Source: Patescibacteria group bacterium (GTDB lineage: Bacteria > Patescibacteriota > Microgenomatia > UBA10105 > UBA927). Taken from it: a DNA stretch of 53,515 nt. Below the pieces are notes generated by a model. It searched no databases and was not told the DNA's origin. It worked only from the letters and a program-made list of their open reading frames with translations. Of the stretch, positions 1 to 53,515 are shown piece by piece. Position 1 is the stretch's first letter, and every line of letters starts with the position of its first letter. The DNA lies in assembly GCA_038062895.1 (NCBI GenBank), contig JBBTWJ010000003.1, positions 186,254-239,768 on the forward strand. The letters run 5' to 3'. The position numbers and the translations under genes are program-made.

Positions 1-43
1 GGACAAGCTCAAAGTCTACGACTTTTAAGATAAGGACATTCTT

Positions 44-298
44 ATGTTCTTTGTTTATATCCTGCGTGGGCCAAAGAATCATCTTTATATCGGTTGCACC
101 AAGGATATCGATCAACGAATTAATCTCCATAAATCTGGAGAAGGAGCAGAATTTACGTTCCGTAATAAAACTCATGAATTGGTCTATCGAGAAAAATTTT
201 CAACCCTACTCGAAGCAAGAAGGAGAGAGAAACAAATTAAAGGCTGGCGAAGAGAAAAGAAAGAGAATCTGATTACATTCGGTAAACCAGTAATCTAA
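44..298 (+). CDS. GIY-YIG nuclease superfamily protein (small stand-alone)
   Basis: ORF track. N-terminus VYILRG..HLYIGCTKDIDQRINLH fits the GIY..YIG..R..H core recalled for this family. Confidence 0.7.
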   Translation: MFFVYILRGPKNHLYIGCTKDIDQRINLHKSGEGAEFTFRNKTHELVYREKFSTLLEARRREKQIKGWRREKKENLITFGKPVI

Positions 299-351
299 AC
301 TCCTTCATCTTTGTATTGTTTTGACGCACACTTCAAGGACCGTCCCTAAAA

Positions 352-882
352 TTATTCAAATGCATCCCTTCGCTCTACTACTTCAAAAATTTTTTGGGTC
401 AGCTCATTGACCATGCTTGGAGAAAGAAAGCCGGCTTCACGAGATGCATCTACATCAGAGCGTCGAGTAAAATAACGATTAACTGTTCTTTCTCCTTCTG
501 CATGCATGCTAACTTGAGGGTCTTCCTGCGAAACATATTCAGCAGGGGTTTCAACCAGATAATATCCTGCACGAGTAAGTTCTAGAGTCGGCCTATCTGT
601 TCCGAACGATTTCACTAGACCTTCCACGGGAGAATCATGCCAGTCAAAGAATTCGCCCTCGTGATCCCTCAGCGCCTTCATCAAAAGATGAAGCCTTGCC
701 GTATCATTTCGAGACATCTCTGTGGCCCAATGGGGTTTTCCCCAGCCTGTCCGAAGGTTTTCTAAATCTACTATCTCAACAGTCCGGCCTTCTCGAATTA
801 ATTCTTCCGCAACCGCAGAGGCCATGTGAACAGCTACCGCTTCATTGGGATGCATTCGTACTGTAAAAATTATATTCTTCAT
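352..882 (-). CDS. hypothetical protein (RMHPNE motif weakly reminiscent of the HxxE zinc site of AstE/AspA-M14-like hydrolases)
   Basis: 176-aa ORF with no overlapping better ORF. Only weak motif resemblance. Confidence 0.4.
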   Translation of the reverse strand: MKNIIFTVRMHPNEAVAVHMASAVAEELIREGRTVEIVDLENLRTGWGKPHWATEMSRNDTARLHLLMKALRDHEGEFFDWHDSPVEGLVKSFGTDRPTLELTRAGYYLVETPAEYVSQEDPQVSMHAEGERTVNRYFTRRSDVDASREAGFLSPSMVNELTQKIFEVVERRDAFE

Positions 883-900
883 TTACCGAATTATATCAAA

Positions 901-1010
901 AATACGGGAGAAGACGGGAATATACGGGAGAGATAAGGGATAAGGAAATAAGAGGAGGTAGGAGAGATTAGGAGGAGTTAGGAGAAGGTAGGAGAAGATA
1001 AGAGAAAGCA
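901..1010. repeat. purine-word repeat, family A copy 1 (TACGGGAG / TAGGAGA / TAAGAGA words)
   Basis: Same word order as 1823-1940. The terminal ~32 nt are nearly identical (TAGGAGAAGGTAGGAGAAGATAAGAGAAAGCA vs TAGGAGAAGGTAGGAGAAAGTAAGAGAAAGGA). Confidence 0.7.
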
Positions 1011-1080
1011 ATCAGCTATTCCTGCGGAGCAGGATCTGGCTTCGCCAGACAGCTATGAGCAAGAGGAGTATACTGAATGT

Positions 1081-1761
1081 ATGCGTGTCGGGAAGGTGAA
1101 ACTGCCGTGGATGAGTGCGCTCCTCTTTATCATCCTCCTCATCCCATCGCTCATCCTCAACGCAGTACTTCTGAAAAAACAAACTCCGGTGCAACCTACA
1201 TTATCTGCCGATCCCGGAGTAATGGTGGAGGGAGTCATTGACGGAGATACGATAGTGGTCGAACCCAAAACACGTGTACGCCTGCGTCACATCGATGCGC
1301 CGGAGCTTGAGTTTTGCGGTGGATCAGAAGCCAAAGAGGCCATCGAGAAGCTTGTTACCGGTAAACGCGTGCGTATCACCGAACAGGTTCCGGATCAACG
1401 GGGCCGCGGTATGGCACTTATTTATGTCGGTGACGTGTTGGTCAATAAGGAACTGATTGCCGGAGGATTCGTACGTTTCCACCATGATACGTCAACGAGA
1501 GCTGATGAACTCAAAGAGCTTGGGCTGGAAATAAAAAACGCTAAGAAAGGGATCTTTAGTGCGTGCCAATCAACGACCAACATAAAAAATCCGAAGTGTG
1601 CGATAAAGGGCAATATCGACCGGCTCAAAAAAATATATCACGTCCCCGGCTGTACGCAGTATCCGTTTGCCGTCGTAGAAGAAGATATCGGGGAACAGTG
1701 GTTCTGTACGGAAAAAGAGGCACAAAAAGCAGGGTATGTGAAGTCGGAGAGATGTCCCTAA
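1081..1761 (+). CDS. membrane-anchored thermonuclease (SNase-like) family protein with Cys-containing C-terminal domain
   Basis: N-terminal hydrophobic helix, then VIDGDTIVV..VRLRHIDAPE typical of staphylococcal-nuclease homologues. C-terminal KGNI..IYHVPGC..Y....FCTEKEAQKAGY motif. Confidence 0.75.
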   Translation: MRVGKVKLPWMSALLFIILLIPSLILNAVLLKKQTPVQPTLSADPGVMVEGVIDGDTIVVEPKTRVRLRHIDAPELEFCGGSEAKEAIEKLVTGKRVRITEQVPDQRGRGMALIYVGDVLVNKELIAGGFVRFHHDTSTRADELKELGLEIKNAKKGIFSACQSTTNIKNPKCAIKGNIDRLKKIYHVPGCTQYPFAVVEEDIGEQWFCTEKEAQKAGYVKSERCP

Positions 1762-1822
1762 AATGCAAATGGGATGTATGTTGTAAGTAGCGGTCGCGTC
1801 TTACAACGTACATATCGACCAG

Positions 1823-1940
1823 AAGGAAGATACGGGAAAACTACGGGAGCATATATACGGGAGGATACGGGAGAAATAAGTGAGGGATAAGAGTTTAGTT
1901 GGAGAGAATAGGAGAAGGTAGGAGAAAGTAAGAGAAAGGA
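1823..1940. repeat. purine-word repeat, family A copy 2 (direct repeat of 901-1010)
   Basis: Direct, same-strand repeat of the element upstream of the nuclease gene. Confidence 0.7.
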
Positions 1941-1949
1941 AACCTTATC

Positions 1950-2165
1950 TTTTTAGACCTATTTGCATGCTCTTGCCACAGAACCAGCCTTACTAGCTCC
2001 CCCGCCAGCAACTGCGTAGCTATGGGCGGGCAGGCTGGAGCGGCGGTACGGGACTGCAGCCACGAAATTAACGTTTCGGGGATTGCCCAGACACTAACCT
2101 TACTTTGCGTTGTGCTCTGCGTGCACACACGCAAAGAGCGGTAGTTCTGGACAGCAGCCGCGAAA
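1950..2165 (-). other. GC-rich, hairpin-dense non-coding region downstream of rpsI (candidate structured RNA or operon 3' end, identity unknown)
   Basis: Visibly GC-richer than its surroundings. Nested stems CCAGCC..CCCGCC..GGCGGG..GGCTGG (1984-2037) and CTTTGCGT..ACGCAAAG (2103-2144). No convincing CDS. Confidence 0.25.
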
Positions 2166-2657
2166 CTACCGTTTCGGGCTTTGCTTTCTTGCCCTCGATT
2201 TACCGGCGAAACCGGCTTTGCGGCGCTGCTTGGCACGGGGATCGCGCATCATGAAGCCGCGCTTCTTGAGAATCGGACGGAATTTCTCTTTATCTACTTT
2301 TTCCAATGCCCGGGAAATTCCATGAATGACCGCTCCCAATTGTCCGGATAATCCTCCACCGACAACTTTAATGCTTATCGCAAACCTGCCCACGGTATTG
2401 GTCGTCCGGAAGGGCTCCTGATACATCTTTTTGAATACCTCGCCGGGAAAATAGTTTTCTGCCGGACGGCCATTGACGACCATAGCGCCTTTTGCTATTT
2501 CCGCTTCCTTAACCTTAATACTACCTTCCTTGACCACATAGAGGCGCACTCTGGCCGTCGCCACTCTTCGACGTCCGACGGCTTCGTAGTAGGAGTTTTC
2601 CGGCTTATCCTTTATGATCATTTTTACTGTTTCTGCTTCTGGTTGATCTATAGTCAT
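2166..2657 (-). CDS. rpsI: 30S ribosomal protein S9
   Basis: C-terminal GGGLSGQ..HGISRAL....RRKAG..KSRARKQSPKR. Follows rplM. Confidence 0.95.
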   Translation of the reverse strand: MTIDQPEAETVKMIIKDKPENSYYEAVGRRRVATARVRLYVVKEGSIKVKEAEIAKGAMVVNGRPAENYFPGEVFKKMYQEPFRTTNTVGRFAISIKVVGGGLSGQLGAVIHGISRALEKVDKEKFRPILKKRGFMMRDPRAKQRRKAGFAGKSRARKQSPKR

Positions 2658-2711
2658 ATATGTATATAGGTCACATGAGTCTCATGGGTAAAAATGAGTC
2701 TCATGAAACGA

Positions 2712-2738
2712 CTGGATCCCCGCCTACGCGGGGATGAC
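2712..2738. repeat. REP-like palindrome CTGGATCCCCGCCTACGCGGGGATGAC (family R)
   Basis: One of five copies sharing CTGGAT-stem-loop-stem-ATGAC. Confidence 0.75.
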
Positions 2739-2742
2739 TGCA

Positions 2743-3162
2743 TTACGTAAACTTCTCCTTATACGGGTGGTCGGCTTCCGGATAAATCCAAAGGCGAGTC
2801 ACCAGCCTATCACGAAGTTTATTCTTCGGCAACATGCCGTAGACCGCGTTGCGTAAAATCTTATTTGGTTTTTCGCGCCGCACTTGCCATAACGCTTTTG
2901 TCTTCAGTCCTCCGGGAAACCCTGAATATTTCGTATACAACTTTTCGGTTTCTTTCTTTCCCGTGACGACCACATGAGAGGAATTGATAACGACGACATG
3001 ATTGCCACAGTCAAGATTCCGGACAAAATTAGGTTTGTCCTTCCCCATAAGTGCATGAGCAATTTGGGTGGCAATACGACCCAATACCTGACCTTTGACA
3101 TCAAATATATGCCAGGTCCGAATGATATCTTTTGCTTTGGTTGCTTGCGTTATCGATTTCAT
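2743..3162 (-). CDS. rplM: 50S ribosomal protein L13
   Basis: WHIFDVKGQVLGRIATQIAHALMGKDKP... typical L13. Forms the rplM-rpsI pair. Confidence 0.95.
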   Translation of the reverse strand: MKSITQATKAKDIIRTWHIFDVKGQVLGRIATQIAHALMGKDKPNFVRNLDCGNHVVVINSSHVVVTGKKETEKLYTKYSGFPGGLKTKALWQVRREKPNKILRNAVYGMLPKNKLRDRLVTRLWIYPEADHPYKEKFT

Positions 3163-3171
3163 ATGATGCTA

Positions 3172-3684
3172 TTACTTACTCTTTTTTGATCGAGCTGATT
3201 TGCCCGCCGCAGGTTTCACGGTGGCCGACTTCTTTTTTTCAGAAATTGACTTTTTTACCGATCCTTCAACTTTCGTACTTTTTTCCGGAGATTTCACAAC
3301 CTCAACAATCACCCGCTCATCGACAAATTGTACCATGACTTCTTCGGCAGCATCTCCCATACGGGGGCCTAATTTGACGATCCGGGTAAATCCACTCTGA
3401 CGTCCGGCAAACCGGGTCCCTGCATCTGCCAGAAGCAGTTTCTCCGTCACCTTATCAGCGAGAACCTTGCGCACTTGCTGGTGCGGCGCATCCGTATGGA
3501 GACCGCCGACAGACTTTTTTGCGCTGGTCACAAGCTTCTCAATCAACGGCTGTACGGCCTTGGCTTTGGCAATAGTCGTCCTCACCAGACCATGAAGAAT
3601 AAGGTCGCGTGCAAGACCCTGAAAGAGTCTCCTGCGTTCGTTTTTGTTCCGTGATAGCTGTCGACCAAATACTGAATGTCTCAT
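3172..3684 (-). CDS. rplQ: 50S ribosomal protein L17
   Basis: MRH..GR.L.R....R..L...L...L..H..I.TT..KAK pattern. Follows rpoA. Confidence 0.93.
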   Translation of the reverse strand: MRHSVFGRQLSRNKNERRRLFQGLARDLILHGLVRTTIAKAKAVQPLIEKLVTSAKKSVGGLHTDAPHQQVRKVLADKVTEKLLLADAGTRFAGRQSGFTRIVKLGPRMGDAAEEVMVQFVDERVIVEVVKSPEKSTKVEGSVKKSISEKKKSATVKPAAGKSARSKKSK

Positions 3685-3770
3685 AAAATAATTAGCACGT
3701 GATTAAAAGAACATGAGTAGCACGTGATCAGGTGCTCATCATGTGTTTTTCCATCATGTGCTCATTGCGC
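3685..3770. repeat. word-hairpin, family C (AGCACGTGAT / ATCATGTGCTCAT)
   Basis: Arms are imperfect reverse complements. The same words occur at 4692-4785, 16798-16877 and 20333-20419. Confidence 0.7.
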
Positions 3771-4691
3771 TCAAACTGTGAGCGCTACTCCCTTTTCGCG
3801 CAGTTTCTCTTCAACGAGTCCCAAAGACTTGGCTCCGAGATTTTTAATCTTCATAAGCTCGCTTCGCAGTGTAGCCAACAGCTGACCGACGGTCTCGATC
3901 CCTCCGTTACCCAACGCATTGACGATACGGGTCGGAATGTCCAACTCCTCGATGCGCATCTTGAGCATTTCATCAGACACGCTCGGAGATACCGCGACAC
4001 TTTCGGCCACGCCCACAGCTTTGGGTTCCACAATCTGGAAAAAGTATGACACTAATATCTTAGCCGACTGCTTGAGTGCATCAAGCGGGGACACGGAACC
4101 GTCGGTCCAAATTTCCATGACGAGTTTATCTAAGTTCGTCATCCGACCGACACGAGTAGCTTCCACGCGGTAATTCACGCGTGTCACCGGAGAGAAAAGA
4201 GCGGAAACAGAAATCCGTCCGATCTCTGAAACCTTTTTCTCGTCGGATGAAATATATCCATACCCTTTTTCGGCAGTCACTTCCATGACGAGCGATGCCT
4301 TTTTGTCTGCCAGTGTCCCGAGTACGAGATCCGTATTCACCACGGTTACTCCTGCGGGAGCTTCGAAGCTCGCCGCCGTAATCTCTCCAGGTCCTTTGGC
4401 GGTGAGTTTGAGCGTCACGGGTTCGTCTGTCGGCAATACAAGTCGGACCTTTTTGAGATTGAGGATGAGCTCAACAACATCTTCTTTGAGTCCCGGTACC
4501 CGTGAGAACGCGTGGGCAACACCGTCAATCTTGACCGATGTAATGGCAGATCCTGCAAGCGAGGTCAATAACACCCGTCGAAGGCTATTGCCAACCGTCT
4601 GACCGTATCCCTGCTCAAGAGGCTCAATGACGAATAATCCGTAATCCGGCTTGTCTACTTCTGTTTTGATTTTAAATGTTGGTTCGTTCAT
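3771..4691 (-). CDS. rpoA: DNA-directed RNA polymerase subunit alpha
   Basis: 306 aa with GYGQTVGNSLRRVLLTSL N-terminal domain and a C-terminal alpha-CTD-like HhH region. Sits between rpsD and rplQ. Confidence 0.95.
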   Translation of the reverse strand: MNEPTFKIKTEVDKPDYGLFVIEPLEQGYGQTVGNSLRRVLLTSLAGSAITSVKIDGVAHAFSRVPGLKEDVVELILNLKKVRLVLPTDEPVTLKLTAKGPGEITAASFEAPAGVTVVNTDLVLGTLADKKASLVMEVTAEKGYGYISSDEKKVSEIGRISVSALFSPVTRVNYRVEATRVGRMTNLDKLVMEIWTDGSVSPLDALKQSAKILVSYFFQIVEPKAVGVAESVAVSPSVSDEMLKMRIEELDIPTRIVNALGNGGIETVGQLLATLRSELMKIKNLGAKSLGLVEEKLREKGVALTV

Positions 4692-4785
4692 AAAAACTTC
4701 AGATGAGCACTTGATAATAAAAACGTGATGAGCACCTGATCATGTGCTAATCATGTCTTTCTATCACGTGCTAATCTCTCCCTTT
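4692..4785. repeat. word-hairpin, family C
   Basis: GATGAGCAC / GTGCTAATCATG words in both orientations. Confidence 0.65.
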
Positions 4786-5406
4786 TTAACGTGAATAATG
4801 CTCCACAATAAGCTGTTCGTTAATATCTTCTTTAATATCACTGCGAATCGGCAATCTGACGACTTTTCCGACCGGTCCTTTTCGCTCTAACCATTCGGGG
4901 ATGACATCAAGCGGTGTATCGATGAGCTTCTTGACCGCCGGAATTCCCAAACCTTTTCCACCCAACGTGATCACATCATCGACTGCTACTTCATACGAAG
5001 GAATCGTGACTTTGCTACCGTTTACCAATACGTGACCATGCGTGATAAATTGACGGGAGGCGGCACGCGTAGGACCTAAACCCAGACGGAATAGCGTATT
5101 ATCGAGTCGTCGCTCGAGAGACTCAAGAAGCTTCTCTCCCGTATTTCCGAGTGATTTACGCGCTCGTCCATATATGCGTCGGAACTGTCGCTCGAGCACT
5201 CCATACAGCCGCTTGACACGCTGCTTCTCCCGAAGCTGCTCACCAAAATCTGATGTCTTCCGGTGCCCCTTGGATCCGTGCATCCCCGGAGGTATACCAA
5301 GACGCTTCAAAAGATTGGCATGAGATTTCGTGCCGAGAGTCTTAAGACCCAAGTCAATGCCTTCGCGTCTTGCAAGTCTATTTTTTGGTCCGGTATATCG
5401 TGCCAT
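4786..5406 (-). CDS. rpsD: 30S ribosomal protein S4
   Basis: MARYTGPK.RL.RREG.DL start and S4 RNA-binding domain. Synteny. Confidence 0.95.
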   Translation of the reverse strand: MARYTGPKNRLARREGIDLGLKTLGTKSHANLLKRLGIPPGMHGSKGHRKTSDFGEQLREKQRVKRLYGVLERQFRRIYGRARKSLGNTGEKLLESLERRLDNTLFRLGLGPTRAASRQFITHGHVLVNGSKVTIPSYEVAVDDVITLGGKGLGIPAVKKLIDTPLDVIPEWLERKGPVGKVVRLPIRSDIKEDINEQLIVEHYSR

Positions 5407-5514
5407 ATTTAATCGTTACTTGGTTAGTTCGTTAATTGGTTACTTCGATAATTACACTATTACTTAATTTATCATTTTTACTAAGTAACAAAATAACTAA
5501 TAACTAACTAACAG
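5407..5514. repeat. word-hairpin, family B (GTTAGTTCGTTA / GTTACTTCG ... CTAAGTAAC..CTAACTAAC)
   Basis: Also at 6305-6400, 16065-16152 and 17250-17335. A one-armed copy lies at 26546-26590. Confidence 0.7.
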
Positions 5515-5886
5515 CTATACTCTCCTCTTTTTCTTCGCTCGCACCCCGTTGTGCGGGATGGGAGTAACGTCAGCAATAAGCGTGATCTGCAGTCCCACCG
5601 CTTTGAGTCCCCGAAGTGCGGCATCACGACCAGCTCCCGGTCCCTTGATAAAAACCTCTACCTCGCGAAGCCCTTGTGCCTGGGCTTTCCGTGCTACTGC
5701 TTCCACAGCAGTCGTGGCTGCGTACGGTGTCGACTTGCGAGCCCCTTTAAATCCTGCCATGCCGGAAGATCCCCAACAGAGAGTATTGCCTTCCATGTCC
5801 GTCACCGTCACAATCGTATTGTTAAACGTGGCCGTGATGAACACTTTGCCTTTTTCGACGACTCGCTTGGTTTTTGTTGCTGCCAT
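5515..5886 (-). CDS. rpsK: 30S ribosomal protein S11
   Basis: S11 core. Start trimmed to MAATKTKR (ATG 5886-5884), 1 nt after the rpsM stop. The longer ORF to 5955 would overlap rpsM. Confidence 0.92.
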
Positions 5887-5887
5887 A

Positions 5888-6304
5888 TTATTTTTTCGCT
5901 TCTTCGGTAGACTTTTCCGGTGCTTTTGCCCGATCATCTTTCTTAAGAGCGCCAATGGTCACACGCTTGCCACGTTTGGTGCGGGCATTGCTCCGCGTCC
6001 GTTGGCCACGTAAGGGCAATTTCTTCGCGTGCCGAAGCCCGCGGTAACTCCCGATATCCCGTAACCGTTTAATCGTATCGGAAATATTCCGGCGAAGGTC
6101 TCCTTCTACCATCGCTTGTTTCTCTATGGTTTTGGCAATTTTACCCACTTCCTCATCCGTGAGCGTCTTGACCCTGCGACTGGCATCGATACCTGCCTCA
6201 ACCAAAATCGGTATGACGTTGGTGCGTCCGATACCATAAAGGTACGTGAGTGCAATATCGACACGCTTGTCGTTTGGTATGTCTACTCCAATGATACGGA
6301 CCAT
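5888..6304 (-). CDS. rpsM: 30S ribosomal protein S13
   Basis: [22 protein letters not shown]. Synteny. Confidence 0.95.
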
Positions 6305-6400
6305 ACAATAAGTTAGTTCGTTAGATAGTTACTTTGTTACTTCGTTAATCATTATCAATTTTCTAAGTAACGAACTAACAAGCGTTGCTAACTAACGTTT
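6305..6400. repeat. word-hairpin, family B
   Basis: GTTAGTTCGTTAGATAGTTACTTTGTTACTTCG ... CTAAGTAACGAACTAAC..GCTAACTAAC. Confidence 0.7.
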
Positions 6401-6514
6401 TTATCCTTGACGTTGTTTATGTTTCGGATTGGCACAGATAATATATACCCGACCCCTGCGGTGAACGAGCTTACATTTGACACACATGGGTTTAACACTG
6501 GCTCTGACTTTCAT
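6401..6514 (-). CDS. rpmJ: 50S ribosomal protein L36 (below the ORF-track size cutoff)
   Basis: Manual translation [37 protein letters not shown] with the C-x2-C-x12-C-x4-H zinc motif. Sits between infA and rpsM. Confidence 0.93.
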
Positions 6515-6606
6515 AATTAAGTTAAAAGTCTATAAAGTCAAAAGTCTAAAAGTAAAAAAAGTCAAAAATGTACATTACGGACTTTATGGACTTTAAAACT
6601 TTTGAC
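6515..6606. repeat. word-hairpin, family G (AGTCTATAAAGTCAAAAG / GGACTTTATGGACTTT)
   Basis: Second copy at 17621-17692. Confidence 0.65.
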
Positions 6607-6825
6607 TCACTTCGTTCTATACGTAATTCTTCCTTTGGTCGCGTCGTAGGGTGTCATCTCAAGCTTAACCCGATCGCCCGGCATGATACGGATAAAATGA
6701 ATTCGCATTTTCCCCGATAAATGACAAAGAACAATCCTGCCGTTGGGCAACTTAACCCGAAACAATGTGTTCGGAAGACACTCGGTCACTTCCCCATCTA
6801 CCTCAATGCTTCCTTGATGCACCAT
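6607..6825 (-). CDS. infA: translation initiation factor IF-1
   Basis: 72 aa S1-like fold, ..[19 protein letters not shown]...L.H.SGKMR...I.I..GD.V..E..PYD...GRI..R. Confidence 0.95.
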
Positions 6826-6976
6826 ACCAGGTAGTGAAAACTCGACTGATCGATCATGCGATCAAACAAAATTTTCACTTATGATTCAATCTATGCCTTC
6901 AATAATAGAAACTCAATAAAATTATATCCTGATTATCGACTGAAAAATTTTGTGTCGAGTTTCTACTACCTGGCAT
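6826..6976 (-). mobile_element. family D inverted-repeat (MITE-like) element, subfamily a (TIR ..GTAGTGAAAACTCGAC / GTCGAGTTTCTACTAC..)
   Basis: ~22-bp TIRs. The sense-strand 3' end runs CCTGGT-ATG into the infA start. Paralog at 14892-15045. Confidence 0.7.
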
Positions 6977-7107
6977 ACCAGGTAGTAGATTTTCGATATC
7001 TCTTCGAGATGATGGTTACCCAATCCTACAAAAAATACCGATACTACTCTTTGCCGGATAGATTACCAATCGCATCGGCGATTGATCGAAAATTCACTAC
7101 CTGGCAT
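6977..7107 (-). mobile_element. family D element, subfamily b (TIR ..GTAGTAGATTTTCGAT / ATCGAAAATTCACTAC..), tandem to the previous copy
   Basis: Shares the CAT at 6974-6976 with the neighbouring copy. Paralog at 26133-26263. Confidence 0.7.
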
Positions 7108-7140
7108 AAACAACAAAAATTCCCCATCACGCCCATGGGG
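7108..7140 (-). terminator. candidate intrinsic terminator after map
   Basis: Minus strand reads CCCCAT-GGGCGTG-ATGGGG followed by AATTTTTGTTGTTT. Confidence 0.4.
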
Positions 7141-7221
7141 CTTAAAAATAACAATTTAGCAAACCGAAAATTAACAAAACGACGTGAACAACACGTAGTA
7201 TATCTTATTAAGTAGCCTTGG

Positions 7222-8037
7222 TCAACCCTTCGATAAACTCAGGGTTGACGCTGAATTTATTGAATGCGTCAACACCTGAGGCTCTCCATCCGTGATGAGG
7301 ATACTGTGCTCAAAAACGGCGGAAAGCGAGCCGTCCCTCGTCGCGATAGACCAGCCATCATCATTGACGTAAACTACCGCACCGCGACCTCTTGCATAAA
7401 TCACCTCTACGGCTATCGTCATACCCGGGACGAGCAATGGTGTCACGGCAATAGGAACTTTGACAAATCCGGGAATCTGCGGTTCTTCGTGTAACTCCCG
7501 ACCCACGCCATGACCAACAAGCGTTTTGACGATACCATACCCCGCGCCTTCCACAATTTTTTGAACCGCTTGCGAAATATGCCCGACGCGGTTTCCGGCT
7601 TTGGCTTGAGCGATCCCTTGCCACATGGCGTCTTCCCCTACCCGTAAAAATTCTTCCTTCTCATCACTTTTCCAGCCAGAGGCTGGTCCGCCTTTGGCGG
7701 AGACTACTTTCGTCCATGCCGTATCGGTATGGAATCCCTCATAGAGTAACCCAACATCGATCGTCAATACATCACCTTCTTTGAGTACATACTTCGTTGG
7801 GATCCCGTGAACGACCACATCGTTGACACACAGACACGTCGCCCATTTATATCCCTCCACCGTACGAAATGAAGCTGTCCCACCCGATTTCCGAATCAGC
7901 TCGTCGGCATGAGCTTCGATATCCAGAAGCGAAACACCCGGCTGAGCTTTCTCAAGAAGTTGATTCAAGATGGTCCCAAGCTTGGCTCCTCCCACACGCA
8001 TTGATTGTATTTCGGAAGGAGTTTTAGGAGTAATCAT
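7222..8037 (-). CDS. map: type I methionine aminopeptidase
   Basis: Pita-bread fold motifs (..DVGL.Y.G.H.D...T..VG, HGVGRELHE.P). Synteny. Confidence 0.93.
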   Translation of the reverse strand: MITPKTPSEIQSMRVGGAKLGTILNQLLEKAQPGVSLLDIEAHADELIRKSGGTASFRTVEGYKWATCLCVNDVVVHGIPTKYVLKEGDVLTIDVGLLYEGFHTDTAWTKVVSAKGGPASGWKSDEKEEFLRVGEDAMWQGIAQAKAGNRVGHISQAVQKIVEGAGYGIVKTLVGHGVGRELHEEPQIPGFVKVPIAVTPLLVPGMTIAVEVIYARGRGAVVYVNDDGWSIATRDGSLSAVFEHSILITDGEPQVLTHSINSASTLSLSKG

Positions 8038-8075
8038 AAAGGATTTTACAGGAATTTAGAGGAATTTAGGATATG
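8038..8075. repeat. period-10 word repeat, family H (GGATTTTACA GGAATTTAGA GGAATTTAGG)
   Basis: Three exact 10-nt registers. Related copy at 26974-27011 and an in-CDS copy at 19398-19447. Confidence 0.65.
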
Positions 8076-8765
8076 TTAAAGCAGATTTCGCTTTATAAGC
8101 TCCTCTTTAATTCGTGCGACAACATCTTCTTGATTCATACCCGTTGTATCCAATTCCCATGCGTCAGGAAGTTTTTGCAGTGGATCGGTGACGCGGGTTG
8201 TATCTTGATGATCACGTAGTTTTGTGTCTGACAAAACCTCTTCATGAGTTTTCTTTATCCCTTTTGCATCAAATTGTAGCCATCTTCGATGAGCCCGTTC
8301 CTCAAGGGAAGCAGTAAGATAAATTTTAAGTTGCGCGTTGGGGAGTACCCGCAAACCAATATCCCGCCCCTCCATAACCACCGATTTTCCATGAGCCATA
8401 TCCTGTTGACGGGCAACCATCCACTGGCGAACCTGGGGTATCGTGCCAACGTCTGAGGAACCGATCGCAACATCCTGTTTGAAAATCCTCTCAGTCACAT
8501 CTGAATCATTTAATACTGCGACAAATGGATGAATGCTCGTACTGGAAGGAGGCATAAGCGAAATAATAATTTGTTGGAGTTTTTTACAAACAGAGTCAAT
8601 ATCTTTTGTGGAAATTCCCGCTTCAATACAGGCTAATGCGAGCATCCTATACATCGCACCGGTATAAATATAGGTAAGCTGAAGTTCTTTTGCGAGTCTT
8701 CCGGCGATGTCCCCTTTTCCTGATGCAACCGGCCCATCAATGGCAATTTGAAGTGGGGTGTTCAT
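8076..8765 (-). CDS. cmk: cytidylate kinase
   Basis: IAIDGPVASGKG P-loop and CMP-kinase layout. Start chosen at MNTPLQ (8765), though the ORF extends to 8795. Confidence 0.85.
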   Translation of the reverse strand: MNTPLQIAIDGPVASGKGDIAGRLAKELQLTYIYTGAMYRMLALACIEAGISTKDIDSVCKKLQQIIISLMPPSSTSIHPFVAVLNDSDVTERIFKQDVAIGSSDVGTIPQVRQWMVARQQDMAHGKSVVMEGRDIGLRVLPNAQLKIYLTASLEERAHRRWLQFDAKGIKKTHEEVLSDTKLRDHQDTTRVTDPLQKLPDAWELDTTGMNQEDVVARIKEELIKRNLL

Positions 8766-8801
8766 AAATAATATGTACCAAAATAAATCCGACAATAAAA
8801 A

Positions 8802-8830
8802 CTGGATCCCGGCTCAAGGGCCGGGATGAC
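8802..8830. repeat. REP-like palindrome, family R variant (CTGGATCCCGGCTCAAGGGCCGGGATGAC)
   Basis: Same flanks as the other copies. The stem changes compensatorily (ATCCCGGC/GCCGGGAT). Confidence 0.7.
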
Positions 8831-8840
8831 ACCTATTAGC

Positions 8841-9416
8841 TTATGAAACGTGGGCCATGATGGCCTTGTGTACATCCTCCACCGACTGATCCGCATTTAC
8901 TTCTATAAGCACGCCCTTTTGACGATAAAATTCCAGAACACTTTTCTCACTTTCTTTGTAGAGGGCGAGACGCGACTTAATCCTCTCCGGCGAATCATGA
9001 AGCTCGCTCGACCCCGGATGGAGAGGGCGCGCCCGCTTGAAGAGACGCTTGTATGATTCTTCCTCCGACAGATGAAGATAAAATACCCGCTCGACTTTAT
9101 ACCCATACTTGTCTATCTTGTCATCCAAAAACTTCGCCTGCTCGATATTCCTCGGAAATCCATCCATGATCCAATTCTTTCGAGCGTCCGGCCTTTTGAG
9201 ACGCCGCTTCCAAAGCACAAACATCTCGCTATCCGGCACGTACTTGCCGGTTATTAATATGTCTCGACACACATCTCCGATCATACCTTTATCCGTCGCT
9301 GCGGTCTCCCGCACCAGATCGCCTGATGTCAAAATCGGGAGACCTAACTTTTCTGCTAATAACTTCGCCTGCGTCCCTTTGCCTGATCCTTCCGGACCGT
9401 AGAAAACGATATGCAT
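8841..9416 (-). CDS. adk: adenylate kinase
   Basis: GPEGSGKGTQ P-loop. Follows secY. Confidence 0.93.
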   Translation of the reverse strand: MHIVFYGPEGSGKGTQAKLLAEKLGLPILTSGDLVRETAATDKGMIGDVCRDILITGKYVPDSEMFVLWKRRLKRPDARKNWIMDGFPRNIEQAKFLDDKIDKYGYKVERVFYLHLSEEESYKRLFKRARPLHPGSSELHDSPERIKSRLALYKESEKSVLEFYRQKGVLIEVNADQSVEDVHKAIMAHVS

Positions 9417-9561
9417 ACCAGGTAGTGAAATTTCGACCTTTGCTCTTTACGCTTTTGGGAAATCTCAATTTCCTTTCTTTATAATAGGACAACCTTAAAA
9501 CCAGGCGACTCTACGACAACGAGCAAAGTCAAAAGCGTGTCGAAATTCTACTACCTGGCAT
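9417..9561 (-). mobile_element. family D element, subfamily c (TIR ..GTAGTGAAATTTCGAC / GTCGAAATTCTACTAC..)
   Basis: Ends on the adk ATG. Its 5' ATG lies 8 nt after the secY stop. Paralog at 29270-29415. Confidence 0.7.
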
Positions 9562-9569
9562 AAACTCCA

Positions 9570-10859
9570 TCACTCCTTCAGGAATCCATCATAATTTCTC
9601 ATCACGAGCTGGGCTTCGAGTGCTTTGACCGTTTCCAAAACCACCGATACGACGATCAGGACGCTCGTCCCGCCGACCAATAATGTAGAAACACCGGTCG
9701 CCCCACCCGCAAGGGTAGGCAGGATGGCAATAGCACCTAAAAATAGCGCACCTGCAAGCGTAATCCGGGTCAGGATATAGTTGAGGTACGCGGCGGTGGG
9801 GCTTCCGGGACGGATACCGGGAATAAAGCCGCCGTATTTCTGTATTTCCCCGGCGATTTTCGTCGGGTTAAACGTAATCGCCGTATAAAAATAGGTAAAT
9901 CCGATCACCAAAAGAAAATAAATTATATTATAAGAAATGCTATTCGGATTAAATACTCCGGTGAGAAACCGTCCGATATTGACGAGTATCGGTTCCTTCA
10001 CTTGTTGGAGAAACCCTCCGACGAGAGAGGGCAAGAGCACAAGCGACACGGCAAAGATAATGGGAATCACTCCCGCTTGATTTACCCGAAGGGGAAGATA
10101 GGATGTCGATCCTCCGTAGACTTTATTGCCGCGGATCCGGCGCGCGTAGTGAACCGTAATCCTGCGTACCGCTTCATTCACCGTAACCGTCGCGGCAATA
10201 ACCCCTACGGCAAGTCCCAAAAATACCACCATGTTGCCGGCAACTTCTGCCGTCACCGTTGAAATCGTCTGTCCGATCACCACGGGAAATCTGCCCACGA
10301 TACCGGCGAATATGAGCAGTGATATACCATTCCCGACGCCATAGGCGGTAATAAGCTCCCCCAACCACATGACCACAACCGTCCCTGCCGTCATCGTCAG
10401 AATAAGAGAGATAAGGGTGAGTGGATCGGCTGCGCTGACAATCCCCTGGTTTTTGAGTAGCGCGTACATACCGATGGCCTGCAACGCGGCAAGCGGCACA
10501 GTAATCATGCGGGTGTATTGGTTGATTTTTTCCCGTCCATACTCCCCTTCTTTGGATAATTCTTCGAGTTTAGGAAATACAATGGTAAGAAGTTGCAGAA
10601 TAATAGAAGCGTTTATATAGGGGTTGAGCCCCAAAGCCATGACCGAAAAATTAACAAGTGTCCCTCCCGAAAAAATGTCCAGAAGTCCCAAAAATTGATT
10701 CTGGGCGAAAAGAGAAGCTAATTTCGCCGTGTTTACACCGGGAATGGGAATATGGGCGAAAAGCCGAAATACGATGAAAAGAAAAGCGGTGATAAGAATT
10801 TTCCGGCGAAGTTCCGGCACTTTCCAACTGTTGAGTATAGGCGAAATGAGATTGTTCAT
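9570..10859 (-). CDS. secY: preprotein translocase subunit SecY
   Basis: 429 aa, ~10 TM segments, conserved SecY N-terminal motifs. ATGA overlap with rplO. Confidence 0.95.
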
Positions 10860-11284
10860 TCTACCGAACCGCCAGCTTTGAGAATCGCTTTCTTGGCCGT
10901 GGCACTACAGGGCACCTTGACCGTCAACGTCACGGATACTTCCCCACCATCCAAAAGCTTTACTCTCGCAACACGCTCATCTATCATATGATATTTCTTC
11001 AATGTTTCCAATGTCACAACGGTGCCCTTGGGGAGAGCATTCAGATTGGTCACCGGAAGAGGAAATGCTTTGGGTTTTTGAGATTGGTTACGACCTTTTC
11101 CCCGAAGATACGGCAGCCTCTTGGTGATGGGCGACTGGCCACCCTCAAAACCCCGGGGCATACTCCCTCGGGCTTTTTGGCCCTTCGTACCACGACCGGA
11201 TGTTTTATTTTTGCCGGAGCCGTGACCGCGACCGATGCGTTTCTTCGGCCGTCTTATAAGAGTTGGTAAATGCGTAAGATCCAT
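10856..11284 (-). CDS. rplO: 50S ribosomal protein L15
   Basis: [25 protein letters not shown] motif. Confidence 0.95.
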
Positions 11285-11305
11285 ATCAATAAATACGTAT
11301 ACGTC

Positions 11306-11776
11306 CTATTTGACTTTTATAATTTTTAATTGCTTTAGAGCTTCCATCGTGGCGTACACGTTGGATGCTTGATTTTTGCTCCCAAGAATCTTCGACGATA
11401 TATCACGAATACCCGCCGCTTCCACGACCGCCCGTACTGCTCCGCCTGCGATGACTCCGGTACCCGGAGGAGCAGGCTTCAGGAGAATTTTGGCTGCACC
11501 GCGCTTGACATATACCTGGTGCGGTATGGTCCGGCCACGCATCGCAACCACAATTTGATGCTTTTTGGCATAACTCACGGCTTTTTTGACACCAGAGGAA
11601 ACATCCGGCGCCTGCCCGAGTCCCACGCCAACCCGGCCTTTTTTATCTCCGACGACCACGAGAACCGAAAATCCGACTTTATTGCCGCCTTTGGTTTTCT
11701 TGGAAACACGGTTAACCTGTACGACTTTTTCGGCAAATTCTGATGTACGCGGATCTGATCGTTGTTGGTATTTCAT
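11306..11776 (-). CDS. rpsE: 30S ribosomal protein S5
   Basis: V.RV.K..KGG....F..LVVVGD..G.VG.G.G.A S5 dsRBD motif. Confidence 0.95.
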   Translation of the reverse strand: MKYQQRSDPRTSEFAEKVVQVNRVSKKTKGGNKVGFSVLVVVGDKKGRVGVGLGQAPDVSSGVKKAVSYAKKHQIVVAMRGRTIPHQVYVKRGAAKILLKPAPPGTGVIAGGAVRAVVEAAGIRDISSKILGSKNQASNVYATMEALKQLKIIKVK

Positions 11777-11923
11777 ACCGGGTAGTAGAACTTCGATGTT
11801 CCTAACGGAACGTAAGCTCCCCTTTCTTTGTAATATTATTTTGCATTCTCATACTTTCCTCTTTCTTGCCAGAAGTCCTCAACACATGCGTTTACGCATG
11901 ATCGAAGTTTCACTACCCGGCAT
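11777..11923 (-). mobile_element. family D element, subfamily e (TIR CCGGGTAGTAGAACTTCGAT / ATCGAAGTTTCACTACCCGG)
   Basis: Compensatory CCAGG/CCTGG to CCGGG/CCCGG change in both arms. Ends on the rpsE ATG. Its 5' ATG lies 1 nt after the rplR stop. Confidence 0.7.
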
Positions 11924-11924
11924 A

Positions 11925-12254
11925 TTAAAATTTTAGTCCTCCCTCTCGTGCTGCATCAGCAAAGGATTTAATAACTCCATGATAGCGGTTTCCACCCCGG
12001 TCGAATACCACGGACGTTATCTTATGTTTCAGGGCAAGCGCCGCAATTTCTTTACCCAAGATCACGGCAGTAGCAGTGTTTTTCTTGGTTGCGCGTTTGG
12101 ATACTACCGTTTTGCCTGCGTCATCATCAATGATTTGGACAAAAAGAGACGTACCCGACCGATACACCGCAAGACGCGGACGGCTAGCCGTGCCCATAAC
12201 GACGGCACGGATACGGCGTTGTCGTGATTTCCTCAACATTTTTCTGGTTTTCAT
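11925..12254 (-). CDS. rplR: 50S ribosomal protein L18
   Basis: RPRL.V.RS....VQIIDD...T C-terminal ..FDRGG..YHG....A...R..GL.F. Confidence 0.94.
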   Translation of the reverse strand: MKTRKMLRKSRQRRIRAVVMGTASRPRLAVYRSGTSLFVQIIDDDAGKTVVSKRATKKNTATAVILGKEIAALALKHKITSVVFDRGGNRYHGVIKSFADAAREGGLKF

Positions 12255-12256
12255 AT

Positions 12257-12817
12257 TTATTTAGCTCCCGGAGCTCCTCCAACCGCTTTGGCGGACTTAC
12301 CAGCTTTTCTCCGTATATATTCACCGGCATATTTAATACCTTTTCCTTTATATGGTTCAGGTTTTTTGACCGCATGGATCGATGCGGCAACTTGTCCGAC
12401 TGCATGCTTATCGCTCCCTTGTACAAGGATTTTCCCCTCCACGACCGAAAGTGTAATACCCACGGGAGGAGTAATCGTGACGGGATGAGAAAACCCAACG
12501 GTCAATACGACCGAGGGACCACTCATCGCTGCGCGATATCCCACGCCTGCAAGCTCAAGAGTCTTCGTCCAAAGCTTCGTGACCCCCACGATAGCATTAT
12601 GAAGCTCGGAACGATAGTACCCATGCAGTGCTCTCGTATCACGTCCTTCGTTCTTCCGTGTAACAGAAACAGTACTTCCCTCTACCGCAACAGCTAGTCC
12701 CTCGGGAATAGAGAGAACACGGTCTCCTTTGGGACCTTTCACGGTCACCGTGTCGCCTGATACGCTCACGGAGGCACCTTCATCTATACTGATTGGCATT
12801 TTTCCTATACGAGACAT
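12257..12817 (-). CDS. rplF: 50S ribosomal protein L6
   Basis: MSRIGK.PI.I..G..V typical L6. Synteny. Confidence 0.95.
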   Translation of the reverse strand: MSRIGKMPISIDEGASVSVSGDTVTVKGPKGDRVLSIPEGLAVAVEGSTVSVTRKNEGRDTRALHGYYRSELHNAIVGVTKLWTKTLELAGVGYRAAMSGPSVVLTVGFSHPVTITPPVGITLSVVEGKILVQGSDKHAVGQVAASIHAVKKPEPYKGKGIKYAGEYIRRKAGKSAKAVGGAPGAK

Positions 12818-12905
12818 ATAAAATCAGCAATACGAGTCAAGAGTCAAAAGCAAAACGAGAAATCACTCTTGACTTGTGTTGCTCTTGACTCTCTTGCTCT
12901 TTTTT
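12818..12905. repeat. word-hairpin, family F (GAGTCAAGAGTCAAAAGCAA / TTGCTCTTGACTCTCTTGCTC)
   Basis: Arms are imperfect reverse complements. Single copy in the window. Confidence 0.55.
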
Positions 12906-13298
12906 CTACCACACCTCACAAAGCAATTCTCCGCCGATATGTTTGGCTTTTGCATGCTTCCCGGTCATGATACCCAACGGCGTGGAAAGAATAGCAATTC
13001 CCATGCCACCGACGACGGTAGGAATAGCATTGCTTCCGATATACACCCGGAGTCCCGGCTTGCTTTTCCGCTTCATATCGGTAATAGCGGGAGTCGACCC
13101 CTCATAGCGGAGCTTGAACTCAAGAACTTTTTTAACGCGCTCTCCCGAAACGGCAACCGACGAAAGATACCCCTCTTCCATGAGGATGCGGGCCACCGCT
13201 TCTTTGAGTTTAGAGTAAGGCAAGACGACGGCAGATTTACCCGCCATATACGAATTTTTTATCTGCGCCAACATGTCTCCGATAGGATCTGATACCAT
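12906..13298 (-). CDS. rpsH: 30S ribosomal protein S8
   Basis: DPIGDMLAQIKN start and C-terminal GGE.LC.VW. Confidence 0.95.
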   Translation of the reverse strand: MVSDPIGDMLAQIKNSYMAGKSAVVLPYSKLKEAVARILMEEGYLSSVAVSGERVKKVLEFKLRYEGSTPAITDMKRKSKPGLRVYIGSNAIPTVVGGMGIAILSTPLGIMTGKHAKAKHIGGELLCEVW

Positions 13299-13308
13299 AA
13301 TTATTTTT

Positions 13309-13494
13309 TTACCACGACGCCTTCACGACGCCGGGTAATTCTCCTTTATGTGCTAACTCCCGAAAACACAACCGGCAAATACCAAACTGCCGCATAAATG
13401 CACGGTTTCTTCCGCACAGTCCACAGCGATTTTTATGCCGAACAGCAAATTTTTGTTTATGATCAAATTTAACGACATCCGATGTTTTTGCCAT
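13309..13494 (-). CDS. rpsN: 30S ribosomal protein S14 type Z (zinc-binding)
   Basis: 61 aa with CGLCGR...CRLCFRE. Confidence 0.94.
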
Positions 13495-13633
13495 ACCAGG
13501 TAGTAGATTTTCGCTATTTCTTACGAAATATAAAAACCATGTTCCTTTCTATCAATCATATTTGTTAGTATTTCCAGATAGTTATCGTGTCCATTCCGCC
13601 ATGCGGAATGAGCGAAAATTCACTACCTGGCAT
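13495..13633 (-). mobile_element. family D element, subfamily d (TIR ..GTAGTAGATTTTCGCT / AGCGAAAATTCACTAC..)
   Basis: Ends on the rpsN ATG. Its 5' ATG lies 4 nt after the rplE stop. Paralog at 15520-15655. Confidence 0.7.
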
Positions 13634-13637
13634 AGTG

Positions 13638-14177
13638 TTACTTCTCAAACGGCATCCCCAAAAGCGTAAGGAGCTTTTTGGCATGCTCATCGTTGCCTGA
13701 TTTGGTCACAAAGGTCACCTCATATCCGCGCGTTTTATCAACCATAGTATAGTCAAGCTCCGGAAAAATGGTCTGATCGGCAATTCCCAATGTATAGTTG
13801 CCGTTTCCGTCAAAACCGGATCCCGATACACCCCGAAAATCCCGGACCCGGGGAAGAGCAATGGTCACGAGCCGGGTAAAAAAGTCCGACATGAGATGAC
13901 CCCGGAGGGTCACTTTGAGTCCGACGGTATCCCCCGCCCGCAGTTTGAACGATGAAATCGCTCTCTTGGCACGCGTAACGCTCGGCTTCTGACCGGTAAT
14001 AACGCTAAGCTGCGCAGATACTTTTTCAATGACTTTTTTGTCTGCAAGCGCCTCGCGGCCAATGCCACAGTTAACCACAATTTTGATCAAACGGGGAACG
14101 GCCATGAGATTGGCAATCCCAAGTTCTGTCATCAATTTTGGTCTGATTTCTTTGATATATTGTTCTTGTACGGTCAT
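13638..14177 (-). CDS. rplE: 50S ribosomal protein L5
   Basis: L5 core. Start trimmed to MTVQEQY (ATG 14177-14175), giving an ATGA overlap with the rplX stop. The ORF track extends to 14201. Confidence 0.92.
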   Translation of the reverse strand: MTVQEQYIKEIRPKLMTELGIANLMAVPRLIKIVVNCGIGREALADKKVIEKVSAQLSVITGQKPSVTRAKRAISSFKLRAGDTVGLKVTLRGHLMSDFFTRLVTIALPRVRDFRGVSGSGFDGNGNYTLGIADQTIFPELDYTMVDKTRGYEVTFVTKSGNDEHAKKLLTLLGMPFEK

Positions 14178-14479
14178 ATCTTTTGTTGGCATTTGCGACA
14201 AATTCTCTCTTTTTCACCTTTGACGACTAAATATCCCACCCGTGTAGGCTGACTACACTTTGGGCACATAAGCGCCACCTTGCTGACTGCAATGGGTTTC
14301 GTAACATCGATAATACCTCCAGCCTTCTTCTCGTCACGCTTTTTCATGTGCCGCTTATAGACGTTCACCCCTGTGACAACCACTGACCCTAAGGCGGGAA
14401 ACGTTTGCTCAACTTTTCCTTTTTTTCCTTTATCTTTTCCTGTTGTAACGATAATGGTGTCGCCTTTCTTTAGTTTCAT
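14174..14479 (-). CDS. rplX: 50S ribosomal protein L24
   Basis: MKLKKGDTIIVTTGKDKGKKGKV KOW motif. The longer ORF to 14632 overlaps rplN and reads through a REP element. Confidence 0.92.
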   Translation of the reverse strand: MKLKKGDTIIVTTGKDKGKKGKVEQTFPALGSVVVTGVNVYKRHMKKRDEKKAGGIIDVTKPIAVSKVALMCPKCSQPTRVGYLVVKGEKERICRKCQQKI

Positions 14480-14483
14480 AAGA

Positions 14484-14510
14484 CTGGATTCCCGCCTTCG
14501 CGGGAATGAC
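14484..14510. repeat. REP-like palindrome CTGGATTCCCGCCTTCGCGGGAATGAC (family R)
   Basis: Identical to the copy at 37450-37476. Confidence 0.8.
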
Positions 14511-14516
14511 AAATAA

Positions 14517-14891
14517 CTAATAAACCTCTGCTGCCATACTGACAATTTTATTAAACCCGCGGTCTTTAAGCTCCCGTGCCACCGGACCGAATATACGGCT
14601 ACCCCGTGGATTTTTGTCATCCGGATTATCAATCACTACCCCCGCGTTATCATCAAATCGAATATAGGACCCATCGGCACGATGAAATTCCTTATGTACC
14701 CGGACAACGACAACTTTCACCATTTCATCTTCTTTGACGAGTCCGGTAGGATCACCCTTCCTCACGACGCACTGGACGATGTCTCCGAGACTGGCAAACT
14801 TGCGTTTGGAAGATCCATAGATATGGATGACCACCATCTCTCTGGCTCCTGAATTATCTGCAACTACTAATGATGTACGTCGTTGAATCAT
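14517..14891 (-). CDS. rplN: 50S ribosomal protein L14
   Basis: MIQ....VADNSGA typical L14. Confidence 0.95.
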   Translation of the reverse strand: MIQRRTSLVVADNSGAREMVVIHIYGSSKRKFASLGDIVQCVVRKGDPTGLVKEDEMVKVVVVRVHKEFHRADGSYIRFDDNAGVVIDNPDDKNPRGSRIFGPVARELKDRGFNKIVSMAAEVY

Positions 14892-15045
14892 ACCAGGTAG
14901 TGAAAACTCGACTGCTCGCTTGAGCGAGCAAGCAAAATTTTCATTTGCTTAACTATACCATCTATATTTTTATGTTGGTCTATCATGTAATATTTAATCC
15001 TCAGTTACTTAAAAATTTTGTGTCGAGTTTCTACTACCTGGTCAT
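14892..15045 (-). mobile_element. family D element, subfamily a
   Basis: Same TIRs as 6826-6976. Ends on the rplN ATG. Its 5' ATG overlaps the rpsQ TGA as ATGA (15042-15045). Confidence 0.7.
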
Positions 15046-15287
15046 AGCTTTTCTATTACTATAAAGTGCTTCCTCTTGCTCATGGGTACAGTTTCTTGCA
15101 TCTTCACACTATCACCCACGTTTATATCTGCCATCTCGTTGTGGGCCGCAAACCGCCGGCTTTTGCGGACTGTTTTTTTGTATAGCTTATGAGCAAATGT
15201 CCGTATGACCTCAACGGTAACGGTTTTGTTCATTTTGGTCGAAACGACCTTCCCAACCATAGTTCTCCCCTTCATTTCATTTTTCAT
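15042..15287 (-). CDS. rpsQ: 30S ribosomal protein S17
   Basis: GKVVSTKMNKTVTVEV......H..Y.K typical S17. Confidence 0.94.
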   Translation of the reverse strand: MKNEMKGRTMVGKVVSTKMNKTVTVEVIRTFAHKLYKKTVRKSRRFAAHNEMADINVGDSVKMQETVPMSKRKHFIVIEKL

Positions 15288-15309
15288 ATAATTTTTCTGA
15301 CCAAGACTG

Positions 15310-15519
15310 TTATTCTACCAGAGTAAGCTCTCTTTCGCGTAGTATCGTTTTTGCCACAGCCACCCGGGTACGTTTTGCACGGAACAAACGGAGATTTTTT
15401 AATTGTTTGGTCTTCCGTTCTACCCGGCCTTTGAGCATTTCCGTTTCCAGCGTACCTATTTGTTTCGTAAGCTCTTGATCAGACATGCTGCGCAGTGATT
15501 GTATTTCTTTCTTTTTCAT
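15310..15519 (-). CDS. rpmC: 50S ribosomal protein L29
   Basis: 69 aa helical protein with L29 pattern (..LR..S..EL...) between rplP and rpsQ. Confidence 0.9.
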   Translation of the reverse strand: MKKKEIQSLRSMSDQELTKQIGTLETEMLKGRVERKTKQLKNLRLFRAKRTRVAVAKTILRERELTLVE

Positions 15520-15655
15520 ACCAGGTAGTAGATTTTCGCTATTTTATGCAAAATAAAAAAACCTTATTCCTCTCTATCAATCTTTGATCGTATTCCCGGG
15601 TAGTCGTCTCGTGCGTCCCATTAAGTGGGACGAGCGAAAATTCACTACCTGGCAT
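15520..15655 (-). mobile_element. family D element, subfamily d
   Basis: Ends on the rpmC ATG. Its 5' ATG lies 1 nt after the rplP TGA. Confidence 0.7.
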
Positions 15656-15656
15656 A

Positions 15657-16064
15657 TCATTCCTTCACAATAAACTTTGTGCGTACCGGGAGTTTGACGC
15701 TCGCCAGCCGCATGGCTTCCTTGGCTACATCCATAGGAACCCCTGCCATCTCAAACATAATTCTCCCTGGTTTCACGACAGCCACGTATTCAGCCACATC
15801 ACCCTTACCGCTACCCATACGCGTCTCCGGTGGTTTCTTGGTAATCGGCTTATGCGGAAAAATTCTGATCCAAATTCTACCCCCACGCTTGGTGTAGTGC
15901 GTGAGAGCGCGCCGCGCCGCCTCTATCTGCCGACTCCCCACCCAACCTACAGTGATAGCTTTCAGACCATATTCTCCGAAATTAACCTCACTCCCCCGAT
16001 AGGAGAGTCCTCCCCGCTTACCGCGGAATTCTTTTCGATGTTTGGCTCGTTTTGGTGCTAACAT
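15657..16064 (-). CDS. rplP: 50S ribosomal protein L16
   Basis: MLAPKR.K.RK..RG typical L16. Confidence 0.95.
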
Positions 16065-16152
16065 AAATTAAAATCGTTAGTTCGTTAGTTAGTTGCTTCG
16101 TTACTTCGTAAGAATATTTTCCTCTAAGTAACCAAGTAACACGCGTTGCTAA
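16065..16152. repeat. word-hairpin, family B
   Basis: CGTTAGTTCGTTAGTTAGTTGCTTCGTTACTTCGTAA ... CTAAGTAACCAAGTAAC..GTTGCTAACTAAC. Confidence 0.7.
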
Positions 16153-16797
16153 CTAACTCCTTCGGCAGATCCACACTTTTACCCCGATATACCCTGACTT
16201 AGTAAGAGCGGGAGCTATGGCAAAATCTATATCTTCCCGAATCGTCGAAAGCGGAATCGTCCCTGATTGAAACTTTTCGCGTCTGGCAATTTCGGCTCCG
16301 TTTATGCGTCCAGAAAGTCTGATACGCACTCCTTTGGCTCCAGATGAGATAGCCCGTTCTACTGCCTGATTGCAAACCCGCTTATGCGGCATCCGGCGAA
16401 CAAGCTGATCCGCGATGGTATTGGCTACCAACGTAGCATTGAGATTAGGCTCCTTGACCGGCTCAACCGCGATGTCCACTTTCACGCCCTGACCGACCTT
16501 CAGCCGCTTGCTTAAAATGCCCTCTATAAGCTTTTTGAGTATTTCAAGCCCACTGCCGCCCCGACCGATAACCACTCCGGGACGGGAGACGTGCACCGTA
16601 ACTTTGACTTTGTTAATCGACCGTTCGATTTCCACCAGCGCTAGTCCCGCACTTTTGAGCTTCAGGCCTAGTTCGCGCCGGAGGGCAACATCGGCTAACA
16701 ACAACGTGCTGTAGGTCCGGCTGTCGGCATACCACCGCGAGGACCAGTTAAATACCGGGCCGATTCGAAATCCTCTTGGATTAATTTTTTGTCCCAT
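16153..16797 (-). CDS. rpsC: 30S ribosomal protein S3
   Basis: MGQKINPRGFR start (ATG 16797-16795). The ORF-track extension to 16839 reads into a family C repeat. Confidence 0.93.
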   Translation of the reverse strand: MGQKINPRGFRIGPVFNWSSRWYADSRTYSTLLLADVALRRELGLKLKSAGLALVEIERSINKVKVTVHVSRPGVVIGRGGSGLEILKKLIEGILSKRLKVGQGVKVDIAVEPVKEPNLNATLVANTIADQLVRRMPHKRVCNQAVERAISSGAKGVRIRLSGRINGAEIARREKFQSGTIPLSTIREDIDFAIAPALTKSGYIGVKVWICRRS

Positions 16798-16877
16798 GGT
16801 TAAGAGATTAGCACGTGATGAAAAAGACATGATGAACACGTGATCATGTGCTCATCATGTGAACTTCTATCATGTGC
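16798..16877. repeat. word-hairpin, family C
   Basis: GATTAGCACGTGATGAAAAAGACATGATGAACACGTGATCATGTGCTCATCATGTG..ATCATGTGCTCATCC. Confidence 0.7.
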
Positions 16878-17249
16878 TCATCCATGACCTCCTTTAACAG
16901 ACTGACTACGAGAAGTTGCCACCTCATCAGTTAATACCACTCTTATATGTGTCATTCTCTTTTTAAATGCGTGTGCTTGACCTTTCGATACTGCGTGCCA
17001 CCGCTTCATAACCGGACCCGGTAACACTTCGATCGACTTGATCCGAAGCAAAGAAACATCTGCTTTTTTTTCTTTTGCACCGGCAAGTGCTGAAGAAAGC
17101 ACACTACCCAACGGCTCACCCGCACGCTTCGGCAGTGATCCAAGCCGTATAAGGGCAGCCTGCGGCGGCAACCGACGGATTGATCGCGAGACCAACTGCA
17201 CCTTGCGCGGACTCATCCTGACATATTTCGCAACAGCTTGATATTCCAT
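16878..17249 (-). CDS. rplV: 50S ribosomal protein L22
   Basis: A....VR.SPRK...V...IR L22 start. Synteny. Confidence 0.93.
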   Translation of the reverse strand: MEYQAVAKYVRMSPRKVQLVSRSIRRLPPQAALIRLGSLPKRAGEPLGSVLSSALAGAKEKKADVSLLRIKSIEVLPGPVMKRWHAVSKGQAHAFKKRMTHIRVVLTDEVATSRSQSVKGGHG

Positions 17250-17335
17250 AAATTGTTAATTCGTTATTCGTTACTTGGTTACTTCGTAAAAAATATTCAT
17301 GGCTTTCTAATAACAAAGTAACGAACTAACAAAAC
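17250..17335. repeat. word-hairpin, family B
   Basis: GTTAATTCGTTATTCGTTACTTGGTTACTTCGTAA ... AATAACAAAGTAACGAACTAAC. Confidence 0.65.
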
Positions 17336-17620
17336 TTACGTTTTGTCCATCGTCCTCTTCGTCACTTGTCCGTGGCCTCTAAATGTTCGCGTCGGACTAA
17401 ACTCCCCTAACCGGTGACCGATCATGGCCTCGGTCACAAATACTTCGATAAATGTGCGACCGTTATGGACTCCGAACCGGTGCCCGACGAAATCAGGCGA
17501 AATCTGACACGCACGCGACCACGTCTTAATCGGTAGACGATCTCCTCCAGCTTTCTGGCGATTGACCTTTGCCAGAACTCTCGGATCTATGTATGGACCT
17601 TTTTTAGAACTTCTTGCCAT
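17336..17620 (-). CDS. rpsS: 30S ribosomal protein S19
   Basis: [11 protein letters not shown] typical S19. Confidence 0.95.
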
Positions 17621-17692
17621 AAATTAGTCTATAAAGTCAAAAAGTTTATAAAGTCTGTAAAGTACTTTATGAACTTGATACCTTGGAACTTT
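17621..17692. repeat. word-hairpin, family G
   Basis: AGTCTATAAAGTCAAAAAGTTTATAAAGTCTGTAAAGT / ACTTTATGAACTT. Confidence 0.6.
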
Positions 17693-18451
17693 TTATTTTT
17701 TCTTTCTTTGTAAAATAAATTTATCACTATACTTCTTTGGACTTCGCGTTTTTTTACCCAATGTCCGCTTCCCCCATGGGCTCTTGGGAGATGGCATACC
17801 GATGCCACTTCTGCCTTCGCCGCCTCCATGCGGATGGGAACGGGGATTTTGGGCGACACCCCTCACTCCGGGCCGGATACCCATGAGTCTCCGTGTGCCC
17901 GCTTTACCAAACACACGATTTTTCCACTCCACATTGCCGATTTGTCCCACAGTCGCCTGACAAAGAGCCGAAAAAACCCGTACTTCCCCGGAGGGAAGCT
18001 TTAATTGTACACGATCTCCCTCTTTTGCCAAAACGCTTGCGGCTACGCCAGCGCTTCGCATCATCTGCGCTCCCGCGCCGGGTTTGATTTCGACGCAATG
18101 CACAAAGGTACCAACCGGCATATTCCCAAGCTCCATACTGTTGCCCGGTTTGATATCCACGTTCTTAGCCGATACCACCGTCGCTCCAATCTCAAGACCG
18201 ACGGGGGCTAAAATATAGCGTTTCTCTCCATCTTGGTATTGCAACAGTGCGACTCCTGCTGAACGATTTGGGTCATACTCCAGCGCCACTACACGGGCCG
18301 GAACACCTTCTTTATCCCGGCGCCAGTCAATCAAACGATAAAATCGCTTCTGCCGCCCACCCTGATGTCGTACCGCCACGTGACCGGCGACATCACGACC
18401 AGAGTGTTTCTGAAGAATTTCCTGTAATTGTTTTGATCGTTTTATATTCAT
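17693..18451 (-). CDS. rplB: 50S ribosomal protein L2
   Basis: RGVAQNPRSHPHGGGEGRS motif. Confidence 0.95.
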   Translation of the reverse strand: MNIKRSKQLQEILQKHSGRDVAGHVAVRHQGGRQKRFYRLIDWRRDKEGVPARVVALEYDPNRSAGVALLQYQDGEKRYILAPVGLEIGATVVSAKNVDIKPGNSMELGNMPVGTFVHCVEIKPGAGAQMMRSAGVAASVLAKEGDRVQLKLPSGEVRVFSALCQATVGQIGNVEWKNRVFGKAGTRRLMGIRPGVRGVAQNPRSHPHGGGEGRSGIGMPSPKSPWGKRTLGKKTRSPKKYSDKFILQRKKK

Positions 18452-18453
18452 AT

Positions 18454-18756
18454 TTATTTCTTCTCTTTTTCTCCCGTCACCTCAAATGCATCAATCTTCT
18501 GTCCAACTTTAAGCCTCACGAGTGCCTTTTTCCAATCGCTGCGCAAAACCCGTTTCATGCGTTTGCCCGCCTTGCGCTCTTTGCCATGCATGATAAGCGT
18601 GCGCAGATTAACCACCGTGACACTGTAGATATCACCAATCGCTTGAGCAATTTCGGGCTTGCGGCTACCAACAACCACGGCAAAGGTATACCACCCGCGT
18701 GAGGCTAAACTCAAACTTTTTTCCGTGATGACCGGACGAAGAACAATTTGTTTCAT
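18454..18756 (-). CDS. rplW: 50S ribosomal protein L23
   Basis: 100 aa, L23-like (..P.ITEKS......Y.F.V). Synteny. Confidence 0.92.
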   Translation of the reverse strand: MKQIVLRPVITEKSLSLASRGWYTFAVVVGSRKPEIAQAIGDIYSVTVVNLRTLIMHGKERKAGKRMKRVLRSDWKKALVRLKVGQKIDAFEVTGEKEKK

Positions 18757-19529
18757 ACGCTTTTTTTCTGGGCAAACCTTTTTTTCAATACTTCTACTGC
18801 TTCTTTCATAAATACCAATTTTTGATGCGTGAGCACCGTATATGCGTGTAAATCTTGTGCCGGAAGGATATCCACGTCCGCTATATTTCGGGCGGCCCGT
18901 GAGGTCGTAATCGCCCCGCCATCAACGACGAGAAGTGCCGATCCCGTCACCCCGACGCTTTGTAACGCATGAGCCATATCTTTTGTTTTGGTAAGTCCTT
19001 CAAGCCCGGAAACAATAATCATCTTCCCTTCCCCAAGTGCGCTGGTAAGAGCGGAAGCCAAGGCGGCCCGCTTCATCTTCTGAGGCAAATCTAAATGGTA
19101 ATCACGGGGATGGGGCCCGAAGGTGATACCACCGCCCACGAAAATAGGAGCACGGATACCTCCATGACGGGCTCGTCCGGTACCTTTTTGACGATAAATT
19201 TTGCGGGTTGATCCCTCTACATCACCACGCGTTTTCGTGGATGCGGCTCCCTCGCGCTGATTGGCAAGATACACGCGCACCGCTTGAGCCACCAGAGCGT
19301 CATTTACTTTTGCAGCAAAAAGCTCTGCGGGCAACGTCATCTTACCCACCGATTTTCCGTCAATGCCGACAACAGAAACGGAAACAGAAGACGGTTTGGG
19401 TGATTCGGGAGATTGGGGGGATTTAGGGAGTTTAGGGGATTTGGGGGCAAGGGAACGCACCAGCTTGGGTGTGACGGCTGGTTTTTTGGAGGAAGTCTTT
19501 TTTGATTTTATGATTTTTGTTTTTGGCAT
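18753..19529 (-). CDS. rplD: 50S ribosomal protein L4 with ~50-aa K/P/S-rich N-terminal extension
   Basis: Core QKGTGRARHGGIRAPIFVGGG. No in-frame ATG/GTG/TTG lies near the start of the conserved core, so the extension is probably translated. Confidence 0.9.
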   Translation of the reverse strand: MPKTKIIKSKKTSSKKPAVTPKLVRSLAPKSPKLPKSPQSPESPKPSSVSVSVVGIDGKSVGKMTLPAELFAAKVNDALVAQAVRVYLANQREGAASTKTRGDVEGSTRKIYRQKGTGRARHGGIRAPIFVGGGITFGPHPRDYHLDLPQKMKRAALASALTSALGEGKMIIVSGLEGLTKTKDMAHALQSVGVTGSALLVVDGGAITTSRAARNIADVDILPAQDLHAYTVLTHQKLVFMKEAVEVLKKRFAQKKSV

Positions 19530-19537
19530 ATGATGAC

Positions 19538-19572
19538 AAAGCTAAGCTTTTTGAAGATCAAAGCTTAGCTTT
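19538..19572. repeat. 13-bp-stem palindrome AAAGCTAAGCTTT-N9-AAAGCTTAGCTTT (family E)
   Basis: Overlaps the rplC stop and its last codons (..KAKL*). Second copy at 32700-32733. Confidence 0.7.
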
Positions 19573-20202
19573 AGGTATCTTGTTTGGTTCTTTTTGAATG
19601 ATAAGGAGGCCATTACGGCCTCCCGGAACTAATCCTTTTATCGTCAGAGTATTGGTGTCCGCGTTGATTGCAAAAATTGACAAACCACGCTGGGTCACCC
19701 GCTCGTTGCCCATGCGGCCGGCCATCCGTTTACCTCGGTAGACGCGTCCCGGAGTGGTCGTCTGACCAATGGATCCCGGAGCGCGTTCACGATCAGACTG
19801 ACCGTGCGTGCGTGGACCACCGGCAAATCCGTGACGCTTCACGACTCCGGCAAATCCTTTGCCTTTGGATGTGCCGGTGATGCGAATACCATCACCAACA
19901 GCAAAAACGTCAGCAACTTTAATTTCTGCGCCTGGTTTGGCGTCACCCACGTCGCTCACGTCAAAAGACCGTAAAAAACGGAGCTTCGTTGTGAGCCCCG
20001 CTTTTTTGGTATGTCCTTCTTCTGCTTTGGAAATATTTCGTGTGGTACCGAATCCAAGTTGAATGCTTTTATAGGTCGGCGTATCTTCAACTTCGGTAAT
20101 CCAACACGGACCAGCCTCAATCACCGTGACGGGAATACGCTTGCCCTCTGCGGTAAACGCCTGCGTCTGATCTTTTTTGAAACCCAGTATTGCGTTGAAC
20201 AT
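19558..20202 (-). CDS. rplC: 50S ribosomal protein L3
   Basis: L3 core. Start placed at MFNAILGFKK (20202) by analogy with usual L3 N-termini. The ORF track allows 20238. Confidence 0.9.
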   Translation of the reverse strand: MFNAILGFKKDQTQAFTAEGKRIPVTVIEAGPCWITEVEDTPTYKSIQLGFGTTRNISKAEEGHTKKAGLTTKLRFLRSFDVSDVGDAKPGAEIKVADVFAVGDGIRITGTSKGKGFAGVVKRHGFAGGPRTHGQSDRERAPGSIGQTTTPGRVYRGKRMAGRMGNERVTQRGLSIFAINADTNTLTIKGLVPGGRNGLLIIQKEPNKIPKAKL

Positions 20203-20225
20203 AAAAAAATCCCACTCGGTGGGAT
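20203..20225 (-). terminator. terminator-like hairpin plus U7 directly abutting the rplC ATG (candidate attenuator)
   Basis: Minus strand reads ATCCCAC-CGA-GTGGGAT-TTTTTTT-ATG. Confidence 0.4.
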
Positions 20226-20332
20226 CATAATGACTCATCCGAGACTTTTGATACTACTCTCTAGGATATGCATCGGTTTTCCGCCATATCAAAGCTAAAG
20301 TATATCAGAGTATCTCCTCGCGTGCAACGCAC

Positions 20333-20419
20333 GCGTGATTAGCACGTGATTAAAAAAACGTGATTAGCACGTGATTGTTTCATGTGCTCATCATGTTCTT
20401 TCCATCAAGTGTTCATCAT
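20333..20419. repeat. word-hairpin, family C
   Basis: GTGATTAGCACGTGATTAAAAAAACGTGATTAGCACGTGATTG..CATGTGCTCATCATG..CATCAAGTGTTCATCAT. Confidence 0.7.
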
Positions 20420-20434
20420 AGCTTGCTTCGCAAG

Positions 20435-20743
20435 CTACATTTTAATCTCTACATCCACTCCTGCCGGTAAGTCTAAATGCATGAGCTGATCAATCGTTTT
20501 ATCCGTGGGCTCGATGATGTCGATCAGCCGTTTATGGGTCTTGACCATAAAATCTTCACGGCTATTGCGGTCGATAAATGGGCTTCTGGCAATGTTGTAA
20601 TGTGCCCGATCGGTCGGCAGCGGCACAGGTCCCACGACCTTAGCGCCCGTCCTCACGGCGGTGTCCAATATCTTCTGACAACAGTCGTCTATGATCCTGC
20701 TGTCATACGCTTTTAAACGTACACGAATTCTTCCTTTAGGCAT
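20435..20743 (-). CDS. rpsJ: 30S ribosomal protein S10
   Basis: IR..L.A.D...ID........T.....GP.PLPT typical S10. Confidence 0.95.
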
Positions 20744-20752
20744 AGTAATGTG

Positions 20753-21088
20753 CTATTTATCAATTTCTTTATTGCTAGAATTATGAACAATCCTTACTGC
20801 AACACCATAAATTGTCCCTTCGACTTGATCTCCAACATCTAAACTTGTATTAATGGCAATATGATTCGGCTCCCCCATGACAATCTCGTTTGCCGTAACC
20901 AAGGCATAATGCACACTCCCATCCGATTCATGAGTGACAGTAATCAGTCCACTATTCTTTTCTCCAAGACCAATTTCATCAAAAACGATATTTTTCGAAG
21001 CCGGAAATGACCAACCTTCCTCCGCCTTACCTTCGTGAAGGATAATTGGCTCATCCGCCCCTGCCATAAAAAGAACAACAGCCCCCAT
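20753..21088 (-). CDS. hypothetical 111-aa protein inserted between tuf and rpsJ
   Basis: Clean ORF, stop 9 nt before the rpsJ ATG. No motif recognised. Visibly AT-richer than its neighbours. Confidence 0.5.
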   Translation of the reverse strand: MGAVVLFMAGADEPIILHEGKAEEGWSFPASKNIVFDEIGLGEKNSGLITVTHESDGSVHYALVTANEIVMGEPNHIAINTSLDVGDQVEGTIYGVAVRIVHNSSNKEIDK

Positions 21089-21119
21089 ATATCAGTAGAT
21101 GCGGCAGGATTAGTATGTT

Positions 21120-22307
21120 TTACGCTATAATCTTGGTGATCACTCCGGCGCCAACGGTGTGGCCGCCTTCGCGGATAGCAAACCGAAGACCTTCTTCAAG
21201 GGCGACCGGAACGATAAGTTTGGCCGTCATCTTCGTTGTGTCCCCAGGCATGACCATCTCTACTCCCGCCGGAAGCGTCACTTCGCCCGTCACGTCGGTC
21301 GTACGGATATAAAACTGCGGCCGATAGCCCGTGAAGAACGGTGTGTGCCGTCCACCTTCTTCTTTAGCGAGAATATAAATTTCCGCTTCAAATTCGGTAT
21401 GCGGCTTGACTGAACCGGGAGCAGCCAATACCTGTCCGCGCTCGACTTGGTCCTTCTCAACACCGCGCAGAAGAACCCCGATATTGTCGCCAGCCAATCC
21501 CTCGTCGAGAAGCTTGCGGAACATTTCTACTCCCGTGACCACGGTCGTTTGGGTCGCTTTCATACCCACGATCTCCATGGTGTCGTTGACCTTGGCTTTT
21601 CCGCGCTCGACGCGTCCGGTAACCACCGTGCCGCGGCCTTTGATGGAGAAAACATCCTCAACAGGCATAAGGAACGGCTTATCCAGCTCACGAATCGGGT
21701 CCGGTACGTAGGAATCAACCGTATCCATAAGCTCCTGAATTTGCTTCTCTGCCTCGGGATCACCCTGAAGCGCTTTGAGGGCACTTCCGCGGATAACCGG
21801 GACTTTGTCGCCAGGGAACTTGTACTTCGTGAGCAGTTCCCGGACTTCCATCTCAACGAGATCAAGAAGCTCTTTATCCTGCACCATGTCGCATTTGTTC
21901 ATAAATACGACGATAGCCGGTACGTTGACCTGTGCCGCGAGCAAAATGTGCTCACGGGTCTGGGGCATCGGACCGTCGGGCGCGGATACCACGAGGATAG
22001 CTCCGTCCATCTGGGCGGCTCCCGTAATCATATTTTTGATGTAATCGGCGTGTCCCGGCGCATCGATGTGCGCGTAATGACGCTTAACCGTCTCGTACTC
22101 TGAATGATGAATGTTAATCGTCACGCCTCGGGCGCGTTCCTCGGGAGCATTATCGATGTCTTCGTATTTGAGGGCTTTGGCCAACCCAAGCTTGGCTAAC
22201 ACGTGCGTGATAGCGGACGTCAAGGTGGTCTTACCATGATCGACGTGGCCAATGGTGCCAATATTCAAATGGGGCTTTTTGCGGTCAAATTTTTGCTGGT
22301 CTGCCAT
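21120..22307 (-). CDS. tuf: elongation factor Tu
   Basis: [19 protein letters not shown] GTPase motifs. 395 aa. Confidence 0.98.
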
Positions 22308-22392
22308 AGGTCCTCCTTAAAAATAAATACTACCAATACTACCAATCCGACAAATACTACCAATAATGAGAACTAAAATATTGTATCACACC

Positions 22393-24495
22393 TTAAACGC
22401 GATTGGCAATGATCTTTTCCTGAACATTCTTAGGAACCTCTTGATAGTGACTGGGTTCCATATAGTAGGTCGCTCTGCCTTTGCTCATGCTGCGCAAGGT
22501 CGTGGCATACCCGGCAAGCTCGGAAAGCGGCACCAGAGCCACGATAACCGTGACATGTCCCCGCTTGGTCGACCCCTGAATCTCGGCCCGTTTGGCGCCC
22601 AGATCGCCAATAACATCACCCATATATTCATCCGGTGTCGTAATCTCTACCTTCATGATAGGCTCCAAGAGTGTCGCGGCTCCCTGTTTCACCGCTGCCT
22701 GGATGGCCATGCTTCCGGCAATTTTAAATGCAATTTCACTGCTATCGACGTCATGATACGTACCGTCATAGAGCGTCACTGCTATATCCACAAGCGGATA
22801 TCCCGCGATCACTCCATTTTCCATGGCTTCTTTGACACCCTTTTCTATGGGTGAAATAAATTCCTTAGGAATTGCACCGCCTTTAATCTCGTCGATAAAC
22901 TCATTGCCTTCACCTCGACCCTTGGGCGCAATCCGCAGGAAACAATGTCCGTACTGCCCACGTCCACCGGATTGCTTGATATATTTCCCTTCGCCTTGGG
23001 CTTCCTTCGTGATCGTCTCTTTATACGCAACCTGGGGAGCCCCGACATTGGCTTCTACTTTGAACTCCCGCTTCATCCGGTCCACGAGAATCTCCAGATG
23101 CAACTCTCCCATCCCCCAGATGATCGTCTGGTTGGTCTCGAGATTACTTTTGATCTTGAAGGTGGGATCTTCCTCCGATAAACGCTGGAGAGCAAAACCC
23201 ATCTTTTCCTGATCGTTTTTGGTCTTGGGTTCGATAGCCAAAGAAATGACGGGGTCGGGAAACGTAATCTTCTCGAGAATAATAGGGTTGTCTTCATCAC
23301 AGATGGTGTCTCCGGTGATGGTATCTTTAAACCCAACGACCGCGACGATCTCTCCGGCATAGGCTTCTTTAATCTCTTCGCGCTGATTGGCGTGCATAAG
23401 AAGGAGCCGTCCGACGCGCTCTTTGATCCCTTTGATCGGATTAAAGGTGTAGGAACCCGAGGTGAGTTTGCCGGAGTAAATACGCACGTACGTGAGTTTA
23501 CCGACATGGGGATCGATTTGAATTTTGAATGCAAGAGCGCAGAACGCCTCTTCATTGACACGCTTGCGCAGGACTTTCTCATTTGTCTTGGGATGAAGTC
23601 CGGTAACCGGCGGGAGATCCAAAGGCGACGGCAAGTAGTCAACAACCGCATCGAGAAGCGGTTGCACACCTTTGTTGCGCAGACTCGTACCACAATAAAT
23701 AGGCACTAACTTGTAGGCAATGACCGCGCGACGAAGCGCCGCTTTGAGCTCCTCAATGGTCGGCTCGGCGCCGGACAAAAACTTTTCGATGAGGACGTCA
23801 TCCGTCTCGGAAATGCGCTCAACCAATGCTTTTCGGCTAGCTTCGACTTCTTCAACTAAATCGGCAGGAATGGGAATCTCATCATATGTCGAACCTAAAT
23901 CGTCGCTCACCCAGACAAATGCTTTACGGGTGAGGAGATCAACGAACCCTTTGAACTCATGTTCCCGGCCAATCGGGACAACCATGACGGCCGTCCGGGC
24001 ACCCAAACGGTCTTCGATGGAAGCAATCGTGACCCGAAAATCTGCACCGATTTTGTCCATCTTATTGATGAAACAAATACGCGGCACATTGTACTTGTCT
24101 GCCTGATGCCAGACCGTCTCGGATTGACTCTGTACGCCTTCTTCGGCATCCAAAACGGTGATGCCGCCATCCAGAACACGGAGACTGCGCTCGACTTCTG
24201 CCGTGAAATCCACATGTCCGGGGGTATCAATGATATTGAAGCGATAGCCATTCCAAAAGGTGGTCGTGGCAGCCGACACGATCGTGATACCGCGCTCGCG
24301 CTCTTGGTCCATCCAGTCCATGACGGTCGTACCGAGATCGATATCGCCGATCTTATAGCTCCTACCGGTGTAATACAGGATACGCTCGGTGGTCGTTGTC
24401 TTACCGGCGTCGATGTGAGCGATAATACCAATGTTGCGGACTTTGTCCTGCGGCAAATCGCGATTTTCTGTCTTATGTACTTGAACTTGAGCCAT
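22393..24495 (-). CDS. fusA: elongation factor G
   Basis: [21 protein letters not shown] motifs. 700 aa. Confidence 0.98.
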
Positions 24496-24540
24496 AATTC
24501 AATTCTCAAATAATCCAATAATCCAATAAAAAAGAGGGGG

Positions 24541-24571
24541 CAAACAAAAAACTGCTCCGAACCCGAAGCAG
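24541..24571 (-). terminator. intrinsic terminator downstream of the copZ-like gene, upstream of fusA
   Basis: Minus strand reads CTGCTTC-GGGTTC-GGAGCAG followed by TTTTTTGTTTG. Confidence 0.55.
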
Positions 24572-24642
24572 TCAACCTCATGCTTCTCACTTCGCTATTA
24601 TATAAGGAAGAAAGAACGAAGTCTAGAGCCGGACGAAAAAAA

Positions 24643-24843
24643 TTAAACCACTTCGTATCCGGATGCGCGGACTGTTTTAAAAATTGTCACTTCCATGACT
24701 TTCTTCTCATCATATTCCACCTCAAGCGTCTCCTTCACATAACTACATACGGCTTTCACGCCCGCATCCTCGAGGTCGCTTTCGATGAGGAGCGAGCAGC
24801 TGGTGCAGTGCATGCCGAGGACTTTGTATGTTGTTTTTATCAT
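24643..24843 (-). CDS. copZ: heavy-metal-associated (HMA) domain copper chaperone, CopZ-like
   Basis: 66 aa with GMHCTSC (MxCxxC) metal-binding loop. Confidence 0.85.
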   Translation of the reverse strand: MIKTTYKVLGMHCTSCSLLIESDLEDAGVKAVCSYVKETLEVEYDEKKVMEVTIFKTVRASGYEVV

Positions 24844-24941
24844 GAGAAATTAGAAAATCGTTGATCGATATTAGAAAATCGTTATCGAAAAAGGAAATAG
24901 GATAATCGATAATTCATTTCCTATTTCGAATTTCATTCATT

Positions 24942-26009
24942 TTACGGTATAACCGTAAATGATCCCGTATACATCCCCATGGAGCAAGCGTAGGCAAGCA
25001 GGCCGGTCTTCTTGGGCGTAAAAACAAGTTCTTCTTCCCCATTCACCGGTAAAATTTTGGAAATTCCTAAACCCGGGATGGTAAATGCGCGGGCGCAGCC
25101 ATTGGCTTGGTCGGAAATGAGTTTCAGTTTGACCGGAATCCCTGCTTTGACGGTTGTGCTGTCTGCCGTATACCCATTGCTTTTGACGGTGATCGTCACC
25201 CGCTGAAGCCCATCGTTTGCCACACCTGCAACCGAACCTGATTTTGCAAGGGCTAACTCATCAACGTTTGACGTCGCGGCTCTATATATATTCGTAAGTG
25301 TATAAAATGATCCCGTGAGTCCGATACCGCCGTTTATCGAATAGAGGGCAAACACAGCAACGACTGTGGCAGCAGCATAGGAAAACAATTTATTTTTCAG
25401 AAGCGTCATGAGGGCGGCTCCAAGAAAGAAAAAAATGGGACTGGTACCTAAAATAAATGACCCCATGACCGCTGCCCCAAGCCAAGGACTACCGCTGGCC
25501 ACTGCTACTGCCATCGTCGCCTGGGTGACCCCGCAGGGCATGAGAACGGTAAAAAATCCGAGCGCTAAGGGGGCAAAGGCAGATTCGTCACGGCTTACCC
25601 GGCGGAGAAGTTTAAATGCCCACCGGGGCGGGGATATCACAAAATAGCGGAATATCGGATGAAGATTGGCGATGCGTGCGGCTGTTACCAACATAAAAAG
25701 ACCGGCCCCAATCTGCACGAACCCCATGATCACGGGAGACAACACAAGCGTCGAACCAATCATGCCCAAAAGAAATCCAAGGATGGTGTGCGCGACCAGC
25801 TTAGCGCCAAGAAACATACCAATAGTGCGAAAACTCACTGATTTACTGCTTGAACCATCAATAAGCCCGGTTTCCGTCGTTTGAGATACGGAGGAAACGA
25901 GTAACCCGCCTTGCACCGCGAGACATGATATGCCTCCCGTGGTCAGTCCCGTCAAAAATGCCAGCCAAATCGTTTGCATAAAGTAATGCTGTTCATTGTA
26001 TACCATCAT
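24942..26009 (-). CDS. permease (DsbD_2/TauE-like, GGISCLAVQGG and MPCG motifs) fused to C-terminal cupredoxin-like domain, putative Cu handling or efflux
   Basis: Multi-TM N-terminal part. The C-terminus (..VKAGIPVKLKL....CARAF.IPG.....L..G......TP.K.G...YACSMGMY) resembles the cupredoxin-like domain seen next to copA genes. Start uncertain (26009, 25979 or ORF-track 26075); 26075 would overlap the divergent promoter. Confidence 0.7.
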   Translation of the reverse strand: MMVYNEQHYFMQTIWLAFLTGLTTGGISCLAVQGGLLVSSVSQTTETGLIDGSSSKSVSFRTIGMFLGAKLVAHTILGFLLGMIGSTLVLSPVIMGFVQIGAGLFMLVTAARIANLHPIFRYFVISPPRWAFKLLRRVSRDESAFAPLALGFFTVLMPCGVTQATMAVAVASGSPWLGAAVMGSFILGTSPIFFFLGAALMTLLKNKLFSYAAATVVAVFALYSINGGIGLTGSFYTLTNIYRAATSNVDELALAKSGSVAGVANDGLQRVTITVKSNGYTADSTTVKAGIPVKLKLISDQANGCARAFTIPGLGISKILPVNGEEELVFTPKKTGLLAYACSMGMYTGSFTVIP

Positions 26010-26068
26010 AATTACATAAGGCCACCCCTTGCAAACGCCAAGGGAGTGGCCTTTAACACAACACATAC

Positions 26069-26097
26069 TTGACACAATGCTCCCGTTTTGATATTTT
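26069..26097 (+). promoter_or_regulatory. sigma70-like promoter of the csoR-copA operon (TTGACA-N17-TATTTT)
   Basis: -35 at 26069-26074, 17-nt spacer, -10 at 26092-26097. Immediately followed by the operator. Confidence 0.55.
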
Positions 26098-26115
26098 ATC
26101 CCTATAGGGGGGATA
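26097..26115. promoter_or_regulatory. candidate CsoR operator TATCCCTATAGGGGGGATA
   Basis: GC-tract pseudo-palindrome (TATCCC..GGGATA) overlapping the -10/+1 region. Same architecture as the Bacillus copZA operator recalled as TACCCTACGGGGGTA. Confidence 0.55.
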
Positions 26116-26132
26116 AAAGAAAGTAGGGGAGT

Positions 26133-26263
26133 ATGCCAGGTAGTGAATTTTCGATCAATCGCCTCGCGATTGGATAACTACCCGGCGAATTAGAGGGTTA
26201 TCGATATTTTTTAGACCATAGGATCACCTATCTCGAAGAGATATCGAAAATCTACTACCTGGT
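26133..26263 (+). mobile_element. family D element, subfamily b, plus-strand orientation, in the csoR 5' UTR
   Basis: ATGCCAGGTAGTGAATTTTCGAT...ATCGAAAATCTACTACCTGGT-ATG(csoR). Its interior is similar to 6977-7107 read on the sense strand. Confidence 0.7.
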
Positions 26264-26545
26264 ATGCCAAAAGGAATGCCGAGAGATCAATCAATTGAAC
26301 GCACCATACTCCACCGTCTAAAAATCGCGCGTGGACATTTGGAAAAAGTCATTACCATGGTTGAGGAAGGCCACTACTGCATCGATGTGGTCCACCAATC
26401 CATGGCCATCCAGGCGGCGCTGCGGGAAGCGGATCATCTGATACTCAAAAATCATATGGAAACATGTGTGGCTGACTCGATCAGAAAAGGCGAAAGCCGC
26501 GAGGTGATAGATGAAGTGATGAAGATAATGGAGAAAAAAGGTTAG
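26264..26545 (+). CDS. csoR: CsoR/RcnR-family metal-sensing transcriptional repressor
   Basis: 93 aa, L.RLKRI.GH......M......C.D...Q.......L layout with Cys/His/Cys ligand positions (..YCIDV..Q, ..H.ETC). Confidence 0.88.
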   Translation: MPKGMPRDQSIERTILHRLKIARGHLEKVITMVEEGHYCIDVVHQSMAIQAALREADHLILKNHMETCVADSIRKGESREVIDEVMKIMEKKG

Positions 26546-26577
26546 TTGGTTAGTTCGTTACTTAGTTACTTTGTTAA

Positions 26578-26973
26578 TTGGTTAATTTGTACGAGAAAAT
26601 TATGGATAAAATTATTGTTACTATTACCGGACTTTTTTCAATGGCGGGAATATATTGGTTTTTCTTTGGGAAAAAGTCCCGCGAAACGGGATCCCGCTCC
26701 GCGGAAGAGGATGCAAAAGATTCCTGGACGATAACCGTGGATGGCGGATACAAACCGAATATCATTAGAATTCCTAAAGACAAACCGGCAACACTGACAT
26801 TCATCCGTAACGATGCCAATAGTTGTCTGGAGGAAGTCGTTTTTCCGGATTATAAAATAAAAAAATATCTTCCACTGAACAAAGAGGTGATCATTACGCT
26901 CCCCTCTCCACACAAAAAATCCGGATTCCATTGCGGGATGTCTATGTTCCAAGGAAGAATCGAAACAACGTAA
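26578..26973 (+). CDS. membrane-anchored cupredoxin-like domain protein
   Basis: N-terminal TM helix, then ITVDGGYKPN.I.IPKDKP..L.F.R.D...C......P.......LP........P.....G.HCGMSM. Start may be the internal MDKII. Confidence 0.7.
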   Translation: MVNLYEKIMDKIIVTITGLFSMAGIYWFFFGKKSRETGSRSAEEDAKDSWTITVDGGYKPNIIRIPKDKPATLTFIRNDANSCLEEVVFPDYKIKKYLPLNKEVIITLPSPHKKSGFHCGMSMFQGRIETT

Positions 26974-27011
26974 AGGAATTTAGAGGAGTTTAAAGGATTT
27001 TAGAGGAATTT
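26974..27011. repeat. period-10 word repeat, family H (GGAATTTAGA GGAGTTTAAA GGATTTTAGA GGAATTT), supplies the copA SD-like GAGGA
   Basis: Exact 10-nt phasing. Related to 8038-8075. Confidence 0.65.
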
Positions 27012-29273
27012 ATGCCCAATACAAAAATTTCTTTCCCTATCATCGGCATGCATTGCGCGAGTTGCGCGCGGCTCATCGAAAAAAAACTACAAAAAACACC
27101 GGGGGTGACGGATGCGATGGTCAATTACGGGAGCGAACAAGCGTCGGTCGAGTTTGATGAGACGTCCTGTTCTTTAGATGCAATCGGAAAAGCAGTAGAA
27201 GATATAGGGTATCAAGCGATACTCTCACCGAAAGAAAAATTCAGCGAAGCCGGATCTGGCCCCACCATGACACCAGATGAACTCAAAGAAGAAGCAAAAA
27301 AGAAAGAGCTCGTGGATTTAAAACGGAAGGTTATCATCTCCGGCATCTTGAGTGCATTGATTATGATTGGAAGCTTCCCGGAATGGTTTGGGATCTTCAT
27401 GTCGCCATACGTTCTGCTTCTGCTCACTATCCCCGTCCAATTCTGGGCAGGGTGGGGATTTTATCAAGCAACGTGGTCGGGACTCAAAAACCGAGCCGCC
27501 GGCATGGATACGCTCATCGCAATCGGCACGAGCGCTGCATTCGGATTTTCCGTTCTCACCACATTTTTTGAAATGCAACTGCGCGTTGCCGGATTTCCGA
27601 TCATTATGTATTACGACACAGCTGCCGTCATCATTGCGCTCATCCTCCTTGGCCGCTATCTGGAAGCGAAAGCCAAAGCACATACCAGTGACGCAATTAA
27701 AAAACTTCTGCATCTGCAGGCCAAAACCGCCCGCGTCGTCCGGGATGGACAAGAAGTCGATATACCTATTGAAGAAGTCAAAACGGGCGACACAATCCGC
27801 GTCCGACCGGGAGAAAAGATTCCCGTCGATGGAAAAATCTCTGACGGATCATCAAGCGTCGATGAGTCCATGGTGACGGGCGAGTCCATGCCGGTTGACA
27901 AAAAAATAGGCGATCCCGTCATTGGGGCGACCATCAATAAAACCGGTACGTTCCTGTTTTTGGCGACAAAAGTAGGAAGCGACACGATGCTGGCTCAAAT
28001 TGTCACGATGGTCGCCCAGGCACAAAGCTCGCGTGCGCCAATTGCCCGGCTTGCCGATGTCATCTCTTCTTACTTCGTACCCATCGTCCTCATGCTTGCC
28101 GCCGCGACCTTCGTCATATGGTACGACTTTGGCTCATTCGCTCAAGCATTTACCAATATGATCGCCGTCCTGATCATAGCGTGCCCCTGCGCGCTGGGGC
28201 TTGCGACCCCCACAGCTATCATGGTCGGAACCGGACGGGGTGCCGAACGCGGAATCCTCATCAAAGACGCCCAAGCTCTAGAGATTGCCCATAAAACAAA
28301 AGTCGCCGTCTTTGATAAAACCGGGACGCTTACCCGAGGAGAACCAAAAGTCACGGATGTAGTATTTGCGGATGCAATCAAAAATATCAATCAGATAAAA
28401 GCGGCAATTGCCGCCGTTGAGGCAAACTCTGAGCATCCGTTGTCCCGGGCCATCATTATGTCTGAAATTTTCAAAAGGGTAAACCTTAAAAGGGTACAGG
28501 ATTTAACCTTAAAAAACTTCTCCGCGATCGAGGGTTTCGGCGTCAAGGGAAACGTCAATGATCTCCCCATACTCGTCGGGAACAAAAAACTCATGGAGAG
28601 AGAAGGCGTGACGCACAGCGCAGAGTTGGATAAGAAAGCCGATGAATGGATGCATCAAGGTAAGACCCTCGCATACGTCTCTGTTAAAGAAAAAAACGTA
28701 GCTCTCATCGCTATCGCCGATACGATCAAAACTGAAGCCAAAGAAATGGTCTCATCCCTCAAAAAAATGGGGGTTGCTGTATGGATGATCACCGGGGACA
28801 ACGAAGTGACCGCCCGGGCAATAGCCAAACAAGCAGGGATTGATAACATCCTTGCCGGGGTATTGCCGCAGGAAAAAGCGGAAAAGATTAAAGCATTAAA
28901 AAGTGGCAATACCACTGTTGCGTTTGCAGGTGATGGAATTAATGACGCGCCAGCCTTGGCTGCAGCCGACGTCGGAATAGCGATGGGAACAGGCACCGAC
29001 GTGGCAATAGAATCAGCGGGTATTACTTTACTCAATAAAGATTTGAGAAGTGTCGTGACGGCCGTAAATCTCTCCCGCGTAACCCTGGGCGTCATCAAAC
29101 AAAATCTTTTCTGGGCATTTGGCTATAACGTCATCCTCATCCCCGTGGCCATGGGGGTGCTCTACCCCATCTGGGGATTGCTTCTCAATCCGGCTCTGGC
29201 CGCCTTTGCGATGGCGGCAAGCAGCATATCCGTTGTAGGAAATTCATTACGGTTGAAAGGAGTACACATATGA
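27012..29273 (+). CDS. copA: copper-translocating P1B-type ATPase
   Basis: N-terminal HMA GMHCASC, TGES, CPC ([13 protein letters not shown]), [15 protein letters not shown]. Confidence 0.96.
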
Positions 29274-29415
29274 CCAGGTAGTAGAATTTCGACACGCTTT
29301 TCACTTTGCCCGTGTCGTTTTGAGACTCCTGGGTTGCAGCAATTAAAATTTATAAAGAAAGGACGTTGAGATTTCGAAAAGCGTAAAGGCAAAGGTCGAA
29401 ATTTCACTACCTGGT
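29270..29415 (+). mobile_element. family D element, subfamily c, plus-strand orientation
   Basis: ATGACCAGGTAGTAGAATTTCGAC...TCGAAATTTCACTACCTGGT-ATG. Its 5' ATG overlaps the copA TGA (ATGA). The interior matches 9417-9561 read on the sense strand. Confidence 0.7.
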
Positions 29416-29913
29416 ATGAACAGTGATACAAAAATAATCATTGGGGTGATAGTCGCAAGTATCGCCATCATTGGAGCCGCCGTATTCTTGCTCGGTAATG
29501 ACAAAAGTCCCAAACGCGAAACGCTTGGGATTGCGTCCATGACGATAGATAAAACATTTGAGGATTTTGGCGATATGAAGTCTACTGAAGAAAAAACTGC
29601 ACTATTCACAATCACCAATACGAGCGATGCAATTTTGCGTATTTGGAGTGTATCCACAAGCTGCAACTGTACGTTCGCAAGCGTGATAATTGGTGGTGTA
29701 GCGAGTGGCGAATTTAACATGCCCGCCCATATGATCGCGGCTCTCAAAAACTGGATTGGCGAAGTGCCGGCTAAACAAACGGCAACACTCAAGGTCACCT
29801 ATAAACCAAACATTATGCCGGTGATCGGAGTGGTGACACGGCAAACTCGATTCTCGACAAACGATCCAAAAAATGCGGAAGTAGAAGTGTCGGTAAAAGC
29901 AAATGTATTGTAA
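29416..29913 (+). CDS. membrane-anchored DUF1573-like protein (STSCNCT motif)
   Basis: N-terminal TM helix. F.I.N.....L.I..V..SC.CT pattern recalled for DUF1573. Confidence 0.6.
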   Translation: MNSDTKIIIGVIVASIAIIGAAVFLLGNDKSPKRETLGIASMTIDKTFEDFGDMKSTEEKTALFTITNTSDAILRIWSVSTSCNCTFASVIIGGVASGEFNMPAHMIAALKNWIGEVPAKQTATLKVTYKPNIMPVIGVVTRQTRFSTNDPKNAEVEVSVKANVL

Positions 29914-29997
29914 TCCGACCAATCCGGACCAATAACCCAATGAATGAACAAATGAATAAATTGGTCGGATTGGTAAATTGGTATTTATTGGTCGGAT
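29914..29997. repeat. word-hairpin, family I (AATCCGACCAAT / ATTGGTCGGATT)
   Basis: Arms are reverse complements. Related one-armed TACCAAT/CCAATAA word runs occur at 22325-22365 and 24505-24530. Confidence 0.6.
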
Positions 29998-30849
29998 TTG
30001 CCTATGGATAGCATGACAATCTTTCAGAGCATCTCTCTCATAACAGCATTCGCGGGAGGCATGGTGGCGCTCTTCGCCCCTTGTTGCATCACGTATCTGT
30101 TGCCGAGCTACTTGGCTAATATATTCCGTAACCGCGAAAAAGTCGTATGGATGACCATCATCTTTGGTCTGGGGATCGCCACCATTCTCGTGCCAACGGC
30201 ATTAGGGATCAGAGCCGTGGGACAAGTGTTCCAGAAATATCATACTCAAACGTACATCGTGGGCGGGGCATTCATGATCCTGTTGGGCCTCATGGAACTT
30301 ACCGGACGGAAAATTACAATCCCCATGATTCACCTGACGATTGACCTGAACCGCCGGCACGATCCATGGAGCGTCTATCTCATGGGAGTCTTCTCCGGTA
30401 TCACCTCCTCCTGCTGCACGCCGGTCTTGGCAGGCATTCTCACGCTAAGTTTTCTTTCTCCGACCTTTCTTTGGGCGGGGCTTGCCGGTATCTCGTATGT
30501 ATTTGGTATGATCGTCCCCCTCGTCGTCTTAGCCCTACTCCTCGAAAAAATAAACTGGACCAAGTTCCCCCAATGGAAAAACAAAACAATCCTCATAGCC
30601 GGAAAGCATGTGCTGATTACTGACGCCGCAGCGGGCGTTCTCTTTATCTTGGTTGGCATCACGTTTACGATCCTGGCATTAACCGGCAACATTACCATGG
30701 GACAAATCCAACCCTTGGAACAAATGATGGGCGCAAATGTCGTAAACATCGTACGCACGCTTCGCGCTATTCCCGGAAGCGAAATCATATTTACCGTGCT
30801 ATTCGTCATCAGTATTGGAGTATTTATTTTTAAAAGGAGGAAATCATGA
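29998..30849 (+). CDS. polytopic membrane protein, CcdA/DsbD_2-like, with two intramembrane vicinal Cys pairs (APCCITY, SSCCTPV)
   Basis: ~6-8 TM segments. CC pairs replace the single Cys of CcdA. TTG start at 29998 or ATG at 30004. Confidence 0.65.
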   Translation: MPMDSMTIFQSISLITAFAGGMVALFAPCCITYLLPSYLANIFRNREKVVWMTIIFGLGIATILVPTALGIRAVGQVFQKYHTQTYIVGGAFMILLGLMELTGRKITIPMIHLTIDLNRRHDPWSVYLMGVFSGITSSCCTPVLAGILTLSFLSPTFLWAGLAGISYVFGMIVPLVVLALLLEKINWTKFPQWKNKTILIAGKHVLITDAAAGVLFILVGITFTILALTGNITMGQIQPLEQMMGANVVNIVRTLRAIPGSEIIFTVLFVISIGVFIFKRRKS

Positions 30850-32078
30850 AAAAACGGTCTACTTCATTGAGTAAGGCTCTTACTAAATTACCACACAAAA
30901 ACATTTTGATATTTTTTATTTTCGTTTGTATGACGCTCATAGCGTTTAACCTCGGGAGAAATGAAACGCTATTGCGACAACTTATCGCAAATCCTTTGAG
31001 CCTACTCCAGCAATCAAAAGACACCATATCTGCCAAAGAATTAAAAAAGCTTCTGATAAAAAAAGACTTTGTCTTCATCAATGTCCACACGCCGTATGAA
31101 GGAGAAATCGAAAAAACAGACACGTTTATCGCCTATGATCAGGTCGTCGCACAGAGTAGCTCGTTACCAAAGGATAAAAACGCCAGCATCATCCTGTACT
31201 GCAAAAGTGGCCGGATGAGCGCGGAAGCGTTGCTTACGGTGCGCAAATTAGGCTACTCCAATGTCCGGCACCTATCCGGCGGCATGGATACGTGGGTGAA
31301 GTCAGGCGGGAAACTTCTGGATCTTTCTTTGGTCGAGGGAGAGGTGCTTCCCCAGAGTGGTGTAGAGCTTCCCGTGGTGTGGAGTGACATAGGCCCGCGG
31401 CTTATCGCCCTTGGCGTCATCGACGAAGCGAAATTCAGAAAGGCGGTAAACCTCACGCCGGAGCAAGAAGAAATTCTCACCCGCGGATCGGACAAAAAAA
31501 TGGTAATTAACAGCGCAAACGGTCAATTCGTCGTGGATATACTTTGGGCATTGGGACTTGCTCAAAAAAGCATCGTCTACGAGGAAGGACCGATGGGTAA
31601 AGAATATAAGAAGGAGGCAGGAAATTTCGCCTCTACCGGGGGATGGAGTTTGGCGCGCGGCAACGCGATGGCGTATCTCAACCGCTTTGACCTCATCCCT
31701 CTCACTCCCGAACAGCAAAAAAAGGTCGGTGATATAGCCCAAAACATTTACCGCCCCTGCTGCGGCAACTCTACCTGGTTTCCCGACTGCAACCATGGCA
31801 TGGCGGCCTTAGCGGCTATAGAACTCATGGTGTCGGTGGGGCTAGATGAAAAAACAATTTACCGCAACGTATTAGCACTCAATTCGTATTGGTTCAGCGA
31901 TACGTACGTGACCATTGCCACACATTTTGCCAGAACAGGAATTGCATGGAAAGACGTCGACGCGAAAACCGTCTTGGGCAAAGACTACTCGAGTGCCCAG
32001 GGGGCACAGGCAATTACCAAAAAAGTGGGTCCGCTCCCCTATAAACCGCAACAACAAGGCGGAGGATGTGGAGCCTAG
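30846..32078 (+). CDS. membrane-anchored rhodanese-domain protein with uncharacterised Cys-rich C-terminal domain (PCCGNSTWFPDCNHGMAA)
   Basis: Rhodanese active-site loop CKSGRMS. ATGA overlap with the upstream gene. The C-terminal ~240 aa are not recognised. Confidence 0.7.
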   Translation: MKKRSTSLSKALTKLPHKNILIFFIFVCMTLIAFNLGRNETLLRQLIANPLSLLQQSKDTISAKELKKLLIKKDFVFINVHTPYEGEIEKTDTFIAYDQVVAQSSSLPKDKNASIILYCKSGRMSAEALLTVRKLGYSNVRHLSGGMDTWVKSGGKLLDLSLVEGEVLPQSGVELPVVWSDIGPRLIALGVIDEAKFRKAVNLTPEQEEILTRGSDKKMVINSANGQFVVDILWALGLAQKSIVYEEGPMGKEYKKEAGNFASTGGWSLARGNAMAYLNRFDLIPLTPEQQKKVGDIAQNIYRPCCGNSTWFPDCNHGMAALAAIELMVSVGLDEKTIYRNVLALNSYWFSDTYVTIATHFARTGIAWKDVDAKTVLGKDYSSAQGAQAITKKVGPLPYKPQQQGGGCGA

Positions 32079-32092
32079 ACAAATAATAAATC

Positions 32093-32269
32093 ATGAAAAA
32101 ATGGCTGTTACCGATAGTATGCGCGCTTCCTCTCATCGGAGTTGCCCTCTGGTTTATCGCCGGAAAAAACGTGGGCAATCTCCTAACCTTTGGTCTTATT
32201 CTTGCCTGTCCATTATCGCATATATTTTTGATGAAGCATGGTAATAAGAAAGAAAAACATATACACTAG
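32093..32269 (+). CDS. small membrane protein, DUF2933-like (LACPLSHIFLMKHG), below the ORF-track cutoff
   Basis: Manual translation MKKWLLPIVCALPLIGVALWFIAGKNVGNLLTFGLILACPLSHIFLMKHGNKKEKHIH*. The CP(L)xH..H motif is recalled from metal-resistance loci. Confidence 0.5.
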   Translation: MKKWLLPIVCALPLIGVALWFIAGKNVGNLLTFGLILACPLSHIFLMKHGNKKEKHIH

Positions 32270-32289
32270 TTTCTAGTGTGAGCCCTCCT

Positions 32290-32405
32290 GGCCTTGCTTC
32301 TCGCCTTACCCCCGCCATGGCGGGGCGCGGCTCGAAGAGCGGTCTTAGGCGGACATAAGAAACGCTAAGCCGCTCCGCCAGCTGGCGGATTGGCAAGCGT
32401 TTCTA
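32290..32405 (+). ncRNA. GC-rich structured element upstream of 32422 (candidate cis-regulatory leader, class unknown)
   Basis: Hairpins CCCCGCC-AT-GGCGGGG. Long imperfect stem AGAAACGCT..GCC..CCGCC-AGCT-GGCGG..GGC..AGCGTTTCT ending 6 nt before the GGAGGTG SD. Alternative pairing GGCGGA/TCCGCC. Confidence 0.3.
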
Positions 32406-32421
32406 ATGGAGGTGATAACGC

Positions 32422-32697
32422 ATGAAACATGATCCAATGGCAACCGCCAACGCAATGGCAGTCACCGTTGCGTTTATCGCGGTCATCTGTACACTCGCTA
32501 TCATTCTCGCACCGGAAGTATCCATGGGGATAGCCCAATCCTGGTTTCACGGAATTGATTTGAGCAAAGTACGCGCCGTCGTTAATCCGTCTTTAGGCTC
32601 TCTCGTCTATGGATGGACGACCGCGACAATCGGCGGATGGGTAGCAGGCTACACGTTTGCCAACGTCTACAACTGGTTTGCGCCTAAAAAGAAATAA
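32422..32697 (+). CDS. small two-TM membrane protein (hypothetical)
   Basis: 91-aa ORF with GGAGGTG SD 7 nt upstream. C-terminal G.W.A....GGW.AG..FA..YNWF. Confidence 0.55.
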   Translation: MKHDPMATANAMAVTVAFIAVICTLAIILAPEVSMGIAQSWFHGIDLSKVRAVVNPSLGSLVYGWTTATIGGWVAGYTFANVYNWFAPKKK

Positions 32698-32699
32698 AC

Positions 32700-32733
32700 A
32701 AAGCTAAGCTTTCAAAATGCAAAGCTTAGCTTT
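32700..32733. repeat. family E palindrome AAAGCTAAGCTTT-N8-AAAGCTTAGCTTT between convergent genes (possible bidirectional terminator)
   Basis: Same 13-nt arms as 19538-19572. Overlaps the stop of the Crp/Fnr gene. Confidence 0.6.
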
Positions 32734-33406
32734 CACTACGTTGCATACGGGTTAGACGGGCGGCGGAGAGTTCTTTTTCGAGCGCACTTAACGAAGGGAT
32801 AATCAACTGGCGGCCGCGAGTGAGAACGAGCGATTTCCTTTTGAGCGCTTCAATTTGCAGACTCGCAGTTTCGCGCGTAGTACCGATCCAGGCGGCTATT
32901 TCTTTGTGCGTCGGGGACACTTCAAGCGCGACCCCTCTGGCATCCTTCGCGCCGAACTTTTGAACATAATACAGGATAAGGAGTATCGTTTTGGCATACG
33001 CGTCCTCAAGCACCAGCTGTTCGATACGCGACCATAACCCCGTAATCCCAAGCAATAAACGCGCCGTAAAATCACCAAGCACCTCCGGATGCTTCTCAAG
33101 AAATTTTTTGACGTCGCCCTGTGGTGCTCTGCGGATCGCCACATCGGTGGCTGCCTCATAAAAATAACGGTTCGATGTATTATTGATAACCCATGTCATG
33201 GGAAAAAACGCACCTGTCCGATACAATTGCAGCATGAGTGACTCTCCCGATCCATTGATCGAATACTGGCGTACGACGCCTTTTTCGATATAGGAAACTC
33301 CATGCGGCGCATCATCCGCCCGGAGAATCATTTCACCTTTTTTATACGTAAGCAATGGATGACGGGAATAAAAATCCCGGATGCTTTGTTTGAAACTTGC
33401 TGTCAT
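32726..33406 (-). CDS. Crp/Fnr family transcriptional regulator
   Basis: N-terminal cNMP-binding-like barrel and C-terminal HTH (..HKEIAAWIGTTRETASLQIEALKRK). Confidence 0.8.
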   Translation of the reverse strand: MTASFKQSIRDFYSRHPLLTYKKGEMILRADDAPHGVSYIEKGVVRQYSINGSGESLMLQLYRTGAFFPMTWVINNTSNRYFYEAATDVAIRRAPQGDVKKFLEKHPEVLGDFTARLLLGITGLWSRIEQLVLEDAYAKTILLILYYVQKFGAKDARGVALEVSPTHKEIAAWIGTTRETASLQIEALKRKSLVLTRGRQLIIPSLSALEKELSAARLTRMQRSES

Positions 33407-33497
33407 ACACTTCGATCGTGCGTTAGATCACAAGTATACACCTTCATCAGGTCCTCAATATGTACGATACCGTACATAATTTTTCCCCCAATGCAGT

Positions 33498-33920
33498 ATG
33501 ATGGTGTGTATGAGAAATCGACTCCTTTTTATCCTGTCCCTCGTGGGTATCGCTATCGCTGTTTATGTGTTGCAGGGATTTCTCCGACAGGCCCCCATTG
33601 TCTGTCTGAATTCGGGATGCGAAATCGTACGCAAAAGTCCATATAGTTATCTCTTCGGCATCCCGGTCCCCGGATACGGACTCATGGGATATACGGTGAT
33701 TGCGATCCTGACGTTTCTCCGGACGCTCTCACCCAAATTTCACAAACAATGTTTGCCATGGATCGTAGGGATCGCGTCCGGCGGAGTCGCTTTTGTCGCA
33801 TGGTTTACCTATATGGAACTTTTTGTCATCCGCGGTGTCTGCACCTGGTGCGCAATATCGGCCGTCAATATGGTGATCATTGCGTCGATCGCATGGAACG
33901 AATATCGTAACAGAAAATGA
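33498..33920 (+). CDS. vitamin K epoxide reductase (VKOR) family protein
   Basis: 4 TM segments, loop Cys pair (CLNSGC) and CTWC redox motif. Confidence 0.8.
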   Translation: MMVCMRNRLLFILSLVGIAIAVYVLQGFLRQAPIVCLNSGCEIVRKSPYSYLFGIPVPGYGLMGYTVIAILTFLRTLSPKFHKQCLPWIVGIASGGVAFVAWFTYMELFVIRGVCTWCAISAVNMVIIASIAWNEYRNRK

Positions 33921-34543
33921 AACTTACCGGAGAATCAAAAGTATTATTAAGCATCTTAGCCGTAACGGTGGCGATCATAGGTGGAGCCACGTTTATCTTC
34001 AGTAAGCCCCCCGCCCCACCGAAACCCATTGCCCGTGAAGAACTCGTGACTGCGGATTCGTTCCAGACAGGGAATGCATCAGCTGCCGCGTGGCTCGTGG
34101 AGTTTTCCGACTTCCAGTGCCCGGCCTGCCGCACATTCGCACCAGTTGTCGACGAACTTGTTACGAAATACTCAGATAAACTTCTTTTCGTCTACCGACA
34201 TTATCCACTCTCCCAACATGCATTTGCCAAACCCGCGGCTCTGGCCGCAGAAGCTGCCGGTGAACAAGGAAAATTTTGGGAAATGGGGAAATTATTATTT
34301 GAAAATCAGGACCAATTGTCCACAGCCCCCTGGGGAGACCTTGCCGACCAGCTCAAACTGGACCGGAAAAAATTTGACGCAGCCATCAATTCCGACACGC
34401 TGAAAACGAAAGTTGACCGCGACGAAACAGACGCCATCCGGCTGGGACTACCGGGAACGCCATCCTTTTTTCTCAACGGAGTTATGATTACGGTCGCAAG
34501 TCCTGCAGATTTAAAACGAGCAGTGGAAGAAGCAGTACGATAA
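33917..34543 (+). CDS. DsbA-like thioredoxin-fold protein (membrane-anchored)
   Basis: FSDFQCPACR CxxC motif. 4-nt overlap with the VKOR gene. Confidence 0.8.
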   Translation: MKLTGESKVLLSILAVTVAIIGGATFIFSKPPAPPKPIAREELVTADSFQTGNASAAAWLVEFSDFQCPACRTFAPVVDELVTKYSDKLLFVYRHYPLSQHAFAKPAALAAEAAGEQGKFWEMGKLLFENQDQLSTAPWGDLADQLKLDRKKFDAAINSDTLKTKVDRDETDAIRLGLPGTPSFFLNGVMITVASPADLKRAVEEAVR

Positions 34544-34547
34544 AATC

Positions 34548-35309
34548 ATGTTTGATCTCACCGGAAAAATAGCATTCGTATCGGGAGCCAGCAGCGGCAT
34601 CGGTAGAGCTTCGGCTCTCGCGCTTGCCAAGCAAGGCGCAACGGTCGTGGTGACTGCACGACGGGTAGAAAAGCTGAACGAGTTGGCAAAAGAAATCATT
34701 GCAATGGGACGGGAATCGTTACCGATCGTCATGGATGTCACAAAAAAAGAAACAATCACCGCTGCCGTCAATAAAACCGTAGAGATGTACGGAAAAATTG
34801 ATATCCTCCTTAATAATGCCGGAGTTGCTGAATTTGCTCCGTTTTTGGATTTGACCGAGGAACAATGGGACAAAACCATTGACACAAACCTGAAAGGTTA
34901 CTTTCTTGTCGCTCAAATAGTTGCACACGAAATGGCCAAACACAAATGGGGACGGATCATTAATATTGCCTCGATTGCCTCCGGCGGTGTAGGGGTTGGG
35001 TTTCCTTCTGTTGCCCACTACTGTGCGAGCAAAGGCGGGATCGTCGCCATGACGGAAGCACTCGCGATTGAACTGGCCCCGATGGGAATCCTCGTCAACT
35101 GCATCGGGCCGGGTGTCATAGAAACCAAAATGACCGAAGGAATGCTCAAAGATCCGAAGCAAGCCGAGGCGCTCCTTGCCCGATCCCCTCTCAAACGCGC
35201 CGGAAAGACAGAAGAGATTGCCGCGGCTGTCGTCTATTTTGCATCCGAAGAATCAAGTTATACAACGGGGTCTATCCTCTACGTCGACGGCGGGTGGCTG
35301 GCAAATTGA
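34548..35309 (+). CDS. SDR family oxidoreductase (FabG-like)
   Basis: TGASSGIGRA, NNAG, YCASKGG (YxxxK). Confidence 0.85.
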   Translation: MFDLTGKIAFVSGASSGIGRASALALAKQGATVVVTARRVEKLNELAKEIIAMGRESLPIVMDVTKKETITAAVNKTVEMYGKIDILLNNAGVAEFAPFLDLTEEQWDKTIDTNLKGYFLVAQIVAHEMAKHKWGRIINIASIASGGVGVGFPSVAHYCASKGGIVAMTEALAIELAPMGILVNCIGPGVIETKMTEGMLKDPKQAEALLARSPLKRAGKTEEIAAAVVYFASEESSYTTGSILYVDGGWLAN

Positions 35310-35373
35310 CACCTACCATTCAAACTCCCCGACGGCATCCTCCAACTCTACGCGTTTACGTTTGGGTAGATTA

Positions 35374-35712
35374 TTAAACCGCTTCTTCTGACACTATTGC
35401 AACGAACCCATCAAAAGTAATCGGTACTGACTCCACAATAATTTTATCCTGATAGTTTGGTGCGGTATCGTCATTTCTTCGAAAAGTATTGTGGTTTCTA
35501 TAGTAAACCCATTTTTTGGTAGCATCCGGTCGGGGCGGCGCAAGATAAATTGCACCCGGAATCATACCCTGACGATCCCGAAAATCATCTACGCGAAGCA
35601 CGGTTGCTTTATGAGTGTCTTTGTTTTCACAAACTATACCAATAGTACCCCCGACCCTCGCTTTTAACTCGTTTAAAGTAGCCATATATTGTTTACGTTG
35701 GAACCATATCAT
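35374..35712 (-). CDS. hypothetical protein
   Basis: 112-aa ORF. No motif recognised. Confidence 0.35.
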   Translation of the reverse strand: MIWFQRKQYMATLNELKARVGGTIGIVCENKDTHKATVLRVDDFRDRQGMIPGAIYLAPPRPDATKKWVYYRNHNTFRRNDDTAPNYQDKIIVESVPITFDGFVAIVSEEAV

Positions 35713-35917
35713 AACGTCGACATGGCTTCAATACGCTACAATGTAACCATTCAGAAATTGACAAAGCTACTACAGAGAGAATCATTGAGGGCAGAGGTGC
35801 ACATCGACCCGACAGGTTGAATAGATTTAAGGAGTAGGTCAGATAATGGCTGACGCGTTGACAAAACCTCTTCAAACTCCTACACTAATGTAAAGTCCGC
35901 TTGACATTTATAATTGC

Positions 35918-36130
35918 ATGCGAGAACATGTAGTAAATTGTGTTTGGCAACTCCGAAAAGATATAGGTGTTACCCAGGAAGTGCTGGCAGATGCTTTGGG
36001 AGTTTCCAGGCAAACTATCATAGCCATAGAAAAGGGGAACTATATCCCTTCGTTGTTGCTTGGATTAAAAATTGCAAGATTCTTTAAGAAACCTATAGAA
36101 AAAATTTTTAGCTATATATATGAAAAATAA
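35918..36130 (+). CDS. short XRE-family HTH transcriptional regulator
   Basis: LRKDIGVTQEVLADALGVSRQTIIAIEKGNY.PSL.L..KIA..F. Confidence 0.8.
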   Translation: MREHVVNCVWQLRKDIGVTQEVLADALGVSRQTIIAIEKGNYIPSLLLGLKIARFFKKPIEKIFSYIYEK

Positions 36131-36485
36131 CCTTGTTGGAGAAATAGGTATCTCTATTGCGCTCATCGGACTGCTTGTCTTTTTTATTAATCCCCTAGAC
36201 CTTCTCATGCCTCAACCCTTACATCCGTTTATGGTTCCTTTCCTGGTTGTCCTATTTATTATTTTTGCCGGACTGTTGTGGAAGGAAGCACCTGGAGATG
36301 AACGAGAACAGTTTCATAAATTCATTGCCTCACGTTTTGCTTATTTTGCTGTTATAGCAACACTTATCTTCGGTGTTGTTTTCCAAAGCTTCAAAGGTGA
36401 AATTGACCCTTGGCTCATCATTGCTGTTTGTATTGCACTTTTAGCAAAGATATTTGGACTTATTTATGGACATATTAAACATTGA
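36120..36485 (+). CDS. small membrane protein co-encoded with the XRE regulator
   Basis: 121 aa, ~4 hydrophobic helices. Overlaps the XRE gene end. Confidence 0.55.
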   Translation: MKNNLVGEIGISIALIGLLVFFINPLDLLMPQPLHPFMVPFLVVLFIIFAGLLWKEAPGDEREQFHKFIASRFAYFAVIATLIFGVVFQSFKGEIDPWLIIAVCIALLAKIFGLIYGHIKH

Positions 36486-36491
36486 AAGGGG

Positions 36492-37061
36492 GTGAAAAAT
36501 ATGAAAAAAGAAATCATCATTGCCGGTATTGTTGTTTTGGTTCTTATTGGGGGAGGTTGGTATATTGCCAACCAACAGTCTCAACAAGCCCAACAAGTAA
36601 AAATGGCACAGGAAAAAGCTGCTATGAAAGCCAAAGAAGATGCGGCAATGGAAGAAAAAAAGGACAAAGAAGCGATGGAAAAGAAAAACGCCGTGATGGA
36701 GAAAACGAATGACGGTAAGATAATGGATAAAAACGCAAGTTCTCGCTATGTCCCGTATTCAAAAGCTATGTACGACGCAGCTTCGAGTAAACGACGAGTC
36801 TTATACTTTTACGCAACGTGGTGCCCATCATGTAAAATAGCGAACTCAGACTTTACCGCAAACCCAAGTAAAATACCTGAAGATGTAATCGTCTTGAGGG
36901 TGAATTACAATGATCCGGATACGGATCAGGATGAGAAGGGTCTTGCCAAAAAATATGGCATCACCTACCAACATACCTTTGTCCAAGTGGATAATACAGA
37001 TAAGGAAATGAGCAAGTGGAATGGTGGACAAACAGATGAACTTTTAACAAACGCTAAGTAG
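36492..37061 (+). CDS. membrane-anchored thioredoxin-like protein
   Basis: N-terminal TM helix, K/E/M-rich linker, FYATWCPSCK (WCxxC). Confidence 0.78.
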   Translation: MKNMKKEIIIAGIVVLVLIGGGWYIANQQSQQAQQVKMAQEKAAMKAKEDAAMEEKKDKEAMEKKNAVMEKTNDGKIMDKNASSRYVPYSKAMYDAASSKRRVLYFYATWCPSCKIANSDFTANPSKIPEDVIVLRVNYNDPDTDQDEKGLAKKYGITYQHTFVQVDNTDKEMSKWNGGQTDELLTNAK

Positions 37062-37131
37062 CTTGCGGTGCTAGTTTTTGTCCTTCATCAACGTACGGAA
37101 AAAACTAGTATCAGAGGTTAGTTAGCATTAT

Positions 37132-38913
37132 ATGATATTACTGGTCGCATTTTCGTTTTTTGGCGGTATCGTCACGATCCTTTCTCCGTGTATTTTGCCT
37201 ATCCTACCTATCGTGCTGTCCGGCTCGATAACCGGAGGAAAACATCGGCCGTGGGGGGTCATAATGGGATTCATCGCGAGTTTTACCTTTTTCACACTAT
37301 TCCTTTCGGTAATTGTAAAAGCGACAAACATCTCAGCCGATTTGCTCCGGACTTTTTCTATAGTCATCATCGCAGGATTTGGTCTATCCCTCATCATTCC
37401 ATCGTTACGGGTGATGACGGAAAACTTATTTTCCAAACTAAGCCAAAAACTGGATTCCCGCCTTCGCGGGAATGACAAACATGGGGGCGGGAACGACAAT
37501 TTTTCTACCCGCTCTGATTTTGCTGCCGGACTTCTCGTTGGTTTGAGCTTGGGACTCCTCTGGACACCATGCGTCGGACCGATCCTTGCTTCGATCATTA
37601 CTCTTGCCGCAGCAAGCAAAGTCACCACGGATGCAGTATTCATCACTCTTGCGTATGCAGCAGGCACTGCTCTTCCACTTCTGGCAATAACATATGGCGG
37701 GCGAAGTCTCCTGACTAAAAACCCGTGGCTTGTGGCCAATACCAACCGTATTCAAAAAGGATTTGGGGTCCTGATGATACTTACCGCCATAGCTATTTAC
37801 TTCCAGGTAGATCGCACGTTCCAATCATATATACTGAATACATTCCCCTCTTATGGTGTGGGCTTAACAAAATTCGAGGATAACACAACGATAAAAAATG
37901 CATTACAACAGTTACAAAATCCGTCAGTAAGAAAAGAACCATCTATGGTAAATAAATTTTTGGAATCAGACCTGGGAAATGCACCAGAACTCATCCTCGG
38001 TGGGGTATGGTTTAATGTACCTTCCGGTCAACAATCTCTGAGTATCAAAAGTCTTCGAGGACAAGTAGTGCTCATCGACTTTTGGACGTATACGTGCATC
38101 AATTGTATTCGAACACTTCCCTACCTCAAATCGTGGCATGACAAGTATAAAGACAAAGGACTGACTATCATCGGCATTCACACGCCCGAGTTTGAATTTG
38201 AAAAAAATCCGGATAACGTGTCACGCGCAATCCGCGACTTTGGTATCACCTATCCGGTGATGCAGGACAATGATTTTGCCACTTGGAACGCATATGCAAA
38301 TCACTATTGGCCGGCCAAATACTTGGTCGATAAAAACGGAAAAATCCGCTATACACACTTCGGTGAAGGAGACTATGACGAGACGGAGACAAAAATTCAG
38401 GAACTGTTAAAAGAGTCCGGCACACTCACCCAGGAAATGCCGGTGGACAATCCGACGTACCAAATCCAGGCCCGGACACCGGAAACGTACTTAGGCAACT
38501 GGCGGATAGCCAACATCGCATCGCCTGAACGCATACGACAAGACGTGCTGACCAGCTACTCCATTCCCGGAAATCTCTCTGGAAATTCTTTCGCATTCGG
38601 TGGCGCATGGACCGTGGGGTATGAGTACGCCCGGCCAACGACTGGCGGAAAACTCTCTTTCCGCTTCGATGCAAAAGACGTCTTTCTCGTCATGCGACCC
38701 ACAACACAAGGGGTAACGGGCAGTTTCCGCGTGCTTCTGGACGGAAAATCCGTAAGCGTCGATATTGCCGGTGAAGACGTACGAGATGGAGTCGTGCATG
38801 TCGATCGCGACCGGCTCTATACACTTATCAAACTTACCAGTGGGGGCGAGCACACGTTGGAACTGCAATTTCTCGACGGCAATAATGAACTGTACGCATT
38901 TACGTTTGGTTGA
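37132..38913 (+). CDS. DipZ-like fusion: CcdA-type membrane domain + TlpA/redoxin-like thioredoxin domain (CINC) + C-terminal beta-rich domain
   Basis: LSPCILPILP and WTPCVGPIL CcdA motifs. FWTYTCINCIRTLPYL. The architecture matches mycobacterial DipZ as recalled. Confidence 0.8.
   Translation: MILLVAFSFFGGIVTILSPCILPILPIVLSGSITGGKHRPWGVIMGFIASFTFFTLFLSVIVKATNISADLLRTFSIVIIAGFGLSLIIPSLRVMTENLFSKLSQKLDSRLRGNDKHGGGNDNFSTRSDFAAGLLVGLSLGLLWTPCVGPILASIITLAAASKVTTDAVFITLAYAAGTALPLLAITYGGRSLLTKNPWLVANTNRIQKGFGVLMILTAIAIYFQVDRTFQSYILNTFPSYGVGLTKFEDNTTIKNALQQLQNPSVRKEPSMVNKFLESDLGNAPELILGGVWFNVPSGQQSLSIKSLRGQVVLIDFWTYTCINCIRTLPYLKSWHDKYKDKGLTIIGIHTPEFEFEKNPDNVSRAIRDFGITYPVMQDNDFATWNAYANHYWPAKYLVDKNGKIRYTHFGEGDYDETETKIQELLKESGTLTQEMPVDNPTYQIQARTPETYLGNWRIANIASPERIRQDVLTSYSIPGNLSGNSFAFGGAWTVGYEYARPTTGGKLSFRFDAKDVFLVMRPTTQGVTGSFRVLLDGKSVSVDIAGEDVRDGVVHVDRDRLYTLIKLTSGGEHTLELQFLDGNNELYAFTFG
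37450..37476. repeat. REP-like palindrome (family R) inserted in-frame inside the DipZ-like CDS
   Basis: CTGGATTCCCGCCTTCGCGGGAATGAC is translated as LDSRLRGND within a loop of the CcdA domain. Confidence 0.8.
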
Positions 38914-38971
38914 TCAATTCAAGAATAATCAAGACTTGTAACGCATAGTATCGACCATATACTATATACTC

Positions 38972-39454
38972 ATGAATATCCTCCTCATCTATGCCACCAA
39001 CTCCGGTAGTACTGCGGAGGCCGCCAATATCATCGCAGATGTCTTGACCGGAAAAGGGCATGCAGTATCGGTCAAAAACGCAACAACCGTGACGCCTGAA
39101 GACGTGCTGGCTGCGCCATTTTTCATCCTGGGATCTCCAAGTTGGAATCATGACGATCTCGAGGGACAGCCACTTCCGGAGATGGAAGAGTTCATCGCGC
39201 GCTGCAAAGACATCAAACTCAATGGGAAACCCTGTGCAGTATTTGGATTAGGTGATAGTTCCTACACCTACTTTTGCGGTGCAGTCACCTACCTTGAGGC
39301 GTTTATCAAACGTGCCAAAGGCACACTCATTGTTCCGTCCCTCAAGGTGGACGGATTTTATATGAAGCCGGGCGCAAGTGAGAATATCACAAAATGGGCA
39401 AAGGAGGTAGCGGAGAAGATGGATCCCCGCCTTCGCGGGGATGACAACCTATAG
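38972..39454 (+). CDS. short-chain flavodoxin
   Basis: ILLIYATNSGSTAEAA FMN-phosphate loop. 160 aa. Confidence 0.8.
   Translation: MNILLIYATNSGSTAEAANIIADVLTGKGHAVSVKNATTVTPEDVLAAPFFILGSPSWNHDDLEGQPLPEMEEFIARCKDIKLNGKPCAVFGLGDSSYTYFCGAVTYLEAFIKRAKGTLIVPSLKVDGFYMKPGASENITKWAKEVAEKMDPRLRGDDNL
39420..39445. repeat. REP-like palindrome (family R) forming the 3' end of the flavodoxin CDS
   Basis: TGGATCCCCGCCTTCGCGGGGATGAC encodes the terminal MDPRLRGDDNL*. Confidence 0.75.
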
Positions 39455-40051
39455 CTCCAAACTTTTCCAGAGAATTCTTGCGGCGTAGGTACGGTAGGGC
39501 TTCCACTTATTGACGATCTTTTCCATTTGCTTGATTGTGGGATCCTTTTTAAACCCGTATAATTTTTTCATCGCATTCTTGAGTCCCAAGTCGCCATAAG
39601 AAAATACGTCTTCTCTTCCTAGCGTAAACATGAGGAACATCTCCGCGGTCCAGGGACCGATGCCTTTGACTTTTATCAGCTCTCCCACAACCTCTTGATC
39701 AGATAATTGAGCGAGCGTATCTAATTGGACGGATCTATCCAGCACTTTTTGCGCAAGATCACGGATAAACCGCGTCTTGGACCAACTCATACCCGTCGCA
39801 CGAAGCTCTTCCTCTGACTTTTGGAGAACGGTACGAGGCGTGACATTCTTATTGGAAAAAAGTTTATAAAACCGTGCAGTCAACACATCAGCAACCTTGC
39901 CGGACAACTGTTGACCAATAATATTTTCACAAAGATGAACAAAATATTCACCTGGTGTCCGTACTTCGGGATCCTCGACCACGATGATTTGGGAAACTGA
40001 AAAAAGAATAGGGTCAACCGATTGGAAATGGTGATTCACGGTCTTGTTCAT
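39449..40051 (-). CDS. DNA-3-methyladenine glycosylase II-like (HhH-GPD superfamily)
   Basis: KGIGPWTAEMFLMF HhH motif followed by ..GDLGL (catalytic Asp region). Confidence 0.8.
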   Translation of the reverse strand: MNKTVNHHFQSVDPILFSVSQIIVVEDPEVRTPGEYFVHLCENIIGQQLSGKVADVLTARFYKLFSNKNVTPRTVLQKSEEELRATGMSWSKTRFIRDLAQKVLDRSVQLDTLAQLSDQEVVGELIKVKGIGPWTAEMFLMFTLGREDVFSYGDLGLKNAMKKLYGFKKDPTIKQMEKIVNKWKPYRTYAARILWKSLEL

Positions 40052-40080
40052 AATCCTATGGTCTGTATTATAATCGAACC

Positions 40081-40278
40081 ATGTCAGATGTTGAGTATCC
40101 AGGTAGGATGTTTACCGAGCGGTTAACGGACACAGTACCGTATGGCAAATATTGTTTGATTGGAAAAAAAATAATCAAGGATCCTGGTCCCGCATCGGAG
40201 CAAATGGCTCAACACGTTTTAGAATGTGCACAGTGCAGTACTGCACTTGAGGGAGAAACTCCTTTAATCCCAAATTAA
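40081..40278 (+). CDS. small hypothetical ORF (contains HVLECAQC)
   Basis: ORF track only. No SD recognised. Confidence 0.25.
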   Translation: MSDVEYPGRMFTERLTDTVPYGKYCLIGKKIIKDPGPASEQMAQHVLECAQCSTALEGETPLIPN

Positions 40279-40282
40279 TCTC

Positions 40283-40759
40283 TTACCATTTAAAGTGAGC
40301 AAACGCACGATTGGCCTCTGCGCTGCGGTGGATGGTATCGCGCTTTTTGATAGCTTCCCCTACGCCTTGGGCCGCATCCAGAAGCTCAACGGCAAGTTTC
40401 TCGGCAAAGGTATGAAATTCTTTATTCGATCGTTTTTGCGCAAAGGCGACCAGCCAACGAAGCGCGAGAGACACCCGACGGTCTCCCCGTACTTCCGTAG
40501 GCACCTGATAGGAAGCTCCTCCCACACGACGGGCACGAACTTCCATCTTGGGTCCTATGTTATTGATCGCCGTCTCAAACACTTTAATCGGATCTTCTTC
40601 CCCTTTTTCCTTGAGAATTTCAAGTGCGCGATACACCTGCGCCTCTGCGGTACGCTTTTTCCCACGCACCATCACGCGGTTGACGAGTCGTGTCAAAAGC
40701 CGATTCCCATAAATGGGATCAGCGGCAAGAAGTTTTTTGGTTACGCGTTTTCCTCTCAT
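40283..40759 (-). CDS. rpsG: 30S ribosomal protein S7
   Basis: S7 pattern ..DP.Y.....L.N..M..GKK..A..I...A, C-terminal ..R..AH.RW. Confidence 0.95.
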   Translation of the reverse strand: MRGKRVTKKLLAADPIYGNRLLTRLVNRVMVRGKKRTAEAQVYRALEILKEKGEEDPIKVFETAINNIGPKMEVRARRVGGASYQVPTEVRGDRRVSLALRWLVAFAQKRSNKEFHTFAEKLAVELLDAAQGVGEAIKKRDTIHRSAEANRAFAHFKW

Positions 40760-40763
40760 AGTA

Positions 40764-41201
40764 TTAATTTGCCTTGGCTGCTGCCGGGCCAGATGCCCCT
40801 GCTTTCGTGCCGTAGCGGCTCCGACCTTGTTTGCGGCCGACGACCCCCGTCATATCAAATTTACCGCGGACGATATGATATTTGACACCAGGTAAATCCG
40901 GTACTCTGCCGCCGCGGATAAGCACGATGGCGTGCTCCGTAAGTTCGTGACCGATGCCCCCGATGTAGGCGGTGACTTCCTGTTTATTCGATAGCCGCAC
41001 ACGCGCAACTTTACGAAGCGCCGAATTTGGCTTTTTCGGCGTCATGGTTTTGACCAATGTCACCACGCCGCGTTTAAACGGAGCGTGAAGCTGCTTAATG
41101 ACGCGGTCTTTCGCGTTAAAAAATTTACGAAGCGCCGTAGCTTTAACCTTTTTGGATTTTCGACGCCGGCCATATTTAATAAGTTGATTAATCGTTGGCA
41201 T
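40764..41201 (-). CDS. rpsL: 30S ribosomal protein S12
   Basis: MPTINQLI start (ATG 41201-41199, 1 nt after the rpoC stop). [34 protein letters not shown]. Confidence 0.95.
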
Positions 41202-41202
41202 A

Positions 41203-44200
41203 TTACGTGATTTGTGCTCGCTCGGAATCCACCGGAATGAGTCTGCCGATGATAACATTTTCCTTAAGCCCCAGCAATTTATCTTCTTTGCCGGCCAAGG
41301 CTGCATCCGTCAAAACATTGGTTGTCTCTTGGAAGGAAGCCGCGGAAAGCCAACTTTCGGTAAAGAGCGACGCGCGGGTAATACCCAGGATGACCACCTG
41401 CGCGGTCGCCGGCTCGCCGCCTTCGGCTAACACCCGTGCGTTTTCATCCTGAAAGCGCATGCGGTCGACGAGTTCTCCCGGAAGCAAACTCGTGTCTCCG
41501 GCGCTATCCACCCGTACTTTATCACTGATCTTGCGCACGATCACTTCAAAGTGTTTATCAGCGATCCCGATACCTTGGGATTCATAGACCCTCTGGATCT
41601 CGATGATAAGATATTTTTGTGCACCGCGAAGTCCTCGTACCTGAAGTACTTCTTTGACATCCAAGCTTCCGCCGGAAAGCTGATCCCCTGCCGCGACCAG
41701 ATCGCCTTCTTTGACCTTAAGCTCTGCGGTGAGCGGAATCAAATACTCGCGCTCTTCCACGGGCTTCATGGCTGCATTGCGTACCTGTACTTTGTATCCG
41801 GATTCAGTTTCCGTGACCTGTACTTTACCGGCAATCTCCGTGATCGGAGAAAGCGCACGGGGGGTACGAATTTCAAAAAGTTCTTCCACCCGTGGTAAGC
41901 CTTGGGTAACGTCAAGCCCAACGATACCGCCGGCATGCCTGACCCGCATGGTCAACTGTGTGCCCGGCTCGCCGATGGATTGAGCGGCGATGACACCAAC
42001 CGGCGTACCAATCTCAACTTGTGCACTCGTCGCATAATCTTTACCGTAACACGTCTGACACAAGCCAACCGCAGCCTGACAGGAGATAGGAGAGCGAATC
42101 AATACGGACTCCACTTCATGCTCGTCAAGGAGCTTCACATGGGTTTCATCAATCTCTACACCACGCTTGATAAGAACTTTTTTGCCGCCCGGTACCACCA
42201 CATCAACAGCCGGAATTCGTCCCAAAAGCCGTGCGCCAAACGTGGCTTGCCGGTCTTCATGGCGGGATACCTCCCACCCTTCCTGGGTATCACAATCAAC
42301 GACACGGATAATCGCATCATGGGATACATCCACGAGCCGACGTGTGAGATACCCGGCATCCGCGGTCTTGAGCGCTGAATCCGTTAAACCTTTGCGCGAT
42401 CCGCGGGTAGAGGTGACGTATTCAAAGATAGAAAGACCCTGCCGATAGTTGCTTTTTGTCGGAAGCTCAACGATCTTCCCTAACGGATCGACCACGAGTC
42501 CCTTGATAGCAGAAAGCTGCTTGAGGTAATCTTTGGAAGCGCGGGCACTTCCGGATTCGATGATCATCTTCATGGGATTATCCGCAGGAAGTGCGTCCCA
42601 CGTAAGATCAGCGAGCCGCTCGGTAACCTCGATCCAGACTTCATTGGCCAACCGTTTCTTTTCTTCAAGCGTGATAAGACCCTGTTGGTAATTGGTGTCT
42701 ATCTCGGCTACTTTGCCTTCTGCTTCTTTGACCAACGTATCTTTTTCGGGAACAACGATACCGTCAAAAACGGATACCGAAAGTCCGCCGCACTGCGTGG
42801 CGCCCCAGAACCCGAGATTTTTGATCGCGTCAATGATGCCGACCACTTCTTCTTTAGAATAGTGGACAAGCGCCTGGGTAATAAGCTTTTTGACGGTCAC
42901 CGCTTTAATGGGGGTGTTTATAAATCGGAGCTCTTTAGGCAACACCTCATTAAAAAGTATTTTCCCCACAGTGGTAACGAGCTCGTTGCCGTCAATGGTC
43001 ACCCGGATAGGAACACGAATCCCCAGCGTCCCGGTTTGCTGCGCATACATCGCCTCACCGGCGTCCGCATACCGTGCCAATTCATCTTCTTTTTTACCAT
43101 CATAGTCGCTGTCTACTGTGGTGATATAGAAACAACCTAACACCATTTCTTTGTTCGGGACCGTGATGGGAGAACCATCCGCCGGCTTGAGCAGATTATG
43201 CGTGGGCAACATGAGATGAATCGCTTCATCCTGACTTTGCTTAGAAAGCGGGATGTGCACCGCCATTTGGTCACCGTCAAAATCTGCATTGTATCCTGCA
43301 CATACACAGGGATGAATCCGGATCGCTGACCCTTCGATAAGGATGGGGAAAAATGCCTGAATACCTAGTTTGTGCAGCGTCGGCGCGCGATTGAGTAACA
43401 CCGGATGATTTTTCGTAATCTCCTCAAGAATGTCAAACACTTCGGGAGTACGGCGCTCCAGAACAGTCTTGGCATTTTTGACGTTCGGGGCAATCCCCCG
43501 GACGATAAGCTCACGAAGGACAAAAGGCTTAAACATTTCCAAAGCCATTTCTTTCGGAATACCACACTGGGTGAGGTTCAGTTCCGGCCCAACGACGATG
43601 ACGGACCGACCGGAATAATCAACGCGTTTACCAAGTAAATTCTGACGGAACCGGCCTTGCTTTCCCCGAAGCATATCCGAAAGAGAGCGGAGCGGCTGGA
43701 TGACTGCACGGGAACTCGGACGCTGGGTCGCATCAATCAAGCTGTCTACCGCTTCCTGAAGCATGCGCTTTTCATTGCGCAATATGATCTCGGGAGCCCC
43801 TAAATCCATGAGATGTTTCAACCGATTGTTGCGGTTGATAACGCGCCGATACAAGTCATTTAAATCGCTTGTGGCAAACCTACCCCCGGTCAGCTGCACC
43901 ATCGGGCGCAAATCAGGAGGGATAACCGGCAAAATCTTTAAGACCATCCAGGCAGGATCAAGACCTGCTTTGCGGATGCCGTCAATGACACGCAGCCGCT
44001 TCGTGGCTTTGATATGGCGTTGTCCGGTCGTCTTGGCAATTTCTTCCCGAAGGTCGGCGGCTAATTTATCCAGATCTAACTTTTTGACGACAGAAAGGAC
44101 CGCTTCTGCACCCATGTCTACCGAGAAACATGAAGCTGCATCATATTCAAGAAGACGGAGATATTCATCTTCCGTGAGCGTCGTTAACGGCTTGATCGTT

Positions 44201-44922
44201 TTGACGATGCTGACCAGGGAGTCGATGATTTCATTGATTTTTCCGGCTTCCTCATCCCGTTTATCCTCAAGTCCCGCAAGTTCCTGACGCTCTTTGAGGG
44301 CAATTTCAGAGAGAGCAAGATCCATAGCTTCACGGGCGAGAGAGCGTCCCCGCACGCCTTCGCGGTCTACCGTAAATTGACTCTTTCTCTTGTCTACTTC
44401 CTGTTTATAGAGCCCTTCAGCCTCATCGACACGTTTGGCTCCTGCCTCGGCGAGACTCTTCATAACGTCTTTTTTCTTTTGATCATCTACATCGGTCACT
44501 AAATATTGAGCAAAATAGATGACGCCTTCTAGCGCTCTCGGGCTAATATCAAGAAGGAGAGAAAGTTTAGACGGCGCGCCTTTGAAAAACCACACATGTG
44601 CTATAGGAACCGCCAAAGAGATGTGCCCCATGCGCTCACGGCGGACTTTACTCTGGGTGACTTCAACGCCACACTTATCGCAGACAATTCCGCGGTAACG
44701 AATCCTTTTATACTTACCGCAGTAACACTCCCAATCTTTCGTCGGTCCGAATATGCGCTCATCAAAAAGTCCATCTTTTTCCGGTTTGAGCGTCCGGTAG
44801 TTGATCGTTTCCGGCTTGATGACTTCACCATACGACCAGGCTTTAATATCCTCTGAAGAAGCTAACGTCACTTTGAGCCCAGAAAAATCTACGATATTTG
44901 AAAACATTCCTTTTTTATCCAT
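41203..44922 (-). CDS. rpoC: DNA-directed RNA polymerase subunit beta'
   Basis: [12 protein letters not shown] catalytic motif. Start placed at MDKKG (44922), preceded by AAGGAGG, 4 nt after the rpoB stop. The ORF track extends to 44988. Confidence 0.97.
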
Positions 44923-44926
44923 AGTG

Positions 44927-47900
44927 TTATTCCTCCTTGGGTGCTTCCCCGGCCGGCGCCTCGGGCGTCTCGACTGTGGCTTTTGCACCGCTGGCTTCTG
45001 CTAATTCTAATGCCTGTTTTTTAATTTTATCATCCGCTATCGGAGTGACTTGCTGTGTTGGGTCAGCCGCCGCTTGTGGTTTAGCGACTACAACACCGGT
45101 CGGAACAACGAGAAGTCCTAATGCCTGGAGTTCTTTGACTAACACCTTGAATGATTCCGGAACAGTAGAAGCCGGGATATCCATCCCTTTCACAATAGCC
45201 TCAAAGGCTTTGGCCCGTCCCACGACATCGTCAGATTTAATCGTAAGCATCTCCTGAAGGACATGTGCCGCGCGATGTGCTTCAAGCGCCCAGACTTCCA
45301 TCTCTCCCAACCGTTGTCCGCCCATTTGGGCTTTGCCTCCGAGCGGCTGTTGAGTAACCAGTGAATAAGGACCCGTAGAACGCGCATGCGTTTTATCCTC
45401 CACCATGTGGATGAGCTTCATGATATAACCAATTCCTACGACGATGGTTTCTTTGAACGCTTCACCGCTTCTGCCGTCAAAGAGCGTCGTCTTGCCATTG
45501 ACAGGAAGCTTGGCTTCTTTCAGCTTCTCAACGATATCCGCTTCGATGACTGGTTCAAATACCGGAAGAGCAATTTTCAAGTTAAGTTTTTTCGCAGCAA
45601 GCCCTAAATGAGATTCAAGAAGTTGCCCTAAATTCATACGGGAAAGAACCGATAGCGGTGAAATAATCAGATCCACCGTAGTCCCGTCGGCAAGATACGG
45701 CATATCTGCTTGCGGCACGATTTTACTGATGACTCCCTTGTTTCCATGACGTCCTGCGAGTTTATCTCCGACGACGACTTTACGCACTTGGGCCACCTTG
45801 ATGATAATTTTGCGGTTAGTCCCCGGCTCCAGTTCATCACCTGCTTCTTTATCCAAAATCTTCACTTCTATCACGGTTCCGCGCTCACCGTGTGGCATCC
45901 GTAGCGACGTATCGCGCACTTCGCGTGCTTTCTCTCCAAAAATTGCGCGAAGCAAGCGCTCTTCTGCGGTAAGCTCGGTCTCTCCTTTGGGAGCGATCTT
46001 TCCTACTAAAATATCATTGGGGGATACTTCCGCACCGACGACCACAATACCGTCTTCATCCAAATTTCGAAGTGCTTCTTCACCAACATTGGGGATATCC
46101 CGCGTCGTTTCCTCAATCCCCAGTTTGGTATCTACGACACTCGCTTCGTACTCTTCGATGTTGACGGAAGTCAGTAAATCTTCTTTAACGAGACGGTCAG
46201 AAATGACGATGGCATCTTCGTAGCCCAATCCGTCATAACTCATGTATGCGACCACCACATTGGTGCCGAGAGCAAGCTCTCCGTTTTCGCTCGACGGTCC
46301 ATCGATGAGGATGGTGTCCTTTTTGACCTTGTCGCCGGTTTTTACCGCTACATGCTGATTATAACAAGTTGATTGACTTGTCCGTTTAAATTTTTCAACG
46401 ACGTACGTCTCCTCCTGACCATCCTTCATCTTAATCATTACGGTACCCGCATCTGCATACGCGACGAGAGCGTCATCAGGAGCCCTCACGACACGACCCA
46501 TCGACATGGAAATTGCCGATTCCATTCCTGTTCCAATCGTTGGCGATTGCGGCGAAATAAGTGGAACAGCCTGTGATTGCATGTGGGTTCCCATAAGTGC
46601 GCGGTTGGCTTCATCATGTGCAAGAAATGGAATAAGCGATGCTGGTGCACCGACAACCTGTCTCGGGACTACATCGATAAGATCGACGAGCTTGGCATCC
46701 GCTTCCAAAAATTCTCCCTTATACCGGACTGGCACTCGCTCGTCAGTGATGTACCCTTGAGCATCCATGGCAATACTCGCGTGGGTCACATAATGATATT
46801 GCTCGTCATCGGCAGATATGTAGATGATCTGATCTGTCACACGGACGCGGGTAATCCCACCCTCTTCCACTTTTTCGACTTTCCGGTATGGGGATTCCAA
46901 AAATCCGTACTCATTGACCCGTGCATAGAGCGCCATATAGGTGACCAGACCGATATTGGGGCCTTCCGGACTTCGAATCGGACAAATACGACCATATTGG
47001 CTGGAATTAATATCACGAATCGAGAAGGATGCGCGCTCACGGCTGATTCCCCCGATTCCCATGACGGTCAAACGGCGGAGGTTATCTATTTCCGCAAGAG
47101 GATTGGTCTGATCCAGGATCGTGGAAAGCTGACTGGTACGAAAGAAGTCATTGACTGCAGCGATGATGGGGCGGGCATTCACCAACTGTGAGGGGGTAAG
47201 CTCTGTAGCGGCGGCTCCTGCTAAACTCATCTTCTCGCGGATCGAGCGCTCCAACCGAAGGAGTCCGACCCGGAATGCATTGGTCGCCACGAGTTCGCCA
47301 ACTCTTCGGACCCTGCGGTTGCCTAAGTGATCAATGTCATCCACATCGCCTTTGCCGTTGGCAAGCCCGATCAAATACTTGATGCTCCCGATAATGTCTT
47401 CTTTGGTCAGGACCCAATGTTCACGATCCAATGGCACGGAAACACCAAGCTTTTTGTTCATCTTATAGCGTCCTACGCGCTCCATGCTGTAGCGCCGGTA
47501 ATCAAAAAACATCGTGCGCAGAAGTTCCTGTGCGTTGTCCAAGACGATGGGTTCGCCGGGTCGGAGCTTTTTATAGAGTTCCAGTGTCGCTTCTACTTGC
47601 GACGTCGTTAAATCTTTCTTAAGCGTTGCATCGATAAACTGATGATCTTTATCCACGTCTGTATCGGCAAAGAGTTTGCGAATCTCTGCTTCATCCGAGA
47701 CCCCGATCGCACGCAAAAATGTCGTTGCCGGAAATTTGCGTCTGCGGTCTATCCGCACCATAAGGACATCATGACGTGTCATGGCAAACTCAAGCCAACT
47801 TCCATGAAGCGGACGGATTTCGGCCGTATAGAGGGTCCGACCTGTAGAAGGATCTACCTGACCGGTGAAGTAAATTCCCGGACTCCGGACGAGTTGATTG

Positions 47901-48295
47901 ACGACGCATCGCTCGATGCCATTGATGATGAAGGTTCCATTGGCCGTCATCGCGGGGATATCGCCTAAAAAGACTTCCTGCGTCACGCGGTGTCCGGTTT
48001 GCTTGTTCGTGAGCGTGGTCGTTACCTTTAGCGGCATGTCGAAGGTCAATCCTTTGTCCCGGGCAACTTCGCTCGTGAGTCTGGGTTTACCGAAGTAATA
48101 ATCGCCGAAGGAAAGTTCCCAATTTTTACCGGTAAAGTCTACGACAGGGGTCACTTCATCGAGAAGTTCGCGTATCCCGGTCTCCAGAAACCACTGGTAG
48201 GATTCGCGTTGCACTAACACTAGATCCAGAGGCGGCAAGTGCGTATAGACTTTTCCCCAGGAAACATGCTGAATAATGTCTTCGTCGTGTGCCAT
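44927..48295 (-). CDS. rpoB: DNA-directed RNA polymerase subunit beta
   Basis: 1122 aa with conserved beta motifs (..GRHGNKGV.S.I, ..MNLGQ..E.HLG). Confidence 0.97.
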   Translation of the reverse strand: MAHDEDIIQHVSWGKVYTHLPPLDLVLVQRESYQWFLETGIRELLDEVTPVVDFTGKNWELSFGDYYFGKPRLTSEVARDKGLTFDMPLKVTTTLTNKQTGHRVTQEVFLGDIPAMTANGTFIINGIERCVVNQLVRSPGIYFTGQVDPSTGRTLYTAEIRPLHGSWLEFAMTRHDVLMVRIDRRRKFPATTFLRAIGVSDEAEIRKLFADTDVDKDHQFIDATLKKDLTTSQVEATLELYKKLRPGEPIVLDNAQELLRTMFFDYRRYSMERVGRYKMNKKLGVSVPLDREHWVLTKEDIIGSIKYLIGLANGKGDVDDIDHLGNRRVRRVGELVATNAFRVGLLRLERSIREKMSLAGAAATELTPSQLVNARPIIAAVNDFFRTSQLSTILDQTNPLAEIDNLRRLTVMGIGGISRERASFSIRDINSSQYGRICPIRSPEGPNIGLVTYMALYARVNEYGFLESPYRKVEKVEEGGITRVRVTDQIIYISADDEQYHYVTHASIAMDAQGYITDERVPVRYKGEFLEADAKLVDLIDVVPRQVVGAPASLIPFLAHDEANRALMGTHMQSQAVPLISPQSPTIGTGMESAISMSMGRVVRAPDDALVAYADAGTVMIKMKDGQEETYVVEKFKRTSQSTCYNQHVAVKTGDKVKKDTILIDGPSSENGELALGTNVVVAYMSYDGLGYEDAIVISDRLVKEDLLTSVNIEEYEASVVDTKLGIEETTRDIPNVGEEALRNLDEDGIVVVGAEVSPNDILVGKIAPKGETELTAEERLLRAIFGEKAREVRDTSLRMPHGERGTVIEVKILDKEAGDELEPGTNRKIIIKVAQVRKVVVGDKLAGRHGNKGVISKIVPQADMPYLADGTTVDLIISPLSVLSRMNLGQLLESHLGLAAKKLNLKIALPVFEPVIEADIVEKLKEAKLPVNGKTTLFDGRSGEAFKETIVVGIGYIMKLIHMVEDKTHARSTGPYSLVTQQPLGGKAQMGGQRLGEMEVWALEAHRAAHVLQEMLTIKSDDVVGRAKAFEAIVKGMDIPASTVPESFKVLVKELQALGLLVVPTGVVVAKPQAAADPTQQVTPIADDKIKKQALELAEASGAKATVETPEAPAGEAPKEE

Positions 48296-48384
48296 CGGAT
48301 AATTCCCCTCAGAGCCTTATTAGTGAACAACAAAAAGAAGCGAACAATGAACGTTCGCCTCTCTCGGGCTATTGAAGTTTCTTT

Positions 48385-48412
48385 ATTATAGTGATCTTTT
48401 GGCCGATGTCAA
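48385..48412 (-). promoter_or_regulatory. consensus sigma70-type promoter for rpoBC (TTGACA-N16-TATAAT)
   Basis: Minus strand reads GGTATTGACATCGGCCAAAAGATCACTATAATAAAG, just downstream of the dus stop and ~90 nt upstream of the rpoB ATG. Confidence 0.6.
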
Positions 48413-48425
48413 TACCCCGCGTGTA

Positions 48426-49385
48426 TTATTCCAAGTGCAGCCTGATAAGCGCTTCGACTTCCGAAAAATTTTTAATCTCCATGAGCTTCTTCATGAGTGT
48501 CGTTGCCCCGGGAAACGCCCGCACATAGATTTTAAAGTATTTTTTTATCGCCACAAACCGGCGTTCCCCGGGATAGGTATCGGTGTAAAGCTTGGCGTGC
48601 TTGAGCAATAGGTTAAGCGACTCGCTCCCTGTATGCTCTTTAGGTGTTTTTTCAAATACCCATGCATTTTGGAAAATTCCGGTCCCGATCATCACTCCAT
48701 CCACGCCATACATCGCGTGGACGTTCTTGGCTTGTTCCCGACTTAGGATATCTCCATTGCCAATCATCACCGTGTCCGGAGCATATTGATCCCGAAGTGC
48801 CACTGCCTTGCCGATCTCATCCCAGTGCGCGGGAACTCTGGACAACTCTTTGGCCGTCCTCCCGTGGATGGTAATCGCGTCCAGATGCTGATCAAGCAAA
48901 AAACGGATCCAATCTTCCGTCACGATCGTCTTCACTCCAAGGCGCGTCTTCACGCTCACAGCTAGTCCCGGCGCTCCCTCCTTGACCGCAGCAATCATGG
49001 CCGCTGCAAGCGTAGGATTGTTGATAAGCGCCGACCCGCATCCCATCTTCATCACATCTTTGACGGGACAGCCCATATTGATATCGATACCGTCAAATCC
49101 TAAATCCTTCACCAATTTGGCGACGGTAACAAAATTCTTTGGCTCCGTCCCCCATATGTGGGCAATGATCGGATGCTGCTTGGCGGCGTAGCGAAACCGC
49201 GGAATGGTCTTTTCATACCCACGAGAACAAAGTGCCTCTGTGTTGGTAAACTCCGTAAACATAACGTCGGGCTTGGCGATCCCGGTGATGATTTCCCGGA
49301 ACACATAGTCCGTCACCCCATCCATGGGAGCCAACGCGAGAAATGGTTGTTGTTGGGTAGCAAGCTGTTGCCAAAAATTTGCCAT
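48426..49385 (-). CDS. dus: tRNA-dihydrouridine synthase
   Basis: LAPMDGVTD start, TIM-barrel Dus motifs (..DIN.GCP, ..TIHGRT). Confidence 0.88.
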   Translation of the reverse strand: MANFWQQLATQQQPFLALAPMDGVTDYVFREIITGIAKPDVMFTEFTNTEALCSRGYEKTIPRFRYAAKQHPIIAHIWGTEPKNFVTVAKLVKDLGFDGIDINMGCPVKDVMKMGCGSALINNPTLAAAMIAAVKEGAPGLAVSVKTRLGVKTIVTEDWIRFLLDQHLDAITIHGRTAKELSRVPAHWDEIGKAVALRDQYAPDTVMIGNGDILSREQAKNVHAMYGVDGVMIGTGIFQNAWVFEKTPKEHTGSESLNLLLKHAKLYTDTYPGERRFVAIKKYFKIYVRAFPGATTLMKKLMEIKNFSEVEALIRLHLE

Positions 49386-49399
49386 GGGGGTATTTTACA

Positions 49400-49759
49400 T
49401 CAAAATCCCTCGATCCCCTGAAGTTGTTGTCCCACCTGACTATTAATGGTGTTAACCAGAGAGACGGTATACTGGGCTGCGACAATCATGGTGACCACCG
49501 AAAGAATCATGGCCACGATCCCCACAATTTTGGCCTTCTCGTCGTTCTCCCGCAGGTACCGCAAGCCCCAGATCAACCCCATCGGAGTCAAAAAGACGCT
49601 TCCCAGATAGAGCTTCATCTGGTCTACGGGCCCTGTCCCGGGAGGGGCAGCATGGAGATTCTTCCCGCAATTAAAGCAAAAATAATCCGTCGGCCGCACG
49701 GCAACGTGACACCCCGGACACACAAGCATTTCATCCATATTTTCATTGTACACCATCAA
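49400..49759 (-). CDS. zinc-ribbon plus two-TM membrane protein
   Basis: CPGC....FCFNCG zinc ribbon followed by hydrophobic helices. Confidence 0.6.
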   Translation of the reverse strand: MMVYNENMDEMLVCPGCHVAVRPTDYFCFNCGKNLHAAPPGTGPVDQMKLYLGSVFLTPMGLIWGLRYLRENDEKAKIVGIVAMILSVVTMIVAAQYTVSLVNTINSQVGQQLQGIEGF

Positions 49760-49794
49760 AAAAACAGCGCCATCGATGCTATACTGTACGTACG

Positions 49795-50427
49795 ATGGAT
49801 GCCACCCGTCCTTACCATTTTTTCTTTTTTATTGGATTCCTGACGCTCTTGGTTTTACGCTTCGGTCAGGTGAAATTTACGCGTCCGTTCACTCCGCAGT
49901 CATCTTCTTTTACGCTGGCCCCTCCCGCACAAGCGGTCTGGGGCACGCTCACAGTCACCTACGGGAGGGCGGATATGTTGACCCGGACCGCACCGGACTA
50001 CGAAGAAGCTTCAACCGGAGCCAAGATTCTCATCGGTGAATCCGTAGCCACCAAAGAATATTCTGCTGCCACGGTGTGGGTGAGCGACATCGTCACGGCC
50101 GTTTTGGGATCCAAAACGGAACTGGTATTTGCCAATCTTTTTGCCGACAATATGCTGCTCATCCAAAAAGCAGGACAAAGCACCTATACGGTAGCCCCCG
50201 GCAAACACGTCAGCATACGGGCGCTGCATGCGCTCATTGCGCTCGAATCCGGAATAACGACGATTACTCTAAACGGCACGAATCTATCCGTCGCCACCAA
50301 CACAGGATCGGCCGCGATCGCCCTCGTGGATATGGACAACATGACGCGCGTATGGAATCTGGGGTCAGGCCAAAGCGCCGCGGTAGACGACACAACGCGT
50401 GAAGTACGCCTAGTAGGTAAATGGTAA
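49795..50427 (+). CDS. membrane-anchored hypothetical protein
   Basis: N-terminal TM helix and beta-rich remainder. Family not recognised. Confidence 0.45.
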   Translation: MDATRPYHFFFFIGFLTLLVLRFGQVKFTRPFTPQSSSFTLAPPAQAVWGTLTVTYGRADMLTRTAPDYEEASTGAKILIGESVATKEYSAATVWVSDIVTAVLGSKTELVFANLFADNMLLIQKAGQSTYTVAPGKHVSIRALHALIALESGITTITLNGTNLSVATNTGSAAIALVDMDNMTRVWNLGSGQSAAVDDTTREVRLVGKW

Positions 50428-51615
50428 CGCGTAGGATTTTTTGTATTCCTCAAGCGGCCGGAGTATCGTACTGTCTTCGTATCCCAGCGCCCAGAGCGCC
50501 ACACCCCCAAGGTGATATTTTTTCGCAAGAAGTATTTTTTCCTTCATGGAATCCTCGTTTTCATAATAAATTTGATGAAAATAATCGTTCTCCCGATAGA
50601 TAAGGTATGGTTCTTTGGCCACCGAATCTAGAGATGCAGAACACGTGGCACACGTCTCTAATAGATCGGCGATGCGTCTGGTACTTGCCGTGGATCCCCC
50701 ACCCGGAATGGTTGCCGATTCCGGGGCAATCCCTATGGTCTCCCACTCATATCCATACAAGGGAATACCCAATAGTATTTTATCCTTTGGAATTACTTTC
50801 AGCGCTTCTTGCACAGCCGTTTCCACGTCAAACTCCAGCGTTTCACCGGCTCCCCCCACCGGGGCGACGGCGCCCGTTGTCAGAGATCCCAAGTAGTGAT
50901 AATCATAGGTCATGAGGATGATGGTGTCAGCAATTGCCCCCAATGCCCGGGCGTCATACAGTTTGGGTTTGACCAGCGCTATGGGGATGAGATCAATAGT
51001 CAGTGTCCCTAAATTCTGTGCGACCAATTCATCTTTGACGGTTTGGACAAACCGGGTAAATTGCAATTGACTACTCGGTGACCCTTCCATAAACGTCTCG
51101 ATATCCAGATTCAAATCCGTAAAGCCGTTGTCTCTCATGATCGGTGCCGCTTCGAATACTAAATTCTTGGCGGCTACTTCGGGCTGGACAAGCATCGCGC
51201 GTATGGCGTCATCATCCCCGCTTACGACCAAAAGGGATTGTTTCAGATGATTCTTTTTCCCTTCCGCAAGAACTGTGCGGTATGTATCCCCCTTGAGATT
51301 CGTCCATCCCGGTTCTTCTTCTTTGGGATTAGCAAGTTTCACGAGACTCCCATCTCCGGCAACCATCAACCCAAAATACGTAAGCGTGGTGATGGAGGAC
51401 GCATAATGTTTATCAGCTTTTGTCAGCAGCCAGTAGGGCAAAAATCCGACGATTTGCGGCTTGTGGATGCCAAATGTCGTAAGGATCGAATTATCAAAGC
51501 GTAAGGGGCTCACCGCAAGCATCAGGAAACATCCGGCGGCGGCCAGGACCCCTGCCACACAAAAAATAATGGAAAAAAAGAACATTCGAAGCATTGTCCC
51601 CATTGTATCACGCAA
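50410..51615 (-). CDS. glycoside hydrolase family 18-like protein (membrane-anchored)
   Basis: GFTDLNLDIE (DxxDxDxE-like) and MTYDYH motifs. Confidence 0.75.
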   Translation of the reverse strand: MRDTMGTMLRMFFFSIIFCVAGVLAAAGCFLMLAVSPLRFDNSILTTFGIHKPQIVGFLPYWLLTKADKHYASSITTLTYFGLMVAGDGSLVKLANPKEEEPGWTNLKGDTYRTVLAEGKKNHLKQSLLVVSGDDDAIRAMLVQPEVAAKNLVFEAAPIMRDNGFTDLNLDIETFMEGSPSSQLQFTRFVQTVKDELVAQNLGTLTIDLIPIALVKPKLYDARALGAIADTIILMTYDYHYLGSLTTGAVAPVGGAGETLEFDVETAVQEALKVIPKDKILLGIPLYGYEWETIGIAPESATIPGGGSTASTRRIADLLETCATCSASLDSVAKEPYLIYRENDYFHQIYYENEDSMKEKILLAKKYHLGGVALWALGYEDSTILRPLEEYKKSYALPFTY

Positions 51616-51648
51616 AAAATCCTCATACCCAGAAGCAACTCCGTCTTT

Positions 51649-52287
51649 TTATGGATGAAATCGCTCCAACGCTTCTTGAAGTGCCTGGTGGATGAGTGAT
51701 TCCAGTTTTATAAAATCGCCATCGTCTGCCCTCTGCATGGCGATAATATACCTAATCCTATCCATTTTTGTTTCTGCTTTTATTTCTATTGGCGGAAGAT
51801 TCAGATTCAGAAGGATAAGAATTGTGATCATGCGAGCGATTCTACCGTTATAGTCCTGAAACGGATGAATAAAAACCAGCCCATGTTGAAACCAAGCCAA
51901 GAGATTAGTTACCTCCACGATAAATGCTTCTCCTGTGGGATTGGGCAATTGTCGGAGTCGCTCATCCAAATCTCTACAAAGATTTGTCATAAGTTCCGGC
52001 AGCTGATAATACGGCGCAGCTTCTTTGCCGGAATATGTTACCTGGATCTTTCTGTACTTCCCTGCCCAATCAGGAAAAATCCAACCAAAAGCAACGCCAT
52101 GAAGTACACAAATAAACTGTGGCGTAATTGCAACGCTTTTCTGTTGTTGCATCACGTCATGTAAATACATGAGTCCCCGCTTTGTTCCTTCAATTTCAAG
52201 CTGAAGTAATTTTGAACGAGGAATGATACCAAATGCAGTTTCTTTATATGAGGTTGCGCCTTTCGGCTTCGTCGTCATTGTTCCCAT
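51649..52287 (-). CDS. fic: Fic family protein
   Basis: HPFQDYNGRIAR matches the Fic motif HPFx(D/E)GNGR. Confidence 0.85.
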   Translation of the reverse strand: MGTMTTKPKGATSYKETAFGIIPRSKLLQLEIEGTKRGLMYLHDVMQQQKSVAITPQFICVLHGVAFGWIFPDWAGKYRKIQVTYSGKEAAPYYQLPELMTNLCRDLDERLRQLPNPTGEAFIVEVTNLLAWFQHGLVFIHPFQDYNGRIARMITILILLNLNLPPIEIKAETKMDRIRYIIAMQRADDGDFIKLESLIHQALQEALERFHP

Positions 52288-52290
52288 GTA

Positions 52291-52560
52291 TTATTTGAAT
52301 AAGGAGGTAACCATTCGTCGGGTTACATGCTCCCCCTCGAGGCGGGTGGTGCGATAAATAATCTCCGGCATAAATACACGCAAAAACCCCAATACGCTAT
52401 GTTTACTCATATTGGTTTTGCGGTATTTTTTGTACGAAGCATTCAATCTCGATTGTTGTTTTATGCTCATAGTACGATGAGTATACCAAATGTTTACCCT
52501 CTTTGCTTGAGACATAAAATGGCCTGAAGTTTTGTTGTTCTTTTTGCACTTTTGTTTCAT
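52291..52560 (-). CDS. small protein upstream of fic carrying a (S/T)xxxE(G/N) inhibitory-helix motif (candidate Fic antitoxin, start uncertain)
   Basis: C-terminal ..IIYRTTRLEGEH.. Stop lies 3 nt before the fic ATG. Confidence 0.5.
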   Translation of the reverse strand: MKQKCKKNNKTSGHFMSQAKRVNIWYTHRTMSIKQQSRLNASYKKYRKTNMSKHSVLGFLRVFMPEIIYRTTRLEGEHVTRRMVTSLFK

Positions 52561-53046
52561 ACTGGAAGTAATATGAAAAACCTGCTCAAACTCACGGTCT
52601 CCATCGTCGTCTGTGAGTTGGTCGGTATCCTCAGTACGCCATTTACTCTAGCCGCCATTCCAGGTTGGTACGCTACGCTCGTCAAGCCTCCCTTTTCCCC
52701 TCCTAACTGGGTCTTTGGTCCCGTCTGGACCTTGCTCTATATGATGATGGGCGTATCGTTCTTTCTTATCTGGCAATTAGGCTGGAAGAAGAAAAAGGTA
52801 AAAGTAGCAGGGTATTATTTCGGGGCACAGCTGGCACTCAATTTCCTCTGGTCCATCGCGTTTTTTGGGCTTCGCTCCCCGATCCTGGGACTGGTCACCA
52901 TCGTAGTCCTCCTGGCCCTCATCATCCTAACCATGAAACACTTCTCCCCTCTCTCGCGCGTTGCCTTTTATCTCCTGGTCCCCTATCTCCTCTGGGTCAC
53001 CTTTGCGACCATCCTCAATGGATCAATCGTGGTGCTCAATAGATAA
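52552..53046 (+). CDS. tspO: TspO/MBR family tryptophan-rich sensory protein
   Basis: KPPFSPPNWVFGPVWTLLY motif, 5 TM segments. Start possibly MKNLL at 52573. Confidence 0.88.
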   Translation: MFHTGSNMKNLLKLTVSIVVCELVGILSTPFTLAAIPGWYATLVKPPFSPPNWVFGPVWTLLYMMMGVSFFLIWQLGWKKKKVKVAGYYFGAQLALNFLWSIAFFGLRSPILGLVTIVVLLALIILTMKHFSPLSRVAFYLLVPYLLWVTFATILNGSIVVLNR

Positions 53047-53131
53047 TTCATCCGCCTGATCCTGCCCGATCTCAAAAAGCGTTCAAAAAAATAGGGGTTT
53101 ATTGAGGATAATTTGAGAATTCGAAAGCCTA

Positions 53132-53404
53132 TTATCGTATCTGAATTGCCAACCTGGAACCGAGTGCTTGGGTAATTTTCTCAAGAAAACCAATAGTCGG
53201 ATTAGCGTGACCCGATTCTAGCCGGGCGATGGCTTCCTGTTTAGTGCCTATTTTTTTAGCAAGCGCCTCCTGTGTAAACCCAGAGCGTAACCGTGCCTCA
53301 AGTAACTGAGAAATGAGCTGATAACGGGGCTCTAACTTTTTATACTCCACAAGAACGTCTTTATTTTTGAGTAATTCCCCTTTGAGGGTTTTCCAATCTT
53401 TCAT
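53132..53404 (-). CDS. XRE-family HTH protein (antitoxin-like)
   Basis: GFTQEALAKKIGTKQEAIARLESG HTH. Confidence 0.75.
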   Translation of the reverse strand: MKDWKTLKGELLKNKDVLVEYKKLEPRYQLISQLLEARLRSGFTQEALAKKIGTKQEAIARLESGHANPTIGFLEKITQALGSRLAIQIR

Positions 53405-53515
53405 AGTGTTTAAAAGATAACATATATGTTATATCCTGTCAATGCTCACCGTACTTCGCGCCGTAAACGGTACGATACATTTTGTGCATTGTGTTAAACA
53501 ACCAATACTCAAGGG

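Follow-up and report, generated by a model that had tools for sequence, protein, structure and literature searches.

Start-codon hairpin elements of CPR bacteria, probably ORF-less relatives of a longer element that carries a GIY-YIG nuclease

Introduction

The Correia/NEMIS elements of Neisseria, the ERIC/YPAL elements of enterobacteria, and the RUP elements of pneumococcus are 100-170 bp long, carry terminal inverted repeats (TIRs) and a short duplication, and occur in many copies within transcribed spacers beside genes, where they fold into long hairpins. The elements of CPR bacteria described here have all of these traits. Correia hairpins are, in addition, substrates of RNase III. However, Correia/NEMIS, ERIC/YPAL, and RUP elements duplicate TA or a similar sequence, lie in either orientation at variable distances from genes, and descend from insertion sequences of the DDE type, whereas the CPR elements lie on the start codon itself, have a fixed polarity, and have a partner with a GIY-YIG nuclease.

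GIY-YIG homing endonuclease genes (e.g., I-TevI and T4 Seg) resemble the CPR elements in being selfish, in having a GIY-YIG nuclease as their only product, and in recurring at the same site in related genomes. Homing endonucleases possess DNA-binding domains and long targets, spread by being copied into the matching allele, and lack inverted repeats, a target duplication, and derivatives without the ORF (PMC1564403). In contrast, the CPR nuclease is a bare catalytic domain of the Slx1 branch, and its elements combine arms and 4-bp duplications with hundreds of unrelated target sites and with MITE relatives. Its top sequence and fold matches are stand-alone UPF0213 proteins (BH0048, EF2693, and E. 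coli YhbQ), which consist of an equally minimal domain of ~90 aa. Members of the UPF0213 family are viewed as vertically inherited proteins related to repair (PMC1564403), whereas the CPR subfamily is multi-copy and lies inside inverted repeats.

CPR rRNA genes contain insertions that carry GIY-YIG ORFs but belong to neither the group I nor the group II introns, and short ORF-less insertions (<200 bp) without an explanation have been reported as well (PMC11270868). Compared by description, these insertions come from the same organisms as our elements, and inverted repeats, duplications, and start-codon sites are not reported for them. Integron attC sites share with the CPR elements an imperfect hairpin structure in which paired boxes and an unpaired center are conserved and the interior varies; both kinds are intergenic and have the orientation of the adjacent genes. 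Unlike the CPR elements, attC sites require the IntI recombinase and an integron platform, and they lie at cassette 3' ends; neither the recombinase nor the platform was seen in the window (the whole 53,515-nt stretch of DNA analyzed here) or in the flanks fetched for related elements.

Results

An earlier note on the window reported nine inverted-repeat copies, and all nine were located where it had placed them. Measured from CCNGG to CCNGG, they are 127-149 bp long with complementary 20-bp arms, and on the sense strand every copy reads TATG-(A)CCNGGTAGT-RR-A-NNN-TCG...CGA-NNN-T-YY-ACTACCNGG-TATG. Matches to CCAGGTAGT with at most one mismatch numbered 28 in the window, as compared to 5.8 +/- 2.5 expected and a maximum of 12 in 100 shuffles; of these, the arms of the nine copies account for 18 and internal arm copies for another three. 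Each 3' end abuts the start codon of a verified gene or, in a tandem pair, the next copy. The note had read the final ATG as the gene start, and ORFs whose Pfam identities agree with its assignments do begin at all eight sites. The copies (c1-c9), their flanking repeats, their target genes, and the internal copies of the 3' arm (M1) are as follows:

6607-6825, minus strand: infA ORF (Pfam eIF-1a/InfA), starting at the final ATG of c1
6827..6973, minus strand: c1, 147 bp, CCAGG..CCTGG, AG-first arms, adjoining infA; TATG at 6974-6977 (5', common to c2) and 6823-6826 (3', its ATG being the infA start)
6978..7104, minus strand: c2, 127 bp, GA-first arms, in tandem upstream of c1; TATG at 7105-7108 (5') and 6974-6977 (3')
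8841-9416, minus strand: adk ORF (Pfam ADK), starting at the final ATG of c3
9418..9558, minus strand: c3, 141 bp, on the start codon of adk; flanking TATG 9559-9562 and 9414-9417, secY stop 8 nt upstream of the 5' ATG
11306-11776, minus strand: rpsE ORF (Pfam S5), starting at the final ATG of c4
11778..11920, minus strand: c4, 143 bp, CCGGG..CCCGG arms, on the start codon of rpsE; flanking TATG 11921-11924 and 11774-11777, rplR stop 1 nt upstream of the 5' ATG
13309-13494, minus strand: rpsN ORF (Pfam S14), starting at the final ATG of c5
13496..13630, minus strand: c5, 135 bp, on the start codon of rpsN; flanking TATG 13631-13634 and 13492-13495
13574-13582, minus strand: M1 in c5, ACTATCTGG
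14517-14891, minus strand: rplN ORF (Pfam L14), starting at the final ATG of c6
14893..15041, minus strand: c6, 149 bp, on the start codon of rplN; 5-bp TATGA at 15042-15046 and 14888-14892, the 5' copy retaining the rpsQ TGA stop
15310-15519, minus strand: rpmC ORF (Pfam L29), starting at the final ATG of c7
15521..15652, minus strand: c7, 132 bp, on the start codon of rpmC; flanking TATG 15653-15656 and 15517-15520
15596-15604, minus strand: M1 in c7, ACTACCCGG
26136..26262, plus strand: c8, 127 bp, on the CsoR-type repressor start codon; flanking TATG 26132-26135 and 26263-26266
26177-26185, plus strand: M1 in c8
26264-26545, plus strand: CsoR-type repressor ORF (Pfam Trns_repr_metal), starting at the final ATG of c8
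29274..29414, plus strand: c9, 141 bp, on the DUF1573 start codon; 5-bp TATGA at 29269-29273 and 29415-29419, the 5' copy retaining the TGA stop of the Cu-ATPase gene
29416-29913, plus strand: DUF1573 ORF (Pfam DUF1573), starting at the final ATG of c9

The duplication of an ATG on both sides of each insert, as proposed earlier, is real, but its unit is longer. In all nine copies the base before the 5' ATG is a T, which makes the flanking repeat TATG in seven and TATGA in two, the latter being the copies in which an upstream TGA stop overlaps the ATG. The tandem pair likewise shares one flank, although this is TATG (6974-6977) rather than the ATG first described. Distances to the upstream stop codons had been given as 1, 1, 4, and 8 nt, with ATGA overlaps at 15042-15045 and 29270-29273, and we obtained the same values. 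When element ends were fixed at CCNGG in 122 copies of the family, the exact flanking repeat was 4 nt in 82, 5 nt in five, and 3 nt in eight, while re-pairing the flanks among copies gave a 4-nt repeat in only 27. Non-ATG repeats also occur, i.e., TATA (five copies), TTTA (two), CTTA, TAAG, CAAG, CTTT, and others. These flanks bear on whether a host tyrosine recombinase might act on the hairpins by site-specific recombination, with TATG as a shared crossover core (cf. integron attC and CTX-phage attP). The layout of conserved outer box, central unpaired pair, inner box, and variable interior would suit such a process, as would the strict polarity and non-palindromic core. Nevertheless, we hold it to be exceedingly improbable: many different flanking repeats exist within one element type, target loci number in the hundreds, and the only associated gene is a nuclease, with no associated recombinase.

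Empty sites, which the earlier note had suggested looking for in relatives, were found in the syntenic locus L025, whose aligned blocks are 77-82% identical to the window in nucleotide sequence. A single (T/C)ATG stands there at rpsN, rpmC, and adk, so that three of the five window-occupied operon junctions covered by L025 are empty. The copies are therefore insertions, and ancestral leaders, considered as another reading of these sequences, were rejected on the basis of these three junctions. Different subfamilies occupy the rpsN start codon in the window (c5) and in L030, whose S14 is 89% identical. The rplN copy matches 152/154 positions at the same site in L025, an identity (98.7%) that co-assembly could have inflated. 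Tandem and nested copies are present in the family, and interiors are 80% identical within both the c2/c8 and the c3/c9 subfamilies.

The short element was detected at ≥111 loci in GTDB genomes, nearly all of them MAGs of CPR/Patescibacteria from several lineages. Among 123 non-redundant copies from many CPR genomes, collected with search patterns that demanded intact arms, an ATG opening an ORF of ≥50 aa directly follows the 3' arm in 91, in keeping with the association that the earlier note had asked to see tabulated. Of the TATG-flanked copies, 85/91 lie on a start codon or a tandem copy (binomial p = 1e-43 against a null of 25%, derived from unoccupied non-coding TATG sites; p = 6e-27 against a conservative null of 40%). 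Because the search patterns demanded intact arms, ascertainment is possible, and it may, together with selection, account for part of this specificity. No extended target motif beyond TATG was found, and about one quarter of the family lies on other gene-start features, such as the -10 box (TATA) or the Shine-Dalgarno site (GGAG/AGGA), or elsewhere. Genes downstream of the copies span 141 Pfam families.

Copies are co-oriented with the gene, as the earlier note had stated, but its argument was circular: neither the arms, being symmetric, nor the ATG flanks, which are themselves the duplication, can reveal an orientation. The sole terminal asymmetry is a GA or AG dinucleotide, which is mixed 5:4 in the window. 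Polarity is instead apparent from internal features and from the ORF of a longer relative (see below). M1 lies ~48 nt from the 5' end in 52/91 copies, as compared to 15 expected (p = 2e-18), whereas its mirror image is at chance level (4 vs. 5), and a GC hairpin beside an arm favors the 5' side by 32:8.

Since polarity follows transcription, the element might be mainly a functional RNA leader (e.g., a processing site, an mRNA stabilizer, or a translational switch) whose mobility is secondary or past. Pairing of the 20-bp helix is in fact near-perfect; at eight stem positions free of the search pattern, 20/984 cells are non-Watson-Crick despite many two-sided changes, and 122 of 123 copies have G.T plus A.C at arm positions 10 and 11. 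M1 and a second internal motif, M2, which matches the inner 3' arm (54 copies vs. ~25 expected), permit an alternative fold that frees the 3' arm, and the helix can be lengthened by the flanking UAUG pair on the sense strand. In addition, both RNase III and RNase J are kept by CPR bacteria (PMC12641178). However, evidence that selection acts on the RNA fold of the sense strand is weak or mixed. The sense strand has no folding advantage (sense vs. antisense MFE 49:41, p = 0.09), the GC hairpin beside the 5' arm (P2) has 7 G.U vs. 15 A.C pairs, and G.U exceeds A.C in M1 in a manner compatible with AT-biased decay. Moreover, an Rfam search of the elements gave no match, the small ORF from the 5' ATG of short copies is not conserved in length or frame, the downstream genes share no common function and therefore form no riboswitch-like regulon, and the three empty L025 junctions again count against a leader, which we judge to be very improbable as the main role.

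A longer autonomous element with the same TIRs, sought at the suggestion of the earlier note, does exist, but it encodes a minimal GIY-YIG nuclease and not a known transposase. Arms lie 262-292 nt apart at ≥120 metagenome loci, only one of which is a tandem MITE pair. These long elements are 304-328 bp in length, with arms and duplications as in the short copies (TATG in 38), and each of 87 non-redundant intact copies has a single ORF of 82-100 aa, which occupies the whole interior and encodes a predicted nuclease of the Slx1/UPF0213-like GIY-YIG type. The ORF matched Pfam GIY-YIG at E = 7.5e-17, its AlphaFold model (pLDDT 88.6) had UPF0213 BH0048 and Slx1 as top PDB folds, and Y6, R27, H31, E51, and R61-R62-E63 are invariant in the family. 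A protein search with the nuclease returned 736 clusters at E ≤ 1e-5. An unbiased arm scan gave arm-to-arm length classes of 61-68, ~125-150, 204, and 318 bp. In the Harrisonbacteria MAG MHJJ01, a 318-bp nuclease-bearing copy (L053) lies in tandem with a short copy, and two more loci (L023 and L041) have short copies. Locus L236 provides an example of a long element with its neighboring genes. No arm-flanked nuclease gene is present in the window, where the only member of the superfamily is:

44..298, plus strand: stand-alone GIY-YIG ORF, 84 aa, without arms, 32% identical to the arm-flanked nucleases

Judged from its sequence, this ORF is a possible trans-acting partner of the window copies, though the link is uncertain.

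The nuclease ORF is on the strand of the target gene in 50 cases vs. 2. The spacer from arm to ATG is 6 nt in 52/87 long copies, and an open frame joins the 5' host ATG to the nuclease ORF in 34/52 (65%, p = 2e-6). The ORF always has its own ATG. Gene callers predict proteins beginning MPGSENS(T/I)AI-MFYYVY. The stop codon overlaps the 3' arm in 66/87 copies and lies 20-21 nt upstream of the regenerated host ATG in 45/56. We consider it probable that the window repeats are ORF-less, MITE-type members of a CPR family of very small mobile hairpin elements whose ~315-bp full-length form carries the GIY-YIG nuclease.

TIRs, a variable 4-5-bp duplication, precise empty sites, and tandem or nested copies are also the classic signatures of ordinary MITEs moved by a conventional transposase (e.g., a DDE enzyme with a 4-5-bp staggered cut), in which case the GIY-YIG ORF would be cargo or a secondary invader; to our knowledge, a GIY-YIG nuclease alone has no strand-transfer activity. 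However, neither a transposase, in agreement with the earlier note, nor a recombinase turned up in the window, and 0.8 Mb of flanks held no recurrent protein cluster except housekeeping-type genes. Furthermore, nearly all of the ≥120 arm pairs hold this ORF, intact or broken, and it fits the interior to the nucleotide, starting ~6 nt past one arm and stopping within the other, which is not expected of cargo. DDE insertion would also leave the strict polarity unexplained, and we regard a conventional transposase as rather unlikely.

The short copies might instead be leftovers of nuclease-bearing insertions that lost the gene, as in a homing-endonuclease cycle. Short and long copies do have arms, duplication, target, and polarity in common, and the ORF is already broken in ~10 of the ≥120 long elements. 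Gene loss nonetheless appears quite improbable, given that MITE interiors showed no residual similarity to the nuclease ORF above reversed-sequence controls at the DNA or protein level, that the P2 hairpin and M1 are common in short copies and absent from long ones, that lengths are discrete rather than a continuum, and that MITE subfamilies span unrelated sites and genomes (80% identity for c2/c8 and c3/c9; 85% for c9 and L028).

Discussion

The core of the earlier reading was upheld, i.e., a mobile inverted-repeat element that targets start codons in a fixed orientation and falls outside the described REP/MITE families. No description of a start-codon hairpin family was found in the literature, and the family is apparently undescribed so far.

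Insertion takes place at gene 5' ends, most often on a TATG start codon and with the polarity of the gene, and it duplicates 4 (sometimes 5) bp. In our working model, the nuclease would recognize the arm hairpin or cruciform, with its conserved central G.T/A.C pair, and cut at the hairpin base with a 4-nt stagger. We know of no GIY-YIG domain that can rejoin DNA, and integration would therefore need host repair or ligation, or a further partner. Short copies would probably be mobilized in trans by such a nuclease.

Insertion of a full-length element places the nuclease ORF directly behind the initiation signals of the host gene, which the element appears to exploit. The duplicated host ATG, seven arm codons, and the 6-nt spacer are usually in frame with the nuclease ATG and give the leader MPGSENSTAI. 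Since the nuclease stop lies so close to the regenerated host ATG, the host gene is probably translated by termination-reinitiation. Short copies, in turn, are probably tolerated in essential operons because the 20-bp terminal helix, with its almost perfect pairing, loops the insert out of the mRNA or is a target of RNase III cleavage; such folding or cutting would bring the upstream Shine-Dalgarno site or the 5' end beside the start codon.

The nine copies in the window

The earlier note described nine short inverted-repeat copies (c1-c9), each ending on a start codon, and all nine were located exactly where it had placed them. The ATG at their 3' ends was the first codon of eight ORFs, bearing out the start-codon claim, and Pfam assigned these ORFs to InfA (eIF-1a), adenylate kinase, S5, S14, L14, and L29, with the remaining two being a CsoR-type repressor and a DUF1573 protein. 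The distances reported from the 5' ATG to the upstream stop codons were also correct, as was the single ATG shared by c1 and c2, the tandem pair upstream of infA. The flanking repeat had been read as ATG alone; the ATG was indeed repeated, but a T preceded the 5' ATG in 9/9 copies, making the repeat TATG. At c6 (on rplN) and c9 (on the DUF1573 gene) it was TATGA, the extra base keeping the upstream gene's overlapping TGA stop. In the window's own genome, Shine-Dalgarno (SD) sequences lay at normal spacing upstream of the 5' copy of the ATG.

In gene sense, each copy has the structure TATG-(A)CCNGGTAGT-RR-A-NNN-TCG ... CGA-NNN-T-YY-ACTACCNGG-TATG. The 9-mer CCAGGTAGT, allowing up to one mismatch, occurred 28 times in the window compared to 5.8 expected, with a maximum of 12 in 100 shuffles. 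The window was sampled from Hainich groundwater (0.1 um fraction), and since its ribosomal operon lacks rpmD, is syntenic with L025 (a locus fetched from another MAG), and shows 66-74% nucleotide identity to L030 (a locus of a Gottesmanbacteria MAG), the window organism belongs to the CPR.

The short-copy family and its target duplication

In 185,579 species-representative genomes, we looked for pairs of arms, i.e., the complementary element ends bounded by CCNGG, separated by a gap of 85-115 nt. Results showed at least 111 stretches with the arms, nearly all in CPR/Patescibacteria MAGs; the lineages among the matches listed included Parcubacteria, Moran-, Gottesman-, Yanofsky-, Harrison-, and Portnoybacteria, and Hainich bins. 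A few element-bearing MAGs are labelled otherwise, among them CAYHFH01, clearly a relative of the window organism. Labels seen on element-bearing TPA MAGs include 'uncultured Gammaproteobacteria', 'Bdellovibrionales', and 'Spirochaetia' (L013, L025, L047, L055 (CAYHFH01), and others); such labels are unreliable, given that at least CAYHFH01 is closely related to the window organism and belongs to the CPR. A search of IMG/VR for carriage by viruses gave zero matches.

The short copies are 121-149 bp long and, among the matches listed, 91 of 123 non-redundant copies have an ATG directly after the 3' arm that begins an ORF of 50 aa or more. With CCNGG taken as the element ends, an exact flanking repeat of 4 nt was present in 82/122 listed copies, of 5 nt in 5/122, and of 3 nt in 8/122, and when flanks were re-paired among copies as a control, only 27 had a 4-nt repeat. 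Copies at sites other than ATG also have matching repeats (TATA, TTTA, CTTA, TAAG, CAAG, CTTT). The flanking repeat is a true target duplication. Its 3' member, which is the functional start codon, is better kept than the 5' member (e.g., CATG...TATG in ten copies). Four properties of a MITE, namely short length without coding capacity, terminal inverted repeats, a target duplication of fixed length, and presence/absence polymorphism, were found. Small ORFs opened by the 5' ATG of short copies were no longer than in a control frame, and constraint on them was rejected, as neither their length, their stop position, nor their frame with respect to the host ATG was conserved.

An HMM scan of 0.8 Mb of fetched loci also returned additional copies of the element, four 'mini' elements of 61-68 bp, in which two arms surround one small hairpin, and four solo arms, which may be remnants of partial deletions. 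Two solo arms stood directly before (T)ATG and an ORF, one such ORF being a csoR homologue. In L110 (1356-1504), one copy was nested in the hairpin loop of another.

Mini elements and solo arms in the fetched loci
L052 5631-5697, mini element
L084 4163-4230, mini element
L039 1867-1927, mini element
L094 1169-1231, mini element
L057 5048-5068, solo arm
L024 5607-5623, solo arm
L049 5458-5476, solo arm
L026 1076-1091, solo arm

Insertion versus ancestral leader

The copies could be ancestral leaders of the genes they precede, and the earlier note had looked to empty orthologous sites to decide the matter. L025 is syntenic with the window across the ribosomal-protein operon (aligned blocks 77-82% identical), and at its rpsN, rpmC, and adk junctions a single (T/C)ATG is present with no element. 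These three empty sites show that the window copies are insertions and not ancestral leaders. The copy at rplN is common to both operons and is identical at 152/154 positions, with flanks that diverge right up to the duplication, which suggests a recent acquisition at this shared site, with the caveat that the 98.7% identity may be inflated by co-assembly. At the rpsN start codon, L030 (S14 89% identical) holds a c3-like subfamily, in contrast to the c5 type of the window, and therefore the same start codon was hit independently. At the rplR-rpsE junction of L025 (2884-2976), the site occupied by c4 in the window, an unrelated 93-nt hairpin-like insert lies between the SD and TATG; several hairpin families seem to colonise gene junctions of CPR ribosomal operons.

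Start-codon targeting and polarity

Unoccupied TATG/CATA sites in the fetched loci comprised 375 start codons, 1,121 other non-coding sites, and 3,926 coding sites. Among listed TATG-flanked copies, 81/91 sat on a start codon and 4/91 on another copy, together 85/91, with binomial P = 1e-43 against a 25% null and P = 6e-27 against a 40% null. Most other copies were also within ~35 nt of a gene start. No extended motif beyond TATG separated occupied from unoccupied TATG start sites. Outside the window, a -10-like TAnnnT 4-9 nt upstream was commoner at occupied sites (41% vs. 21%) and an SD 4-mer was rarer (4% vs. 12%).

Copies flanked by TATA...TATA (L007, L017, L069, L081, L107) had a 3' junction reading TGGTATAAT or TGGTATACT, an extended -10 that lies 7-17 nt upstream of the start of leaderless-type genes. 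These observations suggest insertion into the -10 boxes of such genes, with the promoter rebuilt. An outward promoter within the 3' arm itself was rejected: its best hexamers by eye, TCTACT and TACTAC, lack key -10 positions, and TGGTATAAT is recreated by the TATA-flanked copies only.

Co-orientation of copy and gene had been argued from the ATG...ATG reading on the sense strand. Since the arms are symmetric, that reading is uninformative on orientation, and the sole asymmetry at the ends, where a GA or AG dinucleotide faces CT or TC, is a 5:4 mix in the window and 61:29 relative to genes in the family, so it was discarded as the orientation determinant. The claim itself stands on internal features. 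M1, an internal copy of the 3' arm (consensus ACTATCTGG), lies ~48 nt from the 5' end in 52/91 copies compared to 15 expected, while its mirror image is at chance level, and a GC-rich hairpin lies beside the 5' arm in preference to the 3' arm (32:8). The polarity of short copies is therefore real. The two plus-strand copies, c8 (on the CsoR-type gene) and c9, sit in a 13-kb plus-strand island with minus-strand ribosomal and rpoBC genes on either side, and GC skew tracks gene strand. Since c8 and c9 follow the genes of this island, polarity appears to track transcription and not replication; an orientation set by replication is unlikely when two copies follow the genes of a plus-strand island that is itself enclosed by a minus-strand region and the skew reports gene strand.

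Other features of the window's operons

A second, unrelated family of palindromic repeats (~75 nt, ATGAGCACATGAT...ATCACGTGCTAAT, with nested AGCACGTGAT/ATCATGTGCT inverted repeats) fills the ribosomal-operon spacers rpoA-rplQ, rpsD-rpoA, rplV-rpsC, and rpsJ-rplC. Three of its four copies end ~6-11 nt before the next start, and the rpsJ-rplC copy stops ~100 nt short of the rplC start. The str operon is broken into two parts ~15 kb apart, and the intervening stretch includes the 13-kb island of copper/redox genes (CsoR, Cu-ATPase, DsbD-type, thioredoxins, rhodanese, flavodoxin). As is usual for CPR, rpsE and rplO have no rpmD (L30) gene between them, and adk and map are separated by an inserted cytidylate kinase gene.

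Features of the window outside the element family
3691-3765, ~75-nt palindromic repeat
4703-4777, ~75-nt palindromic repeat
8076-8795, cytidylate kinase gene between adk and map
10856-11776, rpsE to rplO without rpmD
16807-16881, ~75-nt palindromic repeat
20338-20412, ~75-nt palindromic repeat
21120-24495 (-), fusA-tuf
24942-40051, stretch including the 13-kb plus-strand island
40283-41306 (-), rpsL-rpsG

Helix and RNA readings

The arms form a stem of exactly 20 bp. At the eight stem positions not fixed by the pattern, 964/984 cells were Watson-Crick, leaving 20 exceptions despite frequent two-sided changes (e.g., position 3: A-T 86, C-G 23, G-C 10). Positions 10 and 11 were G.T plus A.C in 122/123 copies, with the purines on the 5' arm. 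Such conservation could reflect selection on the fold of the sense RNA, but the case is weak, since minimum free energies of sense vs. antisense strands split 49:41 (not significant) and G.U vs. A.C counts were mixed. Rfam gave no match at gathering score and no relevant one at E <= 5, and ARAGORN returned nothing; with both empty and conservation confined to the arms, a self-splicing (group I/II) intron or a tRNA-like element was rejected. A riboswitch or regulon leader was likewise rejected, as the genes downstream of short copies span 141 Pfam families and are functionally unrelated. Complementarity of the arm to the 790-loop region of 16S rRNA was judged within chance for a 9-mer.

A long partner encoding a putative nuclease

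Scanning the 0.8 Mb of fetched loci with a single-arm HMM revealed, in L053 of a Harrisonbacteria MAG, a 318-bp element with the same arms, the whole interior of which is a 90-aa GIY-YIG ORF. It is in tandem with a short copy, and the same MAG has short-copy loci L023 and L041. A second scan, of metagenome contigs for arms 262-292 nt apart, gave at least 120 stretches, one of them a tandem MITE pair; among those listed, ~105 contained one 82-100-aa ORF and ~10 had that ORF broken. A longer element that shares the arms and duplications, as the earlier note had envisaged for a candidate autonomous partner, is present at no fewer than 120 loci; where a transposase had been expected, it encodes a putative GIY-YIG nuclease, an enzyme outside the known transposase classes. 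No conventional transposase was found within the window, and no recurrent non-housekeeping protein cluster emerged from 0.8 Mb of flanking sequence. The short copies did not arise by decay of long ones, as they retain no residual similarity to the nuclease ORF.

The matches listed included 87 non-redundant intact long copies of 304-328 bp. The nuclease ATG lay 6 nt (GCGATT) past the arm segment of 21 nt (20-bp arm and the base that follows) in 52/87, its stop shared 1-2 nt with the beginning of the 3' arm segment in 66/87, and among the listed copies this stop was 20-21 nt upstream of the host ATG in 45/56. The duplication was TATG in 38 of the 87, an ATG with an ORF of at least 50 aa immediately followed 46 of them, and the nuclease ORF and the target gene shared a strand at 50:2 among listed copies. 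The 5' ATG was in frame with, and open into, the nuclease ORF in 34/52 of the listed copies that have such an ATG, compared to the one third expected (P = 2e-6); translation from it yields the leader MPGSENSTAI, a frequent start of public gene predictions for the nuclease family. Locus L236 illustrates this order as TATG-arm-ORF-arm-TATG, with an HTH gene 20 nt past the nuclease stop. The two size classes share arms, duplication, target, and polarity, and in the long class the host start codon leads into the nuclease ORF, which stops 20 nt before the regenerated host start.

Other long-copy targets were GGA, AGGA, or GGAG within SD sites. A subgroup that duplicates TGGA (L124, L125, L133, L141, L144, L159, L161, L184, L191, L206, L218, L235) does so at a conserved site, ..TTAYTGGA/CCGGNTAA, which precedes the stop of a conserved host ORF by three codons; some of its nuclease ORFs read through the 3' arm to the host stop. 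No tRNA or rRNA was found as the target of TGGA-flanked long copies.

The nuclease consists of a GIY-YIG domain (PF01541, E = 7.5e-17) with invariant residues Y6, R27, H31, E51, and R61-R62-E63. In searches with its confident structural model (pLDDT 88.6), UPF0213 BH0048 and the structure-specific nuclease Slx1 ranked before UvrC and I-TevI; the long class encodes only this minimal Slx1-like nuclease. A protein search returned 736 clusters at E <= 1e-5 in Patescibacteria MAGs, bearing generic names only (e.g., 'GIY-YIG nuclease family protein', 'putative endonuclease', 'excinuclease ABC subunit C'). Prokaryotic stand-alone Slx1-like proteins exist and have been assumed to be repair enzymes (PMC1564403). 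An arm-less 84-aa GIY-YIG ORF lies at 44-298 (+) of the window, similar free-standing ORFs occur in L008, L059, L063, and L085, and small GIY-YIG genes are unusually frequent near elements (6 of ~112 loci).

Comparison with known systems

The window copies structurally fit the MITE definition, and their partner enzyme lies outside the known transposase classes. They differ from Correia/ERIC-type MITEs in target, polarity, and enzyme. Homing endonuclease genes of the GIY-YIG class share the catalytic domain and its conserved residues; however, those have an extra DNA-binding domain or a long target and spread only to cognate alleles, whereas the nuclease here is 82-100 aa of catalytic domain only, the shared target is 4 nt only, and the family has arms, duplications, many unrelated targets, and ORF-less derivatives. 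REP/REPIN systems with RAYT have an HUH (Y1) transposase gene between repeats and no target duplication, and were rejected since a duplication is present here and only a GIY-YIG gene was found between the arms among the matches listed. IS200/IS605 elements have subterminal hairpins, neither terminal inverted repeats nor duplication, and replication-tied orientation; the terminal 20-bp arms, the 4-bp duplication, and the way c8 and c9 follow their genes exclude that class. Integron attC sites depend on the IntI integrase, an attI platform, and R/L boxes with a GTT crossover, whereas neither the window nor the flanks yielded an integrase and the flanking repeats are variable. Closest among earlier observations are the GIY-YIG ORFs of CPR rRNA genes, which lie within non-intron insertions (PMC11270868), and the stand-alone Slx1-like proteins mentioned above. 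Literature searches turned up no account of the arms, the MITEs, or insertion at start codons.

Proposed mode of action and significance

In the working model, the nuclease would be translated off host initiation signals and the host gene then expressed by reinitiation. The enzyme may recognise the arm hairpin or cruciform and make 4-nt staggered cuts, and short copies would be moved in trans. As a hypothesis, directional joining through a non-palindromic 4-nt overhang would account for the polarity of copies that have no ORF. Either the helix of a short copy or RNase III could keep upstream signals functionally adjacent to the start codon, and this would explain the intact helix in each copy; CPR retain RNase III (PMC12641178).

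We tentatively propose, at a little under an even chance, a new class of prokaryotic transposable element, the smallest autonomous one (~315 bp), the only protein of which, a bare Slx1-like GIY-YIG nuclease, would recognise the element's own hairpin/cruciform and make staggered 4-nt cuts that render insertion directional. As a 'start-codon parasite', it would be translated off host signals through an arm-encoded leader, return the ribosome 20 nt past its stop, and place ORF-less derivatives even in the ribosomal-protein operon. The family rates as a new kind of mobile element, and its mechanism of mobility is a proposal from sequence. To our knowledge, ~315 bp would be the smallest size of any autonomous prokaryotic transposable element, and all known prokaryotic transposon classes use a DDE/DEDD, HUH, serine or tyrosine recombinase, or Cas1.

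The elements also bear on annotation. A spurious 119-aa ORF was predicted over the tandem c1/c2 (window 6856-7215, +) and infA was uncalled in one assembly of the same sequence (L002, around 14035-14253); therefore, the elements corrupt automatic annotation, giving spurious ORFs and missed real genes in CPR, and they inflate 'GIY-YIG nuclease' and 'excinuclease' counts. They may account for some unexplained short insertions in CPR rRNA genes (PMC11270868). For hard-to-culture organisms, they are natural material with which leaderless-type initiation, reinitiation, and translation over a 20-bp helix could be studied. As a tool, a tiny nuclease that is putatively guided by structure and has a defined hairpin partner could also be of interest.

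If the proposal is true, an inverted-repeat, duplicating, MITE-spawning element with only a ~90-aa GIY-YIG domain would be an added transposon class and would push down the minimum size of autonomous mobile DNA. Its strategy, to occupy a start codon, exploit the host gene's expression signals, and regenerate the start codon behind it, would bear on the persistence of selfish DNA in genomes that have hardly any room to spare.

Follow-up and report, generated by a model that had tools for sequence, protein, structure and literature searches.

Compensatory changes preserve a single-strand fold in very small foldback elements of Patescibacteria that share their termini with a GIY-YIG nuclease element

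Why should short repeats lodged between ribosomal-protein genes keep the position and shape of their hairpins while the sequence of those hairpins changes? The question arose in a stretch of 53,515 nucleotides from a Patescibacteria group bacterium (GCA_038062895.1 JBBTWJ010000003.1:186254-239768), here called the window. It holds nine elements of 127-149 nt each, with the termini CCAGGTAGT(AG/GA)A (Table 1); a terminal-arm scan returned 18 arms versus 0.75 by chance. Seven of the nine copies lie in the ribosomal-protein operon, spread over six intergenic sites. The original prediction, made from the window, was that compensatory substitutions preserve internal hairpins between paired copies, and that selection therefore acts on a folded nucleic acid rather than on decaying junk. 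We find that the compensatory changes are real and that selection for the fold of one strand is well supported as their cause. The repeats themselves are probably non-autonomous (MITE-type) members of a family of tiny foldback mobile elements found across Patescibacteria, and single-stranded DNA (ssDNA) is the form that we take to be selected. Two results go beyond that prediction, namely the kinship of the repeats with a GIY-YIG element, which is new here, and their insertion at TATG start codons with a 4-bp duplication.

Table 1. Coordinates of the nine MITE-size elements in the window and of their inner pairings; copies are named by their first nucleotide, and L numbers denote loci.
Position	Strand	Length (nt)	Setting	Flanking repeats	Inner pairing, termini and subfamily	Support
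6827..6973	-	147	First of tandem pair upstream of infA	CATA/CATA; right CATA common to 6978 copy	TGATCG-ATCATG-CGATCA; one subfamily with 14893	Arm scan; ssDNA fold z -7.5
6978..7104	-	127	Second of tandem pair		CAATCGC-ATCG-GCGATTG adjoins one arm; one subfamily with 26136	Arm scan, fold, pair identity
9418..9558	-	141	secY/adk intergenic	CATA/CATA	Crossed-helix class; blocks 9438-9445, 9449-9457 with 9521-9528, 9531-9538	
11778..11920	-	143	L18/S5 intergenic		CCGGG...CCCGG termini	Orthologous site empty in L162
13496..13630	-	135	L5/S14 intergenic	CATA at 13492-13495, 13631-13634	20-bp terminal stem 13496-13515 with 13611-13630; hairpin 1 13516-13529; hairpin 2 13592-13610	Empty orthologous site, single CATA, in L034
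14893..15041	-	149	S17/L14 intergenic	TCATA (5 bp) at 14888-14892, 15042-15046	TGCTCGC-TTGA-GCGAGCA; one subfamily with 6827	Site empty in L042
15521..15652	-	132	L16/L29 intergenic	CATA at 15517-15520, 15653-15656	Hairpin 1 15541-15554; hairpin 2 15614-15632	Sites empty in L034, L042
26136..26262	+	127	Abuts ATG of 93-aa ORF (26264-26545)	TATG/TATG	CAATCGC-CTC-GCGATTG; one subfamily with 6978	
29274..29414	+	141	P-type ATPase gene/DUF1573 gene intergenic	TATGA at 29269-29273, 29415-29419	Crossed-helix class; 29294-29302 with 29376-29384; 29304-29310 with 29388-29394	

Direct reading of the window recovers all of the hairpins and paired changes that had been listed. Between the 13496 and 15521 copies, hairpin 1 changes from ATTTC-TTAC-GAAAT to ATTTT-ATGC-AAAAT and hairpin 2 from CATTCCGC-CAT-GCGGAATG to CGTCCCA-TTAAG-TGGGACG, and the 6827 and 14893 copies likewise carry different hairpins. 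The hairpins of the 6978 and 26136 copies are also as described, but they differ in the loop only, so this pair offers no compensation. In the 11778 copy both arms have changed, and the crossed complementarity of the 9418 and 29274 copies (CTTTGCTC/GAGCAAAG versus CTTTGCC/GGCAAAG) is present. The step described as GA opposite CT is an A.C mismatch beside a G.T wobble, found at stem positions 10-11 in all nine copies. Paired copies are 75-83% identical overall, and every one of the nine folds as a single strand far better than its shuffles (z-scores -3.3 to -7.6). Rfam covariance models gave no match to the window at the gathering score, and relaxing to E<5 yielded chance-level matches only.

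For a larger comparison we collected 128 non-redundant MITE-size copies from 111 loci in many Patescibacteria genomes; since the harvest pattern required both termini, decayed copies are under-represented in this set. The family as a whole extends over more than 111 loci in GTDB genomes, the lineage being Patescibacteria groups wherever it is clearly named, and its hosts are groundwater "candidate phyla" bacteria. One AGA arm is combined with one GAA arm in 126 of the 128 copies, in a scan that permitted any purines. Across these copies and 69 ORF-bearing relatives, interiors have diverged past recognition, yet the stems still pair although their sequences vary widely. In the 20-bp terminal stem, 98.2% of positions are paired across 150 aligned rows (which hold both strands of many elements, and hence fewer than 150 distinct elements), with two-sided changes at 11 of 19 pairs; none of 500 shuffles matched these values. 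Compensated changes reach even the outermost termini (CCGGG/CCCGG, CCCCG/CGGGG, CCAGGAAGT/ACTTCCTGG, TCAGG/CCTGA).

The blocks inside the stem behave in the same way. Hairpins adjoin one arm in 38 of 128 copies versus about 2.6 in shuffles (15-fold), with 27 distinct stems, and about 35 of the 128 have two crossed helices that also covary. In comparison with the 99th percentile of non-self comparisons, helix B scores higher in 32/128 copies, helix A in 19/128 and both in 13/128; the crossed helices also beat shuffles and slid controls in an alignment that was not fitted to structure. In the ORF-bearing copies the terminal arms covary equally with 270 nt of translated ORF between them, and their roughly 20 stem haplotypes are complementary. 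It is from these compensatory changes, in the stem and in the inner blocks, that we conclude that a single-strand fold is selected, as the original prediction had proposed. The two ends form a 20-bp stem of 9 near-invariant outer pairs, the A.C+G.T step and 8-10 variable yet complementary pairs; in MITE-size copies, blocks just inside it are complementary as well and give either local hairpins or a pair of helices that cross. The internal motif TAYCTGG was considered as an alternative partner of the 5' arm and set aside: it shows no covariation, and the 15521 and 26136 copies have CCCGG inside and CCAGG in the arms.

Are the elements mobile, and where do they insert? They are flanked by identical direct repeats, usually 4 bp long (range 3-5), of many different sequences but mostly TATG. 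Orthologous empty sites with a single CATA/TATG exist for the window copies 13496, 15521, 11778 and 14893 and for the ORF-bearing elements of L162 and L178; the loci in which empty sites with a single target copy were found are L034, L042, L162, L198 and the window. Movement is thus shown by the duplicated targets in combination with the empty sites. About 80% of insertions are at start codons, with some 25 of 128 copies elsewhere. Part of this association follows from the TATG preference, as 41 of 54 called genes have TATG starts. Targeting of start codons far beyond that preference is weaker than it first seemed, given that 28 of 52 non-coding TATG/CATA sites in the ribosomal-protein region are start codons, versus about 80% of insertions. 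TATG being the usual start-codon context, an element lands between the ribosome-binding site or promoter and a regenerated ATG. The sequence TANNNT is enriched about twofold 6-8 nt upstream of the ATG (24/80), so leaderless promoters as targets could explain a subset only.

The same termini enclose longer elements of 294-323 bp (about 310 bp) at 96 loci; in 82 of these the ORF is intact and spans 75 aa or more (69 non-redundant). The sole protein encoded is a single-domain GIY-YIG nuclease of 85-91 aa. Pfam PF01541 (GIY-YIG) covers its residues 3-69 (E=9e-19), an NCBIfam search of the nuclease returned nothing above cut-off, and the nearest solved structures by sequence in the PDB are UPF0213 proteins and SLX1. 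The ORF starts 22-30 nt from the 5' end of the element, and in most cases its stop codon lies 15-20 nt short of the 3' end. These elements are co-oriented with the host gene; in ORF orientation their flanks are TATG..TATG in 48 cases and CATA..CATA in none. An ATG lies flush upstream in 49 elements and the ORF is in frame with it in 32 of these, an arrangement by which the ORF would borrow the initiation signals of the host. Database gene calls open with MPGSENST.I, which is the translated 5' arm. A stop about 20 nt ahead of the host ATG would allow re-initiation. For MITE-size copies, re-initiation after a short ORF was rejected, because the ORFs opened by the flanking ATG stop at scattered positions and their frames are roughly uniform.

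Because ORF-bearing elements have the same termini, we read the window copies as MITEs of the GIY-YIG element. They are short, non-coding and multicopy, with terminal inverted repeats, target duplications, empty sites and a longer coding relative. Two intermediates were found, a MITE in L012 that retains the ORF start and 30 C-terminal codons, and a 204-nt remnant in L075. It would be tempting to regard all MITE interiors as relics of the ORF, but the ORF is recognizable at the DNA or protein level in L012 only, and the other MITEs are tied to the ORF-bearing form by termini, target and taxon. A literature search on MITEs in Patescibacteria/CPR, the terminal 9-mer and GIY-YIG insertion sequences did not find this element.

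Which nucleic acid is folded when selection acts? The closest known system, by analogy, would be the Ssn nucleases, single-domain GIY-YIG proteins (CDD cd10448) with hairpin repeats called NTS/SRM, which bind a DNA hairpin and cut the adjacent single strand, leaving double-stranded DNA and RNA uncut (Chenal et al., Nat Commun 2025, PMC11893778). The repeat is present on both sides of 42% of Ssn genes, a repeat-gene-repeat layout that its authors likened to an insertion sequence, suspecting mobility (PMC11893778). Both systems have a protein of about 90 aa with a bare GIY-YIG domain (a match of size and domain that does not imply kinship with the cd10448 clade), a gene bracketed by a repeat, here at fixed distances from the arms, and a repeat that forms a DNA hairpin with many intergenic copies. 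They differ in that the flanking repeats here are halves of one 20-bp stem, whereas Ssn repeats are self-contained hairpins of 20-50 nt, and in the target duplications, the empty sites, the ORF-less derivatives of 127-150 nt, and the insertion at start codons with the same orientation as the host gene.

On this analogy we prefer the reading that the selected form is ssDNA, in which the stem joins both element boundaries as the putative substrate of the GIY-YIG nuclease, and MITE copies would last only while they retain the fold. Three observations lead us to lean this way: the absence of a G.U-over-A.C bias (single mismatches comprise 18 G.T and 18 A.C when read along the element strand, or 16 G.T and 13 A.C along the gene-sense strand), the covariation of the arms across a translated ORF, and the ssDNA-only activity of Ssn. 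Folding in mRNA may additionally lessen the harm to the host gene.

Could the mRNA be the selected form outright? Only copies that fold compactly would then leave an essential downstream gene expressed, whether by bringing the ribosome-binding site near the AUG, through opening by ribosomes from the upstream AUG or through RNase III-type processing, and the compensatory changes would arise in place under host-level selection. The copies in the ribosomal-protein operon must indeed be co-transcribed, and the 15521 copy has left the L29 ribosome-binding site, GAAGGA, stranded upstream, 136 nt from the L29 ATG. Of 101 copies, 48 carry TAYCTGG in gene-sense orientation versus 6 antisense, purines predominate in the sense-strand interior of 79 of 97, and Patescibacteria are discussed as retaining RNase III, among other factors (PMC12641178). 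Strict co-orientation with the host gene and the purine-rich sense strand would fit an RNA-level constraint too. We nevertheless consider this explanation unlikely. The sense strand has no excess of G.U, the stem covaries equally in ORF-bearing copies, which have a translated 5' arm and about 270 nt between the arms, and the copies away from start codons pass the same arm-complementarity criterion. Window copies show no consistent distance from ribosome-binding site to AUG when the stem is bridged, and the stops of the short upstream-AUG ORFs are scattered. A stem that bridges the two signals was rejected for that inconsistency, SD-like 4-mers also being rare upstream of most copies.

A different possibility is that no fold is selected at all. 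A mutational process such as template switching within hairpins, during replication or repair, would overwrite one arm with the sequence of the other and so mimic compensatory substitution, and perfect hairpins are known to arise and persist in this way; that stems are nearly always perfect, and that G.T and A.C mismatches lack a strand bias, would fit. Against such homogenization, the mid-stem A.C+G.T step survives in 126/128 MITE-size and 69/69 ORF-bearing copies while its neighbors covary, although simple copying between arms would have removed it. Crossed helices about 80 nt apart covary too, and two copies with 78% overall identity disagree over most of hairpin 2, which indicates whole-stem replacement rather than repair of single mismatches. 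We therefore hold this explanation to be very improbable.

Finally, the arms could be conventional terminal inverted repeats that a DDE-type transposase binds in double-stranded form, their differences marking subfamilies that each have their own transposase, and the combination of inverted repeats with a 3-5 bp duplication is a hallmark of cut-and-paste transposons, and termini opening with CC beside a 4-5 bp duplication recall the IS1380 family; but we give this hardly any credence, because 0.9 Mb of loci contained no arm pairs 0.5-3 kb apart, no transposase-like gene and no element of 0.7-2.5 kb with a DDE gene (e.g., IS1380-like) between the same termini, because the only longer elements with these termini encode the GIY-YIG nuclease, and because five inner-stem haplotypes among nine window copies, and at least 20 among ORF-bearing copies whose proteins are 72-100% identical, mean that specificity cannot track the inner stem. 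Solo arms proved to be degenerate partners, mini-elements or tandem copies.

If the ssDNA reading holds, how far can it be taken? We suggest only tentatively, and with less than even confidence, that the ~310-bp form is a self-sufficient transposable element, the smallest known and a new insertion-sequence class, with the 88-residue GIY-YIG nuclease as its sole protein. The nuclease would recognize the ends solely while these pair with each other within one folded strand of DNA, and the A.C+G.T step would serve as its mark of strand or register. The element would have evolved to hit start codons, seize their initiation signals and return the ribosomes 20 nt on. On this reading, repeated insertion and excision could also account for the TATG starts of about three quarters of the genes of this genome. 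Against the nuclease model in general, a GIY-YIG hydrolase alone cannot rejoin DNA, and no pathway is known by which cutting of ssDNA would produce a 4-bp duplication. The crossed helices, which are without explanation in the nuclease model, would on the self-sufficient reading form a pseudoknot as part of the substrate.

Other known systems resemble the foldback elements in part. REP/REPIN elements are mobilized by RAYT transposases (Bertels and Rainey 2011, PMC3116915). Like these and IS200/IS605, the foldback elements are short non-coding hairpin repeats that would be spread by a small nuclease recognizing folded ssDNA, keep their structure as sequence drifts and flank the gene for the enzyme. 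However, the HUH (Y1) tyrosine transposases of those systems form covalent intermediates and leave no target duplication, and terminal inverted repeats are absent there, whereas foldback elements end in long inverted repeats and duplicate 3-5 bp of their target; no HUH transposase was found in them, the only associated ORF being the GIY-YIG gene. Correia (Neisseria) and ERIC (enterobacteria) are MITEs transcribed within operons; as RNA they form long hairpins that are open to processing and able to influence neighboring genes. They share with our elements a size of 100-150 nt, long terminal inverted repeats and a place in transcribed intergenic DNA, but have other termini, targets (TA for Correia) and host ranges, no start-codon position and no conserved mismatch step, and to our knowledge no protein-coding form.

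Integron attC sites, 57-141 nt long, are imperfect inverted repeats in which the fold of a single strand is conserved rather than the sequence and fixed unpaired bases mark the strand, and in all of these features except the marking role, which is conjectural here, the foldback elements are alike. They differ in that recombination of attC sites depends on a tyrosine integrase and duplicates no target; attC sites also have a conserved core of 7 nt rather than 12 nt, and follow gene cassettes instead of preceding start codons. Free-standing GIY-YIG homing genes (I-TevI, phage T4 Seg) are likewise selfish nuclease genes between host genes. Homing enzymes have a DNA-binding domain and spread through repair from the occupied allele, without terminal repeats or target duplication; the foldback nuclease, in contrast, is a bare catalytic domain, and its copies lie at many unrelated start codons.

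These results bear on several questions. Small GIY-YIG genes with hairpin repeats had been suspected of mobility (PMC11893778), and the present elements document it through target duplications and empty sites, accompanied by derivatives that lack the ORF and by a target that is defined. If an 88-residue nuclease does move the elements, they would be by far the smallest protein-coding transposable elements and a natural minimal system for structure-guided ssDNA cutting. The tiny genomes of Patescibacteria are thought to be poor in mobile DNA, yet one essential ribosomal-protein operon has taken seven insertions, which separate translation signals from start codons and raise the question of how translation continues. 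In annotation, gene callers yield spurious MPGSENST extensions, and starts beside elements need care. Hundreds of diverged copies with fixed anchors also make a test bed for telling whether covariation reflects selection on folded DNA or on folded RNA.

A separate observation concerns the Ssn repeat motif. The SRM search motif, HGTCWY..RNCYNB, has no match in any of the 128 elements, so the MITE hairpins were ruled out as Ssn-related motifs. The motif does match at four other sites in the window (2712, 14484, 37450 and 39419), and the window also has a separate 84-aa GIY-YIG gene; together these appear to be a canonical system that coexists with the foldback elements.

Searching the window with the terminal motif yields 18 arms where 0.75 are expected, and these make up nine elements of 127-149 nt, each a foldback repeat whose two ~20-nt arms pair into a terminal stem. 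All nine are strongly folded as single strands, with z-scores of -3.3 to -7.6. The S10-spc-alpha ribosomal-protein operon occupies the minus strand of the window, which is matched by Hainich groundwater contigs from the 0.1 µm filter fraction (ENA ERZ1292625); its halves match two separate contigs of one ENA assembly, R1_435 and R1_1373 (L212 versus L001, both loci of the window's own genome), so the window must derive from a different assembly or from a scaffold uniting the two. The original prediction held that compensatory substitutions preserve hairpins between paired copies, and every hairpin, loop and paired change that it quoted was found in place when the sequence was read directly. 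Paired copies are 75-83% identical overall. In the pair starting at 13496 and 15521, most stem positions of the second hairpin differ, and pairing is perfect in each copy. The pair 6978/26136 had also been offered as compensation; there the loop alone differs, so it is not an example. The non-Watson-Crick step described for the stem is present: at positions 10-11 of the ~20-bp terminal stem, a G.T wobble comes directly after an A.C mismatch, with GTAGA always in one arm and GTGAA in the other.

GTDB species genomes were scanned with a pattern in which no more than 12 nt per end were fixed, which gave at least 111 loci and, after removal of duplicates, 128 elements of 125-154 nt among the matches listed. 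The harvest patterns demanded both termini and the scans were length-limited, so copies that have decayed or belong to other size classes are under-sampled; loci are mostly metagenome bins, with unreliable taxon labels in some, and nearly all later-found relatives are Patescibacteria (CPR) genome bins. AGA in one arm and GAA in the other recur in 126 of the 128 copies listed, though the pattern accepted any purines. In a covariance-model alignment of 150 rows, with many elements entered as both strands, the terminal stem is 98.2% paired, and double-sided changes occur at 11 of its 19 pairs, in up to 51 rows at a single pair. None of 500 shuffles matches these values, and slid controls fall to 23-49% paired. 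The outermost pairs also carry compensated changes. Mini-elements of 67-76 nt (L094 4159-4234, L046 1861-1928, L061 5631-5697 and L030 2872-2938) have the terminal stem plus one small hairpin, compensated outermost pairs (e.g., CCCCG...CGGGG) and clean duplications (TCAA, CAAG, CCATG and TATG).

The interior of the stem has two layouts, local hairpins or crossed helices. A GC-rich hairpin lies directly inside one arm in 38 of 128 copies (shuffles give ~2.6); 27 distinct stems are represented, and in such copies the other arm often has a smaller internal hairpin. In the crossed layout, seen in ~35-44 copies, left-end block 21-28 pairs with right-end block 32-39 and left-end block 31-38 with right-end block 21-28, an order that makes the helices cross. 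When self was compared with non-self pairing, with registers searched equally in both, 32 copies exceeded the 99th percentile for helix B, 19 for helix A and 13 for both (expected 1.3, 1.3 and 0.01). When 11 homologous copies are aligned with MAFFT alone, the crossed helices are 89% and 71% paired, with four double-sided changes in each; again, 0 of 500 shuffles reach these values. Given the stem, hairpin and crossed-helix tests, the covariation claim stands on this larger set of copies, with the terminal stem and crossed helices each exceeding all their shuffles, and it extends to a topology beyond the reach of a simple cruciform. The terminal stem and adjoining helices are maintained by compensatory change, which supports the original reading of selection on a fold. 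Element interiors also hold TAYCTGG, which repeats the 3' terminus internally; on the gene-sense strand it begins 35-72 nt in from the 5' end (e.g., the reverse complement of window 13575-13583). Of 101 copies, 48 have it in sense and 6 in antisense orientation, versus ~6.5 in shuffles. About one-third of copies have an AAGGA/GGAG-like motif 50-59 nt from the 3' end; neither interior motif is recognizable as an ORF relic.

A protein-coding form came to light during a check of stray arms: locus L031 has a 309-nt element with the same termini and, between the arms, an ORF for a GIY-YIG domain (Pfam E=9e-19). The 125-nt element of L012 retains the first codons and 30 C-terminal codons of this ORF, and L075 contains a remnant of 204 nt. 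When metagenomes were scanned for these termini at a spacing of 270-300 nt, at least 96 loci were obtained; 82 of the 96 listed encode an uninterrupted ORF of 75 aa or more (85-91 aa as a rule). The ORF begins 22-30 nt in from the 5' end, the distance being 27 nt in 47 of the 82, and mostly stops 15-20 nt short of the 3' end. Read in ORF orientation, flanks are TATG...TATG in 48 copies and CATA...CATA in 0, so the element is co-oriented with the gene whose ATG follows. All 69 non-redundant intact copies share the AGA/GAA asymmetry, and their inner stem retains complementarity across ~20 haplotypes. Among these 69, the duplicated start codon is often captured in frame (32 of the 49 copies that have a flush upstream ATG, with no intervening stop), and public calls of the nuclease gene therefore begin MPGSENST.I, the translated 5' arm. 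The ORF stops ~20 nt before the host ATG, where ribosomes finishing it would re-initiate. The gene content suggests that this form is autonomous. By sequence, the solved structures nearest to its protein are UPF0213 proteins and SLX1. One exact 97-aa protein is on 57 contigs, and L143 and L163 occupy different start codons on one contig, Ga0265595_1000853.

The coding and non-coding forms make up one mobile family. Flanks are identical 4-bp repeats, mostly CATA/TATG (some 3 or 5 bp), with TATA, CATT, TACA, TCAA, TGAG, TTTT, CAAG and CACG also seen. In L034, whose operon is ~80% identical to the window's, the S14 start has a single CATA versus CATA-element-CATA in the window, and the L29 start is single and empty where the window has an element; empty counterparts were also found for copies 11778 and 14893. 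At the EF-G start, the window has a single TATG near 24495 and L162 is occupied by an ORF-bearing element, while L198 is the empty counterpart of the ORF-bearing copy in L178. In 101-103 of 128 copies, an ATG follows within 0-1 nt and begins a reading frame of 40 codons or more. The association means less than it seems, because TATG, the target that the element prefers, is already commonplace at starts: T stands at -1 in 41 of 54 called genes of the window genome (30/35 in the ribosomal-protein region and 11/19 elsewhere, far more than base composition predicts), and of the 52 non-coding TATG/CATA sites in the operon region, 28 are start codons. Insertion separates a gene's translation signals from its ATG; at L29, GAAGGA remains upstream of the element.

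The insertion target is recreated by every insertion. Tandem elements sharing one TATG are common, either two non-coding copies or one with an ORF-bearing copy (flanks of L127, L137, L159, L169, L171 and L182; window 6827-7104). L086 4209-4356 is a head-to-tail array of five 34-nt units, each made of a bare 30-nt foldback (CCAGGTAGTAGAGCATAGCACACTGCCTGG) and CAAG; it looks as if a minimal element had inserted repeatedly into the target that it had itself duplicated. At the S14 start, empty in L034, two distant genomes carry elements of different subfamilies (crossed-helix in L042 2422-2558, hairpin in window 13496-13630), which implies that this site was hit independently in each. At the S5/L18 junction, the site of window 11778-11920, L034 has an unrelated ~95-nt palindromic insert directly after CATA (2872-2975). 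Of 80 upstream flanks, 24 have a -10-like TANNNT at a distance of 6-8 nt from the ATG, ~2x background (e.g., L054, L068, L104, L115 and L178/L198), so some target genes may be leaderless.

We found no description of the element in open-access literature text. Among published systems, the Ssn family comes closest: its ~94-aa single-domain GIY-YIG proteins bind the NTS/SRM hairpin repeat in single-stranded DNA and cut beside the hairpin, and they are inactive on dsDNA and RNA. The repeat often lies on both sides of the Ssn genes, a layout the authors liken to an insertion sequence (PMC11893778). The published Ssn search motif matches 0 of 128 elements. In the window it has four sites versus ~0.3 in shuffles, and these hairpins (e.g., TGTCATTCCCGCGAAGGCGGGAATCCAG) come very close to the NTS consensus of Neisseria; one of them is in the L24-L14 gap, within the 13495-15655 span. 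Their partner is possibly a separate GIY-YIG gene at the window's start, whose protein is 38% identical to that of L031 and which has no flanking CCAGGTAGT arms. Just outside the window (L001 ~20830-20960), tandem ~30-nt units containing AAAGTCGTAGACTTTGAGCTTGTCCAAT precede this gene. With the motif absent from the elements and the gene armless, a canonical Ssn-type system and the element appear, from sequence, to coexist as distinct things. Compared with MITE/IS and GIY-YIG hairpin-repeat systems, the element has unusual features that merit experiments.

In what form is the fold selected? We infer single-stranded DNA, in which the stem would juxtapose both boundaries for the GIY-YIG nuclease. 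This is favored by covariation undiminished with a translated ORF between the arms, by the lack of a G.U-over-A.C excess on the transcribed strand and, by analogy, by the matching biochemistry of Ssn enzymes. Constraint at the mRNA level is the serious rival; it draws on the TAYCTGG strand bias, the purine-rich sense strand and the location of elements inside operons. The persistence of the A.C and G.T mismatch step contradicts homogenization of the arms in the absence of selection. Mobilization by a classical DDE transposase is contradicted too, since 0.9 Mb of loci contained no element of that type and the stem haplotypes are so numerous.

Other hairpin and repeat features of the window, with the separate GIY-YIG gene
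Feature	Window positions	Strand	Basis
SRM-type GC hairpins	2712-2739, 14484-14511, 37450-37477, 39419-39446	minus	published Ssn motif
84-aa single-domain GIY-YIG gene	44-298	+	Pfam E=7e-15
Other intergenic repeats, first group	5399-5469, 6304-6396, 16068-16157, 17270-17347, 26533-26595
Other intergenic repeats, second group	3691-3765, 4703-4777, 16807-16881, 20338-20412
Other intergenic repeats, third group	8027-8078, 26961-27022
Other intergenic repeats, fourth group	949-1011, 1899-1941

The other repeat families are built from units with a period of 8 or 10 nt (GTTAGTTC.., TAAAGGATTT.., TAGGAGAAGG..) or from ATTAGCACGTGAT-type units, often arranged as inverted pairs. Almost all intergenic gaps of the ribosomal-protein operon contain a hairpin-forming repeat of some kind.

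Follow-up and report, generated by a model that had tools for sequence, protein, structure and literature searches.

A putative outward-facing cysteine relay linked to copper genes in Patescibacteria

The three genes that follow copA in a patescibacterial genome may, at about even odds, constitute the downstream end of a copper(I) stress operon under CsoR control and encode an outward-facing cysteine relay. Their products are a DUF1573 protein, a CcdA-type permease with two vicinal Cys pairs (CC type), and a rhodanese fused to a C-terminal domain. The families of these proteins, the conservation of their motifs, their linkage to copper sensors and pumps and the exchange of their partners between loci were observed directly. 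Since the linkage to copper genes recurs in hundreds of uncultured species and on Burkholderia plasmids, the trio is probably an undescribed envelope copper-defence module.

The trio was analyzed within a stretch of 53,515 nt (the window), in which all ORFs and quoted motifs of the original prediction were found at their coordinates, the ORFs being open. The source is a MAG of ultra-small groundwater Patescibacteria, Gottesmanbacteria-like. Upstream of the trio lie csoR, a cupredoxin gene and copA, in this order. The csoR gene (26264-26545, forward strand; Pfam Trns_repr_metal, E 4e-23; NCBIfam RicR-like) encodes the ligand set Cys-His-Cys (C39/H64/C68, C-x24-H-x3-C), which we take to be the Cu(I)-sensing pattern, and by this ligand pattern its product is classed as a Cu(I)-type CsoR. 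A promoter-like TTGACA-17-TATTTT lies 5' of csoR (26069-26097, forward strand; a pattern match in a consensus scan, 10/12 plus TG). The following gene (26578-26973, forward strand) encodes a membrane-anchored protein of 131 aa with a Cupredoxin_1 domain (Pfam, E 1.5e-14), whose C...CGMSM motif resembles that of the Cu(I) chaperone CupA; a cupredoxin gene is likewise located between csoR and copA in five other loci, including L001 and L002. The ORF and motifs of copA (27012-29273, forward strand; HMA GMHCASC and a membrane CPC) indicate a P1B-type Cu(I) ATPase, and its orthologs in L001 and L002 received HMA, E1-E2_ATPase and Hydrolase calls. Divergent from csoR are a DsbD_2 permease with a C-terminal cupredoxin domain (24942-26075, reverse strand; Pfam DsbD_2, E 1e-21; Cupredoxin_1, E 6e-11; C...CSMGM) and an ORF for a copZ-like HMA copper chaperone (24643-24843, reverse strand; 66 aa, MHCTSC), of which the L002 ortholog matches PF00403 HMA. 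This pair was seen again in six loci. Downstream of the trio, a DUF2933 mini membrane protein (32093-32269, forward strand; Pfam, E 4e-5) is followed by a DUF5676 protein with two TM segments (32422-32697, forward strand; Pfam, E 1e-15), which ends the co-directional run and, in 22-27% of loci, is encoded no more than 6 kb away from the domain gene. No plus-strand terminator-like site was found between the genes of the csoR-cupredoxin-copA-trio run.

The prediction that copA and the DUF1573 gene were once translationally coupled was supported. The TGA of copA overlaps a relic ATG (ATGA, 29270-29273), and the two genes are separated by a foldback element of 141 nt with 21-nt inverted ends (29274-29414), with TATGA directly repeated on either side (29269-29273 and 29415-29419). 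Without the element and one TATGA, copA and the DUF1573 gene would overlap by a 4-nt ATGA, as they do in L002. The ends of the element have 11 matches in the window against 0 expected, and 42 matches were found genome-wide, mostly to the ends, of which about 7 cover most of the length. A second small palindromic repeat, an inverted repeat with about 30 full or partial matches in its own genome, lies between the DUF1573 and permease genes (29914-29997), which in L001 and L002 overlap by 4 nt. Thus, two small dispersed palindromic repeats split junctions that overlap by 4 nt in relatives. The 141-nt element also contains a promoter-like TTGAGA-18-TAAAAT (29320-29349; a consensus-scan pattern match), which could uncouple the trio from CsoR in the MAG genome, a point against the relay reading.

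The first protein of the trio (29416-29913, forward strand; 165 aa) is predicted to be an Ig-like DUF1573 protein with an N-terminal membrane anchor. It passed the threshold of the Pfam profile (PF07610; E 1.8e-10, 41.1 bits against a cut-off of 26.1), the match spanning only profile positions 2-57 of 98, the first half. The CxC of its STSCNCT motif (C83, C85) is conserved in 100% of 54 sequences. Its match to the OS_HP2 (seleno)protein model was weak and below threshold; a published list includes selenoproteins of the DUF1573 family with UGC (PMC9312934).

The permease ORF (29998-30849, forward strand; 283 aa) probably starts, judging from homologues, at the ATG at 30013 or 30004, and overlaps the fusion ORF (30846-32078) by ATGA. 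It matched DsbD_TM (PF02683; E 2.2e-7, 30.8 bits against a curated cut-off of 27.1) and the CcdA structure 5vkv in the PDB (E 1.1e-7, residues 11-223). The first Cys of each pair, C29 of FAPCC in TM1 and C139 of SSCCTP in TM4, aligns with a catalytic Cys of Thermus thermophilus CcdA; the extra Cys, C30 and C140, directly follow these positions, and Ser replaces Pro before the second Cys. The CC pairs are conserved at 95-98% in 42 sequences. These matches mark the permease as a true CcdA homologue with a variant motif, and the 5vkv alignment bears out the prediction of vicinal pairs at the catalytic positions. Since a canonical single-Cys DipZ-like CcdA is also encoded in the window (37132-38913), the CC type appears to be a specialised extra copy. 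The doubled Cys count against the relay, since vicinal pairs are superfluous for electron transfer of the CcdA type and are left unexplained by the model.

The third gene (30846-32078, forward strand) encodes a predicted membrane-anchored fusion protein of 410 aa with a helix at 18-38, a rhodanese part at about 53-160 and a domain at 160-410. Its motifs are CKSGRMS (C119), PCCGNSTWFPDCNHGMAA (C305, C306, C315 and H317) and a terminal GGGCGA (C408). The rhodanese part matched Pfam Rhodanese (PF00581, E 9e-10) and the NCBIfam PspE model, and Foldseek aligned it with rhodanese structures at TM scores of up to 0.86 on the target. Its loop at 119-125 follows C-x-x-G-x-x-[ST] in 119 of 120 homologues and CK[ST]GRMS in 96. 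The profile, the fold and a catalytic Cys at the start of the six-residue loop together assign this part to the rhodanese family as far as can be read from the sequence. Like the periplasmic single-domain PspE of E. coli, it would face outward and carries a C-x-x-G-R-x-S loop, but it is tethered to the membrane and continues into a Cys/His domain of 250 aa.

The C-terminal domain lies outside any described family, as originally predicted. Residues 160-410 had no match in Pfam, NCBIfam or PDB sequences; a Pfam search with 55 domain members found nothing, the domain profile gave nothing below E 0.4 against PDB sequences, and Foldseek against the whole PDB gave no match (best E 3.3, TM below 0.2). 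Structures of extracytoplasmic copper-binding proteins such as CueP, CopC, PCuAC, CusF, Csp and YcnI have been solved and are in the PDB. The domain was considered as one of these proteins and rejected, as it showed neither sequence nor fold similarity to them. The AlphaFold model of the domain (~250 aa) reached pLDDT 95.8 and pTM 0.93, and that of the whole fusion protein was confident overall (pTM 0.82). Because of its low pLDDT, the C-terminal tail is probably flexible. W, G, RPCC, N and DCNHG are invariant in the domain (RPCCxN...DCNHG), and the tail Cys is near-invariant. The domain is thus a real, folded and conserved unit. Its family comprises 477 clusters at 50% identity and was found in the genomes of at least 590 species. 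Arg, Asp and Asn, invariant near the domain Cys, suggest the active site of an enzyme rather than a simple chaperone, which speaks against the relay. The description of the trio as unusually Cys-rich is an overstatement: the proteins contain 2, 4 and 6 Cys, and the unusual feature is that each non-anchor Cys lies in a motif conserved at 95-100%. The motifs of the trio are not due to chance.

Neighbourhood counts substantiated the trio as a conserved accessory of csoR/copA operons. In 82 non-redundant loci, a radius of 6 kb around the domain gene contained copA in 65%, csoR in 57%, DUF1573 in 63% and CC-CcdA in 50%; in the 37 loci with full flanks, the values were 86%, 68%, 76% and 62%, respectively. 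csoR immediately heads the module in nine loci. Any copper gene was nearby in 33 of the 37 full-flank loci; the remaining 4 and both DPANN archaeal loci (0/2 within 6 kb) lacked one, which counts against the relay. To count co-occurrence of the domain and csoR, an even sample of 301 Patescibacteria genomes was used. Both were present in 17 genomes, and in 13 of these they lie within ~8 kb of each other by coordinate reading (binomial p ~1e-20), whereas the genome-level enrichment of csoR was weak (17/24 domain carriers against 153/277 others, p 0.2).

The module also extends beyond uncultured lineages. Copper islands headed by CueR, which lie on plasmids of cultured Burkholderia, were newly found to carry the domain and a CC-type CcdA. 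That of Burkholderia contaminans encodes, in this order, CueR, DUF2933, CC-CcdA, a redoxin, Trx, ICMT, a P1B ATPase and the domain protein; its CueR is a second Cu(I) sensor, unrelated to CsoR. The permease of the trio is 42% identical to its Burkholderia plasmid homologue. With a C-H-C-type CsoR and an annotated CueR as sensors, Hg(II), one of the cargoes proposed originally, is less likely than Cu(I). Outside the CPR, a second newly found arrangement unites a Grx-like protein (CxFC), CC-CcdA and a membrane redoxin (CQPC) in a cassette that occurs in several phyla (in Rubrobacter, Streptomyces, Microvirga and Paraburkholderia), and on plasmids of the first three. CueR, CopC, a Csp-like protein and DUF305 are encoded near such cassettes; DUF2933 lies 5' of CC-CcdA, adjoining it in Rubrobacter and at ~240-280 nt on the P. 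fungorum and B. contaminans plasmids. Comparison of DUF1573 with redoxin partners gave 27, 9, 1 and 3 loci (Fisher p 7e-6), so that the two are near mutually exclusive partners, an association newly found here. The membrane partner is likewise exchanged for non-homologous proteins: a CPLC type in 18 loci, a CPIC/NCCG type in 6 and a fused 4-TM CxxC type in 2. This replaceability by at least three non-homologous Cys-pair proteins argues against the relay. Because one alternative partner adjoins DsbA genes, the relay could also run in the oxidising direction.

From these observations we infer the direction of electron flow, the binding of copper and each chemical step as follows. CopA would export Cu(I) from the cell. 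The CC-type CcdA would, like its homologues, conduct reducing equivalents through the membrane and pass them to the membrane-anchored DUF1573 protein, whose CxC would take the role of the CxxC redoxin of sister cassettes. The final client would be the surface-anchored rhodanese fusion, in which the domain offers a Cys3-His center (RPCC...DCNH) and the Cys of the flexible tail. Once reduced, this center may bind or process surface Cu(I), or may protect and repair surface thiols. The rhodanese may be an optional helper, either as a single-Cys redox partner or as a sulfane-sulfur donor. The CcdA homology with aligned Cys, the redoxin/Grx cassettes, the near exclusivity of DUF1573 and the redoxin, and the Sec-containing DUF1573 relatives speak for an electron conduit.

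It is possible, although unlikely, that metal rather than electrons is relayed: the CC pairs would bind and move Cu(I) (or Ag(I) or Hg(II)) and pass it to the DUF1573 CxC and the Cys3-His domain, which would serve as surface metallochaperones or sinks, in a manner similar to MerT/MerP or the CPC of P1B ATPases. The pairs occupy the exact catalytic positions, are invariant across phyla and suit soft metals in their chemistry; the sister DsbD_2 permease of the locus carries a fused cupredoxin domain similar to a Cu chaperone; and the exchangeable partners, as read from their sequences, all carry CPxC or CC in or near hydrophobic segments. Possible binding of Cu(I) by DsbD/ScsB-type proteins is a published suggestion quoted in PMC7785015. 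Against this, the likeness to MerT and MerC suggested for the permease proved to be one of motif, its family matches being limited to DsbD_TM: a Pfam search at E <= 0.01 gave no match to the MerT or MerC profiles. The passing of a soft metal from vicinal or paired membrane-helix Cys to the Cys of a partner, as in MerT/MerC/MerP, is thus an analogy without sequence relation; the regulators of trio loci sense Cu(I), and a mer operon was nearby in P. fungorum only, ~9 kb away. Moreover, the combination of a redoxin, CC-CcdA and a cytoplasmic Grx-like protein is a signature of thiol-disulfide exchange, and thus suggests an electron pathway and not a metal importer. A copper importer beneath a repressor that opens at high copper would also be counter-productive.

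More doubtful is sulfur chemistry, in which the rhodanese would persulfidate the domain at its tail Cys or CC site, and the domain would then act extracellularly as an enzyme on persulfide, polysulfide or thiosulfate, for example by trapping Cu(I) as copper sulfide or by detoxifying reactive sulfur. Most of 120 close homologues retain the CK[ST]GRMS loop, and 119 retain the catalytic Cys; a rhodanese is fused to the domain or to DUF1573, or encoded alongside (L033, L039, L048, L075); three DsrE-family genes in P. fungorum lie 5 kb from the domain gene, and a sulfurtransferase gene in Rubrobacter lies ~5 kb 5' of the CC-CcdA cassette. The invariant Arg, Asp and Asn next to Cys would also fit a substrate-binding site. 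However, just 23 of the 82 loci encode a rhodanese fusion, and 28 have a rhodanese no more than 6 kb away; about two in three loci lack one, as do the Burkholderia islands. The suggestion of persulfide chemistry was therefore rejected as the core activity. The CsoR of the locus, in addition, has the Cu-type C-H-C pattern and not that of CstR, which senses persulfide.

Supply of copper is less probable still. The module would catch Cu(I) from CopA and load extracytoplasmic cuproproteins, such as the cupredoxins of the locus, in a Sco/PCuAC/CopA2-like manner. Cupredoxin_1 genes constantly accompany the module, the Burkholderia islands include SCO, TlpA and cytochrome c genes, and copper limitation induces DsbD-family genes in Nitrososphaera (PMC7785015). 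In contrast, control by CsoR or CueR and the linkage to CopZ point to a response to excess copper, and the patchy occurrence (8% of Patescibacteria genomes; plasmid-borne elsewhere) is that of a resistance-island trait rather than of housekeeping maturation. General thiol-redox housekeeping of the envelope, with copper linkage arising from a shared accessory island, is very improbable: VKOR, DsbA, an anchored thioredoxin and the DipZ-like fusion are encoded in the same 16-kb island, but the linkage holds across phyla and with either of two different copper sensors, and it extends to minimal operons that consist of csoR and the module.

The cysteine relay proposed here is most readily compared with Scs and CueP of Salmonella, Proteus and Caulobacter, which are copper-induced under a Cu(I) sensor. 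There, a DsbD-superfamily membrane protein supplies reducing power to outward Cys proteins, which either bind Cu(I) themselves or maintain CueP, a copper-binding protein with Cys, in its reduced form (PMC10907172, PMC6827279). The soluble parts are non-homologous: the thioredoxin fold of ScsC/ScsD is absent from the window and an Ig-like DUF1573 CxC is present instead; the minimal CC-type CcdA contrasts with the three-domain ScsB; the end client of the trio had no Foldseek match to PDB chains, and its host is single-membraned. Membership of the trio in Scs was rejected, since the trio lacks a thioredoxin-fold domain and its permease is a bare CcdA; at most, the trio would resemble Scs in function. 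To the CcdA of reductive pathways with ResA, CcsX, TlpA or Etrx (5vkv), the permease is homologous with aligned catalytic Cys, and the CC type in other phyla occurs in the classic arrangement of donor, CcdA and redoxin. The trio-type permease differs in that each catalytic Cys is doubled to CC, invariantly across phyla, and in that CC-type genes belong to copper islands instead of loci for cytochrome c maturation; no cytochrome c gene was found near the trio in the window. Clusters of merR/cueR, copA, cupredoxin, DUF2933 and ICMT have been published from marine Gammaproteobacteria (PMC8478169). They share the copper pump, cupredoxin and DUF2933 with the locus, and an ICMT-family methyltransferase with relatives of the trio (six loci, including L002, and Burkholderia), but lack DUF1573, CC-CcdA and the new domain, and their accessory genes are uncharacterised.

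We tentatively propose, as a bolder reading with somewhat less than even prospects, that the domain is the first member of a new fold whose proteins face outward and handle copper(I), common to CPR bacteria, DPANN archaea and plasmid islands of Burkholderiaceae. Its Cys3-His center would be fed by a swinging C-terminal Cys and serviced by a CcdA lineage whose doubled Cys either adapt thiol transfer to a copper-laden setting or carry metal. Since the domain and CC-CcdA occur on Burkholderia and Paraburkholderia plasmids, the hypothesis is open to standard genetic and biochemical tests that do not require CPR culture. Envelope copper defence is known chiefly from a few Proteobacteria and Firmicutes. 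To this, the module would add an uncharacterised, highly conserved domain without a structural relative and a distinct CcdA lineage with doubled catalytic Cys, present in at least four bacterial phyla in the examined loci, and it would give DUF1573 its first testable role.

The window belongs to a Patescibacteria genome of 1.2 Mb, and its top protein matches are from Candidatus Gottesmanbacteria (82% identity). Positions 26264–32697 form one co-directional gene run on the plus strand, consisting of csoR (26264–26545), a gene for a membrane-anchored cupredoxin_1 protein (26578–26973), copA (27012–29273), and the genes for the DUF1573 protein (29416–29913), the CcdA-like permease (29998–30849), the rhodanese fusion (30846–32078), DUF2933 (32093–32269), and DUF5676 (32422–32697). 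A pattern scan detected a promoter-like site upstream of csoR, and the sole plus-strand terminator-like site of the run was a weak one within the permease gene. Divergent genes upstream of csoR encode CopZ and a DsbD_2–cupredoxin fusion, and the run is followed by crp, VKOR, and a DsbA-like gene. Both cupredoxin_1 domains carry C...C-x-M-x-M, as CGMSM in the anchored protein and as CSMGM in the domain fused to the DsbD_2 permease (24942–26075, minus strand, in an operon with copZ), which we take to resemble the binuclear Cu(I) site of pneumococcal CupA. Every motif cited in the original prediction was found in the window sequence.

In L002, a locus encoding a homologue of the unknown domain (residues ~160–410) of the rhodanese fusion protein, there are 4-nt overlaps at copA/DUF1573 (6674/6671) and DUF1573/permease (7171/7168), as in relatives. 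Each of these junctions is split in the window genome: a 141-nt foldback element (29274–29414) with 21-nt inverted ends and flanking TATGA direct repeats separates copA from DUF1573, and a second palindromic repeat (29914–29997) separates DUF1573 from the permease gene, so that both small repeats sit exactly where relatives have the overlaps. They belong to two different families dispersed across the genome, the former with ~7 near-full-length copies plus many more end matches elsewhere and the latter with ~30 full or partial matches. Since the flanking TATGA repeat recreates the copA stop codon and the DUF1573 start codon, the ATG previously described as a relic at the copA end is present in the sequence, and its nature is that of one direct-repeat copy. 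Excision of the element with one TATGA copy would restore the overlapping ATGA junction of relatives; the ATGA overlap between the permease and rhodanese fusion genes is still intact. As the pattern scan also detected a promoter-like TTGAGA-18-TAAAAT inside the 141-nt element, the trio might in this genome also be transcribed from within it.

The domain family comprises 477 clusters at 50% identity and occurs in at least 590 species genomes, including many classes of Patescibacteria (CPR) and two DPANN archaea. The domain gene is accessory, found in 24 of the 301 Patescibacteria genomes of an even sample, mostly in single copy, and takes three forms: anchored alone, rhodanese-fused (23/82 loci), or fused to polytopic membrane domains with Cys motifs. 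In the DPANN loci L029 and L043 (Bilamarchaeaceae, Micrarchaeia), rhodanese-domain fusions are 39–40% identical to the window protein, no copper genes were detected near them, and their presence suggests that the gene has moved between ultra-small bacterial and archaeal hosts. A distant homologue (P0189, L086 820–2631) has the domain fused to a BNR/Ycf48-like repeat region.

Conservation of the neighbourhood with copA and csoR, which had been proposed as a check, was found. Among the 37 loci whose flanks reached 5 kb or more on either side of the domain gene, copA lay within 6 kb of it in 86%, csoR in 68%, DUF1573 in 76%, and the CcdA-like permease with vicinal Cys pairs (CC-CcdA) in 62%, and some copper gene was present in 33. 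Many loci have csoR immediately ahead of DUF1573, a membrane partner, and the domain gene, and the pump is encoded elsewhere. Of the evenly sampled genomes, 17 had both the domain and csoR, and by coordinates read by eye the two lay within ~8 kb on one contig in 13 of them, where ~1.6% is expected by chance (binomial p ~1e-20). Whole-genome co-occurrence of the domain with csoR was not significant (p 0.2); the physical linkage alone was. The linkage of the domain to copper genes is strong.

The 250-aa domain gave no Pfam, NCBIfam, or PDB-sequence match; the Pfam scan covered 55 members, and the PDB sequences were searched with its profile. Because Foldseek with the full-length fusion model returned rhodanese matches only, the domain was modelled by itself (pLDDT 95.8, pTM 0.93); Foldseek found no PDB match (best E 3.3, TM <0.2) and none in BFVD. 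The view that the domain is assignable to no family therefore held in both profile and structure searches. Over 69 diverse sequences, W234, G237, R303-P-C-C306, N308, D314-C-N-H-G318, and C408 were invariant, and when 55 sequences of greater diversity, most of them stand-alone, were aligned separately, the tail Cys was only near-invariant. C408 is located in a Gly-rich, low-confidence tail, as the third residue from the end in close homologues. Recurring ICMT-like and Rce1-like neighbours prompted the idea of CAAX-like processing of this Cys, which was rejected because long extensions follow it in Burkholderia and other homologues. The rhodanese domain has a six-residue loop (CKSGRMS), and its catalytic Cys and loop pattern are conserved in 119 of 120 close homologues. 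The positively charged N-terminus followed by a helix at residues 18–38 points to an outward-facing fusion protein.

The permease is a true CcdA homologue, scoring above the Pfam cut-off and matching Thermus thermophilus CcdA at E 1e-7. C29 and C139 align with both catalytic Cys of CcdA, C30 and C140 are additional residues, and all four are 95–98% conserved. The same island encodes a canonical single-Cys DipZ-like CcdA–redoxin–Thioredoxin_10 fusion (SPCILP, TPCVGP; 37132–38913), which indicates that the CC type is an extra, specialised copy. This fusion is preceded by an anchored thioredoxin (36492–37061), and counting the fusion the island has three DsbD-clan permeases.

With the permease as query, CC-type CcdA was also found on plasmids of Rubrobacter, Streptomyces, Microvirga, Ralstonia, and Paraburkholderia fungorum, and both CC motifs were identical across the four plasmid loci examined. 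There, CC-CcdA is followed by a membrane-anchored redoxin (CQPC) and a small glutaredoxin/thioredoxin-like protein (CxFC); DUF2933 lies upstream in Rubrobacter, P. fungorum, and Burkholderia contaminans, and the neighbours include CueR, CopC, DUF305, a four-helix-bundle copper protein, or P1B ATPases. A cytoplasmic dithiol donor, CcdA, and an outside thioredoxin-fold acceptor are the standard make-up of a reductive pathway, and this is the best argument at hand that the CC permease would carry electrons rather than metal.

The domain itself was found by tblastn on plasmids of B. contaminans, B. thailandensis, and P. fungorum (35–37% identity over 89–97% of the length), in proteins that start with a twin-arginine-type leader (TRRRFL). 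In B. contaminans (locus L089), cueR comes first, followed by genes for two small proteins, of which one is Met-rich, and then for DUF2933, CcdA, a membrane redoxin, a thioredoxin-like and an ICMT-family protein, a peroxiredoxin, a P1B ATPase, the domain protein, and a SAM methyltransferase, and a DUF411–DsbD–CcdA–TlpA–SCO–cytochrome c block adjoins this run. The annotated start of its CcdA (L089 2660–3607, NZ_CP090638.1) is ~90 nt too far downstream, removing TM1 and the first CC motif. The in-frame upstream Met gives METSIFFGG...FAPCCISVMLP...SSCCAPVLAG, and the corrected protein is 42% identical to the window permease (E 1e-49), so that the association extends to another Cu(I) sensor, unrelated to CsoR.

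A class I SAM methyltransferase with a conserved C-terminal C-x-S-G-G-C-H-L-N-R-P motif adjoins the domain gene in all three plasmids (L089 9868–10482, L090 9922–10488, L091 8069–8686), and a single weak counterpart was found in CPR (L067). ICMT-family membrane methyltransferases occur in L002 (10238–10900), L036, L062, L064, L071, L077, and L089 (4589–5248); the Burkholderia and CPR copper-locus proteins are strikingly similar (E 1e-39 to 1e-51), and the family was also reported in merR–copA clusters of marine Gammaproteobacteria (PMC8478169). In the neighbouring SCO–TlpA–CcdA operon, the unannotated protein at L089 16470–17372 has DG(x)xxW-type repeats as recognised by eye; in Nitrososphaera, copper limitation induces a 'sialidase-like' gene along with dsbD (PMC7785015).

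In CPR loci, redoxin homologues were almost confined to loci lacking DUF1573 (27 loci with DUF1573 alone, 9 with the redoxin alone, 1 with both, and 3 with neither; Fisher p 7e-6), and this exclusivity points to the DUF1573 CxC as a functional stand-in for the redoxin. The DUF1573 protein is anchored through its N-terminus, carries an Ig-like domain, and has only two Cys, which form the CxC, invariant in 54 homologues. No solved structural relative was found by sequence search. Exchange between Sec and Cys is typical of redox-active sites. The OS_HP2 (seleno)protein model gave a weak, sub-threshold match to the DUF1573 protein, and DUF1573 selenoproteins with a UGC motif, its position unstated, are on record (PMC9312934).

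The membrane partner also varies: CC-CcdA in 40 loci, a 175-aa CPLC protein in 18, a CPIC/NCCG protein in 6, and a fused 4-TM GCxxCG domain in 2, and 63 of 82 loci had one of these four within 3 kb. The alternative partners had no Pfam match, and homology of the 4-TM CxxC partner to CC-CcdA was ruled out (profile–profile probability 0.9%). The 4-TM family (L066 17898–18482, L063 19183–19878, L037 17825–18376, L062 11822–12472, L036 16369–16947) has an invariant GCxxCG...LPxGGxE, matches no Pfam family, lies beside DsbA-like genes in CPR and is elsewhere fused to the unknown domain; its members may serve DsbA as a membrane partner not yet described. With stand-alone copies beside DsbA-like genes, an oxidising direction of the relay is also conceivable.

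We propose a copper-induced outward thiol relay, and regard the whole chain as about evenly balanced between right and wrong. CC-CcdA would export reducing equivalents and DUF1573 would pass them onward to the rhodanese fusion protein as client, whose Cys3-His centre and tail Cys may bind or process CopA-exported Cu(I), or shield surface thiols. We infer every chemical step of the relay, the electron-conduit role of CC-CcdA being argued from homology and cassette context, and the copper link of the module is much firmer than the whole chain. The relay model gives no account of the vicinal Cys pairs or of the domain's invariant Arg, Asp, and Asn. The pairs would find a use in a Cu(I) relay through them, which the cassette make-up disfavours and which we consider unlikely. 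Persulfide or sulfide chemistry centred on the rhodanese appears less likely still. Maturation of cuproproteins we hold to be improbable, and a redox role unrelated to copper is the most improbable of all.

The Scs system with CueP (PMC10907172, PMC6827279) is nearest in function to the trio module, but the outside parts of the trio are not homologous to Scs parts, and the module does not qualify as a member. A conserved, uncharacterised cluster in which copA has cupredoxin, DUF2933, and ICMT as accessories is already published (PMC8478169), and in our literature search no publication dealt with the trio, CC-type CcdA, or the domain. New here are the domain homologues under CueR in cultured hosts, the CC-CcdA cassette across phyla, and the DUF1573/redoxin exclusivity together with the even-sample linkage statistics. 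The module is real and conserved; among copper-responsive envelope thiol systems it is a variant not described before, with a domain that has no known relatives.
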